A stretch of 64,000 nucleotides of DNA from Leucoraja ocellata. Its lineage: Eukaryota. The stretch covers positions 682,001 to 746,000 of the forward strand of contig JAWMAR010000034.1 of assembly GCA_036785375.1 (NCBI GenBank), read 5' to 3'. The position numbers and the translations under genes were made by a program. The notes below the pieces were generated by a model. It was not told the origin of the DNA and did no database searches. It saw only the letters and a list, made by a program, of their open reading frames with translations. Of this stretch, positions 1 through 64,000 are shown piece by piece (within the stretch, counting starts at the first letter, position 1; each line of letters opens with the position of its first letter).

Positions 1-65
1 TTTCATAAATGACTCGTGCAAATTCCTGTACTCCCGTGGTTTGATAGTCTAGGCTCCTACGTTAA

Positions 66-371
66 GGGCCTGTCCCACTGTACGATGTAATTCAAGAGCT
101 CTCCTGAGAGTAAAAAAAAATCAATTTTGTGGTAAGCACGTAGAATGTTCGTAGCGGGTACGTTGGTAGCTCGGGACATCTCTTAGCGGCTTGTAATGCT
201 GACGGCGGGACCTCGGGAAACGCGGTAAGCTCGTGAAGATTTTTCAACATGTTGAAAAATGTCCATGACAGCCCCGAGTACCTACGAGCGGCTATTGCCG
301 TAATTCTGCGAGTTCGAATCAGGGGAAACTCGGGAGAACTCTTGAATTAGCTCGTACAGTGGGACAGGCCC
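66..371. mobile_element. PIF/Harbinger-like MITE
   Basis: Terminal inverted repeats GGGCCTGTCCCACTGTACGA (66-85) and TCGTACAGTGGGACAGGCCC (352-371), extending imperfectly to about 40 bp. TAA on the left flank; the right 3-bp flank does not match. No coding capacity. Confidence 0.7.
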
Positions 372-432
372 TCTACCAGTCAGGTAGCATGACCACCTTG
401 TGGCAGACACTGTCGAAAGTTAGAAGTGATCG

Positions 433-738
433 GCACAGCGGTCGGTGCAGTGGAAGAGTTGCTGCCTTACGACGCCAGAGACCTGGGTTTGAATCTGACT
501 ACGGGGGCTGTCTGTATGGAGTTTGTACTTTCTCCCTGTGACCGTGTGGGTTTTCTCCAAGTGCTTCAGTTTCCTCCCACACTCCAAAGGCGTACAGGTT
601 TGTAGGTTAATTGCCTTCTGTAAATTGTCCCTGGTGTGTAGGGTTGAACTAGTGTACAGGGTGATCGTTGGTCGGCGTGGACTCGGTGGGTTGAAAGGCC
701 TGTTTCCACGCTGCATCTCTAAACTAAACTAAACTAAA
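433..738 (+). mobile_element. tRNA-derived SINE (cartilaginous-fish HE1/V-SINE type)
   Basis: tRNA-like head (GGTGCAGTGG...GGTTTGAATC), central GGAGTTTGTAC..TCTCCC..GTGGGTTTTCTCC core and (AAACT)n tail. The same family recurs at several sites in the window. Confidence 0.8.
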
Positions 739-766
739 AAAAGAGACTTTGTAACGTGTAACTTAC

Positions 767-2412
767 CTCTGATGAAGACGTAGGTAAAATCTGTGGAACC
801 GGAGCAGCCGTATGGTGCTGTGTCCGCATCAGTCTGTATTGTTCGTGAGGAGTAGGAGGTTGTATCATCGACACCTCCGTGGTGACGGATTATTACACTC
901 GCATTGTTCTCGCACTGGAGTTTGAGAGTTGAACCCCTTGGTATGATCGCTAAGAAAGGACAGAATGAGTTGCATCGCCACAGCACCTTTCATCACCTCA
1001 TGGAGCCTCAAAGCGCAGCACACTGCCAACGTGGTCACTGTCCCAATGTAGGAAACATGGTGACTAACATGCCAACAATTATTTCTCTGGTCTCCGGTTT
1101 CTCAATCCTTTTCCTCAACTAATCAACCTCTCTGCCAACCTCCTCCCTCCTCACCCACCCCACCCTGAGACTGATCATCGAATCTGCAAGGGTAAGAGCA
1201 ATAGCACAATAGGCGGTCTGAAACGCAAAGCCATAAGATGCAATCATTGCCCTTGTGCTTCAAGCCTGGAAGAAATTCAAGAGATTTATATCCAAAGGGG
1301 AGCAGAACAACTCCTTGCTTCACGAGCTCCGCTCATGCTCCATCTATCATAGTGGTAGGAATCCTACTAATGGAATGGGTTTTTGAACCCACTGATGCCA
1401 ATGATTAATAGTCCACAGTTAGAGTCAGTTCAATACATCTTCCCTTATTCTGTACAAATCACTTTGGATCAGGAAGTGTTTGTGAAATATCCAACCACAT
1501 TTGTAGACTAATCCCCAATCACATTTCCATTTGGATATTTGTACCTCCGTGCTAAAGGACATTATTGATGCCCACCCAGTGATCCACTGATCTTGGGTGG
1601 CAATCAGAGCTGCACGTCTAATGTTTGTGGAAAGGAGTAATTCCTTGTTGAGCTTTACCACTCAAACTCTTAAGAGCGTAAATAATCTGTACTCTGCCAT
1701 GTAATTATGAAAACATTGTCTCTGGACCCTGTTGAAAGCAGGTTTACCTCGAATAGTATCTCCTCAAAATGTAAGTCGCTCTTTGTACAGGGTCTTGGTG
1801 AGACCACACCTGGAGTATTGCGTACAGTTTTGGTCTCCGAATCTGTGGAAAGACATTCTTGCCATAGAAGGAGTACAGAGAAGGTCTACCAGACTGATTC
1901 CTGGGATGTCAGGACTTTCATATGAAGAAAGACTGGATGGACTTGGCTTGTACTCGCTAGAATTTAGAAGATTGAGGGGGGATCTTATAGAAACTTATAA
2001 AATTCTTATGGGGTTGGACAGGCTAGATGCAGGAAGATTGTTCCCGATGTTGGGGAAGTCCAGAACAAGGGGCCACAGTTTAAGGATAAGGGAAAAATCT
2101 TTTAGGACCGAGATTAGGAATTTTTCACACAGAGAGTGGTGAATCTCTGGAATTCTCCGCCACAGGTAGTTGAGGCCAGTTCATTAGCTATATTTAAGAG
2201 GGAGTTAGATGTGGCCCTTGTGGCTAAAGGGATTAGGGGGTATGGAGAGAAGGCAGGTACAGGATGCTGAATTGGATGATCAGCTATGATCATATTGAAT
2301 GGCGGTGCAGGCTCGAAGGGCCGAATGGCCTACTCCTGCACCTATTTTCTATGTTTCTATGTTTCTTTATGATACTGAAAATATTACTTACTTATCTTTG
2401 CCTCGCTGATCC
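767..2412 (-). CDS. CD3 gamma/delta-like paralogue, partial (mini-exon plus Ig exon; TM and ITAM exons expected left of the window)
   Basis: 21-bp phase-1/1 mini-exon 2392-2412 (cag|GG ATC AGC GAG GCA AAG ATA A|gtaagt). 183-bp Ig exon 767-949 (tag|..|gtaagt) encoding IIPRGSTLKLQCENNASV...DADTAPYGCSGSTDFTYVFIR. Exon sizes, phases and the F/Y-V-F-V/I-K/R end match the CD3 gene at 12.5-18.3 kb. Signal exon not identified. Confidence 0.72.
1765..2367 (+). mobile_element. CR1 LINE 3' fragment
   Basis: ORF 1732-2142 contains the CR1 ORF2 C-terminal motifs LVRPHLEYCVQFWSP, LSYEERL and RRLRGDLIETYKI. Ends in a (TTCTATGT)n tail. Confidence 0.9.
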
Positions 2413-3722
2413 CTGAAAATAACAGAAATAGAAAATGAGTCACAGTTCACAACCTTGAGTGAATAGCGTATACTTTACACTATCTCCATGAGAACAATGT
2501 GGCCATCTTTCAGATCAATGTATTAGCTGGGTAAGGATGCCACATGTTCCACCCCTTGAGGTTTTATACCAATTGGTGAGGAGAGTATTCAATTGACACC
2601 CATATTTCCATCTCCCGTACCATTTCCTCCCCCACGACATCCCACTCCCTACCCGACTTTTCTTTGGCACAACTGCTGAAAATCTGCACATTTTATTTCA
2701 CTCTTTGAGAACAGCAGGGGAGAAAATCCAAGCAATTGCATAACCTACTTTCTCAAATTAATTGATGAGAAATTACCAGAGCCTTTGATTAAGGAGTGAG
2801 GGACTGAAGTGTGAGAATGGACCAGCATGGATCTACAAAGGGTCATGTTAGAGGACATTGACTAAACACTTTTCAGAGTTAACTGAACTGGTAGTCAGGC
2901 AATGCCAATATATGTGGTTTATGTGGATGAGTAGAAGTCTTTTGATAAGAGATTGTGAGCCAAAATCTAAGCGTATGGAACTGAAGACGATTTATAGAGC
3001 TGGCTGAGCGGTAATGAGAAATCAAATGGGCAGGATTTGGCTGTGATAGAACTTCATCAATTTACGGACTGTTTATGATCTGTTAATCACGGGAAAGAAA
3101 TACAATTGTATAAAACAAAGTGGCTTTTAAAGCAGTGTAGAAAGAACCAATGTAATTATGAAAAACAATTACTAATCTGAAATGGTCACGTGAATTACTT
3201 GTAAATGAATTTAAACAGGCAAATTAATGATAGATTTTATTGTATAGAATTGGAATTTTTCTAAATGGTGAGAAATCCAAAAAACCGTCAGGTCCAAATA
3301 GACTGGTGTAGGATAGAATAAAAAATTAACAAAATAGCGTAATGAGATATTGGTCCAAATATTGGGGGAGGCATAACATGGGGGAATTTAGACTCCAACT
3401 GTGCAAATGTCCAGTTAGCTTCTACACAATGTATTACCTTTCATTCTGGATAATACACCATGGTGAACAGGTATGGGCATTGAATAGACCATTGTGCAGA
3501 TTACCAGAACAATATTGAGTCTAACGGTTAAATGGCGAGAATGGATGACAGATTTTCTTGGAATTCAGAAAGTGCATGTGACCATCGGTGCTGGTTAGAC
3601 TTTAATATTAAACTAAGATTAATTTAGCTGTAACATTTAAAATCAACGGCTATGAAGAAAAGAGAGGCATATGGAATCACACCATGTTCCTGTTATACCT
3701 TATTGATAGGTACAACATGCTT

Positions 3723-4065
3723 GTATAGAGTGGATGTGGAGAGGATGTTTCCACTAGTGGGAGAGTCTAGGACTAGAGGTCATAGCCTCAGGAATAAAGG
3801 ACGTTCCTTTAGGAAGGAGATGAGAAGGAATTTCTTTAGTTAGAGGGTGATGAATCTGTGGGATTATTTGCCGCAGAAGGTTGTGGAGGCCGTCAATGGA
3901 TATTTTTAAGGCAGAGATAGATAGATTCTTGAATAGTGCTTTGTGTCAGGGGTTATGGGGAGAAGGCAGGAGAATTGGTTTAGGAGGGAGAGATAGATCA
4001 GCCACAATTGAATGGTGGAGTAGACTTGATGGGCATAATTCCGCACCTATTACCAATAACCTTTT
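3723..4065 (+). mobile_element. CR1 LINE 3' fragment
   Basis: Encodes [21 protein letters not shown]...RRNFFS, followed by a CR1-type 3' UTR. Near-identical to 46800-47180. Confidence 0.85.
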
Positions 4066-5492
4066 GATCCAAGAGCTACATGATCTTTACTCGGAAATCC
4101 TTAACTTCTTAAGTGTTTTTGACAAGACGCTAGTGACTGTAAAGCAATGGTGCAGCGTATCTGACACCTAGTTTAGTTCCCTTACATGTACTATGTGAAT
4201 ATAACAAACATTTCGCTGCCATGATCGTTTGATGATTAGATCATATTTCAGTTGTAACACCAAACTAAATACAAGGTTGCTCTTTGAAATTTCTGTACGG
4301 TGCGGGAGTATTGAATGTCATTTAGCTGCTTATTTGTGACTTTTACACCATAATTTTAACATTATATCCCGTAAAATTTATAGGTGCACAGAATGAATGA
4401 TGTGAACATCATGCAGAGCAGTAGAGCAGCACAATCAACGTGGTTGAAAGACAAATGCCAACCAGCAACAAAGGTCGAAGGGATAATGTTCTTCGGTTCC
4501 TTTCATTCAAGATGTCGCAATGTGTAATAGCATCAATGAGGGACTTCACAAGAGAGTCAGTGCTGCAATGCAGCAAAATCATTAAAGAATATTTTAAGGT
4601 GACAAAACAACTTCAAATGTCGAAATAAGTTAATTACGGAAAGATTGAACCATCGCTTTTCAATGGAAGTTGGCCCGCAAGCAATAGATTAACCCTTTCC
4701 CTACGGGATACCTGGCTGGTAACGAGCTGGGTTTATCTGAAGGCGGGTGAAAGGCCCTCGCTTGGTCGCCGCGTTGGAAGTCGAAGGTGGAGATTAGAAG
4801 CTGATACGTGAGCGCTAACTGACTTTATCAACCAATCAGCCGTCAGCTGTTCTTATCAGTGGTTTCTCTGATAAATATATTTAAAAGCAGCAACAGTCAA
4901 ACCCTCCGTCGCAAAAAGAAGTGAATGAGTTCGAGTCTTCATTTCGAGCAAATAAATTGTCAATTTATTGAAAAGTTAGATGCTAATGAAAGATTTATAA
5001 TCCAGCTCTGGAGGTCCCAGAGCCAATGAAATACAAAGCAAATATATAGACATGATGTTCGAAATAAAACAGGCAATTTCAGTACAACAAAGTCCCAAGT
5101 ACATTCATGCGACAATGACGAGGGATTTTTTTTAACACGATGCTCGTTGAGGAATACTTATTGTCAAGAAGGTGGAGGAGATCCCATTTGCAAAAGGTCA
5201 TGGAATCTTTTAACCACATCATTGTGGACTAAAAGAGTCAAGAGTGTTTAATTGTATTACGTACCGACAACTGAACAATGAAACTCTAACTGTAACAGTA
5301 TAACACAACACACAGATTGTATATAATAAACAACGATTCAATCACCACAATGCTGGTGCAAAAGAAAGCCCAAAGTCATTAGTGCAACAGTTGATAACAT
5401 TTCATAGCTGGGGTTAGTGTGTGTACTGCAATGTAGTGAAGTCAGATTACTGCTACAGCAATAAGAGAGTGCCTCCAAAAGGAGATGACACC

Positions 5493-5700
5493 GCGGCACA
5501 GTGGCGCAGCAGGTAGAGCTGCTGCCGCACAGCGCCAGAGACCTGGGTCCGATCCTCACCTCGGGTGCTGTCTGTGCAGAGTTTGCACGTTCGCCCCGTG
5601 ACCACATAGGCTTCCTCCCACATCGCACGTCTGCACGTTAATTTCCCTCTATAAAATTGTCCCTAGTGTGTAGAGAGTCGATGATAAAGTGGGATGGGTG
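5493..5700 (+). mobile_element. tRNA-derived SINE, 5' part (3' part resumes at 8460-8530 after nested insertions)
   Basis: GCGGCACAGTGGCGCAGCAGGTAGAGCTGCTGCC head and core. The SINE tail GGGTGATC...GGACTCGGTGGGCTG...CATCTCTGAACTAA appears only after the Tx1 element. Confidence 0.75.
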
Positions 5701-5842
5701 CCTGGCATGCCTTGATTAGTCAGAGCATTGAGTATACGAGTCAGGAAGTCATGTTACAGCTTTAGACAACTGGTGAAGCCACATTTGGAGCACTATGTGC
5801 AGTTCTGGTTGCCTCTCCACAGGAAGGATGTGGGGAATGAAT

Positions 5843-8449
5843 TTTTTTTTTAATTTCAAAATAGACTTTATTCATTGATAAATATATACAATTCCTGAAC
5901 CATTCAAACAAACAAAATTTATCCGACATTTTCGGAGACTATACAAGTTTTTTCAGTACAATTTTTTTACATTTATCAAATTTCACCAAACAGTCCCCCA
6001 CCCGTGCCACTCTGTGGCTCCCTGGCGTGGGATACCTTCCCTTAATTTAATTTGAGGGGCGTCTCCACCATACCGTGCCCCCCATGTCCAGCAGCGGAAG
6101 GACCCTAGACTGTGGTCCTCCCCCACCGAGCCTTGGCGTTGGCTGCACCAAGCTTCAGCGAGTCCCTTAGCACGTACTCCTGCAGTCTGCAGTGGGCCAG
6201 TCCGCAACATTCCCTGACGGACATCTCGCTCTGCTGGGTGGTGAGCAACGCTCGGGCAGACCAAAGAGCGTCTTTGACCGAGTTGATGACCCTCCAGCAG
6301 CACTCAATGTCAGTCTCTGAATGTGTCCCTGGGAACAGTCCGTAGATCACAGAGTCCTCTGTGACGGAGCTGTTCGGGATAAATCGTTCCAGGGACCCTT
6401 GCATACCTCTCCAGACTCTTTTTGCAAACCCACACTCTGCAAAGAGGTGGGCAACCGTCTCCTCTCCACCGCAACCGTCCCGGGGGCAGCGTGAGCTGGT
6501 GGTGAGGTTCCGACGGTGCAGGAAGGATCTAACTGGGAGGGCTCCCCTCACCGCCAGCCAAGCCAGGTCTTGGTGCTTGTTGGTGAGTTCTGGCGATGAG
6601 GCATTTTGCCAGACAAGCTGGGCAGTCTGCTCTGGGAACCACGCCACCGGATCCATCGAGTCCTTTCCCTGCAGTGCCTGCAGGACATTCCGTGCTGACC
6701 ACTGCCCGATGGACTTGTGGTCAAAGGTGTTGGTCCGGAAGAAGCTTTCCACAGACGACAGATGGGGCGGCAATGTCCAGCTGACTGGCACATTGCGTGG
6801 CATCTGCGCCAGGCCCATCCTTCGCAACACCGGGGACAGGTAGAACCTCAGCAGGTAGTGACACTTAGTGCCCACGTGCCTTGGCTCTACACTCCGCCTG
6901 ATGCAGCCACACACAAAGGTGGCCATCAGGGTGAGGGCGACGTTGGGCACGCTTTTACCCCCGTTGTCTGCCGACTTGTACATTGTGACCCGTCGCACCC
7001 GGTCCATCCTCGACCCCCAGATGAACTGGAAGACGGCCCGCGTGATCCCCGTGGCGTAGGAGGGAGGGACAGGCCACACTTGTGCCAAGTACAGCAACCC
7101 CGAGAGCACCTCACACCTGATGACCAAATTTTTTCCGGTTATGGAGAGGGAGCGTTGCCTCCACAGCTCCAGCTTCCTCCCCACCTTGGCTATCCGCTCC
7201 AGCCAATTCTTGTTACTCGCCTCAGCCCCCCTGAACCAGATCCCCAGCACCTTCAAGAAGTCAGGCTTGATGGTGAAGGGGATGGAAGATCGGTCGGGCC
7301 AGTTGCCAAAGAGCATGGCCTCGCTCTTCCTGCGGTTCACCCTGGCTCCCGTGGCCGACTCAAACTGGTCGCAGATGCTGATCAATCTGCGGACCGACCT
7401 TGGATCCGAGCAGAAGACGGCGACATCGTCCATGTACAGGGAGGTTTTGACTTGAATGCCTCCACTGCCTGGCAATGTCACTCCTCTTATGCTCGCATCC
7501 TTCCTGATGGACTCGGCAAAAGGTTCAATACAGCAGACAAACAAGACAGGAGAGAGAGGGCAACCCTGCCTGACTCCAGACCTTACAGGGAAACTGTCTG
7601 ATTCCCACCCATTGATTTGGACTGCACTACTGATATTGGTGTAGAGCAGTTTGATCCAATTTCGGATTCCCTCCCCAAACCCCATTTTAGAGAGCACGTC
7701 CCTCATGTACGTGTGCGATATCCTGTCGAAGGCCTTCTCCTGGTCCAAGCTGACTAGGCAGGCATCCACCCGTCTGTCCTGCACGTAGGCAATGGTATCT
7801 CTCAGCAGCGCTAGGCTGTCTGAGATTTTCCTGCCAGGTACAGCACAGGTTTGGTCCGGGTGGATTACCCGTCCCAGAGCAGACTTGACCCGGTTGGCGA
7901 TGGCCTTAGACAGGATCTTGTAGTCTACATTTAACAATGTTATGGGTCTCCAATTCTTTATATCCTTCCTCTCCCCCTTCTGCTTGTAGATTAGGGTAAT
8001 GCTGCCTTTCCTCATGGAGTCTGACATGCTGCCTGCTAGAAGCATGTCGTTATACACTACCAGCAGGTCCGGGCCCACCCAGTCCCACAGAGCCGAGTAC
8101 AACTCAGCCGGTAAGCCATCGCTTCCGGGAGTTTTACTCGAGTCAAAGGAGCGGATGGAGCCAGTCAGCTCCTCTAGGGTCAGTGGTTGGTCCAGACTCT
8201 CCCGCTTGCTGTCCTCCAAGACCTCCGTGATAGAGGACAGGAAGTTCTGTGAGGCAGTGCTGTCTGTGGCCTTTCTGTCATACAATTCCGTGTAAAAGGA
8301 TTTGCAGACCCTCAGCATGTCTGTCTGCGAGGATGCTACCGAGCCGTCCTCCTCCCTAAGGCTGTTGATCACAGAGCTCCCCCTGTGAACCTTATGGAAG
8401 AAGAAACGTGAGCACGTCTCATCCTGCTCCACATGGCGGACCCTAGATC
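5843..8449 (-). mobile_element. Tx1-clade (L1 superfamily) non-LTR retrotransposon, 5'-truncated and young
   Basis: AATAAA and poly(A) at the 3' end (TTTATT and T-run at 5842-5872 on +). TSD GGGAATGAAT at 5833-5842 and 8450-8459. Uninterrupted ORF2; GC- and CpG-rich compared with the flanks. Confidence 0.92.
6105..8432 (-). CDS. Tx1/L1 ORF2 reverse transcriptase (endonuclease domain lost by truncation)
   Basis: 775-aa open frame with KTPGSDGLPAELY, WRPITLLNVDYKIL, LDQEKAFDRI, GVRQGCPLSP, YMDD and a C-terminal CPRDGC..ETVAHLFAEC zinc knuckle. The frame stays open to the truncation point, and the track's 'M' is a GTG. Confidence 0.92.
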   Translation of the reverse strand: MEQDETCSRFFFHKVHRGSSVINSLREEDGSVASSQTDMLRVCKSFYTELYDRKATDSTASQNFLSSITEVLEDSKRESLDQPLTLEELTGSIRSFDSSKTPGSDGLPAELYSALWDWVGPDLLVVYNDMLLAGSMSDSMRKGSITLIYKQKGERKDIKNWRPITLLNVDYKILSKAIANRVKSALGRVIHPDQTCAVPGRKISDSLALLRDTIAYVQDRRVDACLVSLDQEKAFDRISHTYMRDVLSKMGFGEGIRNWIKLLYTNISSAVQINGWESDSFPVRSGVRQGCPLSPVLFVCCIEPFAESIRKDASIRGVTLPGSGGIQVKTSLYMDDVAVFCSDPRSVRRLISICDQFESATGARVNRRKSEAMLFGNWPDRSSIPFTIKPDFLKVLGIWFRGAEASNKNWLERIAKVGRKLELWRQRSLSITGKNLVIRCEVLSGLLYLAQVWPVPPSYATGITRAVFQFIWGSRMDRVRRVTMYKSADNGGKSVPNVALTLMATFVCGCIRRSVEPRHVGTKCHYLLRFYLSPVLRRMGLAQMPRNVPVSWTLPPHLSSVESFFRTNTFDHKSIGQWSARNVLQALQGKDSMDPVAWFPEQTAQLVWQNASSPELTNKHQDLAWLAVRGALPVRSFLHRRNLTTSSRCPRDGCGGEETVAHLFAECGFAKRVWRGMQGSLERFIPNSSVTEDSVIYGLFPGTHSETDIECCWRVINSVKDALWSARALLTTQQSEMSVRECCGLAHCRLQEYVLRDSLKLGAANAKARWGRTTV

Positions 8450-9689
8450 GGGAATGAATGGGTGATCAGTGGTCAGTGTGGACTCGGTGGGCTGATGTGC
8501 CTGCTTCCATGCTGCATCTCTGAACTAAGAAACTAAAAGACTACCTCAGAAACGCACTGGGCTGTCAGCCTGGATTCAGGACCCAGGTTTCTGTCATGGG
8601 GAAACTTCTGACATTATTTTCAGTACAAAGCAAGTCCCTTCTTTAAGTCTCGGCATTTAACACGCCTCAACGTGATTATCCGCTGGTTGCATTTAAATTT
8701 GCATGACCGGTGGCAACTAATTATGAGAGCATCATCTGTGCAGAAGGATAGTTTGTTGGGGTTAAATTCTCATTGAATTCTGCCTAAACCATCCAGAACT
8801 CACAATTAACTATTTGGATTTCCTCTAAGAAAGTGTAAGGTAAGGGCAGCAGGAGGCCATCAGAAGGTCTGCAGGTCCATGCAGTCATGCAGTAAGATCA
8901 ATGCTTCAATGCTGTTTTATTTGTCACATGCACAACTGCTCAATCACTGCGGAGATCTGCTCTGCTCCCTCACTTTTTAATTCAAGAAATTACCATCAAA
9001 TTTATCAATAATTCATAATCTGATGATTTCAGTTTCTATGACCCATGGTTCTGTATTTCCCAGCCAAGGGGAAAAAAAGCCTCTTTTCGTTTTCCAGAAA
9101 TCCAGAAATAAATTCTTGGGAATATCGACCTTGTTATTTGCTAGTTTGTTTTTGCCTTGAAACAATCCATGCTAATGTATTACCCTAATTCCACGGGCCT
9201 AGTTTTGTACAATCAACTTACTGCACCTCTCGAAGCACCATCAACTTTATATTTCAGTCAGTATGAGGGATGAAGAGCAGTAATCGTGGATCAGTGGCTT
9301 ATTTTAAGAATCTCATGGTAACTTCTTGAATGTTTTTCAAAAATCCCATTATATTACGTTTACAGGTTTATTTCATTAATCTCCTCTCGACAACCAAAAA
9401 TAAGGATAGGCATAATGGACTGATGATTCTATGAAAAATAACTTCTCTTTCATAAATCTTTGTTGATTCTTGCCAATTGTCTTCCAGGGACCCTGGTTGG
9501 CTATTTCCTTATTGTTGAATTTTAATAATATCCCGATGACTGATCTCAGGATAACTTTTCCTGTTTTCTCTCTCCTTTCCTGAATGACTGGGTTATGGTT
9601 GCTACCTTCCGTCCACAAGGCCATTCTAAAACCATTCCCGGAGCTCAAACACTACAAGACTGCCATCTATGTAAGTTATTATTCAAGAT

Positions 9690-10090
9690 TCAAGAGTGTT
9701 TTATTGTCAAATATCCCAAACAGAACAACGAAATTCTTACTTGCAGCAGCACAACAGAATATATAAACATAGTACTCGGCAAACAATATAATAAATGGAA
9801 AAAGGTTCAATATAGATATATATAAATATAAATATATTTATGTGTACATACATCAGCACACAATAGTAATAGTGCAAGAAGACATAACTAATGTCCCCAA
9901 GTCTATGTAGTTCAGAGCTTATTTGAAGGCTGGTATGTTTAACAACCAGATGGCTGTAGGGAAGAAACTGTTCCTGTTCTGAATGTTTCAGTCTTCAGGC
10001 TCCTGTATCTTCATCCCGATGGTAGGAGTGAAATGAGTGTGTGGCCAGGGTGGTGTGGGTCTCTGACGATGCTGGCTGGTGTTTTTGGCT
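9690..10090 (-). mobile_element. Rex1/L2-type LINE 3' remnant
   Basis: (TTCAAGA) tail with TTTATTGTCA, and GGGAAGAAACTGTTCCTG / CAGGCTCCTGTATCTT motifs shared with the 50.2 kb and 58.8 kb copies. Confidence 0.55.
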
Positions 10091-11809
10091 GGCAGCTGGA
10101 AACATATGTATGCTTTGACAGATGTACAAGACTGAAGAGGTAGTGATATCTCAACAGTCACCAAATCCCAACATCTGATAAGTGGAACACCTCCCACACA
10201 CAGCCAACTGCTTGCGATTCTAGGCGCCCGCATTACATTACCTCTTTCCTCTTCCTGTTGCATGCTTTTGTTTGCATCTTTGTTATCTCTAGCCAGCATC
10301 AGTACATGCAGCAACACGCTGTTAACTCATGTGCTATTAGATGTATTTCACTCCATCTCACTCATTGAGTCACAAGGACTGTTGGTGATTACAGGAAGCA
10401 CATTTGTAGCTGAGGGTACACTTGCTCAAATGGACAGTGTGCCACTAAGGCCTATCCTTACAAAATATCATGCACCTTATATTTCAGTCCGTATGAGGGA
10501 GTGGTGCTTTATAATTCAGTGATTTATTTGCAGAATCTCATGGTTTACAAATATCCCGACCTGCTTGCCATTCTATTAGAGTTGGATCATTTGTAGTGAG
10601 TTAAAGACTCAAAATCAGATTCAAAGTCAAATTTATTCGTCACATACACCCAAAGGTGCAGTGGAAATGAAATCTAGTTGACAGATTCGGGAGGTTTATG
10701 TAACACGAAAAATATAAAAAATATTCCTTACGATACGGCCATTTGGGTAACAGAAATTTGCCGCTACAGAATTACAAATCACAACCTGAATATGAGCTAT
10801 GGAACAAAATTCCCTCTTACAAAATGTATGCATCAAGTTTTAATCAATTTTAGTTTTGTCTGGCATTTATTAGCAATTGTGCTGATGTTTTGTGTCTTGC
10901 ACTTTGTGTTATTGAAAAATTGCAATCTCCCCCCCCCCCCCTCTCCCCTCCTAACATGGGGGTTGGTTGCACCTTGCAGAGAATTGCAACATAGTCCAAG
11001 GGTTTACATGCGGGATAATCAATACCTGGAAGCAATTTACAAGCTGAAATGTAACAAAAGGCTTTGGATGCTTTATGCTGACAATCGAGACACTGGTGAG
11101 AGCGTCACAGGCTGATAAAGGGGTTAGTCATTTGTATGCAGAATATGTTCACCTTCTAGGGTCTTTGTGTGTGCCGGTGTTCAATATGTGAAAACTGATG
11201 ATACATCCTGAATTCCGGTTTTATTACAAACAGCAGGGACACATTCACACCACGTGGAAGCCACAGATCATTTATTTCGTAGTTATCAATCAAATTACAA
11301 ATTAAAAACTGATTGCAGAAAATCAGTGACAATGGCTAGACAACGGCCAGTGTTGAAAAGACAAAAAGTGCGAGGTAAAGATAGAAGAGGCGTGAGGCCA
11401 TTGGACTGAATACAAGTGGAAAGGGAGTGGTGGGGGGGAGAGGGAATGAGGGATATGGGTGTAAATCCAGATGGGGCACAGGAAAATGAGGGGGGGGGGG
11501 GGGAGAAAGTGAGGGGGGGAGGGGGGAGATATTGGAGTTGTTTCTGTTTGAGCTTTTTTCCCACATTCTCCATCCCTCTGTCTGACACTCAGGCACACGG
11601 TGGAGATTGGTTTTTGACATCTCGTGGAGAGTGAGTGTCCTCGATCAAGAATTTCACATCAGGAAACCAGAGTGGAGAACATTGCACAGAGCAGGCCTGC
11701 ACAAGAGATGTTTAACAAGTTCACGGCTTTGTGGAATGCCTGCAATTTCCAAAGATTCTGTGTTCCGTTTCTCCATCCTAAAATCATGTACAAAAACATG
11801 AGAGCAATA

Positions 11810-12105
11810 GATTGGGCAGATGCACAGAGTCGCTTACCCAGAGTGGGAGAATCGAAAACCAGAGAACATAGGTTTACGGTGAGGGAGGAAAGACTTAAAA
11901 GGAACTTATTCACATAAAGGGTGGTAGGTGTATGGAACGAGCTGCCAGAGGAGGTATTTGAAGCAGGTACTATTACAATGTTTAAGAAACATTTAAACAG
12001 GTACTTGGATAGGACCGGTTTAGAGTGATATGGTGTAGATGGGACATGTTGGCCGGTGAGGGCAAGTTGGGCTGAAGGGCCTGTTTCCACGCTGTAAGAC
12101 TCTAT
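11810..12105 (+). mobile_element. CR1-type LINE 3' fragment
   Basis: Encodes LPRVGESKTREHRFTVR. Contains GTATGGAACGAGCTGCCAGAGGAGGT and the tail GGGCTGAAGGGCCTGTTTCCACGCTGTA. Confidence 0.8.
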
Positions 12106-12557
12106 CCCTCTGTGTACTTGTAGTAACTGCTCCTTAACAGCTGTCAAACTCTCCTGATCTTTGGGCAACTGATGCGAGTGTGGGGTTGGGTGGTGATAAT
12201 GGGTCTGTCGAGGAACAAACTCATTGGAGCACTCCTGGACCAAACATTGATGGTTCGGGTAAGGGTCCATAAATCTTGAGTGCCTGTCCCTCTGGGATTC
12301 AGCTTGGATCGAGGTACCTGCCCCTGGAGAGGGAGCACATGGTGCCCACAGGCAGGATGGAGACCTTTGGGACCAGTGAGCACTGCTGGCAGATGCTAAA
12401 CAACATCCTTGCCCTCTGGAATAACATTTTTTTTTTACTTTTGTTGCAAAATAGCGACTTAGAAAAGCGGTTCCATCAATAAAAAAGCAAAAGAAAGAAG
12501 TACGAGATAACTGAAGGTGCTCGGCGGAAAGGAGTTGGATCTCAGCTGTGAGCTTTT

Positions 12558-15500
12558 TTATATTTTCAGGCGTGGAGCAAGCTGGCTGTATTCAGAGCTC
12601 CCTCTACGATTCCGAAGATCCTAGAAAATACCAAGACAGTGTTAACATCCAAATAATAAATATGTGACTGCCTACCGCCTTAATCCTCCCATGTGTCAGG
12701 CAAGGAAACCCCGGTTGCCCCTTGCGGTTGTGGTTGCCACTTCAGGAGAAGGTTGGGAAAGCATGTGAGGGGCTGCAGAAAGGAATTCTGAGGACCTTCT
12801 CGTGGTCAGTTATGTTCTGGTTGGGCTTGGCTTGTTCTCTTTGGAACAAGGGGACCTGAGGGAGATCCAGAACAAGGGCAACTGAGGGAGATCCAGAACA
12901 AGGGAGATTTGGGTGGAGAGGGGGGGGAGTGTTGGGTGGCTGTGGCTCCTCAAAGGATATGTGCATTAGTCAGAGTGATGGAGCAGTTGTGCTGAATAGA
13001 CTCTTTTTGACACATTATAAATATGAAAGACATGGAAAGAATCAACAGGAGCTTCTCCGAAGGGAGATGACTAACTATAGAATAAGGGTTTAGACAATTG
13101 GTCAATTAGCGGAAGGACTAAGGGTTGATGAAAATTCTTCACCCGAAAGACAGTGATGGGGCAAGTGGGGACGAGTCTAGGATTTGCTGACTGAAAGAGT
13201 AATGGAGAGGGAAACTCTCATAGAAGCCAGGAGGCACCTGGATGAATCCTTGAAGAATCATAGCTTATAAAGCCAATGGCCAAGAGCTGGAAAGTAGTTT
13301 TACTCAAAATGAAGGTAGACGTAAGTTCTGGAGAAGGGTCTTGACCTGAAACATCACCTTTTCCTTTGCTCAATAGATGCTGTCTCACCCACTGAGTTTC
13401 TCCAGCATTATCGTCTACCTTTGATTTTTCCAGCATCTGCAGTTCTTTCTTACACATTTAATCAAAATGAACTTGCTTTTGGTTGGCATGAGAAATCACA
13501 AGCCGATTACAACCCTCTTTCTGCTGTAAATCTTGTTGCTTCATTAAATTATCTCTTTCTACAATATCATATTCACTGCATGGGATCTGGATTATGAAAT
13601 TACCCAGTAGGAAATTACACCCTCAGCACTTTGCACTGAGATATCTATATTTCTCCCATCCCAGAGCAGGATAGAGAAAATTATCTCCTTCAGGAAGGAG
13701 AGTTACCATGCCCATCCCTGCTCATCTCTTGTGTAAGAAGGAACTGCAGATGCTGGTTTAAACCGAAGACAGACACAAAAAGCTGGAGTAACTCAGCGGG
13801 ACAGGCAGCATCTCTGGAGAGAAGGTTCGGGTCGAGACCTACAGCTTTTTGTGTCTATCACCTGTACATGTCTTTATGGACACACTCGGCAGAGGTCTCG
13901 GACCAGGTATCCTCTTCCCACTTCAACCAATAGAGCATGTCGTAAAACCACAGTCTGCTGGTTTCGTGGAGATATCCAGTGTGTACTTGACAAATATTTG
14001 AAGCCTTTGCCAATATTGAGGCAGATACGATAAAAACATTTAAACGGGTAGATAGATAGGGAAGGTTTACAGGGACAGCGGCCAAACTCAGGGAGGTACA
14101 ACCAGCGTAGATGGGGCATCTTGGTCAACATGGGCAAGTTGAGCTGAAGGACCAGTTTTCTGTGCTGTATGACTCCTGCAGATGACGTAGGCATACCCTG
14201 GATTGGCTCCTAGGGTGGGTCAAGTCATCCTTTCTCAGCCATTAAGAGAGCAAAACTTTGTTCTCAACTGTCAGCCTACATGATTTGGTTGCTCCTATTT
14301 AGTTCCCTGTAACCTAATCTCTTGCATATTCCCATCAACTGATTGCTGTACCTCTTGCCAACACCAGGGGCAATTTACATGAAACTGCAACACCCAGGGG
14401 AAACTCACTTGGTTGCAAACTCCACACATTCATTTGTTTGTTGCTCCACATTAATAACTTGATCAAAGTCCAAAACCCACTCAAACTCAATGAACTCTAG
14501 TAGACAACTGTTGACTCTCCTTACCTGATACAGATCGTTGTTGTGGGGAACAAGGTGCTGCTCGTCAGAAGCTGGAAGAAAAGTACAAGGAAGGGAATAA
14601 GTAACTTGGAATTATCTAAGGCACGACCAATACTATTTATATAAGGTACACAAAAAAGCTGGAGAAACTCAGCGGGTGCAGCAGCATCTATGGAGCAAAG
14701 GAGAAAGGCAACGTTTCGGCACGAAACGTTGCCTTTTTCCTTCGCTCCATAGATGCTGCTGCACCCGCTGAGTTTCTCCAGCTGTTTTGTGTACCTTCGA
14801 TTTTCCAGCATCTGCAGTTCATTCTTAAACCATTTCTATAAGGGTTAGGCTTAGGTATAACATTGTCAAATGTACCAAGTTACAGAGAAAAGATTTGTTT
14901 TGCATGCTATCCAAACAGATCGGATAAACCATACATAAATCAAGTCAAACTCCAGTACAGTAGATAGAGAAAAAGGGAAAACACAGAGCGCAGAATATAG
15001 TTCCCAGCATTGTAGCGCATCAGTTCCATTGACAAAGGACTAATGTCCTCAATAGGCTAGCGATGAATCGGACAGATTCAGATTCAATTTTTTTTTAATT
15101 TCAATTTTAATTGTCATTGTCAGCACCCTAACTTATGGAAGGCCTGTTCAGATAACAGAGGGGAAGAAGCTGCTGACACATGACAAATTTCTTCAGGCTC
15201 TTCAGGAAGTAAAGATATTGCTGAGCCTTCTAGGCCGTCGCATCAGTGTGCTTGGTCCGTGAAAGATCATTTGTAATATTAATGCCAAGGAACTTGAAGT
15301 TATCGACCATTTACACTTCCACACCATTGATGGCTGAATGGAGCATGTACTCAACTATGCTTCCTGAAGTTAATAACTTGCTCCTTTGTCTTGCTGCCCT
15401 TCAGGGAGCGGTTATTGTCCTGAAACCATATCACTAAGTTCTCCATCTCCCTCCTGTACTCTGTCTCATCATTGTCTGTGATTCGGCCCACCACGGTGCA

Positions 15501-18292
15501 AATCTTCAACTGGAATTAGCACCTAGTTTAGCCATACAGTTGTGAGAGTATGGGGAATATAGGAAGGTACTGAGAATGCATCCTTGCATGGCTCCACGTT
15601 GAGAATTATTGTGGAGGTCTTCTATCCTCCCTGATGGGGGATTCCTAGATCCAGGATTTTGGAGATGAGTGGATAGGATTATGGTGTTGAAGGAAGAGCT
15701 ATAGTCGATACATAGGAGTCTCGTGTTATCTAAGTGTTCCAGAGATTTGTTTAGGGCCAGGTAGATGGCACTTGCTGTAGACCTGTTGCAACGGTAAACA
15801 AACTGCAACCGATCAAGGCTGGCTGGGAGGCTGGAGTTAATATGTTCCAATGATCAGTCTATCAAAGCACTTCATGATGGTGGGTGTCTGAGCCACTGGA
15901 CGATTGGGCAGCAATCTAAAATTCTCTTCCCCAAAATGTTGCGGTGCCTGGAGGTTAATTGAACCTTTCACAAGAGATGTTTTATTTTCCTACTGGCAGC
16001 ACAGTGTTCAATTGTTAGTATATCATGGTTCAGTTGCTTTTCACTCAGAAAGTTGCAAATTCAAGTTCCAATGATCTTGTATGGGATCTCCAATGCCTAT
16101 TGCTGGGATATGGACATGTTTGTAATGGGCTGTGAATCGACCCAACTGGCTCAAGGCTAAAAGGTTGGCCAAGTACATAATGACCTTATAGTTAGTAGAA
16201 GTAGAGGATGAGACAATCAGTACAGGTGTGATGAGAACTGATAAAATAAATGGTAACCTTTTCCTCCCTTCGAAGATGCCACACAGTAGACCGCTAAAGC
16301 GATAAAGACAGTAGCAATAAGGTCTCCAATCACAATTCCAGAGATCGTGTTGGCATCCAGTTGCACACAATTCCTACAAACTGAAAACAAAGGTAGGACA
16401 AAAACGTATCAAAATTTCATTTTATATTTAATGCAATATAATTTTTTAAACATCTATTGCTCCTGTTTTGTTCATTCATTCTGGTGCTGCAGCTGACCAC
16501 CTTCTTATGTTCAGCCAGTGCTGAATTGGAGAACATAGCCCTGATATTCAAATTCTACTTCTGTCTCAGACAGCCACCACTTCTTTTGTTCCCAGCCCAG
16601 TTTGGTAATGGTTCCAATGAGGAACTCGGGGTCAGGTAAGTCAGGGACAGCAATGTAACAAACACTAACATCATGCCCAACTCCAGTTATTACATCTCTT
16701 CAAGTGTTACATAGAAAAGATCAACTTACGTTTGACAAACACAAAAGTGGTCGATCTCTTTTGGCCAACAGTGCAGGTATATTCTCCAGTATCGGTGTCC
16801 GAGAGCTTGGTCAGTTTCATATTACCATCGTGCGTTTTCCCTGCATAGTTCACTCCGTCCTTCTCCCATTCTCCAACAATTGGACACTTCATAGTGATGC
16901 CACCAGACTCTTCCTTGATCACTGAGGAGGACGAAGCACAGGAGCTGAGCAGCACTCTGACAGTGCTACTGACTGGGAGGTGAGCTCCCTATTGGAATTC
17001 AAAGTCTGATTCCCAAGTAGTAATTTGTGCTCAGCTTTTAGCTAGTGTCAATCTTAGAACAGAATGCTGATGTGGAAGAGAAGTCAAGAAGGGAGAGAAA
17101 AAGGAACGGATCTGCCCACAAGCGTGATGCTTGGCAACACTTTAACATGAAAAAAGCCTGCAAGTTCACATCCCGGCATAGTTTGCTTGTCCCCTGACTC
17201 TCAGTCTGAAGAACTGAAATGTTCTTGACCCAAAAACGTCACCTATACCTTTTCTGAGTTATCCAGCTTTTTGTGTCCATCTATAGTTTTCTGGGATTGC
17301 TTGCTTAAATTTGATGATTTGTAATTAAAAGGTAATATAATCCTGAAAATAGCCAAGGTGTTGGAAAATTATAACTGGATCACTAATGTCCTTAAAGAAG
17401 AGGGACATTAGTTATATGCCTGAGACAAGGTTAGCATTTCCAGAATTTTAAACTCTGAATTCAAATTGACAAACTAATCTTTGGACACACAGCTCTGGAT
17501 TGCTCTTTGTAGTATTTTATTGGTCTTCATGATATTTTATTATTCTGCTCAGTTGCTTATCTGTTTATTCTCGACTGCTGATCTATACTCTATGTGTAGA
17601 ATGGAACTGCAGATGATGGTTTACACCAGCACAAGGGAGACACCAAACGCTGGAGTAACTCAGCGGGACAGGCAGCGTCTCTGGTGAGAAGGAATGGGTG
17701 AGGCTTCAGTCTGGAAAAGCGTCTCAACCTGAAACGTCACTCATTTCTTCTCTGCAGAGATGTTGTCAGTCCCACTGAGTTACTCCAGCATTTTGTGTTT
17801 GTACTCTATGTGTGTTGGTGGTCGAGGAGAAACATGTAAGCATAACTATCAGGATCTCGGAAGTTTTCCGGTCTGGAAACTTGAGTCACTTTCTGGGTCA
17901 CATTCGTTTGCAACTTAGTGGAGGTTCAGTGAACTGAGTGTTTACTGCTAGGAATTATCTTTACACCTTAATCTCTGACCGGCAAGCTCAAAGCAATTGC
18001 AAAGGGATGAGGCAAACAAAGTGAAATCAAAGAAATAGCAGAGATCTGGGCACGGAGTCACCCTAACAGCTTGATGTTACTGCAAAGGTGGAATAAGAAA
18101 TTACCCACTTGCTCTCTTATCCATGCAATGTTTCAAAGATAAGCAAATAAAGGTTTTTGTTGAAAACCCAATTAAAAACTGTGGAAAATCTAACAAATGC
18201 TAACCTTCAGTTTCTTGCTTTTCATAACTCATAGTAACGTTTAACCCCAATAATAAAAATCAACGGCTTACCAATCATTTCTTGGGAAAACC
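12558..18292 (-). CDS. cd3gd: T-cell surface glycoprotein CD3 gamma/delta chain (signal-peptide exon not located)
   Basis: Phase-consistent exons: 18272-18292 (FSQEMI); 16730-16921 (Ig domain [12 protein letters not shown]...DTGEYTC...FVFVK); 16258-16380 ([35 protein letters not shown], with CxxC and TM Asp); 14525-14571 ([16 protein letters not shown]); 12558-12620 ([20 protein letters not shown]). ITAM is YQDL-x8-YSQL. Matches the CD3G/CD3D pattern (ASDKQTLL...LYQPL...YSHL). Confidence 0.93.
13314..13456 (+). mobile_element. Penelope-like non-autonomous element (single arm with degenerate hammerhead core)
   Basis: CTGGAGA-AGGGTCTTGACCT-GAAA-CATC-ACC followed by the family arm and tail. TSD TTTA(C/A)TCAAAATGAA at 13299-13313 and 13457-13471. 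Confidence 0.65.
14645..14830 (+). mobile_element. Penelope-like fold-back element
   Basis: Near-perfect inverted arms of about 75 bp around CGTTTCG/CGAAACG, a tail of about 35 nt on one side, and TSD ATTT(A/C)TATAA at 14635-14644 and 14832-14841. Confidence 0.75.
14850..15910 (-). mobile_element. Rex1/Babar-clade LINE fragment (degenerate RT)
   Basis: ORF 15506-15850 encodes [47 protein letters not shown] and GAMQGCILS, typical Rex1 RT motifs, with frameshifts. Confidence 0.8.
17598..17801 (-). mobile_element. Penelope-like fold-back element
   Basis: Inverted arms (CTGGAGTAACTCAGCGGGAC / GTCCCACTGAGTTACTCCAG), central CTGGAAA..GAAACGTC, and TSD TACTCTATGTGT at 17586-17597 and 17802-17813. 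Confidence 0.75.
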
Positions 18293-18353
18293 CTAAATAG
18301 AAAGAAATTGAGAAAACAGTCATGAATTTCAGTTTACAATTAAATGCAAACGC

Positions 18354-18531
18354 NNNNNNNNNNNNNNNNNNNNNNNNNNNNNNNNNNNNNNNNNNNNNNN
18401 NNNNNNNNNNNNNNNNNNNNNNNNNNNNNNNNNNNNNNNNNNNNNNNNNNNNNNNNNNNNNNNNNNNNNNNNNNNNNNNNNNNNNNNNNNNNNNNNNNNN
18501 NNNNNNNNNNNNNNNNNNNNNNNNNNNNNNN
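18354..18531. other. Assembly gap (N run)
   Basis: Run of n characters. ORFs spanning it are artefacts. Confidence 1.
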
Positions 18532-19454
18532 CACGTGCGATTCATGCAATCGGTAAATCCTATTATATACCATGATTGTCTCCACAGGGTATGAATCATA
18601 TAACTGCAATATTGTCCAAGCAATTAGAGTTGTCATGAACTTTTGCTCTGCGCATTACCACTTAATTTCATAACCAGGTACATGTCCCTGAACTGTGTAA
18701 CCCACAATGAAATTGGACCTCGTGAGTGGGGTTGAGATATGGTTTGATTCTTCTTTTCCTTACTTCAAAAGAATGAACAAAATTAGTGAACAGTCGTTTA
18801 AAACAGATGTACACAGGAACTTCTCACTGCGGGTGGTGAATCTCTGGAATTCTCTATTATAGAGGGCTGTCATGATTGGGTGTATATAAAAGTAGAAATA
18901 GAAACATTTTCAAAAGTTCAGGGAAACGTGACCTTTGAGGAAGTGGCACAACAGAGGAGATGAGTCCAGAGACAGATCAGCCATTATCATATAGAATGGT
19001 GGACTATGCTTCTATCTGCTCCTATTCTTAACCAGGAAGTGAACTTGAAATCTGATATCCCTTCCTGGGCAGATCGGTTTAGGGGCAAAAATCAATTATA
19101 AAAATGAAAAAAGATTAATGAACAATTGCAGTGAGAACAACTTAATATCAAAAACAAATCTGGTGAGGATATGTCCTCGCATGTGACCAAAGTCCTTTCA
19201 GGCAATAAACAGTGCCTGGTTTCTCCCCTTTCTTGCTCTTGTGTTGTAAGAATAGTTTTAGTTTAGCTTTTGATTTATTTTACTTTTAGCTTTAATTTAA
19301 TTTCCCCCCTTTCTTACTCGTGATGCAAGTATATAGACCTCAAGTCAATCTTTAAATTTATTTTGACAGATAGAATATGACAGGCAGCTGTTTCAATGGT
19401 AAATTACTTGCAAGTTGAGCCACAGAAGTTTGCAAGTATTCCCTGAAGTTAGGG

Positions 19455-19468
19455 GTTGCCCTGGCAAC
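19455..19468. promoter_or_regulatory. RFX X-box consensus palindrome
   Basis: GTTGCC-CT-GGCAAC. Function not shown. Confidence 0.4.
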
Positions 19469-20665
19469 TTAAGAATCACATCCACCAATGATAAATGATA
19501 AGCAAAGCCCTACAGCTACACATAAAACAGTCTTCAGATTTGAAATTTATTCAGTATATAATCCCCGAAGCAAAAATGTTACATATGGCCTATATTGTTC
19601 CGTACATTTACACAATCATGCACATATGAAAGATTTAATTGTAGACATATATACAAGAAGTTACTCCAGCACTTTTTTTGAAATACAAAAAGTTCTCATG
19701 GAAAAAGATCTAAAAAAGAATCTATCACTGAAGATTCAGAAAAATGCCATTATTCAATTAAATGCCACTTGGATCCCTCAGCTATGATGCAAGCAAAACA
19801 TAATGACTTAACAGAAAAACAATACAGTACAATTGTTCATCTTTTGGCACAGGAGATAACTTGTAATTAAAATACACCACAGAACATGCAAATACATTAA
19901 GGAATGTTCCCAGCACCAAAATGTAGCAGCCACCATTAAAAATACATCAATTGCAAACTCTGTCCAAACCGTACAACCGGATTTGCTTCATTAAAAAAAT
20001 GTTATCTCCGGAAACTATAATATAGTGACGTCCACTGAACTATGGGAGCCAGTATTTTTCAAAAGTCTGACAATATTTGGATGCGTATCCTTAATTGATA
20101 TCCTCCAGTGAGCTTTATGGTGTACCATTTCTGCTCAAGGAGTATCTATGCAGTGCCATTAAGGGTCAGGCCTGCTGCAAAGGTTAGGTTAGAACCTCTG
20201 ACCAACAAACAGGGTTCTCGGTTACATGAGTTAGCATAAGACATCCGCAAGCATAGGCGTACAAGAAATCAACACTGCCAGGGAGGAAACTGTGACAAAA
20301 GTTGAATATTTCAGATAGAAAAAGAGTTTGGGTGTGTAGTTGAGTTTGACATGTTCCCGAGCTTTCATCACAAGGCAACATCAACATCCTGACCTCCAAA
20401 TGGGGACCTTCCTCATCTCCTGTATTATAATGACTAAAGTATTATAACTAATACTTGCAAGCCCACAAAGGAGATATTCTTGTTCAGCATGGCCAGAGCA
20501 ACATTAGGAGATGAGTTCGTTCACAAGTCACTGTACGACTTTACAGGGGGTGAGTTCATCTCTGAAGGATCCCCATTGAATTTGTATCATAGGCGTGGAG
20601 TGACCATTTGGTCCAATGCTTGACCGAGGTCATTGCATTAACAGACAGACCGAGGGCATATGTGT

Positions 20666-20876
20666 AGGAAAGAACTGCAGATGCTGGTTTAAATCAAAGG
20701 TAGACACAAAATGCTGGAGTAACTCCGCGGGACAGGCAGCATCTCTGGAGAGAAGGAATGGGTGACGTTTCGGATCCAGACCCTTCCTCAAACCGTCTCG
20801 ACCCGAAACATCACCCATTCCTTCGCTCCAGAGATGCTGCCTGTCCCGCTGAGTTACTCCAGCATTTGTGTCAACT
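20666..20876 (-). mobile_element. Penelope-like fold-back element with a near-intact minimal hammerhead motif
   Basis: Inverted arms and a one-sided tail. TSD GAGGG(C/T)ATATGTGT at 20652-20665 and 20877-20890. Minus strand 20761-20794 reads GGT-TTGAGGA-A-GGGTC-TG-GATCC-GAAA-CG-TC-ACC. Confidence 0.78.
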
Positions 20877-21130
20877 GAGGGTATATGTGTTGTGTTCACA
20901 TCACTCAAGTCACATTTGGATCCTTCTTAGAAGTGCCTCATCCTTCAAGGCAAGTGAAATCCAGGGAGATGTGTCACTGAATCTTGAACTCAGAGAAGGT
21001 GAACAACTTTTTTGAAAGCCTTGTCTGATTACATCCCCGGGACTACTCCCAAGAGGGGCTAGGATATCAGTCCTGGAATGGTCAGGACAATGGTGGAGAG
21101 CTGGCAACACACAAGCCCACTGATGTGAAG

Positions 21131-22867
21131 TTAAGGGAGAGATTGATGGTAATCTCCAAAGCATTGGACCCTGCACAGTGGCACTTCACAAAACTCGCAC
21201 ATGAAGGAGGTCTCCACTGATCTCCCGGACGCGGTTTTGCGTTTGCATCGCGAGCACTCCCGGCACACCTTCTTGCGCCCATCTATCTTCACCATGCTGT
21301 GTGCTCTGGCGTTGCTGAAGCCCGCCTGGTATCTGGTTTCCGCCGACGAGGCCAGCCTGCCCTTCCTGCTCCCTCCCGCAGAGTAATCCCCACGGAGCAT
21401 CTTGGCCAGAGCCGTCCTGAAGTTGAGGTGGTCATAGCGGTTGGGGAGCGGTGGGTCGTGAGATGACCTCTTGAAGATCAGCCAGGCATTGACGATGGTA
21501 ATATTCAATGAAAACCACAACAGACACCTCCACCACTTTTTGGAAGGACGACCCACAGGATAATAGCTCCTCATCTGATCCGAAATATCAACGCCGCCCA
21601 TGTACTTATTATACTCAGTGACCACCTGAGGTTTGACCACCCCCGAGCTGGCAATCATCTTGGTCCCTTGATTGTTTGAAAGCGTGACCACTTGTCGCTT
21701 GTCCTTCCAAATGGTTAACAGCAACGATCCCTTCTGAAAGAACCGAACGTCGCCCTGTCTCTTGAGCTTCATCGTCCGGGCTTGTGCGGGGATGCCTTTG
21801 CGGTTGAGGTGTGCGGTGGAGCAAGCCCTTGTCCCCCGCTCCTCCAGGTGCTCCAGGAGAACGGGGCTTGCGAAGAAGCGGTCAAAGTACACGTGGTGGT
21901 GTCGGTGGAAGTAGGGGTGGCAGAGCTCCATCACCACGTCGTGCCCGGTGCCGTGTGGCGACACCGACCTCCGCCGTCCCGTGTACACGTTGAAGTTCAG
22001 GCAGTAACCCGTGACAGATTCGCACAGCATCCACACTTTCACACCCCACTTTGTCGGCTTGGCCGGGGAGTACTGCTTGAAATACAGCCGCCCTTTGTAA
22101 GCCACCATGCCCTCGTCCACACTCAGGTCGCGGCTCGGACGGTAGCATTGCCCAAAGAGGCCGCGCACCACCTCCATCAGGCCTCGGACTTTGTACACTG
22201 GGTCGTGGTCGGGGTCCGATCTGTCCAGGGCGCCCCTGTTGTCCCGGAGGTGGAGATACTGGTTTAGTTTCCAAAACCTGTCCCTGGACATGGCGGAAGA
22301 GATCCATGGGCAGCGGAGGGAAGTGTCTTGGCTCCAGTACAGGGAGATGCGAGGCAGTTGCTTGATGCCCATCATGATGTTGATGGCCAGGAACGCCTTG
22401 ATTTCCTGGGACTCTGTCGGGGTCCAAGAGGAATCCCTTTTACCTGCTGTCTCTTGGCACTGGGCAGCGTAGCGATTGGTTTCCAAGGCTATGGTGTCGA
22501 ACACAGTTTGTGGCCAGAGTAAGGTGAAGTAATCCAGTGGGCTGGCAGTGTCTGGGAGCTGGTGCTGGGGGCCGCTGGGTTCCGTGAAGGGCGGTACATG
22601 CATATCTTCAACATCAGTGGTCCACTCCACATCTGCCTCCTTCCCAATGGACAATTCTCTCTCTCCACGTCCAATATCCTCAGAATTCCCCACATCGCTC
22701 TCAGATTCCATTACAAATACAGTAGGCGTGCAATTGGACTTTTCTTCCCCCAAACCCCAAAACGTTTCGTTCATTGATAGAACACATACAATGTTCGAAA
22801 ATACCGCGCTGTGGGGGAATAAGATGTTATAGTCAAAACGCGTATTTGATTTTTTCAATGGTGCCAT
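21131..22867 (-). CDS. piggyBac-family transposase / PGBD4-like protein
   Basis: 578-aa intact ORF with an acidic N-terminus, ETNRYA, MSRDRF, the DDD triad (LSVDEGM, VYFDRFF, MGGVDISDQM), KPTKWGVK, KKWWR and a C-terminal Cys-rich domain (CRECSRC...CEFCEVPLC...CFGDYH). Confidence 0.93.
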   Translation of the reverse strand: MAPLKKSNTRFDYNILFPHSAVFSNIVCVLSMNETFWGLGEEKSNCTPTVFVMESESDVGNSEDIGRGERELSIGKEADVEWTTDVEDMHVPPFTEPSGPQHQLPDTASPLDYFTLLWPQTVFDTIALETNRYAAQCQETAGKRDSSWTPTESQEIKAFLAINIMMGIKQLPRISLYWSQDTSLRCPWISSAMSRDRFWKLNQYLHLRDNRGALDRSDPDHDPVYKVRGLMEVVRGLFGQCYRPSRDLSVDEGMVAYKGRLYFKQYSPAKPTKWGVKVWMLCESVTGYCLNFNVYTGRRRSVSPHGTGHDVVMELCHPYFHRHHHVYFDRFFASPVLLEHLEERGTRACSTAHLNRKGIPAQARTMKLKRQGDVRFFQKGSLLLTIWKDKRQVVTLSNNQGTKMIASSGVVKPQVVTEYNKYMGGVDISDQMRSYYPVGRPSKKWWRCLLWFSLNITIVNAWLIFKRSSHDPPLPNRYDHLNFRTALAKMLRGDYSAGGSRKGRLASSAETRYQAGFSNARAHSMVKIDGRKKVCRECSRCKRKTASGRSVETSFMCEFCEVPLCRVQCFGDYHQSLP

Positions 22868-24100
22868 GATGTTAGTAACCAGCGTCCAAACTGCAGAACC
22901 CGCTTACCAGCGTAACCAGTTTACGTCTGATAAGGGTCCCACCCGAAAATATATATTTTTTCTCCAGAGATACTGCCCGATCCACTGAGTTACGCCAGCA
23001 CTTCATGTCTATCTATCTACGACAGACATGCTGGCATTTCATTTAGAAAGCTGCGAGCTACCAAATCCCATTGCAACGGTGCCAAGGTATGCAATAGTCG
23101 ACACATAAAGGGTTTCTCCAAAGGGACATTTAACATGGAAGAGTTCAGCAAAGTGTTTAAAACTGTGATCAAATTGACCATGTTTGATCTGATAGAAACA
23201 TAGGTACAGACGTCGGCCATTCGGTCCTTCGAATCATTCAATGTGATCATCACTGACCAAAATCAGTACCCCGTTCCTGCTTTCTCCCCATATCCCTCGA
23301 TTCCGTTAGCCATAAGAGTTATATCTAATTTTAGACAGACCCACCACCATGATTACATCATTCATGGATGGATTTTATGGGGTTCAAATAAATGACTTTC
23401 ATTGTGGTGGGTCTGTCCTGGCAGTGGGTCGGTACATACCGAGAGAACTGAGGAAGAATCTGAAAGGTCTGATTCTATCAATGAAGCTCTGTCAAGTTTG
23501 TGATGATGGATCTGTGGCAACGCATTAACGGGGACATTATGAAGCGGGACTGTCTTTGTTATACAATAATCGGTCTGCAATGCCAAAACTAATATCACTT
23601 ACTTCAATGTTTGTGTCACATTATTTTACAAATGGTCCCAATTCTTGGCAATAAGGTGGCAAACTACATCTGCCCTGAAGTGCAGTACCCAGCACAGGGC
23701 ACAATCGCCCGATGTTCTCCACAGACGCTGCCTGGCCGCTGAGTTACCCCAGCACTTTGTGCAAACCGGTATTTGCAGTTCTTTGATTCTACACCAGCCC
23801 GGAGTTCAGCCGGACTCGTTCTGACTCGGTAACCGGCGAATTAACCGATGCCAGGCTCGTGTAGAAATACAGAGGGTCTCGACCCGAATCATCGCCTATC
23901 TCTTTACTCCAGAGATGCTACCTGACAAACTTGCTGTGTCCTTTCGCCCAGCTCACACCTCAGTCACAGGGCAACTGTTCCCCGAGTCGCAGTCAATAAG
24001 GAAACCAGAATAGAAATGTTCCCTTTATTCCACGCATTTTAAAAAACATTGCTTAGCATCTGCAATAAAATATGGCTCTTTGGACCAAGCATTCTTGAAA

Positions 24101-24281
24101 GTACACAAAAATGCTGGAGAAACTCAGCGGGTGCAGCAGCATCTATGGAGCGAAGGAAATAGGCAACGTTTCGTCCCGAAACGTTGCCTATTTCCTTCGC
24201 TCCATAGATGCTGTTGCACCCGCTGAGTTTCTCCAGCATTTTTGTATACCTTCGATTTTGCAGCATCTGCAGTTCCTTCTT
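24101..24281 (+). mobile_element. Penelope-like fold-back element
   Basis: Inverted arms of about 70 bp, a one-sided tail, and a perfect 14-bp TSD AAGCATTCTTGAAA at 24087-24100 and 24282-24295. Confidence 0.8.
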
Positions 24282-24299
24282 AAGCATTCTTGAAAACTG

Positions 24300-24500
24300 G
24301 ATGGGGAAGGTGGAGTGGGGAGGGAGGTAAGAGTTGAGGAGAGGAGAGGAGATGAGAGGGGGGGGGGGGGGAGCGGAGTAGAAGGGAGGGGAGAGCAGTG
24401 AGAGGAGATGATAGAAGAAGGGAGGGGTGGGGAGTAGAGTGGAGCGGGGCTGGGGGAGGGGAGAGAGAGGGGCAGGGAAAGGGGAGGGGTGGAGGGTGGA
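24300..24500 (+). repeat. Polypurine G/A-rich low-complexity tract
   Basis: Almost entirely G/A with many G-runs. It explains the Pro/Ser/Leu-rich spurious ORFs here. Confidence 0.85.
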
Positions 24501-26849
24501 GGTTTTGCGCGTGTGCATCGGGCGGTTCCCCGGAGCATTGGAGAGCTGGTGCCAGCAGCCGGTCCCGGAGCGCCCGGCACAGGGCGGCACAGGCCGTGTG
24601 CGCAGGGAATGGGTTAGAGACCAAGAACCGGGGAACCAGCGGCACTTAGTATTGAGTTAAAACTAAACTCTCAATTGCAAATAGTTTAATAGCGACAGAT
24701 ATTATACAAATTGCAATTGACACCTGCGGCATTTGCTGTTCTTATACAGCAAAACCGTAAGGCCAAGCTACTGGCATGCTCTACTTTGTAAGAAATATTT
24801 AAACTCAAAGCATGTATTTTGTCACGTAGCAACTGAAATTAAAAGACAGACCCGGGGACATGCAATCCGGCACAATATTGAAATATGTTTGCAGTTTCGA
24901 AAATAAAAATCATAATTTACAGAACATTAAAAAAAACATTTCTATATGCGTTGGGAAAATACTACTTAACAACTGTAGTTTGTGTTTTAAACCGTACAGT
25001 CTGTAAAGAAATCGGACTAACTATTGTTATCCTGGCGTGCATGTCGGGTTTTAAAAAGTGATTAATTTATAGCTCAGAGGTTTGCTCAGGTCCTGGTTAC
25101 AGCTTCATTCGCCAGAGTTGTGGATCTCACTCGTACATTTATGTCAAGGACTTGCTCCGAAATATTTTAGTTTGGCTTTAAGCGGCCTTACAACTAACTA
25201 ATAGCAAAAACATATCACCCACCGCCCCACAATGGAACAAAATGTCAATCTTTTCACAATTCAAGCCTTGCATAAAATTGTTTGGCCTCCTCCTTCAAAG
25301 CAAACTCCAAATTAACGCGAAAATAGGAATTTGCTGGCATTTGCTGTTGGTTCTGTTCACCCGCCAAACCCGAGTCTACATTCAACGATATGTATATATA
25401 TATTTGCAGCTAAAGCGAATTAACAGCCTGCCAAGTTGGTCGCTATTTTAGGGCAAAGCTTTATTACAAAATATATATTTGTAAATACTTGTTGTGGAGC
25501 ATTGACAGTAAATACTGATAAGTATAATTACTAAGATTAATTTTAATAAGGATACCATTAACATTCGGCTGTATTTGTGTCGGTCCACTTACTGAAGTTA
25601 AAGCATAGCAGTTTAATATTTCGTTTAATTAATTGCAAAATCCCCCCCCCCCCCGGTATAAACGTTTAGACATTGATCTTACCGAAAAGCAAGATTGTCG
25701 CGCCTATCACGAACACGAGGTTCCTGTAAAACTGCATCTTTCCGATCCCTTCGGAGAGGAAAAAAATCAAGACAATGAGTTTATTTTAAAAGACTCTGAT
25801 ATTCAATTTCGCAGACTAGTGTGATGCTCAGACTGTGACTTCTCCCGGGGTTGAGGAGGCGCTGTGTGCCACAGTACCCCCTTCAGATAAACAACAGGAA
25901 CCCGCGAGGCGTAGACACGAGGAACTGCAAATGCCGCTTCACACAAACCGTGAGGACTTGGTGAGTCGCGGTTCTACAACAGACGTCAAAATGGCAGTCG
26001 CATCTGACATTAACACTACATTCTTGAAGTTCAGATTCTTTTGAATTTAAGGCATCTTTAACGCATGCCACCAATACAGGCCAGACACAACGTGCTGGGG
26101 TTATTCAGCGGGTCAGGCAGCATCTCTGGTGAAAAAAGGATGTGTGCCCGGCACCCTTCATGCTGCCCGATCCACTGAATTACTCCAGCACTTTGTGTCA
26201 ATCTTTGGTATGAACCAGCATCTACAGTACTATGTTTCTACATCTCAGACACACGGTGTTCAATATTCTTGGCCTTACAGACAGCATAGAATCAGACAGC
26301 GTGGAAACAAGCCTTTCAGCCCAATTTATCCATGCTGAGCAAGGTGTCGAACTAAGTGGATATGGCTCAAACCATTTGCCAGCGTTTGAGCCATATCCCT
26401 TTAAACCTTTCATATTAATGTACCTGTCCAAATGACTTTCAAAATGTACTTGTGTCAACCACTTCCGCTCGTTCCACACAGTATCACTCTGGTGTGGAAA
26501 TGCGGCCCCTCAGACTCTTATTAAATCTTTCCCCTTTAAATCTACTCTTGATTCCACAACACCGGGTAAAAGGATGTGTGCCTTCAACTGTTCTATGCTC
26601 CTCATGATTGGATGCACCTCTGAAAGATCACCCCTCAGTCTCCTACCCTCCAAGGAATAAAGTCCCAGCCTGCCCAATCTCCCCCTTTTTACTCGGTCCC
26701 TTGACTCCTGGCAACATCTAAATATTTTCTACACTCTTTCCAGCTTCTTGGCATCTTTCCTGTGGTTCGCTGGGTGACCAAAGCTGAACACCAACACGGG
26801 GAGAGGCAAGAATGGAGGGATGTTTATCAAGGGCAGAAAAGCAGCTAGC

Positions 26850-26899
26850 TCCATAGATGCTGCTGCACCCGCTGAGTTTATCCAGCTTTTTTGTATACC
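26850..26899 (+). mobile_element. 50-bp Penelope-like arm fragment with TSD
   Basis: Family arm sequence flanked by a perfect 12-bp TSD AAAGCAGCTAGC (26838-26849 and 26900-26911). Confidence 0.75.
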
Positions 26900-27333
26900 A
26901 AAGCAGCTAGCACTGATTGGAAGGGGAGCTTTGAAGAATTCCACAACCTTGAGTTTGTCCTTGCCACACGTGTCCATGAGACTATTTCACAGTAAATTAT
27001 CCAGTCACACCTCACCGCCATCCCTGACCAACAATTAGCTGAAAGCACCACACACACCATGAGACTGTTTGACGTTCTCGGGAGCTTCACTGCAGAAGTG
27101 ATTAAAAATTGCTGGAAATGAAATTCAACGACATATTCACACCTTGATCTCTCGCAACTGGGAAGAGGGGATTCCAGGGATGTCAATGACCACATGAGCT
27201 TTGATGGTAATGGTGATTGGACGGTATTGTCTGCCACAAGGTAAGTCAGTGTAAGAGATCTTGTCAATTGCCTCCTCCTAGTGGCTAAAGATCGGTTCAC
27301 CAGTGGTAAGAACTGCAGGATGCTGCACTAATT

Positions 27334-27540
27334 GTTTAAGAAGGAACTGCAGATGCTGGAAAATCGAAGGTACACAAAAATGCTGGAGAAACTCAGCGGG
27401 TGCAGCAGCATCTATGGAGTGAAGGAAATAGGCAACGTTTCGGGACGAAACCCTTGGGTTTCGTCCCGAAACGTTGCCTATTTCCTTCGCTCCATAGATG
27501 CTGCTGCACTCGCTGAGTTTCTCCAGCATTTTTGTGTACC
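27334..27540 (-). mobile_element. Penelope-like fold-back element
   Basis: Near-perfect inverted arms of about 85 bp with a 2-nt loop, a 35-nt one-sided tail, and a perfect 13-bp TSD TGCTGCACTAATT (27321-27333 and 27541-27553). Confidence 0.82.
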
Positions 27541-27649
27541 TGCTGCACTAATTACTTGACATAGTGTTTAATGACCTCATTAAAGTTTTTCACTTGGTTG
27601 GTCGACAAGGACAGTTTGGCATCCTCATATTTAGCTGGCCACGGAAATT

Positions 27650-28560
27650 TCTCTTCAATTTAATCTGCTTTATCTCGGTTTGCAAGTCTTGATGGTAACG
27701 AATGGTTCCACAATAAACCCAATTTCACTGTAGAGTGGTGTTAGGCAAGGTTGCATCACTGTCCTAAAACTTTGGGTTGTAATTTCCTGCTACAATACTG
27801 CCCTTTGCCTCCAACAAGCTCGCTGGTGGAGAGAAACTAACCGACAGGACATTCAGGAAATCGTTCAACCTACTCACCTCCACTCATAGAGTCACACAAC
27901 ATGGAAACAGGCCATTCGGCCCAACTTGCCCAAACTCTAGCTCAGTTGTTGAGTTGCAATACGTAGACAACACTAGCACATGTGCATGTTCAGAGGCAAA
28001 GCTTCAAGTCGTAACTGATTCACTCACAGATCCAATTGAATGGATGAGCCATTCACTTAACCTCTACAGAATAAAGATCCTCTCTCAAACTGTCCCCTAT
28101 AGACAGAACATCACCTGACAATAAAGGTTCATGATGAGACCGTGGAAAATGTGGACCACTTCCCACCATCTTGAGAGCCATCTATCAACAAATACAGCCA
28201 GTAATCTGGACATCATCATCAGCGAGCTCCAGCACAATCTTCAGAGCACTTGCACAATCTTTGGCTATTGGAGTGTGTATGAAGATCAAGATCTCAAACT
28301 GGCAGAATGCTCATGGACTAAATGGCAGCAGTGATTCCCACTCTCCTACCCACTTATGAGATAGGACCAATTTTCAATGCTCATCCTAAAGCAATACTCC
28401 CTGGGCAAGATTGTCCAATCCACTGTAGGTGGGTAAGATAATCAGCATCAATGTACCCTACCCTTCCAGACCAATGCCCCAGTATTGAAACTATAATCAC
28501 ACTCAAAGCTGAGTCTGATGGGCTGGCCATTTCATTTGTCAGCTGAACATCATTCACATA
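27650..28560 (+). mobile_element. Old RTE-clade LINE remnant
   Basis: Degenerate GVRQGC-like segment near 27737, VVELQYVDN near 27945 and LENVDHF-like segment near 28140. Many disablements. Confidence 0.5.
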
Positions 28561-29660
28561 ACAGATACTCAACTCCAGATGAAATGTTCAAGTCTGATAA
28601 CAAAGCCTTCGTGAACATATATAACATTCTCATTTTCCAATAGGAACCCCTTCATTCTTCTAAGCTCCACAGACCCTAATGATCTCACCTTTCTTGATAG
28701 GACAATCCTCTCATCCCAGGGATTAGCCTGGTGAATTTCTTCCACATAACCTCTAACCCCATTTTGCCACACTACATAGAGATGGATAAGTTAATGTACT
28801 GGTTGTTATTGAAACCCTACTGTATGGAGCCAAGATTCAGACATACTCACAAAGCTTTCCCTGCTGACAAGCATTCACTTTCCAAGCTGAAACACCAAGT
28901 GCTGTATGACTGAGGTACCTGAGGGATGTAGCTTTATTACTACTCAGGATTACTCAGCTCCGATAGAAGTGAAAGCAAGGAAAACCAAGTACAAAAACAT
29001 AAAGGGCTTGCACTTATATGGCTCCTCAAAATGTCCTCAATCTCTTTACTTCAATTAAAAAAAGTACCTCAGGACTGTCGCCATTACTGTAATGTAGGAA
29101 ACGCAGCAGCAAGTTTGTATATTGCAAGGTTCACACACACAGGAACACATTAAGTGTTTATTTTAGTGATGCCTGTCAAGAGGTAAGTATTGGCCAGAGC
29201 GCTGGGGAGTAGGACCTGCCGTTCTTCAAAATAGTGAGGTTCAGTGGGGAAGGTAGAACAGGCCTGAGTCTGTTCCAAAAGAGGGTCACAACACTGTGAA
29301 CCTTCGGTATCCGAGTGGAGGTGTCAGCCTTGATTATGTGATCAAATGACCCCAGTTGTACGTTACACTCAGAGACACGTGTGATATTCACCAAACAGAA
29401 ATGCAGTGCACGGGGCTGTTATACAGTTTAAAGGCTTTGGCTTCGGCCAGCCCTGCTAATCTGGAACAAAGGAGCCCTGAATAGTCAACCAACACTGGCA
29501 CCTGATAGTCCCCTCTCTCTTTTTCTCTCTCTCTGGTGAGCCTGCAGTAAACTCGTTTACTCACTTGCACAACCACAATTAAATTGAGGCTCAGATATCG
29601 TTATTCCTTTCAAATTTAAACAATCCCCCATGGAGCACTTAAAGTATGGGTTGTGCAAAA

Positions 29661-29673
29661 GTGCCATAGCAAC
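29661..29673 (+). promoter_or_regulatory. RFX X-box upstream of the SAXO-like gene
   Basis: GTGCCATAGCAAC lies about 175 bp 5' of the ATG at 29847. X-boxes are typical of ciliary gene promoters. Confidence 0.65.
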
Positions 29674-29846
29674 AGGCATACACTGAAGAGATTGGCGTAT
29701 AATTAACCATGATCAAGGAACACTGACTGACCACAGCCAGGAGGACGTTCTTCCTGGACACGCTGTGGGACACTTTGAAAGGATTTTGCTCCGTTTCTGA
29801 GCAACATTTCTCAAGGAACATATTTCAGAAAGAAACGTTTATTGAA

Positions 29847-32800
29847 ATGGCTCTGAATTATTTGAGAAAGCTGGAAGACATGGAGTTCTCAGAGTTCTCG
29901 TGCCTGTGTGAGCTGTGTGATTGTGGGTAAGAGTGGCTCCAATATATAGGCAAGGTTAAATAGGTTAGTGTTTAACACGGCGCATTTTGTAATATTTTCA
30001 GTTCAGTCCAAAGCTTATCACAGCTGAGGGAACACTTCTGAACTGTAACCTCTGTTGTAATATTGTAATGTAGTACTATGATCAATCAGTACCGTGTGTT
30101 GAATCATGAATGAATTTGCAAGAAATATTATTACATTTAGATTTGCCACATTCCACTTTATTGTTTAAGTGTATCCATAAACAGTAAACCCCAATCCTTC
30201 CATTCTTCAGTCCCTCAAACCCCCCCCCCCCACCAAAAATAATTGTTACCCAAGCTCATCTTTTCTACCCCCACCTGAGCCTAGCATCTCAGCATTGTAC
30301 TTTCTTTTCCACCCCTTCATATACAATGCCACACCTTAAATCTCAACGCCATTCTATCTTGTACCAAACTCTACTCCTTCCACATTAACCTCACCTGCCT
30401 ACCACAGCCGCAGTTCTATCCTAAGCTGATACATTCTACTTATCACTGCAGTAACGTCACTATGTCCTTCTACCTGAACCCCCAACTCTACCTTCTGTTC
30501 CATTCCAAATTCTACCCTTCTATCGGAGCAACCAGTGGCTGGGGTCCAATGCCAACAAATAAAAATCACCCCTTGCCAGCAAAGTTCAACACCAGTATTT
30601 GCTCAGGTAGCTGGTCACTGATCACCACATCTCTGACATCACAATATCAGTGACATCTCAGAATAATTAGTCCCAAAGTAGGATAGGATTCATTGAGCCA
30701 GAGGTACAACTCTTGATCACTATCGATTTGTCCTGCTGGTGGTAAGTATTGTAACCATGATGTCCCATTTGGAATTCCTTGCCTATTCTCACACTTGAAT
30801 AAAGGTCTTTTGAATGAGGGTGTTGGGAGGTAACCAGTCAATTTCCTCAAGTTTGGAGGGGAAACATTTTAGAACATTAGCCATTGTAATTTTGAAGTTC
30901 TTTATTGGCCATTGAGCACTTTGAGGTATCAGTGGGGCATGACTGGTTTGACTTACAAGATCTCTATTATGAGCATTGCCTCAAGTTTGAATGAAATCCC
31001 TGGGCTATCATAATGCTTGCATCTTAATCCCATACTTCACCAGAAGTGTGGAAGTATTGTGCTTGGAATGATGGTGTTTCTTGCTGATTTAATGAGAACA
31101 TTGTGCTTCACTGAAGACATGACAAATAGGAGCTGCAGGTTACAGGTTATCCTTTGCAATGATGGAAATTGAAATTTGTGTTCTTCTGTTTGCAGACGGT
31201 CAGGTTTGGCAAGCATGCAAGTTTCTGTTAAACATTCCACTTTTTTAGGGACTCTCATTGGGTAGTGATAAGCACATCTCATTCCAATTGTTCCACATTG
31301 ATTAATATTGACAAGATGTGAGTGAATATAACTGCGAGAGACTGCACTTAAAGTAGGAACGTATGACATCATCTTCTTAGGACTTCACAAAGAATGATCA
31401 GAGTATCTAAATGCCAAGATGCTATTAACTGCAGAAGGGAGAGATTTAGGGGCACAAGTATACCATTATCCTAATTTTTAGTGACAATGTATAGAAACTC
31501 GGAGCTGTGGTGGCGGCAGCGACCACCCGCGGAGTTTGAACCGGCCCGTTCGCGGAGCACGGTTGAGCCGCGGGATTTACCATCACCCGGTGGGGTCACA
31601 ACATCTGGAGCCTGGATCGCCTCGGCGCAGAGGGAGAACAAAGAGGGAAGAGACAGAGACTTTAAGATTTTGCCTTCCATCACAGTGAGGAGGTGTTTGG
31701 TGAACTCACTGTGGTGGATGTTAAATTTGTGTTGATTGTGTGTTTTTATCATTTTTATTATATGTATGACTGCAGGGAAACGAAATTTCGTTCAGACCGA
31801 AAGGTCTGAATGACAAATAAATTCAATTCGACTTCATGATTCACAGTTCATATTAGAGAGGCAATAAAGTACTCAGTGTACTCTGCACAACTTTGCTGCT
31901 AAGATGAAGGTGGAAAAGAAGCAAAGAATATGAAAAGGAACAAATAGGTTAAGAAAAAATTGTGGCAGATGGTATACAATGTAAGAAATATGAGGTTATG
32001 CACTTTGAGAGTAAGAGTAGCAACACAGATTGTTGCATTGACAGAAGGGGACTATAACACACCGAGGGATGAGGGTGATGTCATCTGAAACTCATCTCAG
32101 CACGTAAATAGGAGAGAAAATGGAGAGGGACCTTTGTGGTAAAGGGCGTGGAGTATATAAAAGTAGGCAAATGTCTCTATAACTGATAAGGGTTGACAAT
32201 ATATAAAATGGCTGTTGTTGGTTGGTAACTAGTTTCACCTGGTTACAGCTCCCTGATGAATTCTTCCTTCTCCTCTCCTCTAGTCAACACAAATATCATC
32301 AGAATTGCAAGAAGAAGCAGTCAATTCAACGGCGCTCAGTAAGCACAGACTGGCTCCTAACCAACTACCAGTCGTCCTTCAGGCGACCTCTGAGTAAGAA
32401 TGTTCATTACACTGTACTATAGTTGCATATCTCCACGTTATCTTGATTAGGTGATATCTGCCTTCTCTCTTCTCTGCTCTGGTCTGACCCACAAACTGGA
32501 GATAAGACTCAAATATATTTCAGTCAAAGGGGCAGTACACATCATGTCTTAAAATTGGGTAGATTGTTAGTCTCAGATCCTCCAATGATTTCCATGCTCC
32601 CTAAATCCTTGTTTCCAGGGTTACATTTAATAAAGGAATACACCCTTTCCCATTTGCCACGCTGTATGCCAGGTCTAATATACACAAGGCACATATTACT
32701 TTTGCCCCTTTATACAACCAGGCTCAGGACTACATCTCTTAAGATGTACTGGGAGTATTCAACAATTAAGGATAATTTTCTTGGATACGACTGAGAGAAA

Positions 32801-35800
32801 AATCCCCCCAAAAATTGTAGAGATTTTGAAGAAAATTCTGTTTTGGGATTTTTTTCTTTGTAAGCAGGAAGTTCTATTTATGTTTAAAAATGTGATATTT
32901 TTGATAGATCTTTGCACAATATCTTTGTAAACACGATATGTGTTTAAGATAGTAAACCATGCCAATCAAAGGAGTGCAATCAAACAAAATTCGACACCAA
33001 GGAATGTAAAGGAACAGGCAACCAAAAGATTGGCCTAGGAGACAAGTTTAAGATGCATCTTAGTGAAAACAAGAGGGGTGCAGTGGTTTTTGGGAAATAT
33101 TAGGCAGTTGTAGACACAGCTAACAAGGATATTGCAATCAACATCCGAGATGTGCAAAAGATCCAGTTGAAAATATATAAATGCTTTGAAGTAGTTTGTG
33201 TTGTTTATAGGACACATTTGAAATTGTGCCAAAACAGCCAGAATTGAATCTTAATTTTTTTTAGTGTCCTCTCAGCAATATCAACAGAGTCTGTGTTTCT
33301 CTCTTCACAATTGCTATCCAATCAGCAGGATTGTTTCCAGTACTTTCTGGTTTTATTTTGGATTTCCAACCTGAGGATTTTTTTATTTTCATTATAGTAA
33401 TGCCTCATTTTACATTTTAAACCTAGTGTGCATCTTTTCTCTCATGAATTCACAAGGAGCAGAGACTCAATAATTCATTTTGAATTCCGTCTCAGATGTC
33501 CTGCCCCGCAGCAGCAAGAGGCCATTACGCACTCCGCCGCACCCCAACCCCCCAGCCATGCAAAGTGAAACCACACAACGCTCAGAATTTGGGCCGAGGG
33601 TCCCGAGAGAGCAGACAAAAGCTGGCAACAGGGTGAGTAGAGTGTGACTGCCATGTGCTGACATTCGTTGTGGTTATGTTGTTGCAATCCTGAGGAAGTG
33701 TCCAGTGCCACAGGAGAGTGGAATGGTCAAATTCTACACACAAGGCATAACAGCTGTAGCTTCACCAGTGCTTTCCACACTGTAATATAACAAACCAAGT
33801 TCTATACTCAATTCCCTGAATGGTGAAGGCCAAAATGCCAAAAGCCACCTTCACAATCCTATCTCCCTATCTATCTTTCATTGAACTATGGATATGACCT
33901 GGATTCTTCATTTCTACAACACTGCCCAGCCCAGGGCACTACTGTCCAGGCAGCATCTCTGGAGAGAAGGAATGAGTGATATTTCGGGTCATAGGGTCTC
34001 GACTCGAAACGTCACCCATTCCTTCTCTCCAGAAACGCTGAGTTACTCTCCAGCATTTTGTGTCTACCTTCGATTTAAACTAGCTTCTGCAGTTCTTTCT
34101 GACAAACTTTTCTTATTTCCTGTCTAGAAATGTGCAGGAAGTTAACGCCTAAAGGTTCACAGATATAGTGCACAGGCCACCTGTGAGTGAGTCCATTATA
34201 GGACAGTGGCTGTTCCATACCACTGAACAAATGAAGAGATCCCAAGTGATTTCAGGCTATAGAGCTGTAGGGATTTCAGTGGTAGAGCTGCTGCCTTATA
34301 ACAGCAGAGATCTGGGTTCGATCTTGAGCACGGGTGCAGTCTGTACGGAGTTTGTATGTTCTCCCTGTGACTAAAGATTTTCTCCAGGAGCTCCGGTTTC
34401 CTGCCACACCCCAAAGACGTACAGGTTTGTAGGTTAATTGACTTCGGTAAAAATTGTAAATTGTCCCTAGTGTGTAGGACAGTGTTAGTGTACGGGGTAA
34501 TCGCTGGTCGGCACAGACTCGGTTGGCCAAAGGGCCCGTTTACATGCTGTATCACTAAAGTCTAAAAGTTATCAGGAGCTGGTTCAGGATGATTGTATCC
34601 CTAGGTAAGGTTGTATCCCTAGGACTGGACCCAATCTTTTATCAACAACAGAACTTTATGTCCTGCTGTATCCACTGCATTGTGTGGGCTGATGATGGGG
34701 CTGGAATATAGGGCATCACTGGCAGAGTGCCTGAATGCCCAAAGCCCACTGCTAGTTTCCAGATGGACAGAGATGATGGAAAGCATCAGGAAGGTAAACG
34801 AGAGGCCAACATTGGGGGAAAGTTTATCTCCTTTAACTGGATTTCCCTTCCACTGACCATTTGAAATAAATCGGAGTGAAAATTTAAAAAAACTTCATGC
34901 TGAAAATACAAAATGAAGCAGAAAATGTCATAAAGGCTCAGCAGATCACGCAGCATCTGTGGAAGGAGAAATATTAGCTAACATTTGAGGTTGAAACCCC
35001 TTTGCCAGTGGTTGTAGATCCTATCTGAAAGATGCCTCACCTGCTGAGCATTCCCAGTATTTTCTATCTAGGATTCATGTCTGCCAATAATTATTGAATG
35101 CTAGGTTATAAATGGCACTCACTTCAAGACTCTACATTAATGATGAGCAAAAATGTCAATTTCTGTTCTTGTGCCTTGTTGATGGGTTATTTCACATTGA
35201 TAAGCCTCTGCAGGAACAACTTCACTCTAAATCTATACACACCAAGGGATTGACTCTAAAAGAACGTCCAGCGACAGTCCAGAAATGTCTCAAAGGTAGC
35301 CTACCGTCGAGTCGATCGAGTTCCAGAAGCAACACCAGCTGCAAGGGTTGGAAGTCTGAGCCTTCAGTGAGATCTGGAGAACGTTTGACTGCATCAGGTG
35401 AAGCTCCCTAATTTTCTGAGCCATTTCCTTTAGCTTTAAGTTGTTCGCTCCTTTCTTAATGGTGTTTTTGCACACCTCATGCTTTGTAATCAATATGATA
35501 TGAATGGAGAGGATAGCATCAGATGCAGGAGATGGGATAATAAGTCCAAAACTGAAAGGTGGGAAACTTTTAATGGAGGGGCATTCACAACCCTGGGATC
35601 TGCTTTATTTTCATTTACATTCATGACAGAGCAAAGGTTAGCTTATCTAAATTTCCCACTTAGAAAAGTGACCTGAGAGAAGGATACAAGGTGAATATGA
35701 AGAGGTTCTGACTGTTGTTAATTGAATTAGCAAGAAATTGGTAAATGGTGATTAATTCAGAGTGGCACATTGGTAGAGTTGCTTCCTTACAACGCCAGAG

Positions 35801-38800
35801 ACTCGGGTTTGATTCTGTCTCCTTAGAGATTGTACATTCTCCCTGTGACCATGTGGTTTTCTCCGGGTGCTCCGGTTTCCTCCCACACTCCAGAAATGTA
35901 CAGATTTGTAGGTTACATGGCTTGGTATAATGGTAAATTGTCCCTGGTGTGTGTAGGACAGTGTTAGTGTACAGGGTTCACTGGTCGACGCGAACTGGGT
36001 GGGTCAAAGAGCCTGATCTGTACTGGATCACTGAACTAAACACTGGTGTTATTCATGTTGGTGGGAAGGATGAAAGAACGGAACTTATTTTTGTCATTGA
36101 TGAAAGACTAGAAAATGAGTTATTGAACTGTGCTGGGAGATAAAACAGAGTTACAGTGTGTAATTAGGAAACCAAGTGGAGGATTGGCTCATATTGCACG
36201 GAGACTGGATTGCAAGAGTAAGAAGATCTGAATATAGCAGAAATTATGGAAGTACTCAGCAGGCAAACTAGCACCTGTGGAAAGAAGCACATTTCAGACC
36301 GGTGCCCTCTCATCAAAACTGGGAAAAGTTGGAAGTAAATGTGTTTAGTGATGGTGGCAGGAAATAATAAAAGGGACTGTTTGCTTTCGGATGGAAGGCA
36401 GGAGATAATGAGAGTGAGTGAGATGTTTAAAAGAAGATAAGATTATCTCATTCAAATCAGAGGAATGTGGATGCAAAGCTGACAAGTACATGTTTGGCTA
36501 ATGGGTGTTTGAGAATCAGGGGAGAAGGGGCTCAGATACTGCTAGACACAAAATTGTGTTCAGACTGAGAAGTCTGAATGACAATAAAGGATAATTCAAT
36601 TCAATTCAATTCAATATGGGGCTTGGATGGGTGATACCTGCTTCTGTTGCTTATGTTCTTATGACAATGCTAAAGAGAAGAATGTACATGGTTCGGAGAG
36701 CAGACCATTGTAAAGGGATGTAGGTAGAGTGCGTGGATGAAAATATGGCAAAAAGAATCTGATGTGGGAATGTATAAAGTCACCTTATTCAGACAAAGGA
36801 GGATAAATAAGAACAGTGGAGACTGTAGCTCAATTACAGGACTTGCAGTCAGAAAACTGGACCATTGACCCAGAGACACCAGTTCAAATTTCATCAGGAC
36901 ATCATTTAAAATAAGTTTGGAATTAAGGAAATATTCCCAGTGACGATACAACAACGGATTTTTGATTAAAACCCAACTGGTTTACTAATGTCCGTCATCC
37001 ACCCTGGCCTTTGTGACTACAAACCCATTAACTTGGTTGACTCTCAACTCAGTCCAGAGGTGAGGAGTGATATATGACAAATGGTGAAGATGTCCACACA
37101 TAATGAATAAACCTTAAGTACAATTTCACAGAGTAATGGGACTCGGAGCTTAGTAGACATACATATATGTAAAATAAATATATAAGCAAATTAAATGTTG
37201 TCATTTACCTTAAGGAGTACAGATATACTAAGAAAAAATAAATGCTTTCGTAACATAGAATATTGGTCAGACTCTATATGGGGTACCATGATTGCCAACA
37301 TATAGAAAGCAAGGGACCCAGATCTTTAACATTCTGTTTCTATTCTTTAGGATATCAATGCCCCCCATATCAGAACAATATCCAGCAACCCACAAGAGAA
37401 GCGGAAATTCGTGAGAATTTCTGCAATATGCCAGAACGTGCAAAGCCCTTACCAGATAACTTAAAGTTCGAAGGTATGGCACATTGAGCCACAGATAAGA
37501 GCAGGGTCCGACAAAACAGCCCTTCTGTACACCATTCAGAGTGTACTTTGTATTTCTCCATTGGTTCAAGGTCAGGGAGGTAAGAGCTGGATAATGAACA
37601 ACAGTTATTCACCATAAAATAGTCCCATGGTCACTGCACCTTGTGTTGGAAAATGCCTTATCACATCATCAACTTCAGTTCCAGTACAACACTGGATAGA
37701 AAAGGATTGTCTCATCAAACAACAATAACAATTTATTGCATAGCAACACTAACATTGAAAAACAAACATGGTGCTTCACAGGATAAAATGTATAAGTATT
37801 TCTTTGGTACAAAGCAGTATCTGCAGTTCATTTTTATTCCATGTTGCTTCACAGGCATGTTATCAAACAGAATTTAACACAGATTAGTCAGTTAACTATG
37901 AGGAAAGGGGAAGACAGATGGATTCGTGGTGAGGATACTCGTTTGGAGCTTACATTGAATGAAGACATAATGAACTGCAGAGACTGGTTTATAAAAATGG
38001 CACAAAGTGCTGGAGTCACTTAGCGGGTCAGGCAGCATCTCTGGAGCACGTGGACAGGTGATGTTTCGGGTTGAAATTTATGAAATGGAGGCACAAACTG
38101 CAGATGCTGGTATCTTGAGCAAAAAACTATGGACTAAATGGACAATTGACGTTTTGGGTCAGGTCCTTTAGATTAACTCCAATTCCTTCCACAGATACTG
38201 CCTGGCCTGCTGCGTTCCTCCAGCAGTTTTGTTTTTGCTGAATAAATTTGCGATTGTTCATGTTTCCGAAATGAAAGTGACTAATATGTTTAAATAGGTA
38301 TAGGACTGGGTAGGCTAGGTCCAGACATGGACAGATTTGGAAAATAAGATGAGAATTTGAAAATTATCTGGGGAAATGGCACACGGGAACTAATGAAAGC
38401 TAATAGATGGGCAGTAGAGTTTACCTCAATTTCACAACATTAATGAGGCCGAAAGGGCGAAGTCAGTAAGCGGAGCTTTGAAACAGTCAGGTCAAGATTA
38501 AGAAAGGCTGGGGCTATGGTTTCAGCAGCAGACAGGATAAGGCATGAACAGAACTGGGCAGCCATAAGTGGAAATAAATGGTCACGGATATGCAGAACAA
38601 TTGGTTTCAGCTGCTAGAGGGAGGAATTGAATGGGGCTTGGAGCTGGGGCTTGTGAATGGGACTTTGATGTTGGCTTCAGCATTCCCAATACATTGTGGA
38701 AGGAGCGCAGCATGGTGGCGTAGCAATAGAGCTACTGCCTTACAGCGCCAGAGACCCAGGTTCAAGGGTGCATGCCTGTACGGAGTTTGTACATTCTCCC

Positions 38801-41800
38801 CGTGACATGCGTGGGTTTTCTCTCCCACTCCAAAGACGTACAGGTTTGTAAGTTAATTGCCTGGTATCAATGTAATTGTGTGTAGGGTAATGCGTGTGGA
38901 TCGTTGGTCCGTGCATGACCCGCTGGGCTGAAGGGCCTGTTTCTGCACTGTATCTCTTAACTAAACCAAATGTCTACAGATTCAGTGCTGAATGTTGGTC
39001 AAGCAGTTTAACAATTTAGAAATGGCAGGGGAATTAAAGAAGTAATGCTGAGGTTCTGCTGGTTGTAATCAATGTATTTGAAGAGACTAATGTTTACCTG
39101 GAAATGTAATTGCCAACAAATTTTCTTTTCAGGTCTGGAGTCAACCTCTCAAGGATGGGAGGGGACACCAGACAGCACATTTGAATACTACAAAAATGGC
39201 CAAGACCCAGCCTGTTGTGACCAAGGCTTCTTTTACAACTGAATTTTGATGCAAGACGTCAATGTCTAAAATAATCATTGTCCCATTGCATCAAAACTAC
39301 ATTAGAGTGGCTAGACAACTATTTTTTTAAGATGTTTCTTAAAAAAAGGTAGTAAATAAAAATTAGGAGAGATTAAGAATTCATTTTTGGGATATGTTAA
39401 AAGGTAACGGCACAGATTTCCAGGTGATTCTTTGGCTTCAACTGAACAGATGATTTTGGTCCCAGGGAGTTCTGCCATTACAAAGAAAACAGCTACAGTA
39501 GGTCATGGAGTACACTTCACCTTTGCCACACTCACTTGTGGTTTTACCATGGGCTGCTTGGAACTCCCAGTTGGGATGATCCCAGGACATGCATGATATT
39601 AGTTAGGTCAGATAAGTGTAGTGACAGGTAGAGTACAAAGCTTCCTCTACACCGTCAATATTCAATCCCTCACAGGGTGAATACGACATGGATTTGATAA
39701 AGAATACTGTAATAATCTGTGGGTCAAGTACACATAGAAGATAGTGATTGTTTACAGTTTTGCAGGCGTTGTAAAGTTATAATACATTGAATTAAATTGT
39801 TCACAATATGTTACTGTGTCACTAAAGGTGTTCATGATTTGAATACCACTTACCAAGTCGAATTTCAGCCTTTGCCCTTTGCGAGACAGAAGACAGTCAG
39901 GAAGCGAACAAAACCCAAGCCTGCTCCCATGGACCTGCTGAGCAGCTACCGCAAAGATTACCCTGAACACAAGCAATCGAAGATGTTGTCAATAATACCA
40001 GCGCAGGACAACTTGCAAGTTAACCGTCATCTGCCGTAAGATCAGTGCATTGATGCACGTTAATACCACATTGCTGAGGGGCAGGGTTGCATCTTGCAGA
40101 GGAATGGGACAAACTTTGTTTTCACTTTCGGAAAAGTTCTTTAGAAAATTTAACTTAATCTTCTCTAACTCCCTCGCTTTAACAATTTCCTGCACCATGT
40201 CATTCACCAGGAAGAAGGCACAGGGAAGTATCAATTTTCAAATATCAAGAAATATCAATTCAGGTTCTTGTCAAATAGTGGAAAACAGATAAAGGAAATC
40301 TGAAATAACAAGAGAAAATGCTGGAAACTTGGCAGCATTGTGAAAAGAAAAACAGAGCTAATGTTTCAGGCTGAGGGCCCTTCATCAGGAATGGGAAAGA
40401 GAAACCAAACTTATTTTTGCTCTCGGCCATTTCTGATGGAATTCAACCTGAAACATTAACTGTTTCTCTCTTCATAGAAGCTGCCTGACTTGCTGAATTT
40501 TTCTCCCCCAGTACTTTTGTTTTAATTTATTGCAAAGTGGTGTTGTGCAACGACAAGGTCAGATACCTTGTTGACACTCACTATTAGAATCATAGTGTGA
40601 TAGTGTGGAAACAGGCCATTCAGCTCAACTTGCCCACACCAGCCAACATGTCCTAGCTACACTAGTCCCACCTGCCTGCGCTTGGTCCATATTCTTCCAA
40701 ACCTGTCCTATCCATGTATCTCTTAAACGAAGGGATGGTCCCAGCCTCAATTACCTCCTCTGGCAACTTGTTCCATATACCCACCACACTTTGTATGAAA
40801 AAATTGCCCCTCGGATTCCTATTAAATCTTTTCCCCTTCACCTTGAACTTATGTCCCCTGGTCCTCAATTCCCCTACTGTGGGCAAGAGACAGTGATATT
40901 CAAACATGTGATAAAGTTCCAATGGTCTCAAAGCAACTGATTGCATTCTGTTACCAGGGAACGTTTGTAGTGACGAGTGTAAAGAATTGCACGTCATTTG
41001 ATAGACAGCCATCTACACTTTGAAACACTGGCATTAACTTTTTACATGTATTATTTAAAACAGAATATTCAACTTCATCACATTGCAGATTTTAAATTAT
41101 CTTTTTCATTTAGCAAGAACCCGTCTTAAAATTCTCTGACCAGGTTTCAGTCTCCCTTAGTAGTGTTAAATCTCAAGACTAAATAGATGCTGCACAGCTT
41201 CCCATTGTCCACCCAGTTTGTCGTTTTGCCATATACAAGATTAATGCAGTCCACGTAGATGTTACCGTCCAATCCTCATGTGTATAGTGCCCAAGACTCA
41301 AATTGCAACAAGTACAAAGAGGAACACTAGATAATGTTTCTTTCCCATGTTGACAAGAGAACTAAAACTATTTATAGAACTAGTTAACTGGATCGGCCTC
41401 TGCAAATGCAGCTTGAACACAGGTCCATTTCTTTACCAGATCACCAAAGCAACTCAACGTTTGCTGCATTGATATTTCCAGTTTACAGAGCCATACACAT
41501 AGTTATCATGGGTCTTTACAGTTGAGTGAATGCAGCTCCAGTTTAAATTCCATTTGGAATATTTTGGAGGACCAAGAAACCAAGCTTAGATAGCTTAGGC
41601 CATTGGGGATACATGTTTACAAATATTTAATAATTTAAGAAATGTTTTTGGAATAGCTTTGATCAATTAAGCTTATCATGTTGTAGTATATGATGTAATA
41701 TTAATGGAAAGGGTTGGAACCAAGGTGAAGGCATCTGCTGCTTGAGATTAATGTAAGGAGTGGATATGGAAAGTGTGTATTCCTGGAGCCCATCGTGAAG

Positions 41801-44800
41801 GGTTAGGTGGGAAGCATATGATTTTATTGATTGATATGTGGTCTGGGTAGCGGGTGACACTGAGGACTAATGTGTTGGGATGGATCCACGTGATATTTTC
41901 GGGGAAGTGTGGATTATGTGATATGCCTTACCAGTTAGCAAACCATCTTCCACCAACATTTTTCAGAGCTGTCCTAAGCATGGGAAGTTTTGCTGCACGA
42001 AAATAACAATGTCTTATAATCCTTAATTCCGATGCATCTTCCACATCTTGCAGTGCGGACTTCAACACAATTCAGAAAAATTCATATATTGGCTGGGATC
42101 CCACTCAATATCCCCGCCCTGATCCCATTAAATATAAGGATCAGTTGAATGTGGAAGGAGCCATGGAGACCACCACAGTGACAAAGGTAATTCCTCTTAC
42201 TTTATCAGCCCAGTAGGTTGAAGGAAGCAAAGCTCTCTTTTTAGCAGTGATTTATAATGTCAACCCTGGCACGTGGCTCCATTTCCCTTCAAACCACACA
42301 ACCTAATAAGAGTTCAGGTCTTCAAGGAGCTGTAAAATGTTGGAAAATAGGATAAATGTGGGTAGTTCCTGGTGAATGACTGTAACCTGCAATACATTAA
42401 GAAATACTCCCTCCATTCACCACTTAACCAATATACTGATCACCCGCAGGCAAACTAGCTTTTATTATTTGACCTTAGTTGCCCTGGAAAAAAAGAGTAG
42501 AGCTACATTTTTTAAGTCATGCCACATCGAAACGGGCCTTCAACCCACTAGGTCCATCAAGTATCCATTTATACAAAGCCGACACTCATTTCATTTATTC
42601 TCCCCATAGTTCTATCAGCTCCGTCCATATTCTACCAATTACCTATACATTAGGAGTAATCCACAGTGTCCCATGGTGCTGGCCTGCACATCATTGGGAT
42701 GCTGAAGGAAACCTGAGCATTCAGACAAAAGCCATGCTGTGGAAACTCCACACAGATGGCACCAGAGGTCAGGAATGAACTTGCGGTGCTGGAGGTACAA
42801 AAGAGGAGCTCTGCTAGCAGCGTTACTGTGCTGCCCCCTACAGATTAATGGTGTGATAGATAAGAGTGGCTTTTTATAGTCGTTAGTAATTAAGCTAATA
42901 GGTCCTGGAATCCAGCTGTGTACACATCAACACAGCAAGGGCAATGGCTTACCTCCCCACCCCCTCTTCCTACCAAAACACATTACCTATTGGCAGTCTG
43001 GTACTTGTTATTTTTTTAAATTATTCAGAAACAATGATCAACAATTGCCACGTTAAGCCAGTCACTAATTTAGCTGGTGTGCAAACTGTGGACCACCTGC
43101 ATATTAGGAACCTTGGAGTAAAAATATATTATTTCTTCCATCTCTCCGCCAGCATCTATTCAATTTGCACAATCATGGATTCCATTTTCCTTTCTACCTC
43201 CACCGGACCATTTCATTCTGGTGCATACCAATATTACCCAAAATCTGTTTTTATATTCCCAATAAGTAATTGAATCCCATATGCCATTGTGGGGTGACTG
43301 GAGGGAGGCAAGTTGCCTCTATTGTGTCCGCTTGATATTTCAATCTTCAATCAGTTATCTATTCAGTGCATCTTTAACAGTTCAGCAGTGGCGAGTAATA
43401 ACCTGCTTAGTCACCCCCATTTTACAGGAGTTAGTTTTGGTTGTTAGTTTCATTCGTCTGTACTTTATCTCCTCAGCTTGAGTATAATATGAAACCTTCC
43501 ATTAAAAAGCAAGAAATTCACCGCCCTACAACGCAGCAGACTCTTGGTGGCAAATTTGATCCAAAAACATCGTATGCAATATCCTACAAGGATTGGGACC
43601 CTAAGACCAGGATACGCTACGGTGACCCTCATGACAAACCCTTCGAGCCGCCATCAGTAAGCAGCCATATAAGTTAGACATAAGTTAGCTCCTTCTACAC
43701 TGTTCCAACAACCGTCCACAGGACAGGTGTAAAAGAGGTTAGATACAAGGTAAAGTTCCCCCCGATCAATTGGATTTCTTCCAGATATCTTGCTACAATA
43801 ATGTTTCCTGTAAAAAGCATTCTTCAGCCTTGAGTGAGTATATATTTTTGCTGCGTAGTACCATTTGCACCTGTACTTCCTTCTGAATCCAAAGTATGAG
43901 GAGTATGATTGGCCACACATTGTGATGCTTTGATATTCTCTACTAGTGCTGTAACTTTACAATTGTTGTTTGTGTATCAGGGGAGGATTGAAAGTACATC
44001 AGTCACTGGACGCGATTTCACCCCGAAAAATGTCTGCCAGCCACCAAACTATTCACCTTGCCTGCGAAAGAATACTTCTCACGACCAAAATGCCCGCAGG
44101 TAACACAACGTTTTAACATATCTAGAATGCTTCCCATTATAGGCTTTTGCAGCTTCTAATAAACTATCTATTTGTGTAAAAGCCTCCATGTGCAGAAACA
44201 ACTAAAGCGGTACATTTTTGAGGGCGTGAGTGATCAGGGTGTGCGTGCCTACGGTACTCTCATCCAACTTGGGAGATTGTAGTTGAAGTCCAACTACAAA
44301 GTGTTGGGTGTAATAATGCAGGCTGTCACTGAAATTCAGAAGTTAGGGCGTACTGTACTAAGTGAGGTACCGTCTTTCAAATGAGATAAAACCAATGACC
44401 CATTTGCCCTCTCAGTTTCTTATGAGAGGTATAATTTCATAGAAAATAGTGTTATCACAAATGACATGATACAGAACATAGAACAGAACCGAATGCCCTC
44501 TGGCTGAACCGAACATTATGCCATATTAAACTAATTTCACCTACCCGCCAATGATCCATATCTCTCCACTCCCTGCATATCTGTATGCTTATCTAAAATT
44601 CTATTAAATGCCATTACTGTATCTGCCTCCACCACCATATTCCAAGCACCAATAACGGTGTTAACATTGACCTCATATATACCCTTAGCTGCATCAACTT
44701 GATCAATGTTAGATTAAAAAAATATATATTATTATTTCACACCTGTATGTAGGACCTTGCTTTATATAAAATGGTTACGGTGACCTTTATAGTAGAACAG

Positions 44801-45137
44801 TGAATACACTTCAAGATTATTTAAAATACTTCACAAACTATAAAGCATGATGGGATAAACTAAGGCCATGTAAAAAATGATAATACAAGGATACTTTTCA
44901 TTAGCTACCATTAGTTCATTTTTAGATTAAAACATTCTTCTAAAATACATCCCAATTCAAATCCTACACGCTATTCAAATAAGTATTTTGCTAGCTTTTA
45001 TTTATTTATTGCAATGTTTAAAAACAAAGATCTGTAACTAGAGAGAACTCTATTTGTAATTTTATGTACTGAGATATTGTAATCTGGATTGTACTGACTG
45101 AGTGTGCTGGCTACAGATTTGGAAATAGATTTTAACG

Positions 45138-45194
<57 letters not shown>

Positions 45195-45475
45195 ATATAT
45201 ATTTGAAGGGTTATGGAGAAGGTGCAGCAGAGGGAGAGAAATTGAATCATTTTTTTCTCTCCAAAAGTTCCAGTGCATGTACAATGGGCTGAATGTTCTT
45301 TCTGTATGGTCTACAATTGTACTTTGTATCTACATCTGTTTTCTTAAAACATCTCCTCTCTCACTCTCCCAGTTCACCGCTCCCCATGTGCAAGCTGCAA
45401 GCCTACCTGATTCACCAGCATCTCAAGAACATGAAAATTTCCAACCGATCTGTGCCTGTAACATGTGTACAATAA
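29847..45475 (+). CDS. Stabilizer of axonemal microtubules (SAXO/FAM154 family)-like protein, about 458 aa, 10 exons
   Basis: Phase-consistent GT-AG exons: 29847-29926 (MALNYLRKLEDMEFSEFSCLCELCDCG), 32284-32393, 33496-33632 (PAMQSETTQRSEF), 35214-35397, 37351-37473, 39828-40035 (DLNTTYQVEF, PMDLLSSYRKDY), 42054-42186, 43477-43656 (FDPKTSYAISYKDW), 43981-44099 (IESTSVTGRDF), 45373-45475. The N-terminal CxCELCxCG and the repeated T/S-T/S-Y-x-x-D/E-Y/F Mn-type motifs are SAXO1/2 hallmarks. Exons 4, 5 and 10 are less certain. Confidence 0.82.
31481..31829 (+). mobile_element. Non-autonomous non-LTR element with a structured LINE-type 3' tail
   Basis: CpG-rich body ending in a double hairpin, TGACAATAAA and an (ATTCA)n tail. 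5' boundary approximate. Confidence 0.6.
34275..34562 (+). mobile_element. tRNA-derived SINE
   Basis: Same head, core and tail as 433-738. Confidence 0.8.
35765..36040 (+). mobile_element. tRNA-derived SINE
   Basis: Same family, internally deleted. Confidence 0.75.
38712..38968 (+). mobile_element. tRNA-derived SINE
   Basis: Same family, with small deletions. Confidence 0.75.
40590..40890 (-). mobile_element. CR1-type LINE 3' fragment
   Basis: Minus ORF encodes LRTRGHKFKVKGKRFNRNPRGNFFIQSVVGIWNKLPEEV. Confidence 0.85.
45140..45201. repeat. (TA)n microsatellite
   Basis: Perfect TA run of about 50 bp plus a short interrupted extension. Confidence 0.97.
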
Positions 45476-46431
45476 GACAGCAACCAGAGCTGCTAAACCA
45501 TAATGTTGGCACAGCAATACCAAGTAAAAGAGCACTTCATCCCATCAAAGTTTATCTACATCATGTATGAACCATCTGCCTTGAGGTTCTCATCACTAGA
45601 TATTCATCCCTAGCAGCAGTGCGGAAGCAATCTCATTATTCAGGGATGGTGGATACCACATATTCAAGATTTTTGTGGAAATGTCCCTTGGACAGATCAG
45701 CTATTACATCTCGTGTTTTAATATTGGCTAATCAATGTACATGTTTTGGGGAATTTTCTTTGTAGACTCATTTGCCTCTTAAAACCATGTGGGTGATCGC
45801 AGTGTGGTTATTATAATCATAGAAATCAGTAACCATGATTTTGTTGAAAAAATAAAGTTTTGCTCTTTTAATACACTAAACAATCTTTGTCACTGAACCC
45901 TAAAATCACCTAACAATTGAACATTAGTTGTAAGAAGTGTATCATTACTGACTTGAACTTGCTGTGATGATTGTGGAATTAAAAGGTTGCTTATATTTAA
46001 TTAACCGTGGCATCATGTAGGTCAATACTCTCTTGCTTAATACATTTTAATAGCCTGTGTTAATTTTGTGTGGAAAAAATGAGTTTGCTTAATGCAGATC
46101 ACACCAAATGATCAAAATGCAACTTGCATATTTAAAGCAGAACATTTACCAGCTGGATACAGTTCAGCCCGCAAACAAATCAATAAAAATGAAAAGCTCA
46201 TAAGAAAGACTGCTTGAAAGACCCACAATCACACAATATAAACTTTGTATTCAAAAGGACAAAATATTAACTGATTTAAAAAACAACTTTCACTTCTCTC
46301 ATGTTTCCAAAAATTCAAACCACCTTTTGCAGAGAAATGAATAAATATCTTTCGGTGAAGTCTTTTTTCATGGAGTGTTAAAGTCCCAGTGCAAAAGTCT
46401 CCATGTACTGATAGCTATTATGTTTAATGGT

Positions 46432-49400
46432 TTACATATCCTCCACACTCCATTTGTATGCGATCTCTTGCACTGCTTTCTTTTCAGCTTGTCTGGCATA
46501 CCGCTTCTTTTCAAACCCATTTGACCTGCAAATTAAAAACAAGTGTTTTGAGGTTGAAAATACTTCAAATATATTATGTGGCAGCTATCCGTATGGCATA
46601 TTTTTGTGAAATTCCTTCTATCCATGCAAATGTGGCTATCAATGGAGGATGGAATGATTTGCATTTAAAAAAGTTTGAAATCAAGGGTTGCCTCCAATAT
46701 ACAACAGCCCCAGCAAATGCATTTGGCCAGGTGCAATCTATGATGAGCATTAGTCGGCACTGAACCTGTACTCACTGGAGCTTAGAAGAATGAGGGGGGA
46801 CTCATTGAAATGTACATAATAGTGAAAGGCTTGAGTAGATGTGGAGAGGATGTTTCCACTAGTGGGAGAATCTAAGACTAGAGGTCACAGCCTCAGAATT
46901 AAAGGACGTTCTTTTAGGAAGGAGAAAAGGAGAATTTATTTAGTCATAGGGTGGTGAATCTTTGGAATTATTTGCCACGGAAAGCTATGGAGGCAAAGTT
47001 AGTGGATATTTTTAAGGCAGAGAAAGATAGATTTTGAGTAGTACAGGTGTCAGAGATTATGGGGTGAAGACAGGAGAATGGGGTTAGGAGGGAGAGATAG
47101 ATCAGCCATGATTGAATGGCAGAGTAGACTTGATCGGCCAAATGGCCTGATTCTGCTCCTATTCCTAATGACCTTATGAACATTGATTAGATATAGAGAA
47201 AGTTCCTTCTACAATCATCGACAAAACATTGCCTAGGCAGATACAGCAAGTGGTTATTTCAGACATAACGTGCCAATGAAACTCTTCATTCAATGTTGCG
47301 CAGGTAAAATTCAAAATGGACACCTTAGCATCTTAAAATCGCAAATGAATGGTGAAATACTGGCAGTTTTTTTTAAACAGGGCTTCCCAAGAACTGAAAT
47401 GAGACTGTTCGATGATTTCAGTTTCTGATTCACTGCAATCATTCAATGAATTAAACTTTTTTTTTAAAGTTCCTCCACTAAAATCTTGGAAATCAATATC
47501 ACCTGATCTGTGCTCATGTGATAATTAACCAACTAGTGCAACTTGTTTTAGTATCCCATTTATAGAGGATTACATTACTCAAAGTTACTTAAAGCCGACA
47601 CAAGGTTCAAACCCAATAAAGCGCTCAGGAACGTCCCCTTCAAAAGTGGGATTTAATTTTAAATCTCTGCTCAAAATCTATAATGAATGAAATAGCTGCA
47701 AGTCCTTTCAAACATTTTACAGTAAAACATTATTGCTGGTGTAGTAAATGGAGCTGTTAATCAGCTGAGGGTACAATAGAGAAATGTTTACACATAGGAC
47801 ACTCCATGGACCTGTTTCTCCTGTCCAAGTGTGGGCTTTCTGCTCAGAGTCTCTTCCCTTTCAGTTTTTATTTTTCCAATTTTATAAACCAAGAACCACT
47901 CAACCCGCGAGTCTACCTGCCACTCAATTTGACCGTGGCAACTTCATTTATGGATCTTTTCTTCTTATCCTATGCTATTTGGTTACTTCAATAGACCTTT
48001 GGTTTTAATATTTATGATTTAACTTAACATTCTTTCAGCTGCAGCAGCTTCCGATTCCATTTACACTGCAATTTCTCCTGTTATCTGATTATGATGGGTG
48101 ACGACTGCACATAGTTTAAAAATCTATGAAGGATTAAAACTAAACCACAAAAAATTATTAAAATATAAACTGAGCATAACCTGTCCACTCCATCCCAGCG
48201 GTACCCAGGGTACAGATTGAACCTGTTGGGGGGTGGTGCAGGACCTTTGTATCGTGGCTTCTCTAAAAAGGGAAAGAAAAAAATATTCAGTTTTTATCCA
48301 TAGAGTCAGAAACCTCATGCTGTCACAGTGCTATGGATTAAAACTATATTTAAAATCCCCTCAGTATTAGAACCCCATCATTTCATCATTTTGCTTAAAA
48401 CGCACCATTTTTATTCTTGGCCTCCTTTTCTTTCTTCTTCTTGATTAACCCAGCCATTGGGTCACCATCCCGCTCTTTCTCACGTAGGTGGCGGTCTAAG
48501 TCTTCGTCATCGATATGTCGGGCAAGTGGCTTTTGCATCTCACGAACAGCATCCTCTATGTTCTGCCTCTGCTGCTCTTGCTGAGCCAATCTGAAGTAAG
48601 TCATATCAAGAATGAGTAGGATTTAGCACAAAGAAGAGAGCAAAAACAAGAGACTGAGGAAATGAATTGTGGAATTTGAGGTACAGTCAGAGGGTAAAGA
48701 AGCTACGTAAATATGAAATGTGTCGGAGAGGGGGAGAGGGGAAGACTGCTTGAAGGAGGGGGAATGCATAACTTTGCAATTGAGGGCAAAGATAGGGTCA
48801 GGGTCAGAAGTTGGGGAAGGGAAAAAAGACGGCTTGGACTTATGATTGGAAGAAAATTGCACGGGGAAATGGTGCAAAGGGTAAGGATTGTGTGATTTAG
48901 AGAAAAAGGCAACAAAATAAATTACACCATGTGAATGAAGGATGAAATGTGGGAAGAAATTGGAAAGCAGATTGGTAGAGAGGGAAAATGGACCACAGCT
49001 TAAGGTAATTAAGAGATATGTCAACGTATAATCATAAGGGATTGGAATAGACTAACCAGCTGCTGTGGAACTACTCAACTTTACTGGAGCCCATCTTACT
49101 CATTATGTTGATGAGGATATAATAAATCCTATGTACTTACCCTTTGCCCCACTGGGCATATTTTTCAAGTTTTATTGCATTCTCCTCGTTCTTCTTCTTC
49201 TGTTCAAGCCGTTCCTGATCCAAGTCCCTCTTTTTCCCCAATTTATCTCGGAACACAGTAGTGGCATTTCTAGCGTCATCTTTAAAATAGAATAAAAAAA
49301 TGTCAGCATCATCAGGTGGTCTGAATTGGCAATTTATAAAACACCTCATGTTGATTATCAGCCACTCCCCACACGGGGTTGGTGCACAGGAATTTCAGAT

Positions 49401-52400
49401 TGTCGATTACAATATAAGCAGGATTGTGGACTAGTACATGGCTGGAATGACGTGCAGACGCATTCTTGGGTTAGTACAGGGTGTTAATAGCTGGGTAAGA
49501 GTGAGATCTATTATTCCCCTCAGCTGGGAAATGTTACAAAGCACAAGGGGTTGGATGCAGAGAAACAACGTCTATTCACTTTAGCCTGCAGCACTGGTTG
49601 AAGTTAAAAAGAGAACATAGGTTTGGAACTACCCAAGCATAAGATGTTGGCCCATCAACATTTCTAGCAACCGCACACGCTCTTCAATTATTTCAAGTTT
49701 AATGTTCGAAAAATACTCTTTTCTAAATCTTTTCATTTCCTTAAATCCCTGAAGTATGGTAATCATTTGTTCCCTCCTCTTCATGTTTCCTCATCAGAGG
49801 GAGACATTTCTCTTGAGAGGTGAACAAGTGATTGGAACCGAGATGGTTACCACAACTAACCACAAATGTTTATCTAATTTTATTTACTTCATGCCATAGA
49901 AATGCATTCCCCGTTTCTAAAATGGTCTGGTGGAATATCTCCTAGCTTCCCTTTTTACTCTCCTGGGGATAATTTTAAATGGATAACAGCGTGTCAAATA
50001 TTTCATCCATTTAGAATTGTTCAATGTCAGAATTCTTCATGTTGTTAAAAGTCCTTTATTAAATTGGCACACTTCTGCTGCAGAGGGAATGCCACAAATC
50101 TATTAATTTTATCATATAATCACTATTATCCAAACAAACTCTTGCTCCCTTTGACGTTAAATAATAGAGCTGAATACTCTATTAAACTGCTACAAGTGTA
50201 TGGTGTAAAACACACTGACTGGTTGCATCATGGCCTGGTTCTGAAATTTGAAAGTTCAAGAATGAAGGAAGCTACAGAAAGGGATAGACATTACCCATTC
50301 CATCATGGGTACTGAATTCCCCACCAATGAAGTGCAACCTCAAGAAGGAAGCCAATATCATCAAAGATCCACACCATCCAGGCCCATTCACTTCTTGTTG
50401 CTACCAGCAAGGTGGTGGTACAAAAGCCAGACAATCATTCCCTGCAGCTTCAAGAACAGCTTCTTTCCATCAACCATCAGGTTATTTATTGAACCACCCT
50501 GCACAATTCTAATCATAACCCCACTGAACCACTATGGATTTTACATTGCTAAGGCAGCTCTATGTACTTTTGCTATTACGCAATCATGGTCTAGTTTACT
50601 TAGAATAACTGATAATTTATTGTATATCTATTGCTGTTGGTGCTGCTGTTTCTAATGTGCATATAAATCCGCAACAAGTAAGAATTTCATTGTTCCATTT
50701 TATATCCAGTGCATAAGAGAAATAAACACTTAACACATGTGATTTTGGACAATATTTACAGTAACCTAACCTATGTTTTGCACAAGTTTATCACATGTTT
50801 GCACTCTATGATTCCATCTTTACGTTTTGTTTATTGACCGATATAATCAACTTGCAATCACCCATGAGAATTCTAGAGAGATATATAGAATAAAAGGAAA
50901 GATAAAAGCATGAAGTAATGAGAAAGCAAAAGATAGTAAAGAAAATGAAAGAGGTAATGTGGAGAGAAAGTGAAAAACAAATAACAGGAAAAGATTAAAA
51001 AAACAGATAAAATTGGTCTCAGCATTAACCCTAGTGTTCTTTCACTTACAGTCTTTAATGTTATTTAAAAAAATAATAGTTAATGTTAGCAAAGCAGGTT
51101 AATTTTTGGGGTTGGGGACAAATTAACTCTCATATTATTGAGCCAACAAGTCAGGAAATCCTACACTCTCTTCCCAATCTATGTTGTATAAACTGCGGAA
51201 GGATTAATGAAGCTCAGCATCACTGGGCTACGTGAGCCATGGACTCTGATCTTGAGTCTATATACTTAATACAACGTGCAGGTACTTAAACAAAATATTA
51301 AGTGAAGTAACAGGCTCCATGTTGATGCCTCCACAGTTGTTGATACCTTGCTTATGCTTGTGGCAGAATTATAGAGACCTTTAGAATCAGCATTTTCAGG
51401 GGGAAAAAAAAGTTCCAAATGAATGTGTAACACTGCAACTGCTAGGAGATCCCTCAAGCTGCATCGATACCTGCTAAGTGCTCGGCTGCTCGCTCCCTTT
51501 TCCTCCGGTCCTCTTTCTCTTTCCTTAATGTATCTGTCGATACCAGACCAGCCTTATCCCCAGATAGCATCTCATTCCCTTGTGACTGAAACACAAGATT
51601 TTGTAAGTTCATCTGTTTTTTATGTTAGTAACTTAAAGACAGCACGATTAAGAACCACCAATGGCCACATTCAACAGATAAATGATGTTTTAAAGGCCAA
51701 ATGTTCCTCTTTCCACCCTCTGCCATTAGTTGTCAGCTGTAAATGGTTTGTTTGAGATATTACACGTTTTGGATGAATATGAAATTAATTAAATTACGAG
51801 AAGAAATGTCTACCGTGACAATTTCAAAAATGAGTGGCATTCCTTCTTAAACTCCTTTGGAGTTTTCTGTAATCTCATAAAGATTCTTTATGGCCATTCA
51901 GCCTGACTGGTCTATGCTGGTGCTTACATTCCATACTGGCCCTTATTATTCAACACACAATGTCATTATTAAGTCTTCCATTCCTTTTTCATGTGATTAT
52001 CCAGCCTCCCATTATATTATTCATGGTATCTTCCAATGAGGAGGAACTTCCTTAACCAGAAGATGGTGGATCTTTGGAATTCATTGCCACAGATGGCTGT
52101 AGAGCCTAAGACACTTGATTAGTAAGGACGTCACAGGTTACCGTGAGAAGGCAGGAAAATGGGGTTGAAAGGGAAAAATAGATCAGCCACGATCGAATGC
52201 AGGAATAGACTTGATGAGCCAAATGGCCTAATTCTGCTCCTATGTTTTAGGGTCTATAGGTCCTCCTAGTGGTTGTGAATGGTACTTTCAGCATAAAGAA
52301 GTTTCCTCTGAATTCTCAATCTGATTTATGTAACAGGTATCGAATCAAGTGGAAATATTCAACTGCACATATAATTTACAAACCAGGGTTGTTGAAAATG

Positions 52401-55400
52401 TGGCCCATGGCAACTCTTGGATTGAACCCCGAAAAGGCCACCACTGTGAATGATATTATCAAGTACCACTGCAGAGTTGTGGACAACTTGTACAAGGGAG
52501 AGGTGTTGTTGTGGTGGCATGTTGGAGAGAAAATCATTGCTGGAGCAGGTGTTGGTGAAGTGGGGGCTTCTGCGAGACGATTGCTGGAAACAGGATTGCA
52601 GAGGAACGATGATGGTTGAAGGGAATGTGAGAATGTGGAAAGATATGGATGATGAGAAATTGATGGAAATGGTGGAGTTTGTGATCAGGAGGATAAATTG
52701 GAGGGAGTTATCCATTACAATGTAAAACTAAAGGAGGTACTAATTTGGCGATTCATGACATGGACTCTTTGGTAGCAAGCAAAGAAAGGGTGAAAATCTT
52801 TAGCTTTTGTTCAAGCAGGCCTCAACCTTCCTATTTGGACATGCTTTGGGCCTTCCATGCACGGCCTTCCACGTAGTTTTGTAGAAGTACAAAAAAAAGT
52901 ATAGGACTTCGGCTGACCTGAAAACGACCAAATGTTGATCACGCTCGTTATACACTCTTCCATAATGTAAGATTTATGAGAGTACAAACCTGTCTTCGCT
53001 TTCCAAAGAAAACAGCTTTCTTTCTTTCACTTCACTATCCTGATTGTTTCCCAAAACGCTCTCCAACAAAAATCTGTTGATTGTGGGTTTTTTATATGTA
53101 TATGTGCATATGTCTGTGTTTGTGTGTCTGTGTCAATAATATGTGTGTGTGGGGAGATCCAAACATTTACAAATCCAAGAGAAAAATTCCTTCTCAGCTG
53201 TCTTAACTTGGAGACTCGTTATTCCAAAACCTCTAGTTCTAGGGAAACATTGCCTCAGCATCTACCCTATCAAATATTTTTCAAAATGTTGTCTTACTAA
53301 GATTATCCCTCATTCTTCCAAACACACAGGTATTCATCGAACGCGTTCAACCTTTCCTCAGCAAACAATTCAACTTCTAGAATCAACCTCATGAGCATAA
53401 TTTCAATTTCCTCCAGACATGATATAGATCCTTAAGAAAATCAAAACGGTAGATTGAGCTCCAATGCAGTGTAGCATTGCAACTGTAGCCTTCCCGACAA
53501 CACTATTCCTTTAGGAGAGAAATGTGAAAGAAACATATATTCCAAAAGTTTCACCACCAGACCTTGGCCCTTAGGTTCCTGATTATACATCAGCCGGATC
53601 AAAATAAGGCGAATGGAAACCATGTCAGTAAATCCAATATAGAGAACAGCATTTACAAAAACAAGGGGACGTTGGGGCAGAGGGGAAGGGGAATATTTGA
53701 TGGATTCCTATCCTGGTGTACCTTGCCATCTACATTCCTGTTCAATTAACTGCACAGGGCAATATCAACATGACTTACAAGAACATGTTTTAGAAGGGAA
53801 AGAAATCCAATTCAATACTGCCAAGCTCCAAACCAGTTATCTACAAAGTCTCCTTTCTAGACCATATTTAATCATCCCAAAGTGCTCCAAAGCAGCAAAC
53901 AATATTGGGAGGATCTCACATAGGAATGTCAACACTGACATGACCTGCCTACTGCTCTGCAAGCTGTTACTACATCAAACCAGTAGATCAGCACTTGGTC
54001 CTACCTTTCTGCTCGGACTTGAGTCTCGACTGACAACTTGTCCCCTTGAGGAAGCATGTTTATGAGTACGTTGCCTCTGCTGAGTAGGCGATGGACATGA
54101 GGTTTGGATCTCCACCTTCCTGCGTGGTGGCGACAGGTCCGAGTCAGAAGAATGCTGACCTCCCTTTCGTGGGGGTGAAAGGTCAGCATCAGAATCCTTT
54201 GCTTTCCGTGGAGATCCTCTTGCTCTTCTGTCCTTGTCTCTCTTTGGGGACAATGCTAGGTAAGAAAGATTTTCACAATCAAAAATCAGTATTTTGAAAT
54301 ATATAATTCAGCAAAACCAGGCACAAACCAGCAACGTCTAGACCTTAAGATGGAAGCCTCAGCCACCCAGGAGAAGGAGCCGGTAGTTCATTAACTATTT
54401 TGATGACTTTACATTCAACTTGCATTAAACTTTGCCTTCTTATAATTATTTGTTCGAACTGTGTAGTGCGAGTTTATACTGCATCTAATATGTGCTGCAT
54501 CTTTCTTAGCATTACTTGGGTAGATAGCAAATGTTAAAAGTGGGAATTCGGTTGCAGTTTTTTCAATCCAATCTCCTGCTTTCTCTGGGAATTATACTTT
54601 ATGGGTTGGAGATAAGTTAGTCAAAACAGTGTTTTGCATTTCCAGATGATGAAAGATTTGAGGAATCATGTATTTTTTCTGCTAGGGAAAATGTCAGGGA
54701 GATAATACCTACTCTTTCCATGTGACAAGTCTGATGATCTGATTGATTTTTCAGAGTTTTTCTTCCTTGGAGGTGAAAGGTCAGGAGAATCATGACGTAG
54801 TTTCCTTGGAGGTGAAAGGTCAGGCGAATCGTGGCGTCCCTTCCGAAGAGGTGAAAGGTCAGGAGAATCATGCCGCTCTCTCCGAGATGGTGAAAGGTCA
54901 GGAGAATCGTTCCACCTGTCTGGAACAGGTGAAACATCTGATGAATCATGGCGTTGTCTTCTGGCCTCTGACTGGTCAGGTGAAACTGCTCCCACTTTTT
55001 TCTTAGAAAGCTGAGAACCACAATTCATCCCTTTTCCCGGTAGAGAATCAAAACCTGGTAATGAACTAAAAGAAAAACACACATTCGTGTATCAAAAATA
55101 CAGGTTCTTGGTTCAACAACAATGTCAGAACTTTTACTCACTACTTTAATTATCTACACGATACTTTCTATTAGAGTTTGGCTGTAAAGCAAGTGTACAG
55201 GGTGTAAAGGCATTATGTCTCTATCCACTGCATTGCACGTGATATGTTTGCTTCTATTCCATCATTAGAAGTCTTGCCTTCAAATATCCAAAGCCTAAGC
55301 AAAAATTCTCTCTGCAATCAATTTTAGTTCTCCCTCTCCTTCAGAAAGATTATTGAAACCTAATTATTTTATCAAGGATTTAATCATCCACCCTATCATT

Positions 55401-58400
55401 TCTTTATCATGGTTTTATAAAGCTCCTGTGAACCATCTTGGGTTGTCTGGTGTTGTGAAAATGCAAGTTGGTAGGCTCATAAAACCCCAATCTATTGTAA
55501 ACAGGCCCAAAGAAGGGCAATGAATGAAGAACTGGGATATCCCATTTGAAGAATCAGCAAATTACTATAAATGCCTGCTGCACCGAAATAGACCATCCCA
55601 CTGCTAATGGTATTTACGCTCCAACTCTTTTCCTACCATCAGCTTTACCGCACATTCTTCAGCTTATTTCTCCCAAGTGTGTATATCGAGCTTCCTCTGA
55701 AAATAATTTACTCTATGTACCTCTTTGCTGACTCTTCTGATTTATTTTGAATATTTTAGCATTCATCTTATTTTTCATGACCTTTAGTCATGGATTTCCT
55801 CTTCCAATATTTCCCATTATTTATGATATCTAATGCCTCCAAAATTGGAGGTTTTCTTATAGGAATTAAATCAAGTATTAGATATATCAATAATAGACAA
55901 AAGAGCAACGTCCAGCAATTCAGACTTACGTGCCAGTTTGTGTTTGTAAAAACAGGTCTGAGCCCTGTGAGTCTGCATTTTCATCTAAAAGAAAACACAA
56001 AAGCATTAATTGCCCTTATAGCAGGCTTGTGCTTCCCTAATACTTCTTATTAATGGAGAAACAAGAGTCTGCAGATGCTGGAATCTAGGGTAAATCACAA
56101 ACTGCTGTAGGGTCAGGCAGAATCTGTCGAGGGAAATAGCCAGATGGCATTTTGGATGAAGACGCTTTTTCAGTTGAAGGGCCCAACATGAAAAGCCATC
56201 AATCCATTTCCCACCATGGATACTGCCTGGCCTGCTGAGTTCCACAGCAGTTTGGTTATTACTTCCTTTTAATGGTATTTTATATATTGATAAAGGTTAA
56301 CTATCAGTGTCTCTATTTGTCAATTTTCTTGAACTGAGGGGTGTGTGTTGCGGGGAGGGCAAGGAAATCACTAGAATTCGCCTGGCAATTTAAACATATG
56401 TGGCACTGAATTCAAATTCACCTTAACCTAAATGTGAGTATTTAATAAAGTCTCCAATTACCTGGTTCAATCCTTTAGGACAAGAGAGTGGCCATCAAAC
56501 CAGGTCTATTTGTGATCAGGACTCCAAAGTAACATATTTGATTCTGAATGTATCTTTGAAGTAGCCCAACACACTATTTGGTTCAAGATGGCCCATTAAT
56601 ACTTTGGTACCCGGCAGATTCTGACCATGGCAGCAATGTTGACATTTCAATAATGCATTCAAAAGGGACAGTGTTGCTTTTGACAAGATTTCAAAATCCA
56701 CCATGACACTGATATACAATAATTCATAAAAGTTGACATCATGATTTTACCACATACCGCCTAAAACTTTCCACTTGCTGGATCGAAATTCTTCCATTTG
56801 CTGAATAATTACAGGTCTCTCATCAATTAATTCTGCAATCTAAGAAAGAAGGCTTGGAATGAACATGAAATACAATATAACATTGACTTTCAGTGACATA
56901 ATGCCTTTAATGTAGTAAAATGTTCCAAAACATTTTACAGGAACGTCACGAAAATATCTGGCACCAAGCTGAAAAAAAATTAGGAAAGATGGGGAAAGAC
57001 TTTGCTTAACGAGGTAAGTGTTAATGATTTTTTTTTAGGAGAAGGGTAGAAAGGTTTAGAAAAGAAATGCCAGACCCTACAGACTATCTGATGAGAGCAC
57101 AGCTGGAAGTACAAGATTTACATGAGAAAAGAACTTGAGGAATCAAAAATGAGCTGATACAAGTTAACAAAGTGGTAACGGGCAAATGGGTGGAAATTAG
57201 AATGAATGTAACAGCATTTTGAATCAGTTCAAGTTCATGGAGGGCACAAAGTTGTCCAGGAAAATATAGAATTGATGAATCTGAAGGTTAAAAAAGTATC
57301 AATTTCTGAAGTTTAAAAAAGAATCAATGAGAATTTCAGCAGTAGATGGGTTGAGGCACAGTAGAAACAAGCAATTATGCAAAGGTGAAATTAGTTGTTA
57401 TATCAGATGTTATGTAAGCTCCCTATACAAAAAAAAAGTCTTGCTCCATCCCTCTCATCTGAGTCTGATGGACTTGCAAGAACTGGCATTGCAATGGCAA
57501 TCAGACGTTGGGAGATATAGTGTCTTTGAGTAGCAACGTTACAATCCCCGCAATCAGTGGCGCTCTAGATCTGCCCACTGCCTGTGCGTGCAACTCGATA
57601 GGCTGTGGGTAAAATGCAGGTTGTCAGGGAGGGATTTCCTCATACGACAAGCTTATGATGTGGAGGAAATCTCATTCTGTCATCCCGTTCGTGTTTTTTT
57701 TCAAAATGTTGCTGGTCTATTGGATTGCTGGATTTGAAAGTCGGGCTCAACTTCAACTTCAACCAAAAGGTATATAGGCGTTTATTTAGCATTTTATCTA
57801 GTTTTTGGTGTGATTTCATTTAGATCTGATGATGCAAAGTAAGTTATTTTGGCCTCGATATCTGTATGTACTGTGGACGTTTTTAGTCAGGTATTCGTAT
57901 GAAAATATTCATCATGGATAGACAATTACACAAAATACGGATAATTAAGATGTTATGACATGATTGTGCAAAAAATAATTTTGATTATCTTGGGAGTGGA
58001 TGTTTGAGGATTTTGAACACATGTCTGTGTAAACAGCCCTTGCTCTCGATCACAGCTTTTGTGTTAAGTTAATGGAAAAACAATAGGGAACAAGATGCTA
58101 ATTTCCGAGTATGAAAATGACAATACTTTTTTATTACTGGAGATATGAAAGTTAATTGGGTATCAAATTAAAGGTTTTTGATGCTTTACTTGATGGGACA
58201 AAATTACAGGCTTGATTTTTAACCTCAAAATTTTGTGACATCCCTACTTTGAGAAGCATCAGGTCAAAGCTAACATGTACTGGGGCATAAATCATTGCTA
58301 CGTTATCATGAATAGCTGCTAGATCAATCAGCACACTTTCTCTTCTGTTGTCAAGTTCATGGCAAATATAAAATGTGCTCCACTTTAGCTAGGACTCAAG

Positions 58401-60938
58401 GAGTATGCTCAGAAAAATGTGCCACGTCATAACAAAGGCAGGATAATTCACAAACTCAAGGGATTTCCTAACATAAAGAGAAATTAGCTTTAAAGGGAAT
58501 CATACCAGGACCATCCAAAAGTCCTTTGCAGCTTTCTCATGTGCAAAGCTGACAAATACTAAGGGAATGGATTGTTCATCTGTCCTCTTCCCAAGAGATT
58601 GATATCAGGAGGAGTGGATAAAGCAGAGATGGAGTGGGCATAGAGGATCATTTTTGCCTCAAGAAGCCATGGTTATCAGTTGAAACAATTCCAGGAAAGT
58701 ACAAAAGCACAACATAAATATTATTGTGTTGAATTTGCTCCAACACATCTCAGGTAATTTTTTATACATCATCCCAATTCACTGAAATAAAACAATCCTT
58801 CTCTTGCCTTTCGTCATTTTGCTCTCAACCATACAAGAAATTACAGGGAGTTGCGGATGTAACCCAGACCATCACGCACACCAACCTCCCTTCCATGGAT
58901 TCCATCTACACATCACGCTTCGACAAGTCCAGCAGCATAACCAAGGACCAGCCTCACCCTGTCACTCCCCTCTCCAATCAGGCAAGAGGTACAGAACTTT
59001 GAAAATGCATACATCCAGATTCAGGGACAGTTTCTTCCAAGCTATTATGAGGCAACTGAACAGTCCTCTCACCAGCTAGAGTGTGGTCCTGACCTCCCAT
59101 CTACCTCATTGGGGACCTTTCAACTATCCTTAATCAGACTTTATCTTGAACTAAATGTTATACCCTTTATCCCGATCTGTACACTGTGAACGGCTTGATT
59201 GTAATTGTGTATAGGTATTTTAATTGACTGGATAGCACGCAACAAAAACCTTTTAAATGTATCTTGGATCACGTGACAATAATAAAGTAAAAAAAAAAAC
59301 TAACTTTTGATGAGGATACTTTGGAAAGACATTGGTAGAGAAAAATAATATATTTTGGAATTGGTCAAATGGATGCAGCACATGTTTCAATACTATGCTT
59401 CCTGCACCATTCAGTTAGCAGCAATCTTTCAGACTACTATTAAAAATACTATTTGAGTTGCCATGTTATGATGTGCCAAGTAAGCCTTAAGGCAGAAAGC
59501 AATTTCTAGGAGTAAATGTATCTGCCTATACATACCACAGGAGCTTCATCATCATCATCACCAGACTCCACCTCCAATGTATTTTCGTCTGTCGCAAGGC
59601 TCTTCCAAGTCACATCATCATCCACAATCCGCATTCTGTGTAATGATAACAAGGTGAGATTTTCAGCTTATTGTGAGCTTATGTCAGAACCACATCATAC
59701 AAATGTTTAGTAAGAAAAATCTTTAAATAGCGAAATAAAAATCGACCTATTACTACGCTTTCTTCCCCCATGCCACAATCTGTCTGAAGAAGGTCCCCGT
59801 CCTGAAAATGTTGCCTATCCATTCTCTCCGCAGATACTGCCTGACTCACTGAATTACTCAAGCACTCCAGTGTTTTGCTCAAGATTCTAGCATCTGAAGT
59901 TCCTTGTATACTCTAAAGTTTAAGTCCTTAAACAGTGAGGGACAGAGTCCTGGGTAACAGTCCTTCAAACACTTGAAGGGTATATTGTTCAAAGAGGCCA
60001 GACGAATGGCATTAGACAAAAATGCTGGAGAAACTCAGCGGGTGCTGCCTCACCTGCTGAGTTTCTCCAGCATTCTTGTCTACCTTTGATTTTTCCAGCT
60101 CCTGCAGTTCTTTCTGAAACAAATGAATGGCATTGGTGATTTGTAAATAGTATGACGTGCTGATTATAACCATATAACAATTACAGCACGGAAACAGGCC
60201 ATCTCGGTCCTTCTAGTCCGCGCCGAACACGTATTCTCCCCTAGTACCATCTACCTGCACTCAGACCATAACCCTCCATTCCTTTCCCGTCCATATAACT
60301 ATCCAATTTATTTTTAAATGATAAAAACGAACCTGCCTCCACCACCTTCACTTGTAGCTCATTCCACACTGCTACCACTCTCTGAGTAAAGTAACTGTGT
60401 GGAATTGCACGGTATTTCTTGTATATATTTTAATGAGGGAAGTGTGTAGGAAGGAACTGCAGATGCTGGTTCAAACCAGATAGACACAAAAAGCGGGAGT
60501 AACTCAGTGGGACAGGCAGCATCTCTGGAGAGAAGTAATGGGTGACGTTTCGGGTTTGGGTCGAGACCCTTCTTCTTCAGAGTTTGTTTTTGAAATAGAA
60601 CAACTGCACACGAGGGCAAATCCTGGGCTGAATTGCGTCCAGTATAAGGGTTACCGTTCACGACATAGGAGCTACGTTTATAGTGAAGAGTTATAACTGC
60701 CTCTCCCCCAGTACTGCGCCTAAACATGGGCCGTTGCTGACACCATTAACCGGTCGCAGCCGCGGGCCTCGGCAACTGAAAGGAGGAAGGGGGGGGCAGC
60801 GCTGCGTTCTCACCCCCCGGCTTTGATCTTCGCTTTTCTCTTTTTCCTCCCGGCCGGAAGCTCCCTGTCCCCCCGTTTCCCGGACTCGGAGCTGCTGAGG
60901 TACCGCTTCAAATACTCCTCTCTGCTGAGCGCCGCCAT
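46432..60938 (-). CDS. BUD13: BUD13 homolog (RES complex splicing factor), about 504 aa, 10 exons
   Basis: Exons: 60814-60938 ([15 protein letters not shown]), 59536-59635 ([10 protein letters not shown]), 56758-56839 (IAELIDERP), 54713-55054 ([11 protein letters not shown] repeats), 54005-54255, 51471-51585 (LSGDKAGLV), 49141-49279 (TVFRDKLG...QWGKG), 48406-48590 ([13 protein letters not shown]...GDPMA), 48181-48262 ([19 protein letters not shown]), 46432-46525 (SNGFE...YKWSVEDM*). All GT-AG and phase-consistent. Confidence 0.97.
46765..47180 (+). mobile_element. CR1 LINE 3' fragment in a BUD13 intron
   Basis: Same sequence family as 3723-4065. Confidence 0.85.
50200..50730 (+). mobile_element. 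Rex1/L2-type LINE 3' remnant
   Basis: Encodes [10 protein letters not shown] and [12 protein letters not shown] in shifted frames. Confidence 0.7.
54770..54952 (-). repeat. 30-bp coding tandem repeat ([10 protein letters not shown]) in BUD13 exon 4
   Basis: Units of GGTGAAAGGTCAGG(A/C)GAATC on + recur at 30-bp period, about 5 copies. Confidence 0.9.
57530..58248. mobile_element. Probable DNA transposon remnant (Kolobok-like end)
   Basis: Distinct non-coding block ending GTGACATCCCTACT-TTGA, which resembles a TTAA-flanked Kolobok terminus. The partner TIR is not seen, and the family call is from memory. Confidence 0.3.
58835..59290 (+). mobile_element. Rex1/L2-type LINE 3' remnant
   Basis: Encodes [31 protein letters not shown]; ends GTGACAATAATAAA. 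Confidence 0.75.
60014..60124 (+). mobile_element. Penelope-like fold-back element, centre deleted
   Basis: Short inverted arms plus tail. TSD GAATGGCATT at 60004-60013 and 60125-60134. Confidence 0.72.
60443..60582 (-). mobile_element. Penelope-like arm with hammerhead-type core
   Basis: Minus strand reads CTGAAGA-AGA-AGGGTCTCGACCC-(AAACCC)-GAAA-CGTC-ACC, followed by the family arm and tail. Confidence 0.7.
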
Positions 60939-61075
60939 GATAATCCCAACCACCACCGCGCCCGTCACCTAAGCAACGTTGGCGTCATGACGTCTTCGCA
61001 ACGCCATCTTGGTCAAGGAGAGAGCCATCATCATCTCCATATAAAAGGCACCTTCGCCATCTTAGTGAAGGAGAC
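60939..61075 (-). promoter_or_regulatory. BUD13 CpG-rich promoter / 5' UTR
   Basis: CpG cluster at about 60740-61060, a TGACGTC CRE-like site near 60988, and two CGCCATCTT (YY1 AAGATGGCG) motifs near 61002 and 61055. Confidence 0.65.
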
Positions 61076-61679
61076 ATTGGAATTTCTCATGGTTCTGGAG
61101 TTTTACATGATCTGGTTTTATCTTTTGGCCACTATGACAAAATAACAATCACAATGACCGTGAATAATTTCATCAGTGTGTTTTATTCCTTTTATTTCAG
61201 AATTAAAGTAGTTTACCGTTTCACTTTCTACGTAGATTGGATAACCACTTTGCAGAACCCCTTCATTCTTGTAAATTTTATTAACGTGGGAGTTTCCAAG
61301 TTGTATCTCTAAACTAAACTTCTGTCCACACCTTAACAGACATTCCCTGCCCTCTCCACAACTTAAAACGCGTTTTCTCACTTTTCTCAGAACTTCACAA
61401 AAAAAGTGAATCGGTTTCTCTCACCATAGATACTGCTTGACCATAGTGCTTCCAGCATTGTTTTTGTTTTAAATTTTCAGAATCAGCATAATTAATGAAT
61501 AACCACAACTCTCACTTGAGGAAATTTGTTGTGTATAAATTGAGAATGCATAAGACACCAATTACAAGGTTTTTTTTTTAAAACACCAATCAGAAAGTCA
61601 ACAGAAAGAATTCAAAAGTGTGAAGAATCCATGGATACAATCAGGAAGTTTGATCAGTTAGCATCTTTGTTTCGATAGC

Positions 61680-61975
61680 ATGGAAAAAGGCACTTTGGCC
61701 CACGGAATACATGCTGACCATCGATCACCCATTCACACTAAGTCTGTTATTCCACTTTCTCATCCACTTGCTACACTCACGAGGGGTAATTTACCGTGGC
61801 CAATTAAACTACAAACCCGCATGTCTTTGGGATGTGGGAGGAATCTGGAGCACCCAGAGGAAACCCACGCTGTCACACGGAGACTATGCAAACTCCACAC
61901 AGACAGAGCATCCCAGATCAGGATCTAACCCGAGTTGTGAGGAAGCAGCTCTACCAGCTGCACCATTGTGCTGCC
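61680..61975 (-). mobile_element. tRNA-derived SINE
   Basis: Reverse complement of the SINE family at 433-738. Confidence 0.75.
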
Positions 61976-63641
61976 CAAAATTAGTACAAAAATATTTACA
62001 AGGCTTATTAAGAAGTATATATTGGCAATTGCCAACCCTATGTTTTAGATTTTTTTTTAATGAATAAGATGACGTGGTTCATATTAAATTATTTTAAAAT
62101 GAAATCAATGATTTTTCAAAAAGGAGCTGGACAAGTTTGAGTGATTGAAATCTTCTATACGTAAAGGTCAATGGTTTGTTGGAATATGTTGCCATGTAAG
62201 TCACCACCTGCACTCACCTTAATGAGAATCTTTCCCATCTGGTCTGATCTTTTGCCTCTTTGTAGAGATCAATAGTTATGAGCGATAGGAGGTATTCAAA
62301 GATTACATTATACTAAAATGAAACTGATTCGAAGGATCAGATCAGACTAACATGTCTAATTGGGCAAATGAAACAAAGATGCCCTTTTCATTCAAACTTC
62401 AAGCATGTTTAATTCAAGGAGTAGAGGTCCCCCTTTTCCAGTTCTTAAAATTGCATTTATTTATTTTTTCTTCCTCTGAAATAGAACAATCTGGAATGTT
62501 CATATTATGCCCAATAATGATCATTGTAGGGAAAGAGCCTCAAATGCCAACATGAAACAAATTACAGAAATTCAGTCTTGATGACAAGATTCCAAAGGAC
62601 TAAAGCCTTTTCAATACCAACCATCCCCTTTTCTCCTCAATTACAAAACAGAATAATATGACCAAGTCAAAGCCATTAATGTTCATACATCTTTTACCTA
62701 GTGGACCAGACAGAAGTCACCCTTCCATACAGACTGGAAATTCAGTTGAGTCTCTTTTAACACCTTCCATGGTAATTTTGATCACTATCGCATTTTATTT
62801 AGATTTGGTTTTGCCAGCTGGTCAGGAGAAAAGCTACAGATATTTATGAAATTCCTTGTGACTGAAATTTACAATTTCAAACAGTTTTGAAAAGTTACAA
62901 CAAAACTAGGAACATAGGGAACATTTATTAGTCGAAATAGGAACAAATTGTTTTAAACTGACATCAAAATGTAAAGATGCTACACGATTCAAGTATGCAG
63001 CATCTTATTGTTTTGGTTTCAGACTATCCCAACATCTGCAATTTTTCCACTTTGTATTAATGAATGTTCCCTGTCCAGACTTGGGATTTTTCACACATTT
63101 AAATAGACAAATTAGCAAATAATGTGGATACCACCTTTCAGCCACGTCTTTAAGATATGTCCCATTTTGGGACTTGTGAAATAAAAAGTTTGAATAAGGT
63201 TATTCAAGATTAAGTCTGCGAAATAGTTCTTGGAAATCAAATTGCATAAAGTCTCCCAGCAGAATTATGTAGGATGGTTGCATTTTGGATGCAGCGAGTA
63301 GGTCATTGCCCAAAAGTTCCTCTCCTTTCACCCCGATCAGGAAATATACAGAGACCTTCTCCCCAAACAGGAGAGGAATGGAGCAGAAAAGATGATTGGG
63401 TACATGCCCCAGAAAAAAACCTTCTTCCAACACACACCACGCAAATGTTCAGGAATTTTGGTTTGTATCTTGTTTGAACATGTTCAGATTCATGTCATGT
63501 TCCTCTATAAATAATCCAATGTCTCGTCCTTTACTTAAATAGGGTTCCTTTGACAAGAACACATCTTGAAAATGTCACATTGTCTCTTCCACTTCAACCT
63601 GGTCTCAATCCAAATGGTTCCTGCACTATTTATGCAAACTG

Positions 63642-63758
63642 CTACTGCTGATAATTTTCAGTTTTCATGTCATTCAAACCAAGTGTCTCATTATGTTCAA
63701 ACGTGCGCTCATATTTCTCAATCTTCATTTCTGGATCAGGATCTGGGGCATACAAATT
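63642..63758 (-). CDS. ZPR1: Zinc finger protein ZPR1, last coding exon
   Basis: tgcag|AAT TTG TAT... encodes [38 protein letters not shown], matching the ZPR1 C-terminus ([36 protein letters not shown]). ZPR1 is the known tandem neighbour of BUD13. Absent from the ORF track because it is under 60 aa. Confidence 0.93.
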
Positions 63759-64000
63759 CTGCAGAGGGAAAAAAACATTCAACATTAGTAATGACAGGAG
63801 AAAAAAACAATTAGGTGGATAATTTTCTGCAGGTCCTATAATTCTCTACACTTCAGCCTTTTTACATCAAGCAGTTCATGTTGTTACTGCAAAAGACCCA
63901 GAGTCTGCATTGGCCATTTTCATCATTCACTGAATGGAGACAGCAAATAAAATAGCATGGAGGTTCAGCGACTGGATAGTCAGGGATCTGGGCTGTTGAT

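What the first reader, a model, noticed from the sequence alone, without database searches (positions are those of the whole stretch)
13299..60582. Non-autonomous fold-back retroelement family with Penelope architecture and hammerhead ribozyme cores
Seen: a dozen or more 50-210 bp copies, for example 13314, 13730, 14645, 17598, 20666, 22925, 24101, 26850, 27334, 33950, 59780, 60014 and 60443. Many are near-perfect hairpins in which one arm carries an extra tail of about 35 nt (TTCGATTTTCCAGCATCTGCAGTTCCTTCTTAAAC). At least seven are flanked by 10-15 bp TSDs of variable length and sequence. The inner end of the arm runs into CTGAnGA-(A)-GGGTC..GACCC-GAAA-CG-TC. Established: an inverted pseudo-LTR with a one-sided tail, variable long TSDs and minimal type-I hammerheads are traits of Penelope-like elements (GIY-YIG endonuclease plus RT). 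Inference: these are not DNA MITEs but tiny ribozyme-derived, retrozyme-like retroelements mobilised in trans. Two subfamilies (..GGAGAAACTCAGCGGGTGC.. and ..GGAGTAACTCAGCGGGAC..) appear recently active.
Basis: partly seen in the sequence, partly recalled or inferred. Interest (0 to 1): 0.72.

Follow-up and report, generated by a model that had tools for sequence, protein, structure and literature searches.

The report
Penelope hairpin stubs with local seams
These short hairpins are the ribozyme-bearing end of a Penelope-type jumping gene that lives in the same genome, likely pasted in as very short dead-end copies rather than as a separate ribozyme element; the one unusual point is that some hairpin seams cluster on particular chromosome stretches, as if they were copied from neighbouring older hairpins.

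Summary
The copies, one-sided ~35-nt tails and variable TSDs are real: 8 window copies have 10-14 bp TSDs. The arm is the 3' end of a Neptune-type Penelope-like element of this genome. In 26 of 30 RT-bearing loci, RT and GIY-YIG run straight into minimal hammerhead, arm and tail, and window arms match such ends at 92-98%. So the retroelement call holds and a DNA MITE is ruled out. A separate ribozyme-driven family is not supported. None of the 13 named copies has an intact hammerhead, and the three youngest hairpins lack CUGAAGA. Seams vary between copies, and 5' ends pile up at the ribozyme's front edge, not at its cut site. The layout (inverted truncated copy plus tail) is published for Penelope elements, and this scan has noted it many times in this and other genomes. 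One extra result: two exact seam types (385 and 1,878 copies) cluster by contig while the unjoined end does not (p about 1e-4 after collapsing hits within 1 Mb; control p 0.87). This suggests seams are partly copied from nearby DNA. No intact or full-length parent was retrieved.

The parts
13314..13461 (+). older GGAGAAAC-type end unit with tail; hammerhead core mutated; 10-bp TSD TCAAAATGAA
13730..13846 (-). GGAGTAAC-type tail plus arm, no TSD found
14647..14830 (+). young fold-back; arms joined at the TTTCG-NNN-CGAAA palindrome (+11/+11); tail on right; 12-bp TSD with 1 mismatch; no CUGAAGA
17213..17280 (+). decayed arm fragment
17598..17801 (-). GGAGTAAC-type fold-back, tail on left, 12-bp TSD TACTCTATGTGT
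20666..20876 (-). GGAGTAAC-type fold-back, tail on left, 14-bp TSD with 1 mismatch; core mutated
22925..23014 (+). old single unit starting at the hammerhead front edge, core mutated
23697..23930 (+). two old arm fragments
24101..24281 (+). young fold-back, +11/+11 palindrome seam, tail on right, 14-bp TSD AAGCATTCTTGAAA; no CUGAAGA
26083..26235 (+). old fold-back with tail on right
26850..26899 (+). 50-nt tail-less stub with 12-bp TSD AAAGCAGCTAGC
27334..27540 (-). young fold-back, tail on left, +9/+7 'AA-loop' seam type (385 exact copies genome-wide, 10 on this contig), 13-bp TSD TGCTGCACTAATT; no CUGAAGA
33947..34104 (+). GGAGTAAC-type fold-back with short inverted arm and tail
37965..38240 (.). 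old composite of arm pieces in both orientations
40350..40503 (.). old relative; the only strict minimal-hammerhead hit of the window lies here (40388, minus strand); left end approximate
56060..56265 (-). old diverged fold-back, tail on left
59780..59905 (+). old single unit from hammerhead front edge to tail; CUGAAGA present, stem II decayed
60014..60124 (+). short fold-back joined at +56/+52, tail on right, 10-bp TSD GAATGGCATT
60443..60575 (-). GGAGTAAC-type tail plus arm reaching the hammerhead, with a small internal duplication

Best explanation
The copies are the 3' end unit (minimal hammerhead, ~65-nt arm, optional ~35-nt tail) of a Neptune-type Penelope-like retrotransposon of this genome, likely inserted as the shortest dead-end products of that element's RT and GIY-YIG endonuclease. 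Shown: the same unit ends RT- and endonuclease-bearing copies; it has two alternative 3' ends about 33-35 nt apart; most 5' ends fall at the ribozyme's front edge; TSDs are 8-19 bp. Inferred: the endonuclease makes a staggered cut. RT starts at either of two internal RNA sites (tail or no tail, as shown in vitro for an anole element) and runs off the RNA's 5' end, which probably lies at the initiator-like TCAGT just before CUGAAGA. When both cut strands prime a copy, the two cDNAs meet head to head and give a hairpin with one tail. The seam forms at short palindromes, bluntly, or in some cases by copying the centre of an older hairpin nearby, so that seam types spread along a chromosome region. 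The ribozyme is a passenger and is usually lost from the hairpins.
For: RT to arm is colinear in 26 of 30 RT loci, 19 as one unbroken hit. L334 and L337 hold DKG, RT, CX4CxxC linker, GIY-YIG, UTR, hammerhead and arm in order; Pfam RVT_1 E 1e-4 and GIY-YIG E 4e-4, both under the curated cut-off. Window arms match coding-copy ends 118/121, 109/114, 111/117 and 118/128. About 14 of 30 exact young ends carry coding sequence upstream, with scattered 5' break points. 3' ends are bimodal: 13 short, 25 long, 2 other of 40. 28 of 32 TSD-defined single copies start between -14 and +12 of CUGA and 0 at the cut site, +29. Seams are diverse in 36 fold-backs. The AA-loop seam is missing from 25 of 47 contigs (8.6 expected) and stays clustered after 1-Mb collapsing (p 1.5e-4); the unjoined end is not clustered (p 0.21, 0.87 collapsed). 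GG-AA seam: 98 of the first 100 hits lie on three contigs. 5 of 18 fetched cluster loci, picked by eye, have their own TSD and flanks but share the seam cassette; 8 of 18 share a 50-nt spacer found in no other locus held.
Against: No full-length copy with a 5' pLTR was retrieved; the longest copy is 5'-truncated and broken, so the RNA start is unproven. No intact ORF of this family was found among the copies read. Twin priming predicts arms that may come from different RNAs, yet arm haplotypes agree in 26 of 31 pairs at one site (45% expected by chance); a second site agrees in 18 of 26 (71% expected) (the set includes duplicated loci). No donor locus was found for two captured spacers among the loci held. 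Segmental duplication inflates seam counts: 5 of 30 AA-loop loci are duplicates. The sample cannot tell short copies made from parent mRNA from short copies made from solo-unit transcripts.
Confidence: 0.72

Rival explanations
1. One reading: a non-autonomous, retrozyme-like family. Solo units or hairpins are transcribed themselves and retrotransposed in trans by the Penelope protein.
For: Short copies far outnumber coding ones: 12 of 341 sampled elements reach the ORF. Both ends are fixed. Seam types recur at 385 and 1,878 exact copies, and the GG-AA seam has bases absent from the parent. The anole RT uses a short pLTR RNA in vitro (PMC11167929) and pLTRs sufficed in trans in Adineta (PMC3846280).
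Against: Hairpins mostly lack the core: 12 of 72 intact. 5' ends miss the cut site. Copies are not tandem. Seam types cluster by contig, whereas an RNA intermediate should scatter them like the control. One seam sits on at least three arm haplotypes.
Confidence: 0.17
2. Same parent, but the inverted arm comes from self-priming or fold-back of one nascent strand (the palindrome model proposed for Adineta), not from two primed strands.
For: Arm haplotypes agree more often than chance at one site, 26 of 31. Seams often lie at palindromes or 2-4-nt loops.
Against: The tail-less arm ends at the second fixed 3' end, which fits a separate RT start. L012 has arms of different haplotypes. Many seams are asymmetric or hold extra bases.
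Confidence: 0.2
3. Seam clusters arise from local RNA-based hopping of a transcribed hairpin near its source, or from segmental duplication and gene conversion, not from DNA-templated bridging during insertion.
For: The 27334 copy lies in a duplicated segment, and it differs from its paralogue by a symmetric change in both arms, which points to post-insertion conversion. A duplicated block of hits is visible on C48.
Against: Cluster loci have their own TSDs, unrelated flanks and different outer-arm haplotypes around a shared centre. Clustering survives 1-Mb collapsing.
Confidence: 0.3
4. DNA MITE moved by a cut-and-paste transposase.
For: Near-perfect inverted repeats and high copy number.
Against: TSDs vary from 8 to 19 bp, ends are asymmetric, most copies are single-armed (266 of 341), and the arm is the end of an RT/GIY-YIG element.
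Confidence: 0.01

Closest known systems
EN+ Penelope-like element insertions with an inverted 5'-truncated copy and a 30-40-bp one-sided tail (Craig et al. 2021, PMC8557442; Arkhipova et al. 2013, PMC3846280; passages read)
   Same: Head-to-head inverted end, optional tail, TSD around the whole unit, heavy 5' truncation, palindromes at seams; RT plus C-terminal GIY-YIG with the CX2-5CxxC linker of Neptune/Nematis.
   Different: Here the unit is cut down to the end alone, at about 320 pieces per Mb, and some seam types form regional clusters; the passages I read describe neither.
Poseidon element of Anolis carolinensis, PAc (Frangieh et al. 2024, PMC11167929; parts 1-2 of 4 read)
   Same: Two internal RT start sites bound the tail; both DNA strands are cut and extended; hammerhead cleavage is not needed for insertion.
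   Different: Different clade. In PAc the ORF starts inside the hammerhead; the 5' layout here was not retrieved.
[quoted passage not shown]
   Same: CUGANGA, one unpaired base, G-C-closed stem II, GAAA, palindromic ACGU in place of helix III; mostly single dispersed motifs tied to truncated PLEs, some in opposite-strand pairs.
   Different: Helix I is about 2 bp by eye, stem II is 4-5 bp, and the young subfamily has GUU at the cut site.
Non-LTR retrozymes (PMC7229834, passages; bioRxiv 10.64898/2026.07.22.740005, parts 1-3 of 5)
   Same: Non-coding, pLTR-related, type I hammerhead ancestry, long TSDs.
   Different: Retrozymes are head-to-tail repeats with complete hammerheads that give circular RNAs; these copies are single or head-to-head and mostly core-less.
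[quoted passage not shown] 2009, PMC2671141; abstract and outline only)
   Same: A short stretch is copied from a closely linked locus into a break.
   Different: Here the break and outer arms would be made by the retroelement and the copied part is another copy's seam (inferred).

Membership tests
EN+ Penelope-like element (Neptune/Nematis type), parent | RT followed by C-terminal GIY-YIG in one ORF | tested here: met
   In order in L334 and L337, as broken frames; Pfam hits under cut-off; 765 homologues, several annotated RVT_1 plus GIY-YIG
EN+ Penelope-like element (Neptune/Nematis type), parent | CX2-5CxxC linker between RT and EN | tested here: met
   CNRKRCNTC; feature named in PMC8557442
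EN+ Penelope-like element (Neptune/Nematis type), parent | Clade placement on an RT tree with named references | not tested
   No named PLE references were held; clade rests on the linker motif
EN+ Penelope-like element (Neptune/Nematis type), parent | pLTR repeated 5' of the ORF (partial tandem) | tested here: inconclusive
   Longest copies are 5'-truncated; one tandem of the end unit seen, L233
EN+ PLE insertion unit | Inverted 5'-truncated copy and one-sided 30-40-bp tail | tested here: met
   56 of 75 fold-backs; also on coding copies such as L078
EN+ PLE insertion unit | Variable-length TSD | tested here: met
   8-19 bp; 72 of 332 against 8 of 332 controls
Minimal PLE hammerhead | CUGANGA, stem II, GAAA, palindromic ACGU, NUH | tested here: met
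   Family level: 60 hits against 0 shuffled; 14 of 30 in each of two coding-copy sets; 0 of the 13 named window copies
Minimal PLE hammerhead | Helix I of 4-5 bp | tested here: not met
   About 2 bp by eye; RNAfold did not give the hammerhead fold
Minimal PLE hammerhead | Self-cleavage | not testable with these tools
   Needs an assay
Non-LTR retrozyme | Head-to-tail repeats with a complete hammerhead in each unit | tested here: not met
   Window copies are single or head-to-head; the 66-bp arrays seen elsewhere lack CUGANGA
Non-LTR retrozyme | Ends defined by ribozyme cleavage; circular RNA | tested here: not met
   0 of 32 5' ends at +29; circular RNA itself not tested
DNA MITE | Fixed-length TSD and symmetric termini | tested here: not met

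The most novel reading that the evidence does not exclude
Penelope insertions in this genome are finished by a DNA-templated step: two new cDNAs, primed from the two cut strands, are bridged by copying the centre of an older hairpin that lies nearby. Seam types therefore behave as protein-less, RNA-less hitch-hikers that spread along chromosome regions, reaching thousands of copies, and they record which loci were close together in the germ line.
Probability: 0.4. Interest if true: 0.62.

Novelty: new member of a known kind. Interest (0 to 1): 0.3.

Why it matters
How Penelope-like elements make their inverted ends and finish integration is open. About a million end pieces (extrapolated from 320 per Mb) with fixed starts, two fixed ends and countable seams make a large natural data set for that question. 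The contig-level clustering of seam types is a direct, testable prediction of local DNA-templated joining. For annotation, these repeats should be filed as PLE ends, not as MITEs, microRNA precursors or active ribozymes.

Tried and rejected
Rfam scan: only sub-threshold hairpin families, no hammerhead. The intact 759-aa GIY-YIG element that dominates a Pfam search of the genome does not carry the arm and is 29% identical to the true parent; rejected as partner. I first called the parent Poseidon; the linker motif points to Neptune type. Splicing to the CAG before CUGAAGA as the cause of the 5' pile-up: 5 genomic matches to an ORF-end/ribozyme join, none a clean splice form; not supported, though PLEs can keep introns. 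RNA: no RNA holder listed on record. Reads from three 2026 RNA runs and one contig set cover the end unit deeply, with loose ends at the same borders as in DNA and no pile-up of molecule ends at the cut site; these fragmented libraries cannot show a start, strand or cut, and the species match to G000 is not shown. No PDB relative. No coding part of the family in the window. One search used the wrong stretch of L240 and is uninformative. Six paper searches found no description of this family or of clustered PLE seams; Repbase and Dfam were not searchable, and the bioRxiv retrozyme supplements (which cover one chondrichthyan) could not be seen.
Full report
Observation. All 13 named positions hold the repeat. 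A reference-based scan finds 18 elements in the window, 8 with two arms. The best hairpins are 93-98% complementary. Eight copies have distinct TSDs of 10-14 bp. The window lies in a 3.44-Gb genome. The best named relatives of the parent's RT are bamboo-shark proteins at 66-71%, so the host is likely a cartilaginous fish; 'skate' comes from earlier notes and I did not test it.

Genome sample. I took 100 stretches of 10 kb, 98 at fixed positions on large contigs and 2 flanking the window, plus the window itself: 1.064 Mb. They hold 341 end pieces (320 per Mb): 75 fold-backs and 266 single arms. 56 of 75 fold-backs have one tail, 16 none and 3 two. Nine elements near stretch ends were dropped before the TSD count. 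TSDs of 8-19 bp were found in 33 of 72 fold-backs and 39 of 260 singles, against 8 of 332 controls with mismatched flanks. This rules out a DNA MITE.

The parent. A Pfam GIY-YIG search of the genome was dominated by an intact 759-aa element in telomeric-repeat arrays, which lacks the arm. A weaker hit, L078, shows an endonuclease C-terminus, about 120 nt of pyrimidine-rich UTR, a minimal hammerhead, the arm and the tail, with a short inverted arm at its 5' end. Walking upstream reached RT. In 26 of 30 RT-bearing loci the body runs into the arm, 19 as one unbroken hit. L334 and L337 hold DKG, RT, a CX4CxxC linker and GIY-YIG in order, with frameshifts and stops; Pfam scores are below cut-off. 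The linker is the Neptune/Nematis mark named in PMC8557442; I made no tree. Window arms match these ends at 92-98%. Among 30 exact young ends, about 14 carry coding sequence upstream with scattered break points. No intact or full-length copy was retrieved, and the window holds no coding part.

Ends. 3' ends are bimodal, near +95 and +129 from the C of CUGA: 13 short, 25 long and 2 other among 40 endonuclease-bearing copies (histogram). This matches the two internal RT starts shown in vitro for the anole element (PMC11167929). 28 of 32 single copies with a TSD of 10 bp or more start between -14 and +12, two start further upstream, two further downstream, and none at +29, where a cleaved RNA would begin. 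The peak lies at TCAGT, which resembles an initiator (recalled motif). Drosophila Penelope has an internal promoter (PMC2377424, passages). An RNA start here is inferred, not shown.

Ribozyme. The motif fits the minimal PLE hammerhead of PMC4209133: 60 strict hits in the sample against 0 in a shuffle. It is intact in 12 of 72 fold-backs, 40 of 260 singles and 14 of 30 in each of two coding-copy sets, but in none of the 13 named copies. The three youngest hairpins start at +7 to +11 and have lost CUGAAGA. The young subfamily has GUU at the cut site. In a fold-back transcript the whole region pairs into one long stem, which would exclude the ribozyme fold (inference).

Seams. In 36 fold-backs with both arms at least 85% like the reference, seams are mostly unique; three share the +11/+11 palindrome and three overlap at the TCAG-CTGA palindrome. 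That fits products made afresh. But 10,821 GGAGAAAC-type fold-backs with close seams exist, and some seam types recur. The AA-loop type of copy 27334 has 385 exact copies. On contigs C1-C47, 83 hits leave 25 contigs empty (8.6 expected), and 10 lie on the window's contig. The unjoined young end is spread as expected (98 hits on C1-C32, p 0.21). After collapsing hits within 1 Mb, p is 1.5e-4 for the seam and 0.87 for the control. The GG-AA type, whose loop is not in the parent, has 1,878 exact copies; of the first 100, 40 lie in 2.4 Mb of C1, 47 in 3.9 Mb of C5, 11 on C6, and none on C2-C4. Of 18 loci fetched from the C1 cluster, 5 picked by eye are whole insertions with their own TSD, unrelated flanks and different outer arms around a shared centre; the rest were not resolved, and many sit in 66-bp arrays. 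Eight share a 50-nt spacer found in no other locus held. Caveats: 5 of 30 AA-loop loci are duplicates, only the first 100 hits per pattern were listed, no donor was located, and conversion after insertion also happens.

Arm pairing. Arm haplotypes agree in 26 of 31 pairs at one site (45% by chance) and 18 of 26 at another (71% by chance); L012 has clearly different arms. The set includes duplicated loci. This does not decide between twin priming and fold-back.

Comparison and verdict. The layout is the published EN+ PLE insertion unit (PMC8557442, PMC3846280; passages), reduced to its end. It fails the retrozyme tests of tandem layout and cleavage-defined ends (PMC7229834, passages; bioRxiv 2026.07.22.740005, parts 1-3 of 5). 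The scan has reported such stubs many times in this genome and in shark-like genomes. It is a new member of a known kind, interest 0.3. The seam clustering is the part worth following: probability 0.4 for DNA-templated bridging, interest 0.62 if true.

Noticed in passing
window 22371-29040 and L010/L344 (G000:C34, about 195.5-202.2 kb): An inverted duplicate of this stretch at 95-97% identity lies about 500 kb away and holds both the 24101 and 27334 insertions. The window's 27334 has a symmetric G-to-T change in both arms that its paralogue lacks and that the neighbour 24101 carries, which suggests gene conversion.
   Followed up: partly
L061:2941-6431, L062-L067, L073-L075: A second, intact Penelope-like element (759-aa RT plus GIY-YIG, linker CX4CxxC) with an upstream ORF of about 600-620 aa sits in tandem within (CCCTAA)n arrays, many copies nearly identical. 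The upstream ORF ends in motifs that recall an SGNH esterase (recalled, not tested).
   Followed up: partly
L070:968-1383; L316-L333: 66-bp tandem arrays made of the 3' half of the hammerhead plus arm, without CUGANGA, often wrapped around the GG-AA hairpin cassette.
   Followed up: partly
L331:816-945: A hairpin insertion with a 12-bp TSD holds about 100 nt of foreign sequence and a triple 33-nt repeat in its centre; no donor among loci held.
   Followed up: partly
window 448-727, 5508-5618, 34277-34563, 35768-35930, 38721-38964, 61775-61906: Another dispersed repeat family that looks like a tRNA-derived SINE of elasmobranchs (name recalled, not tested).
   Followed up: no
window 2021-2163, 3728-4058, 46833-47162, 52043-52243: Pieces that look like CR1-type LINE 3' ends (recalled, not tested).
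   Followed up: no
window 54762-54956: 39-bp tandem repeat, about five units.
   Followed up: no
L065:986-4798: Open frame of 1,271 aa next to the telomeric Penelope-like element; its start looks like a LINE endonuclease (not tested).
   Followed up: no
L240:420-1100: An unrelated young repeat with at least 40 copies at 93-96% identity, met by a mis-aimed search.
   Followed up: no
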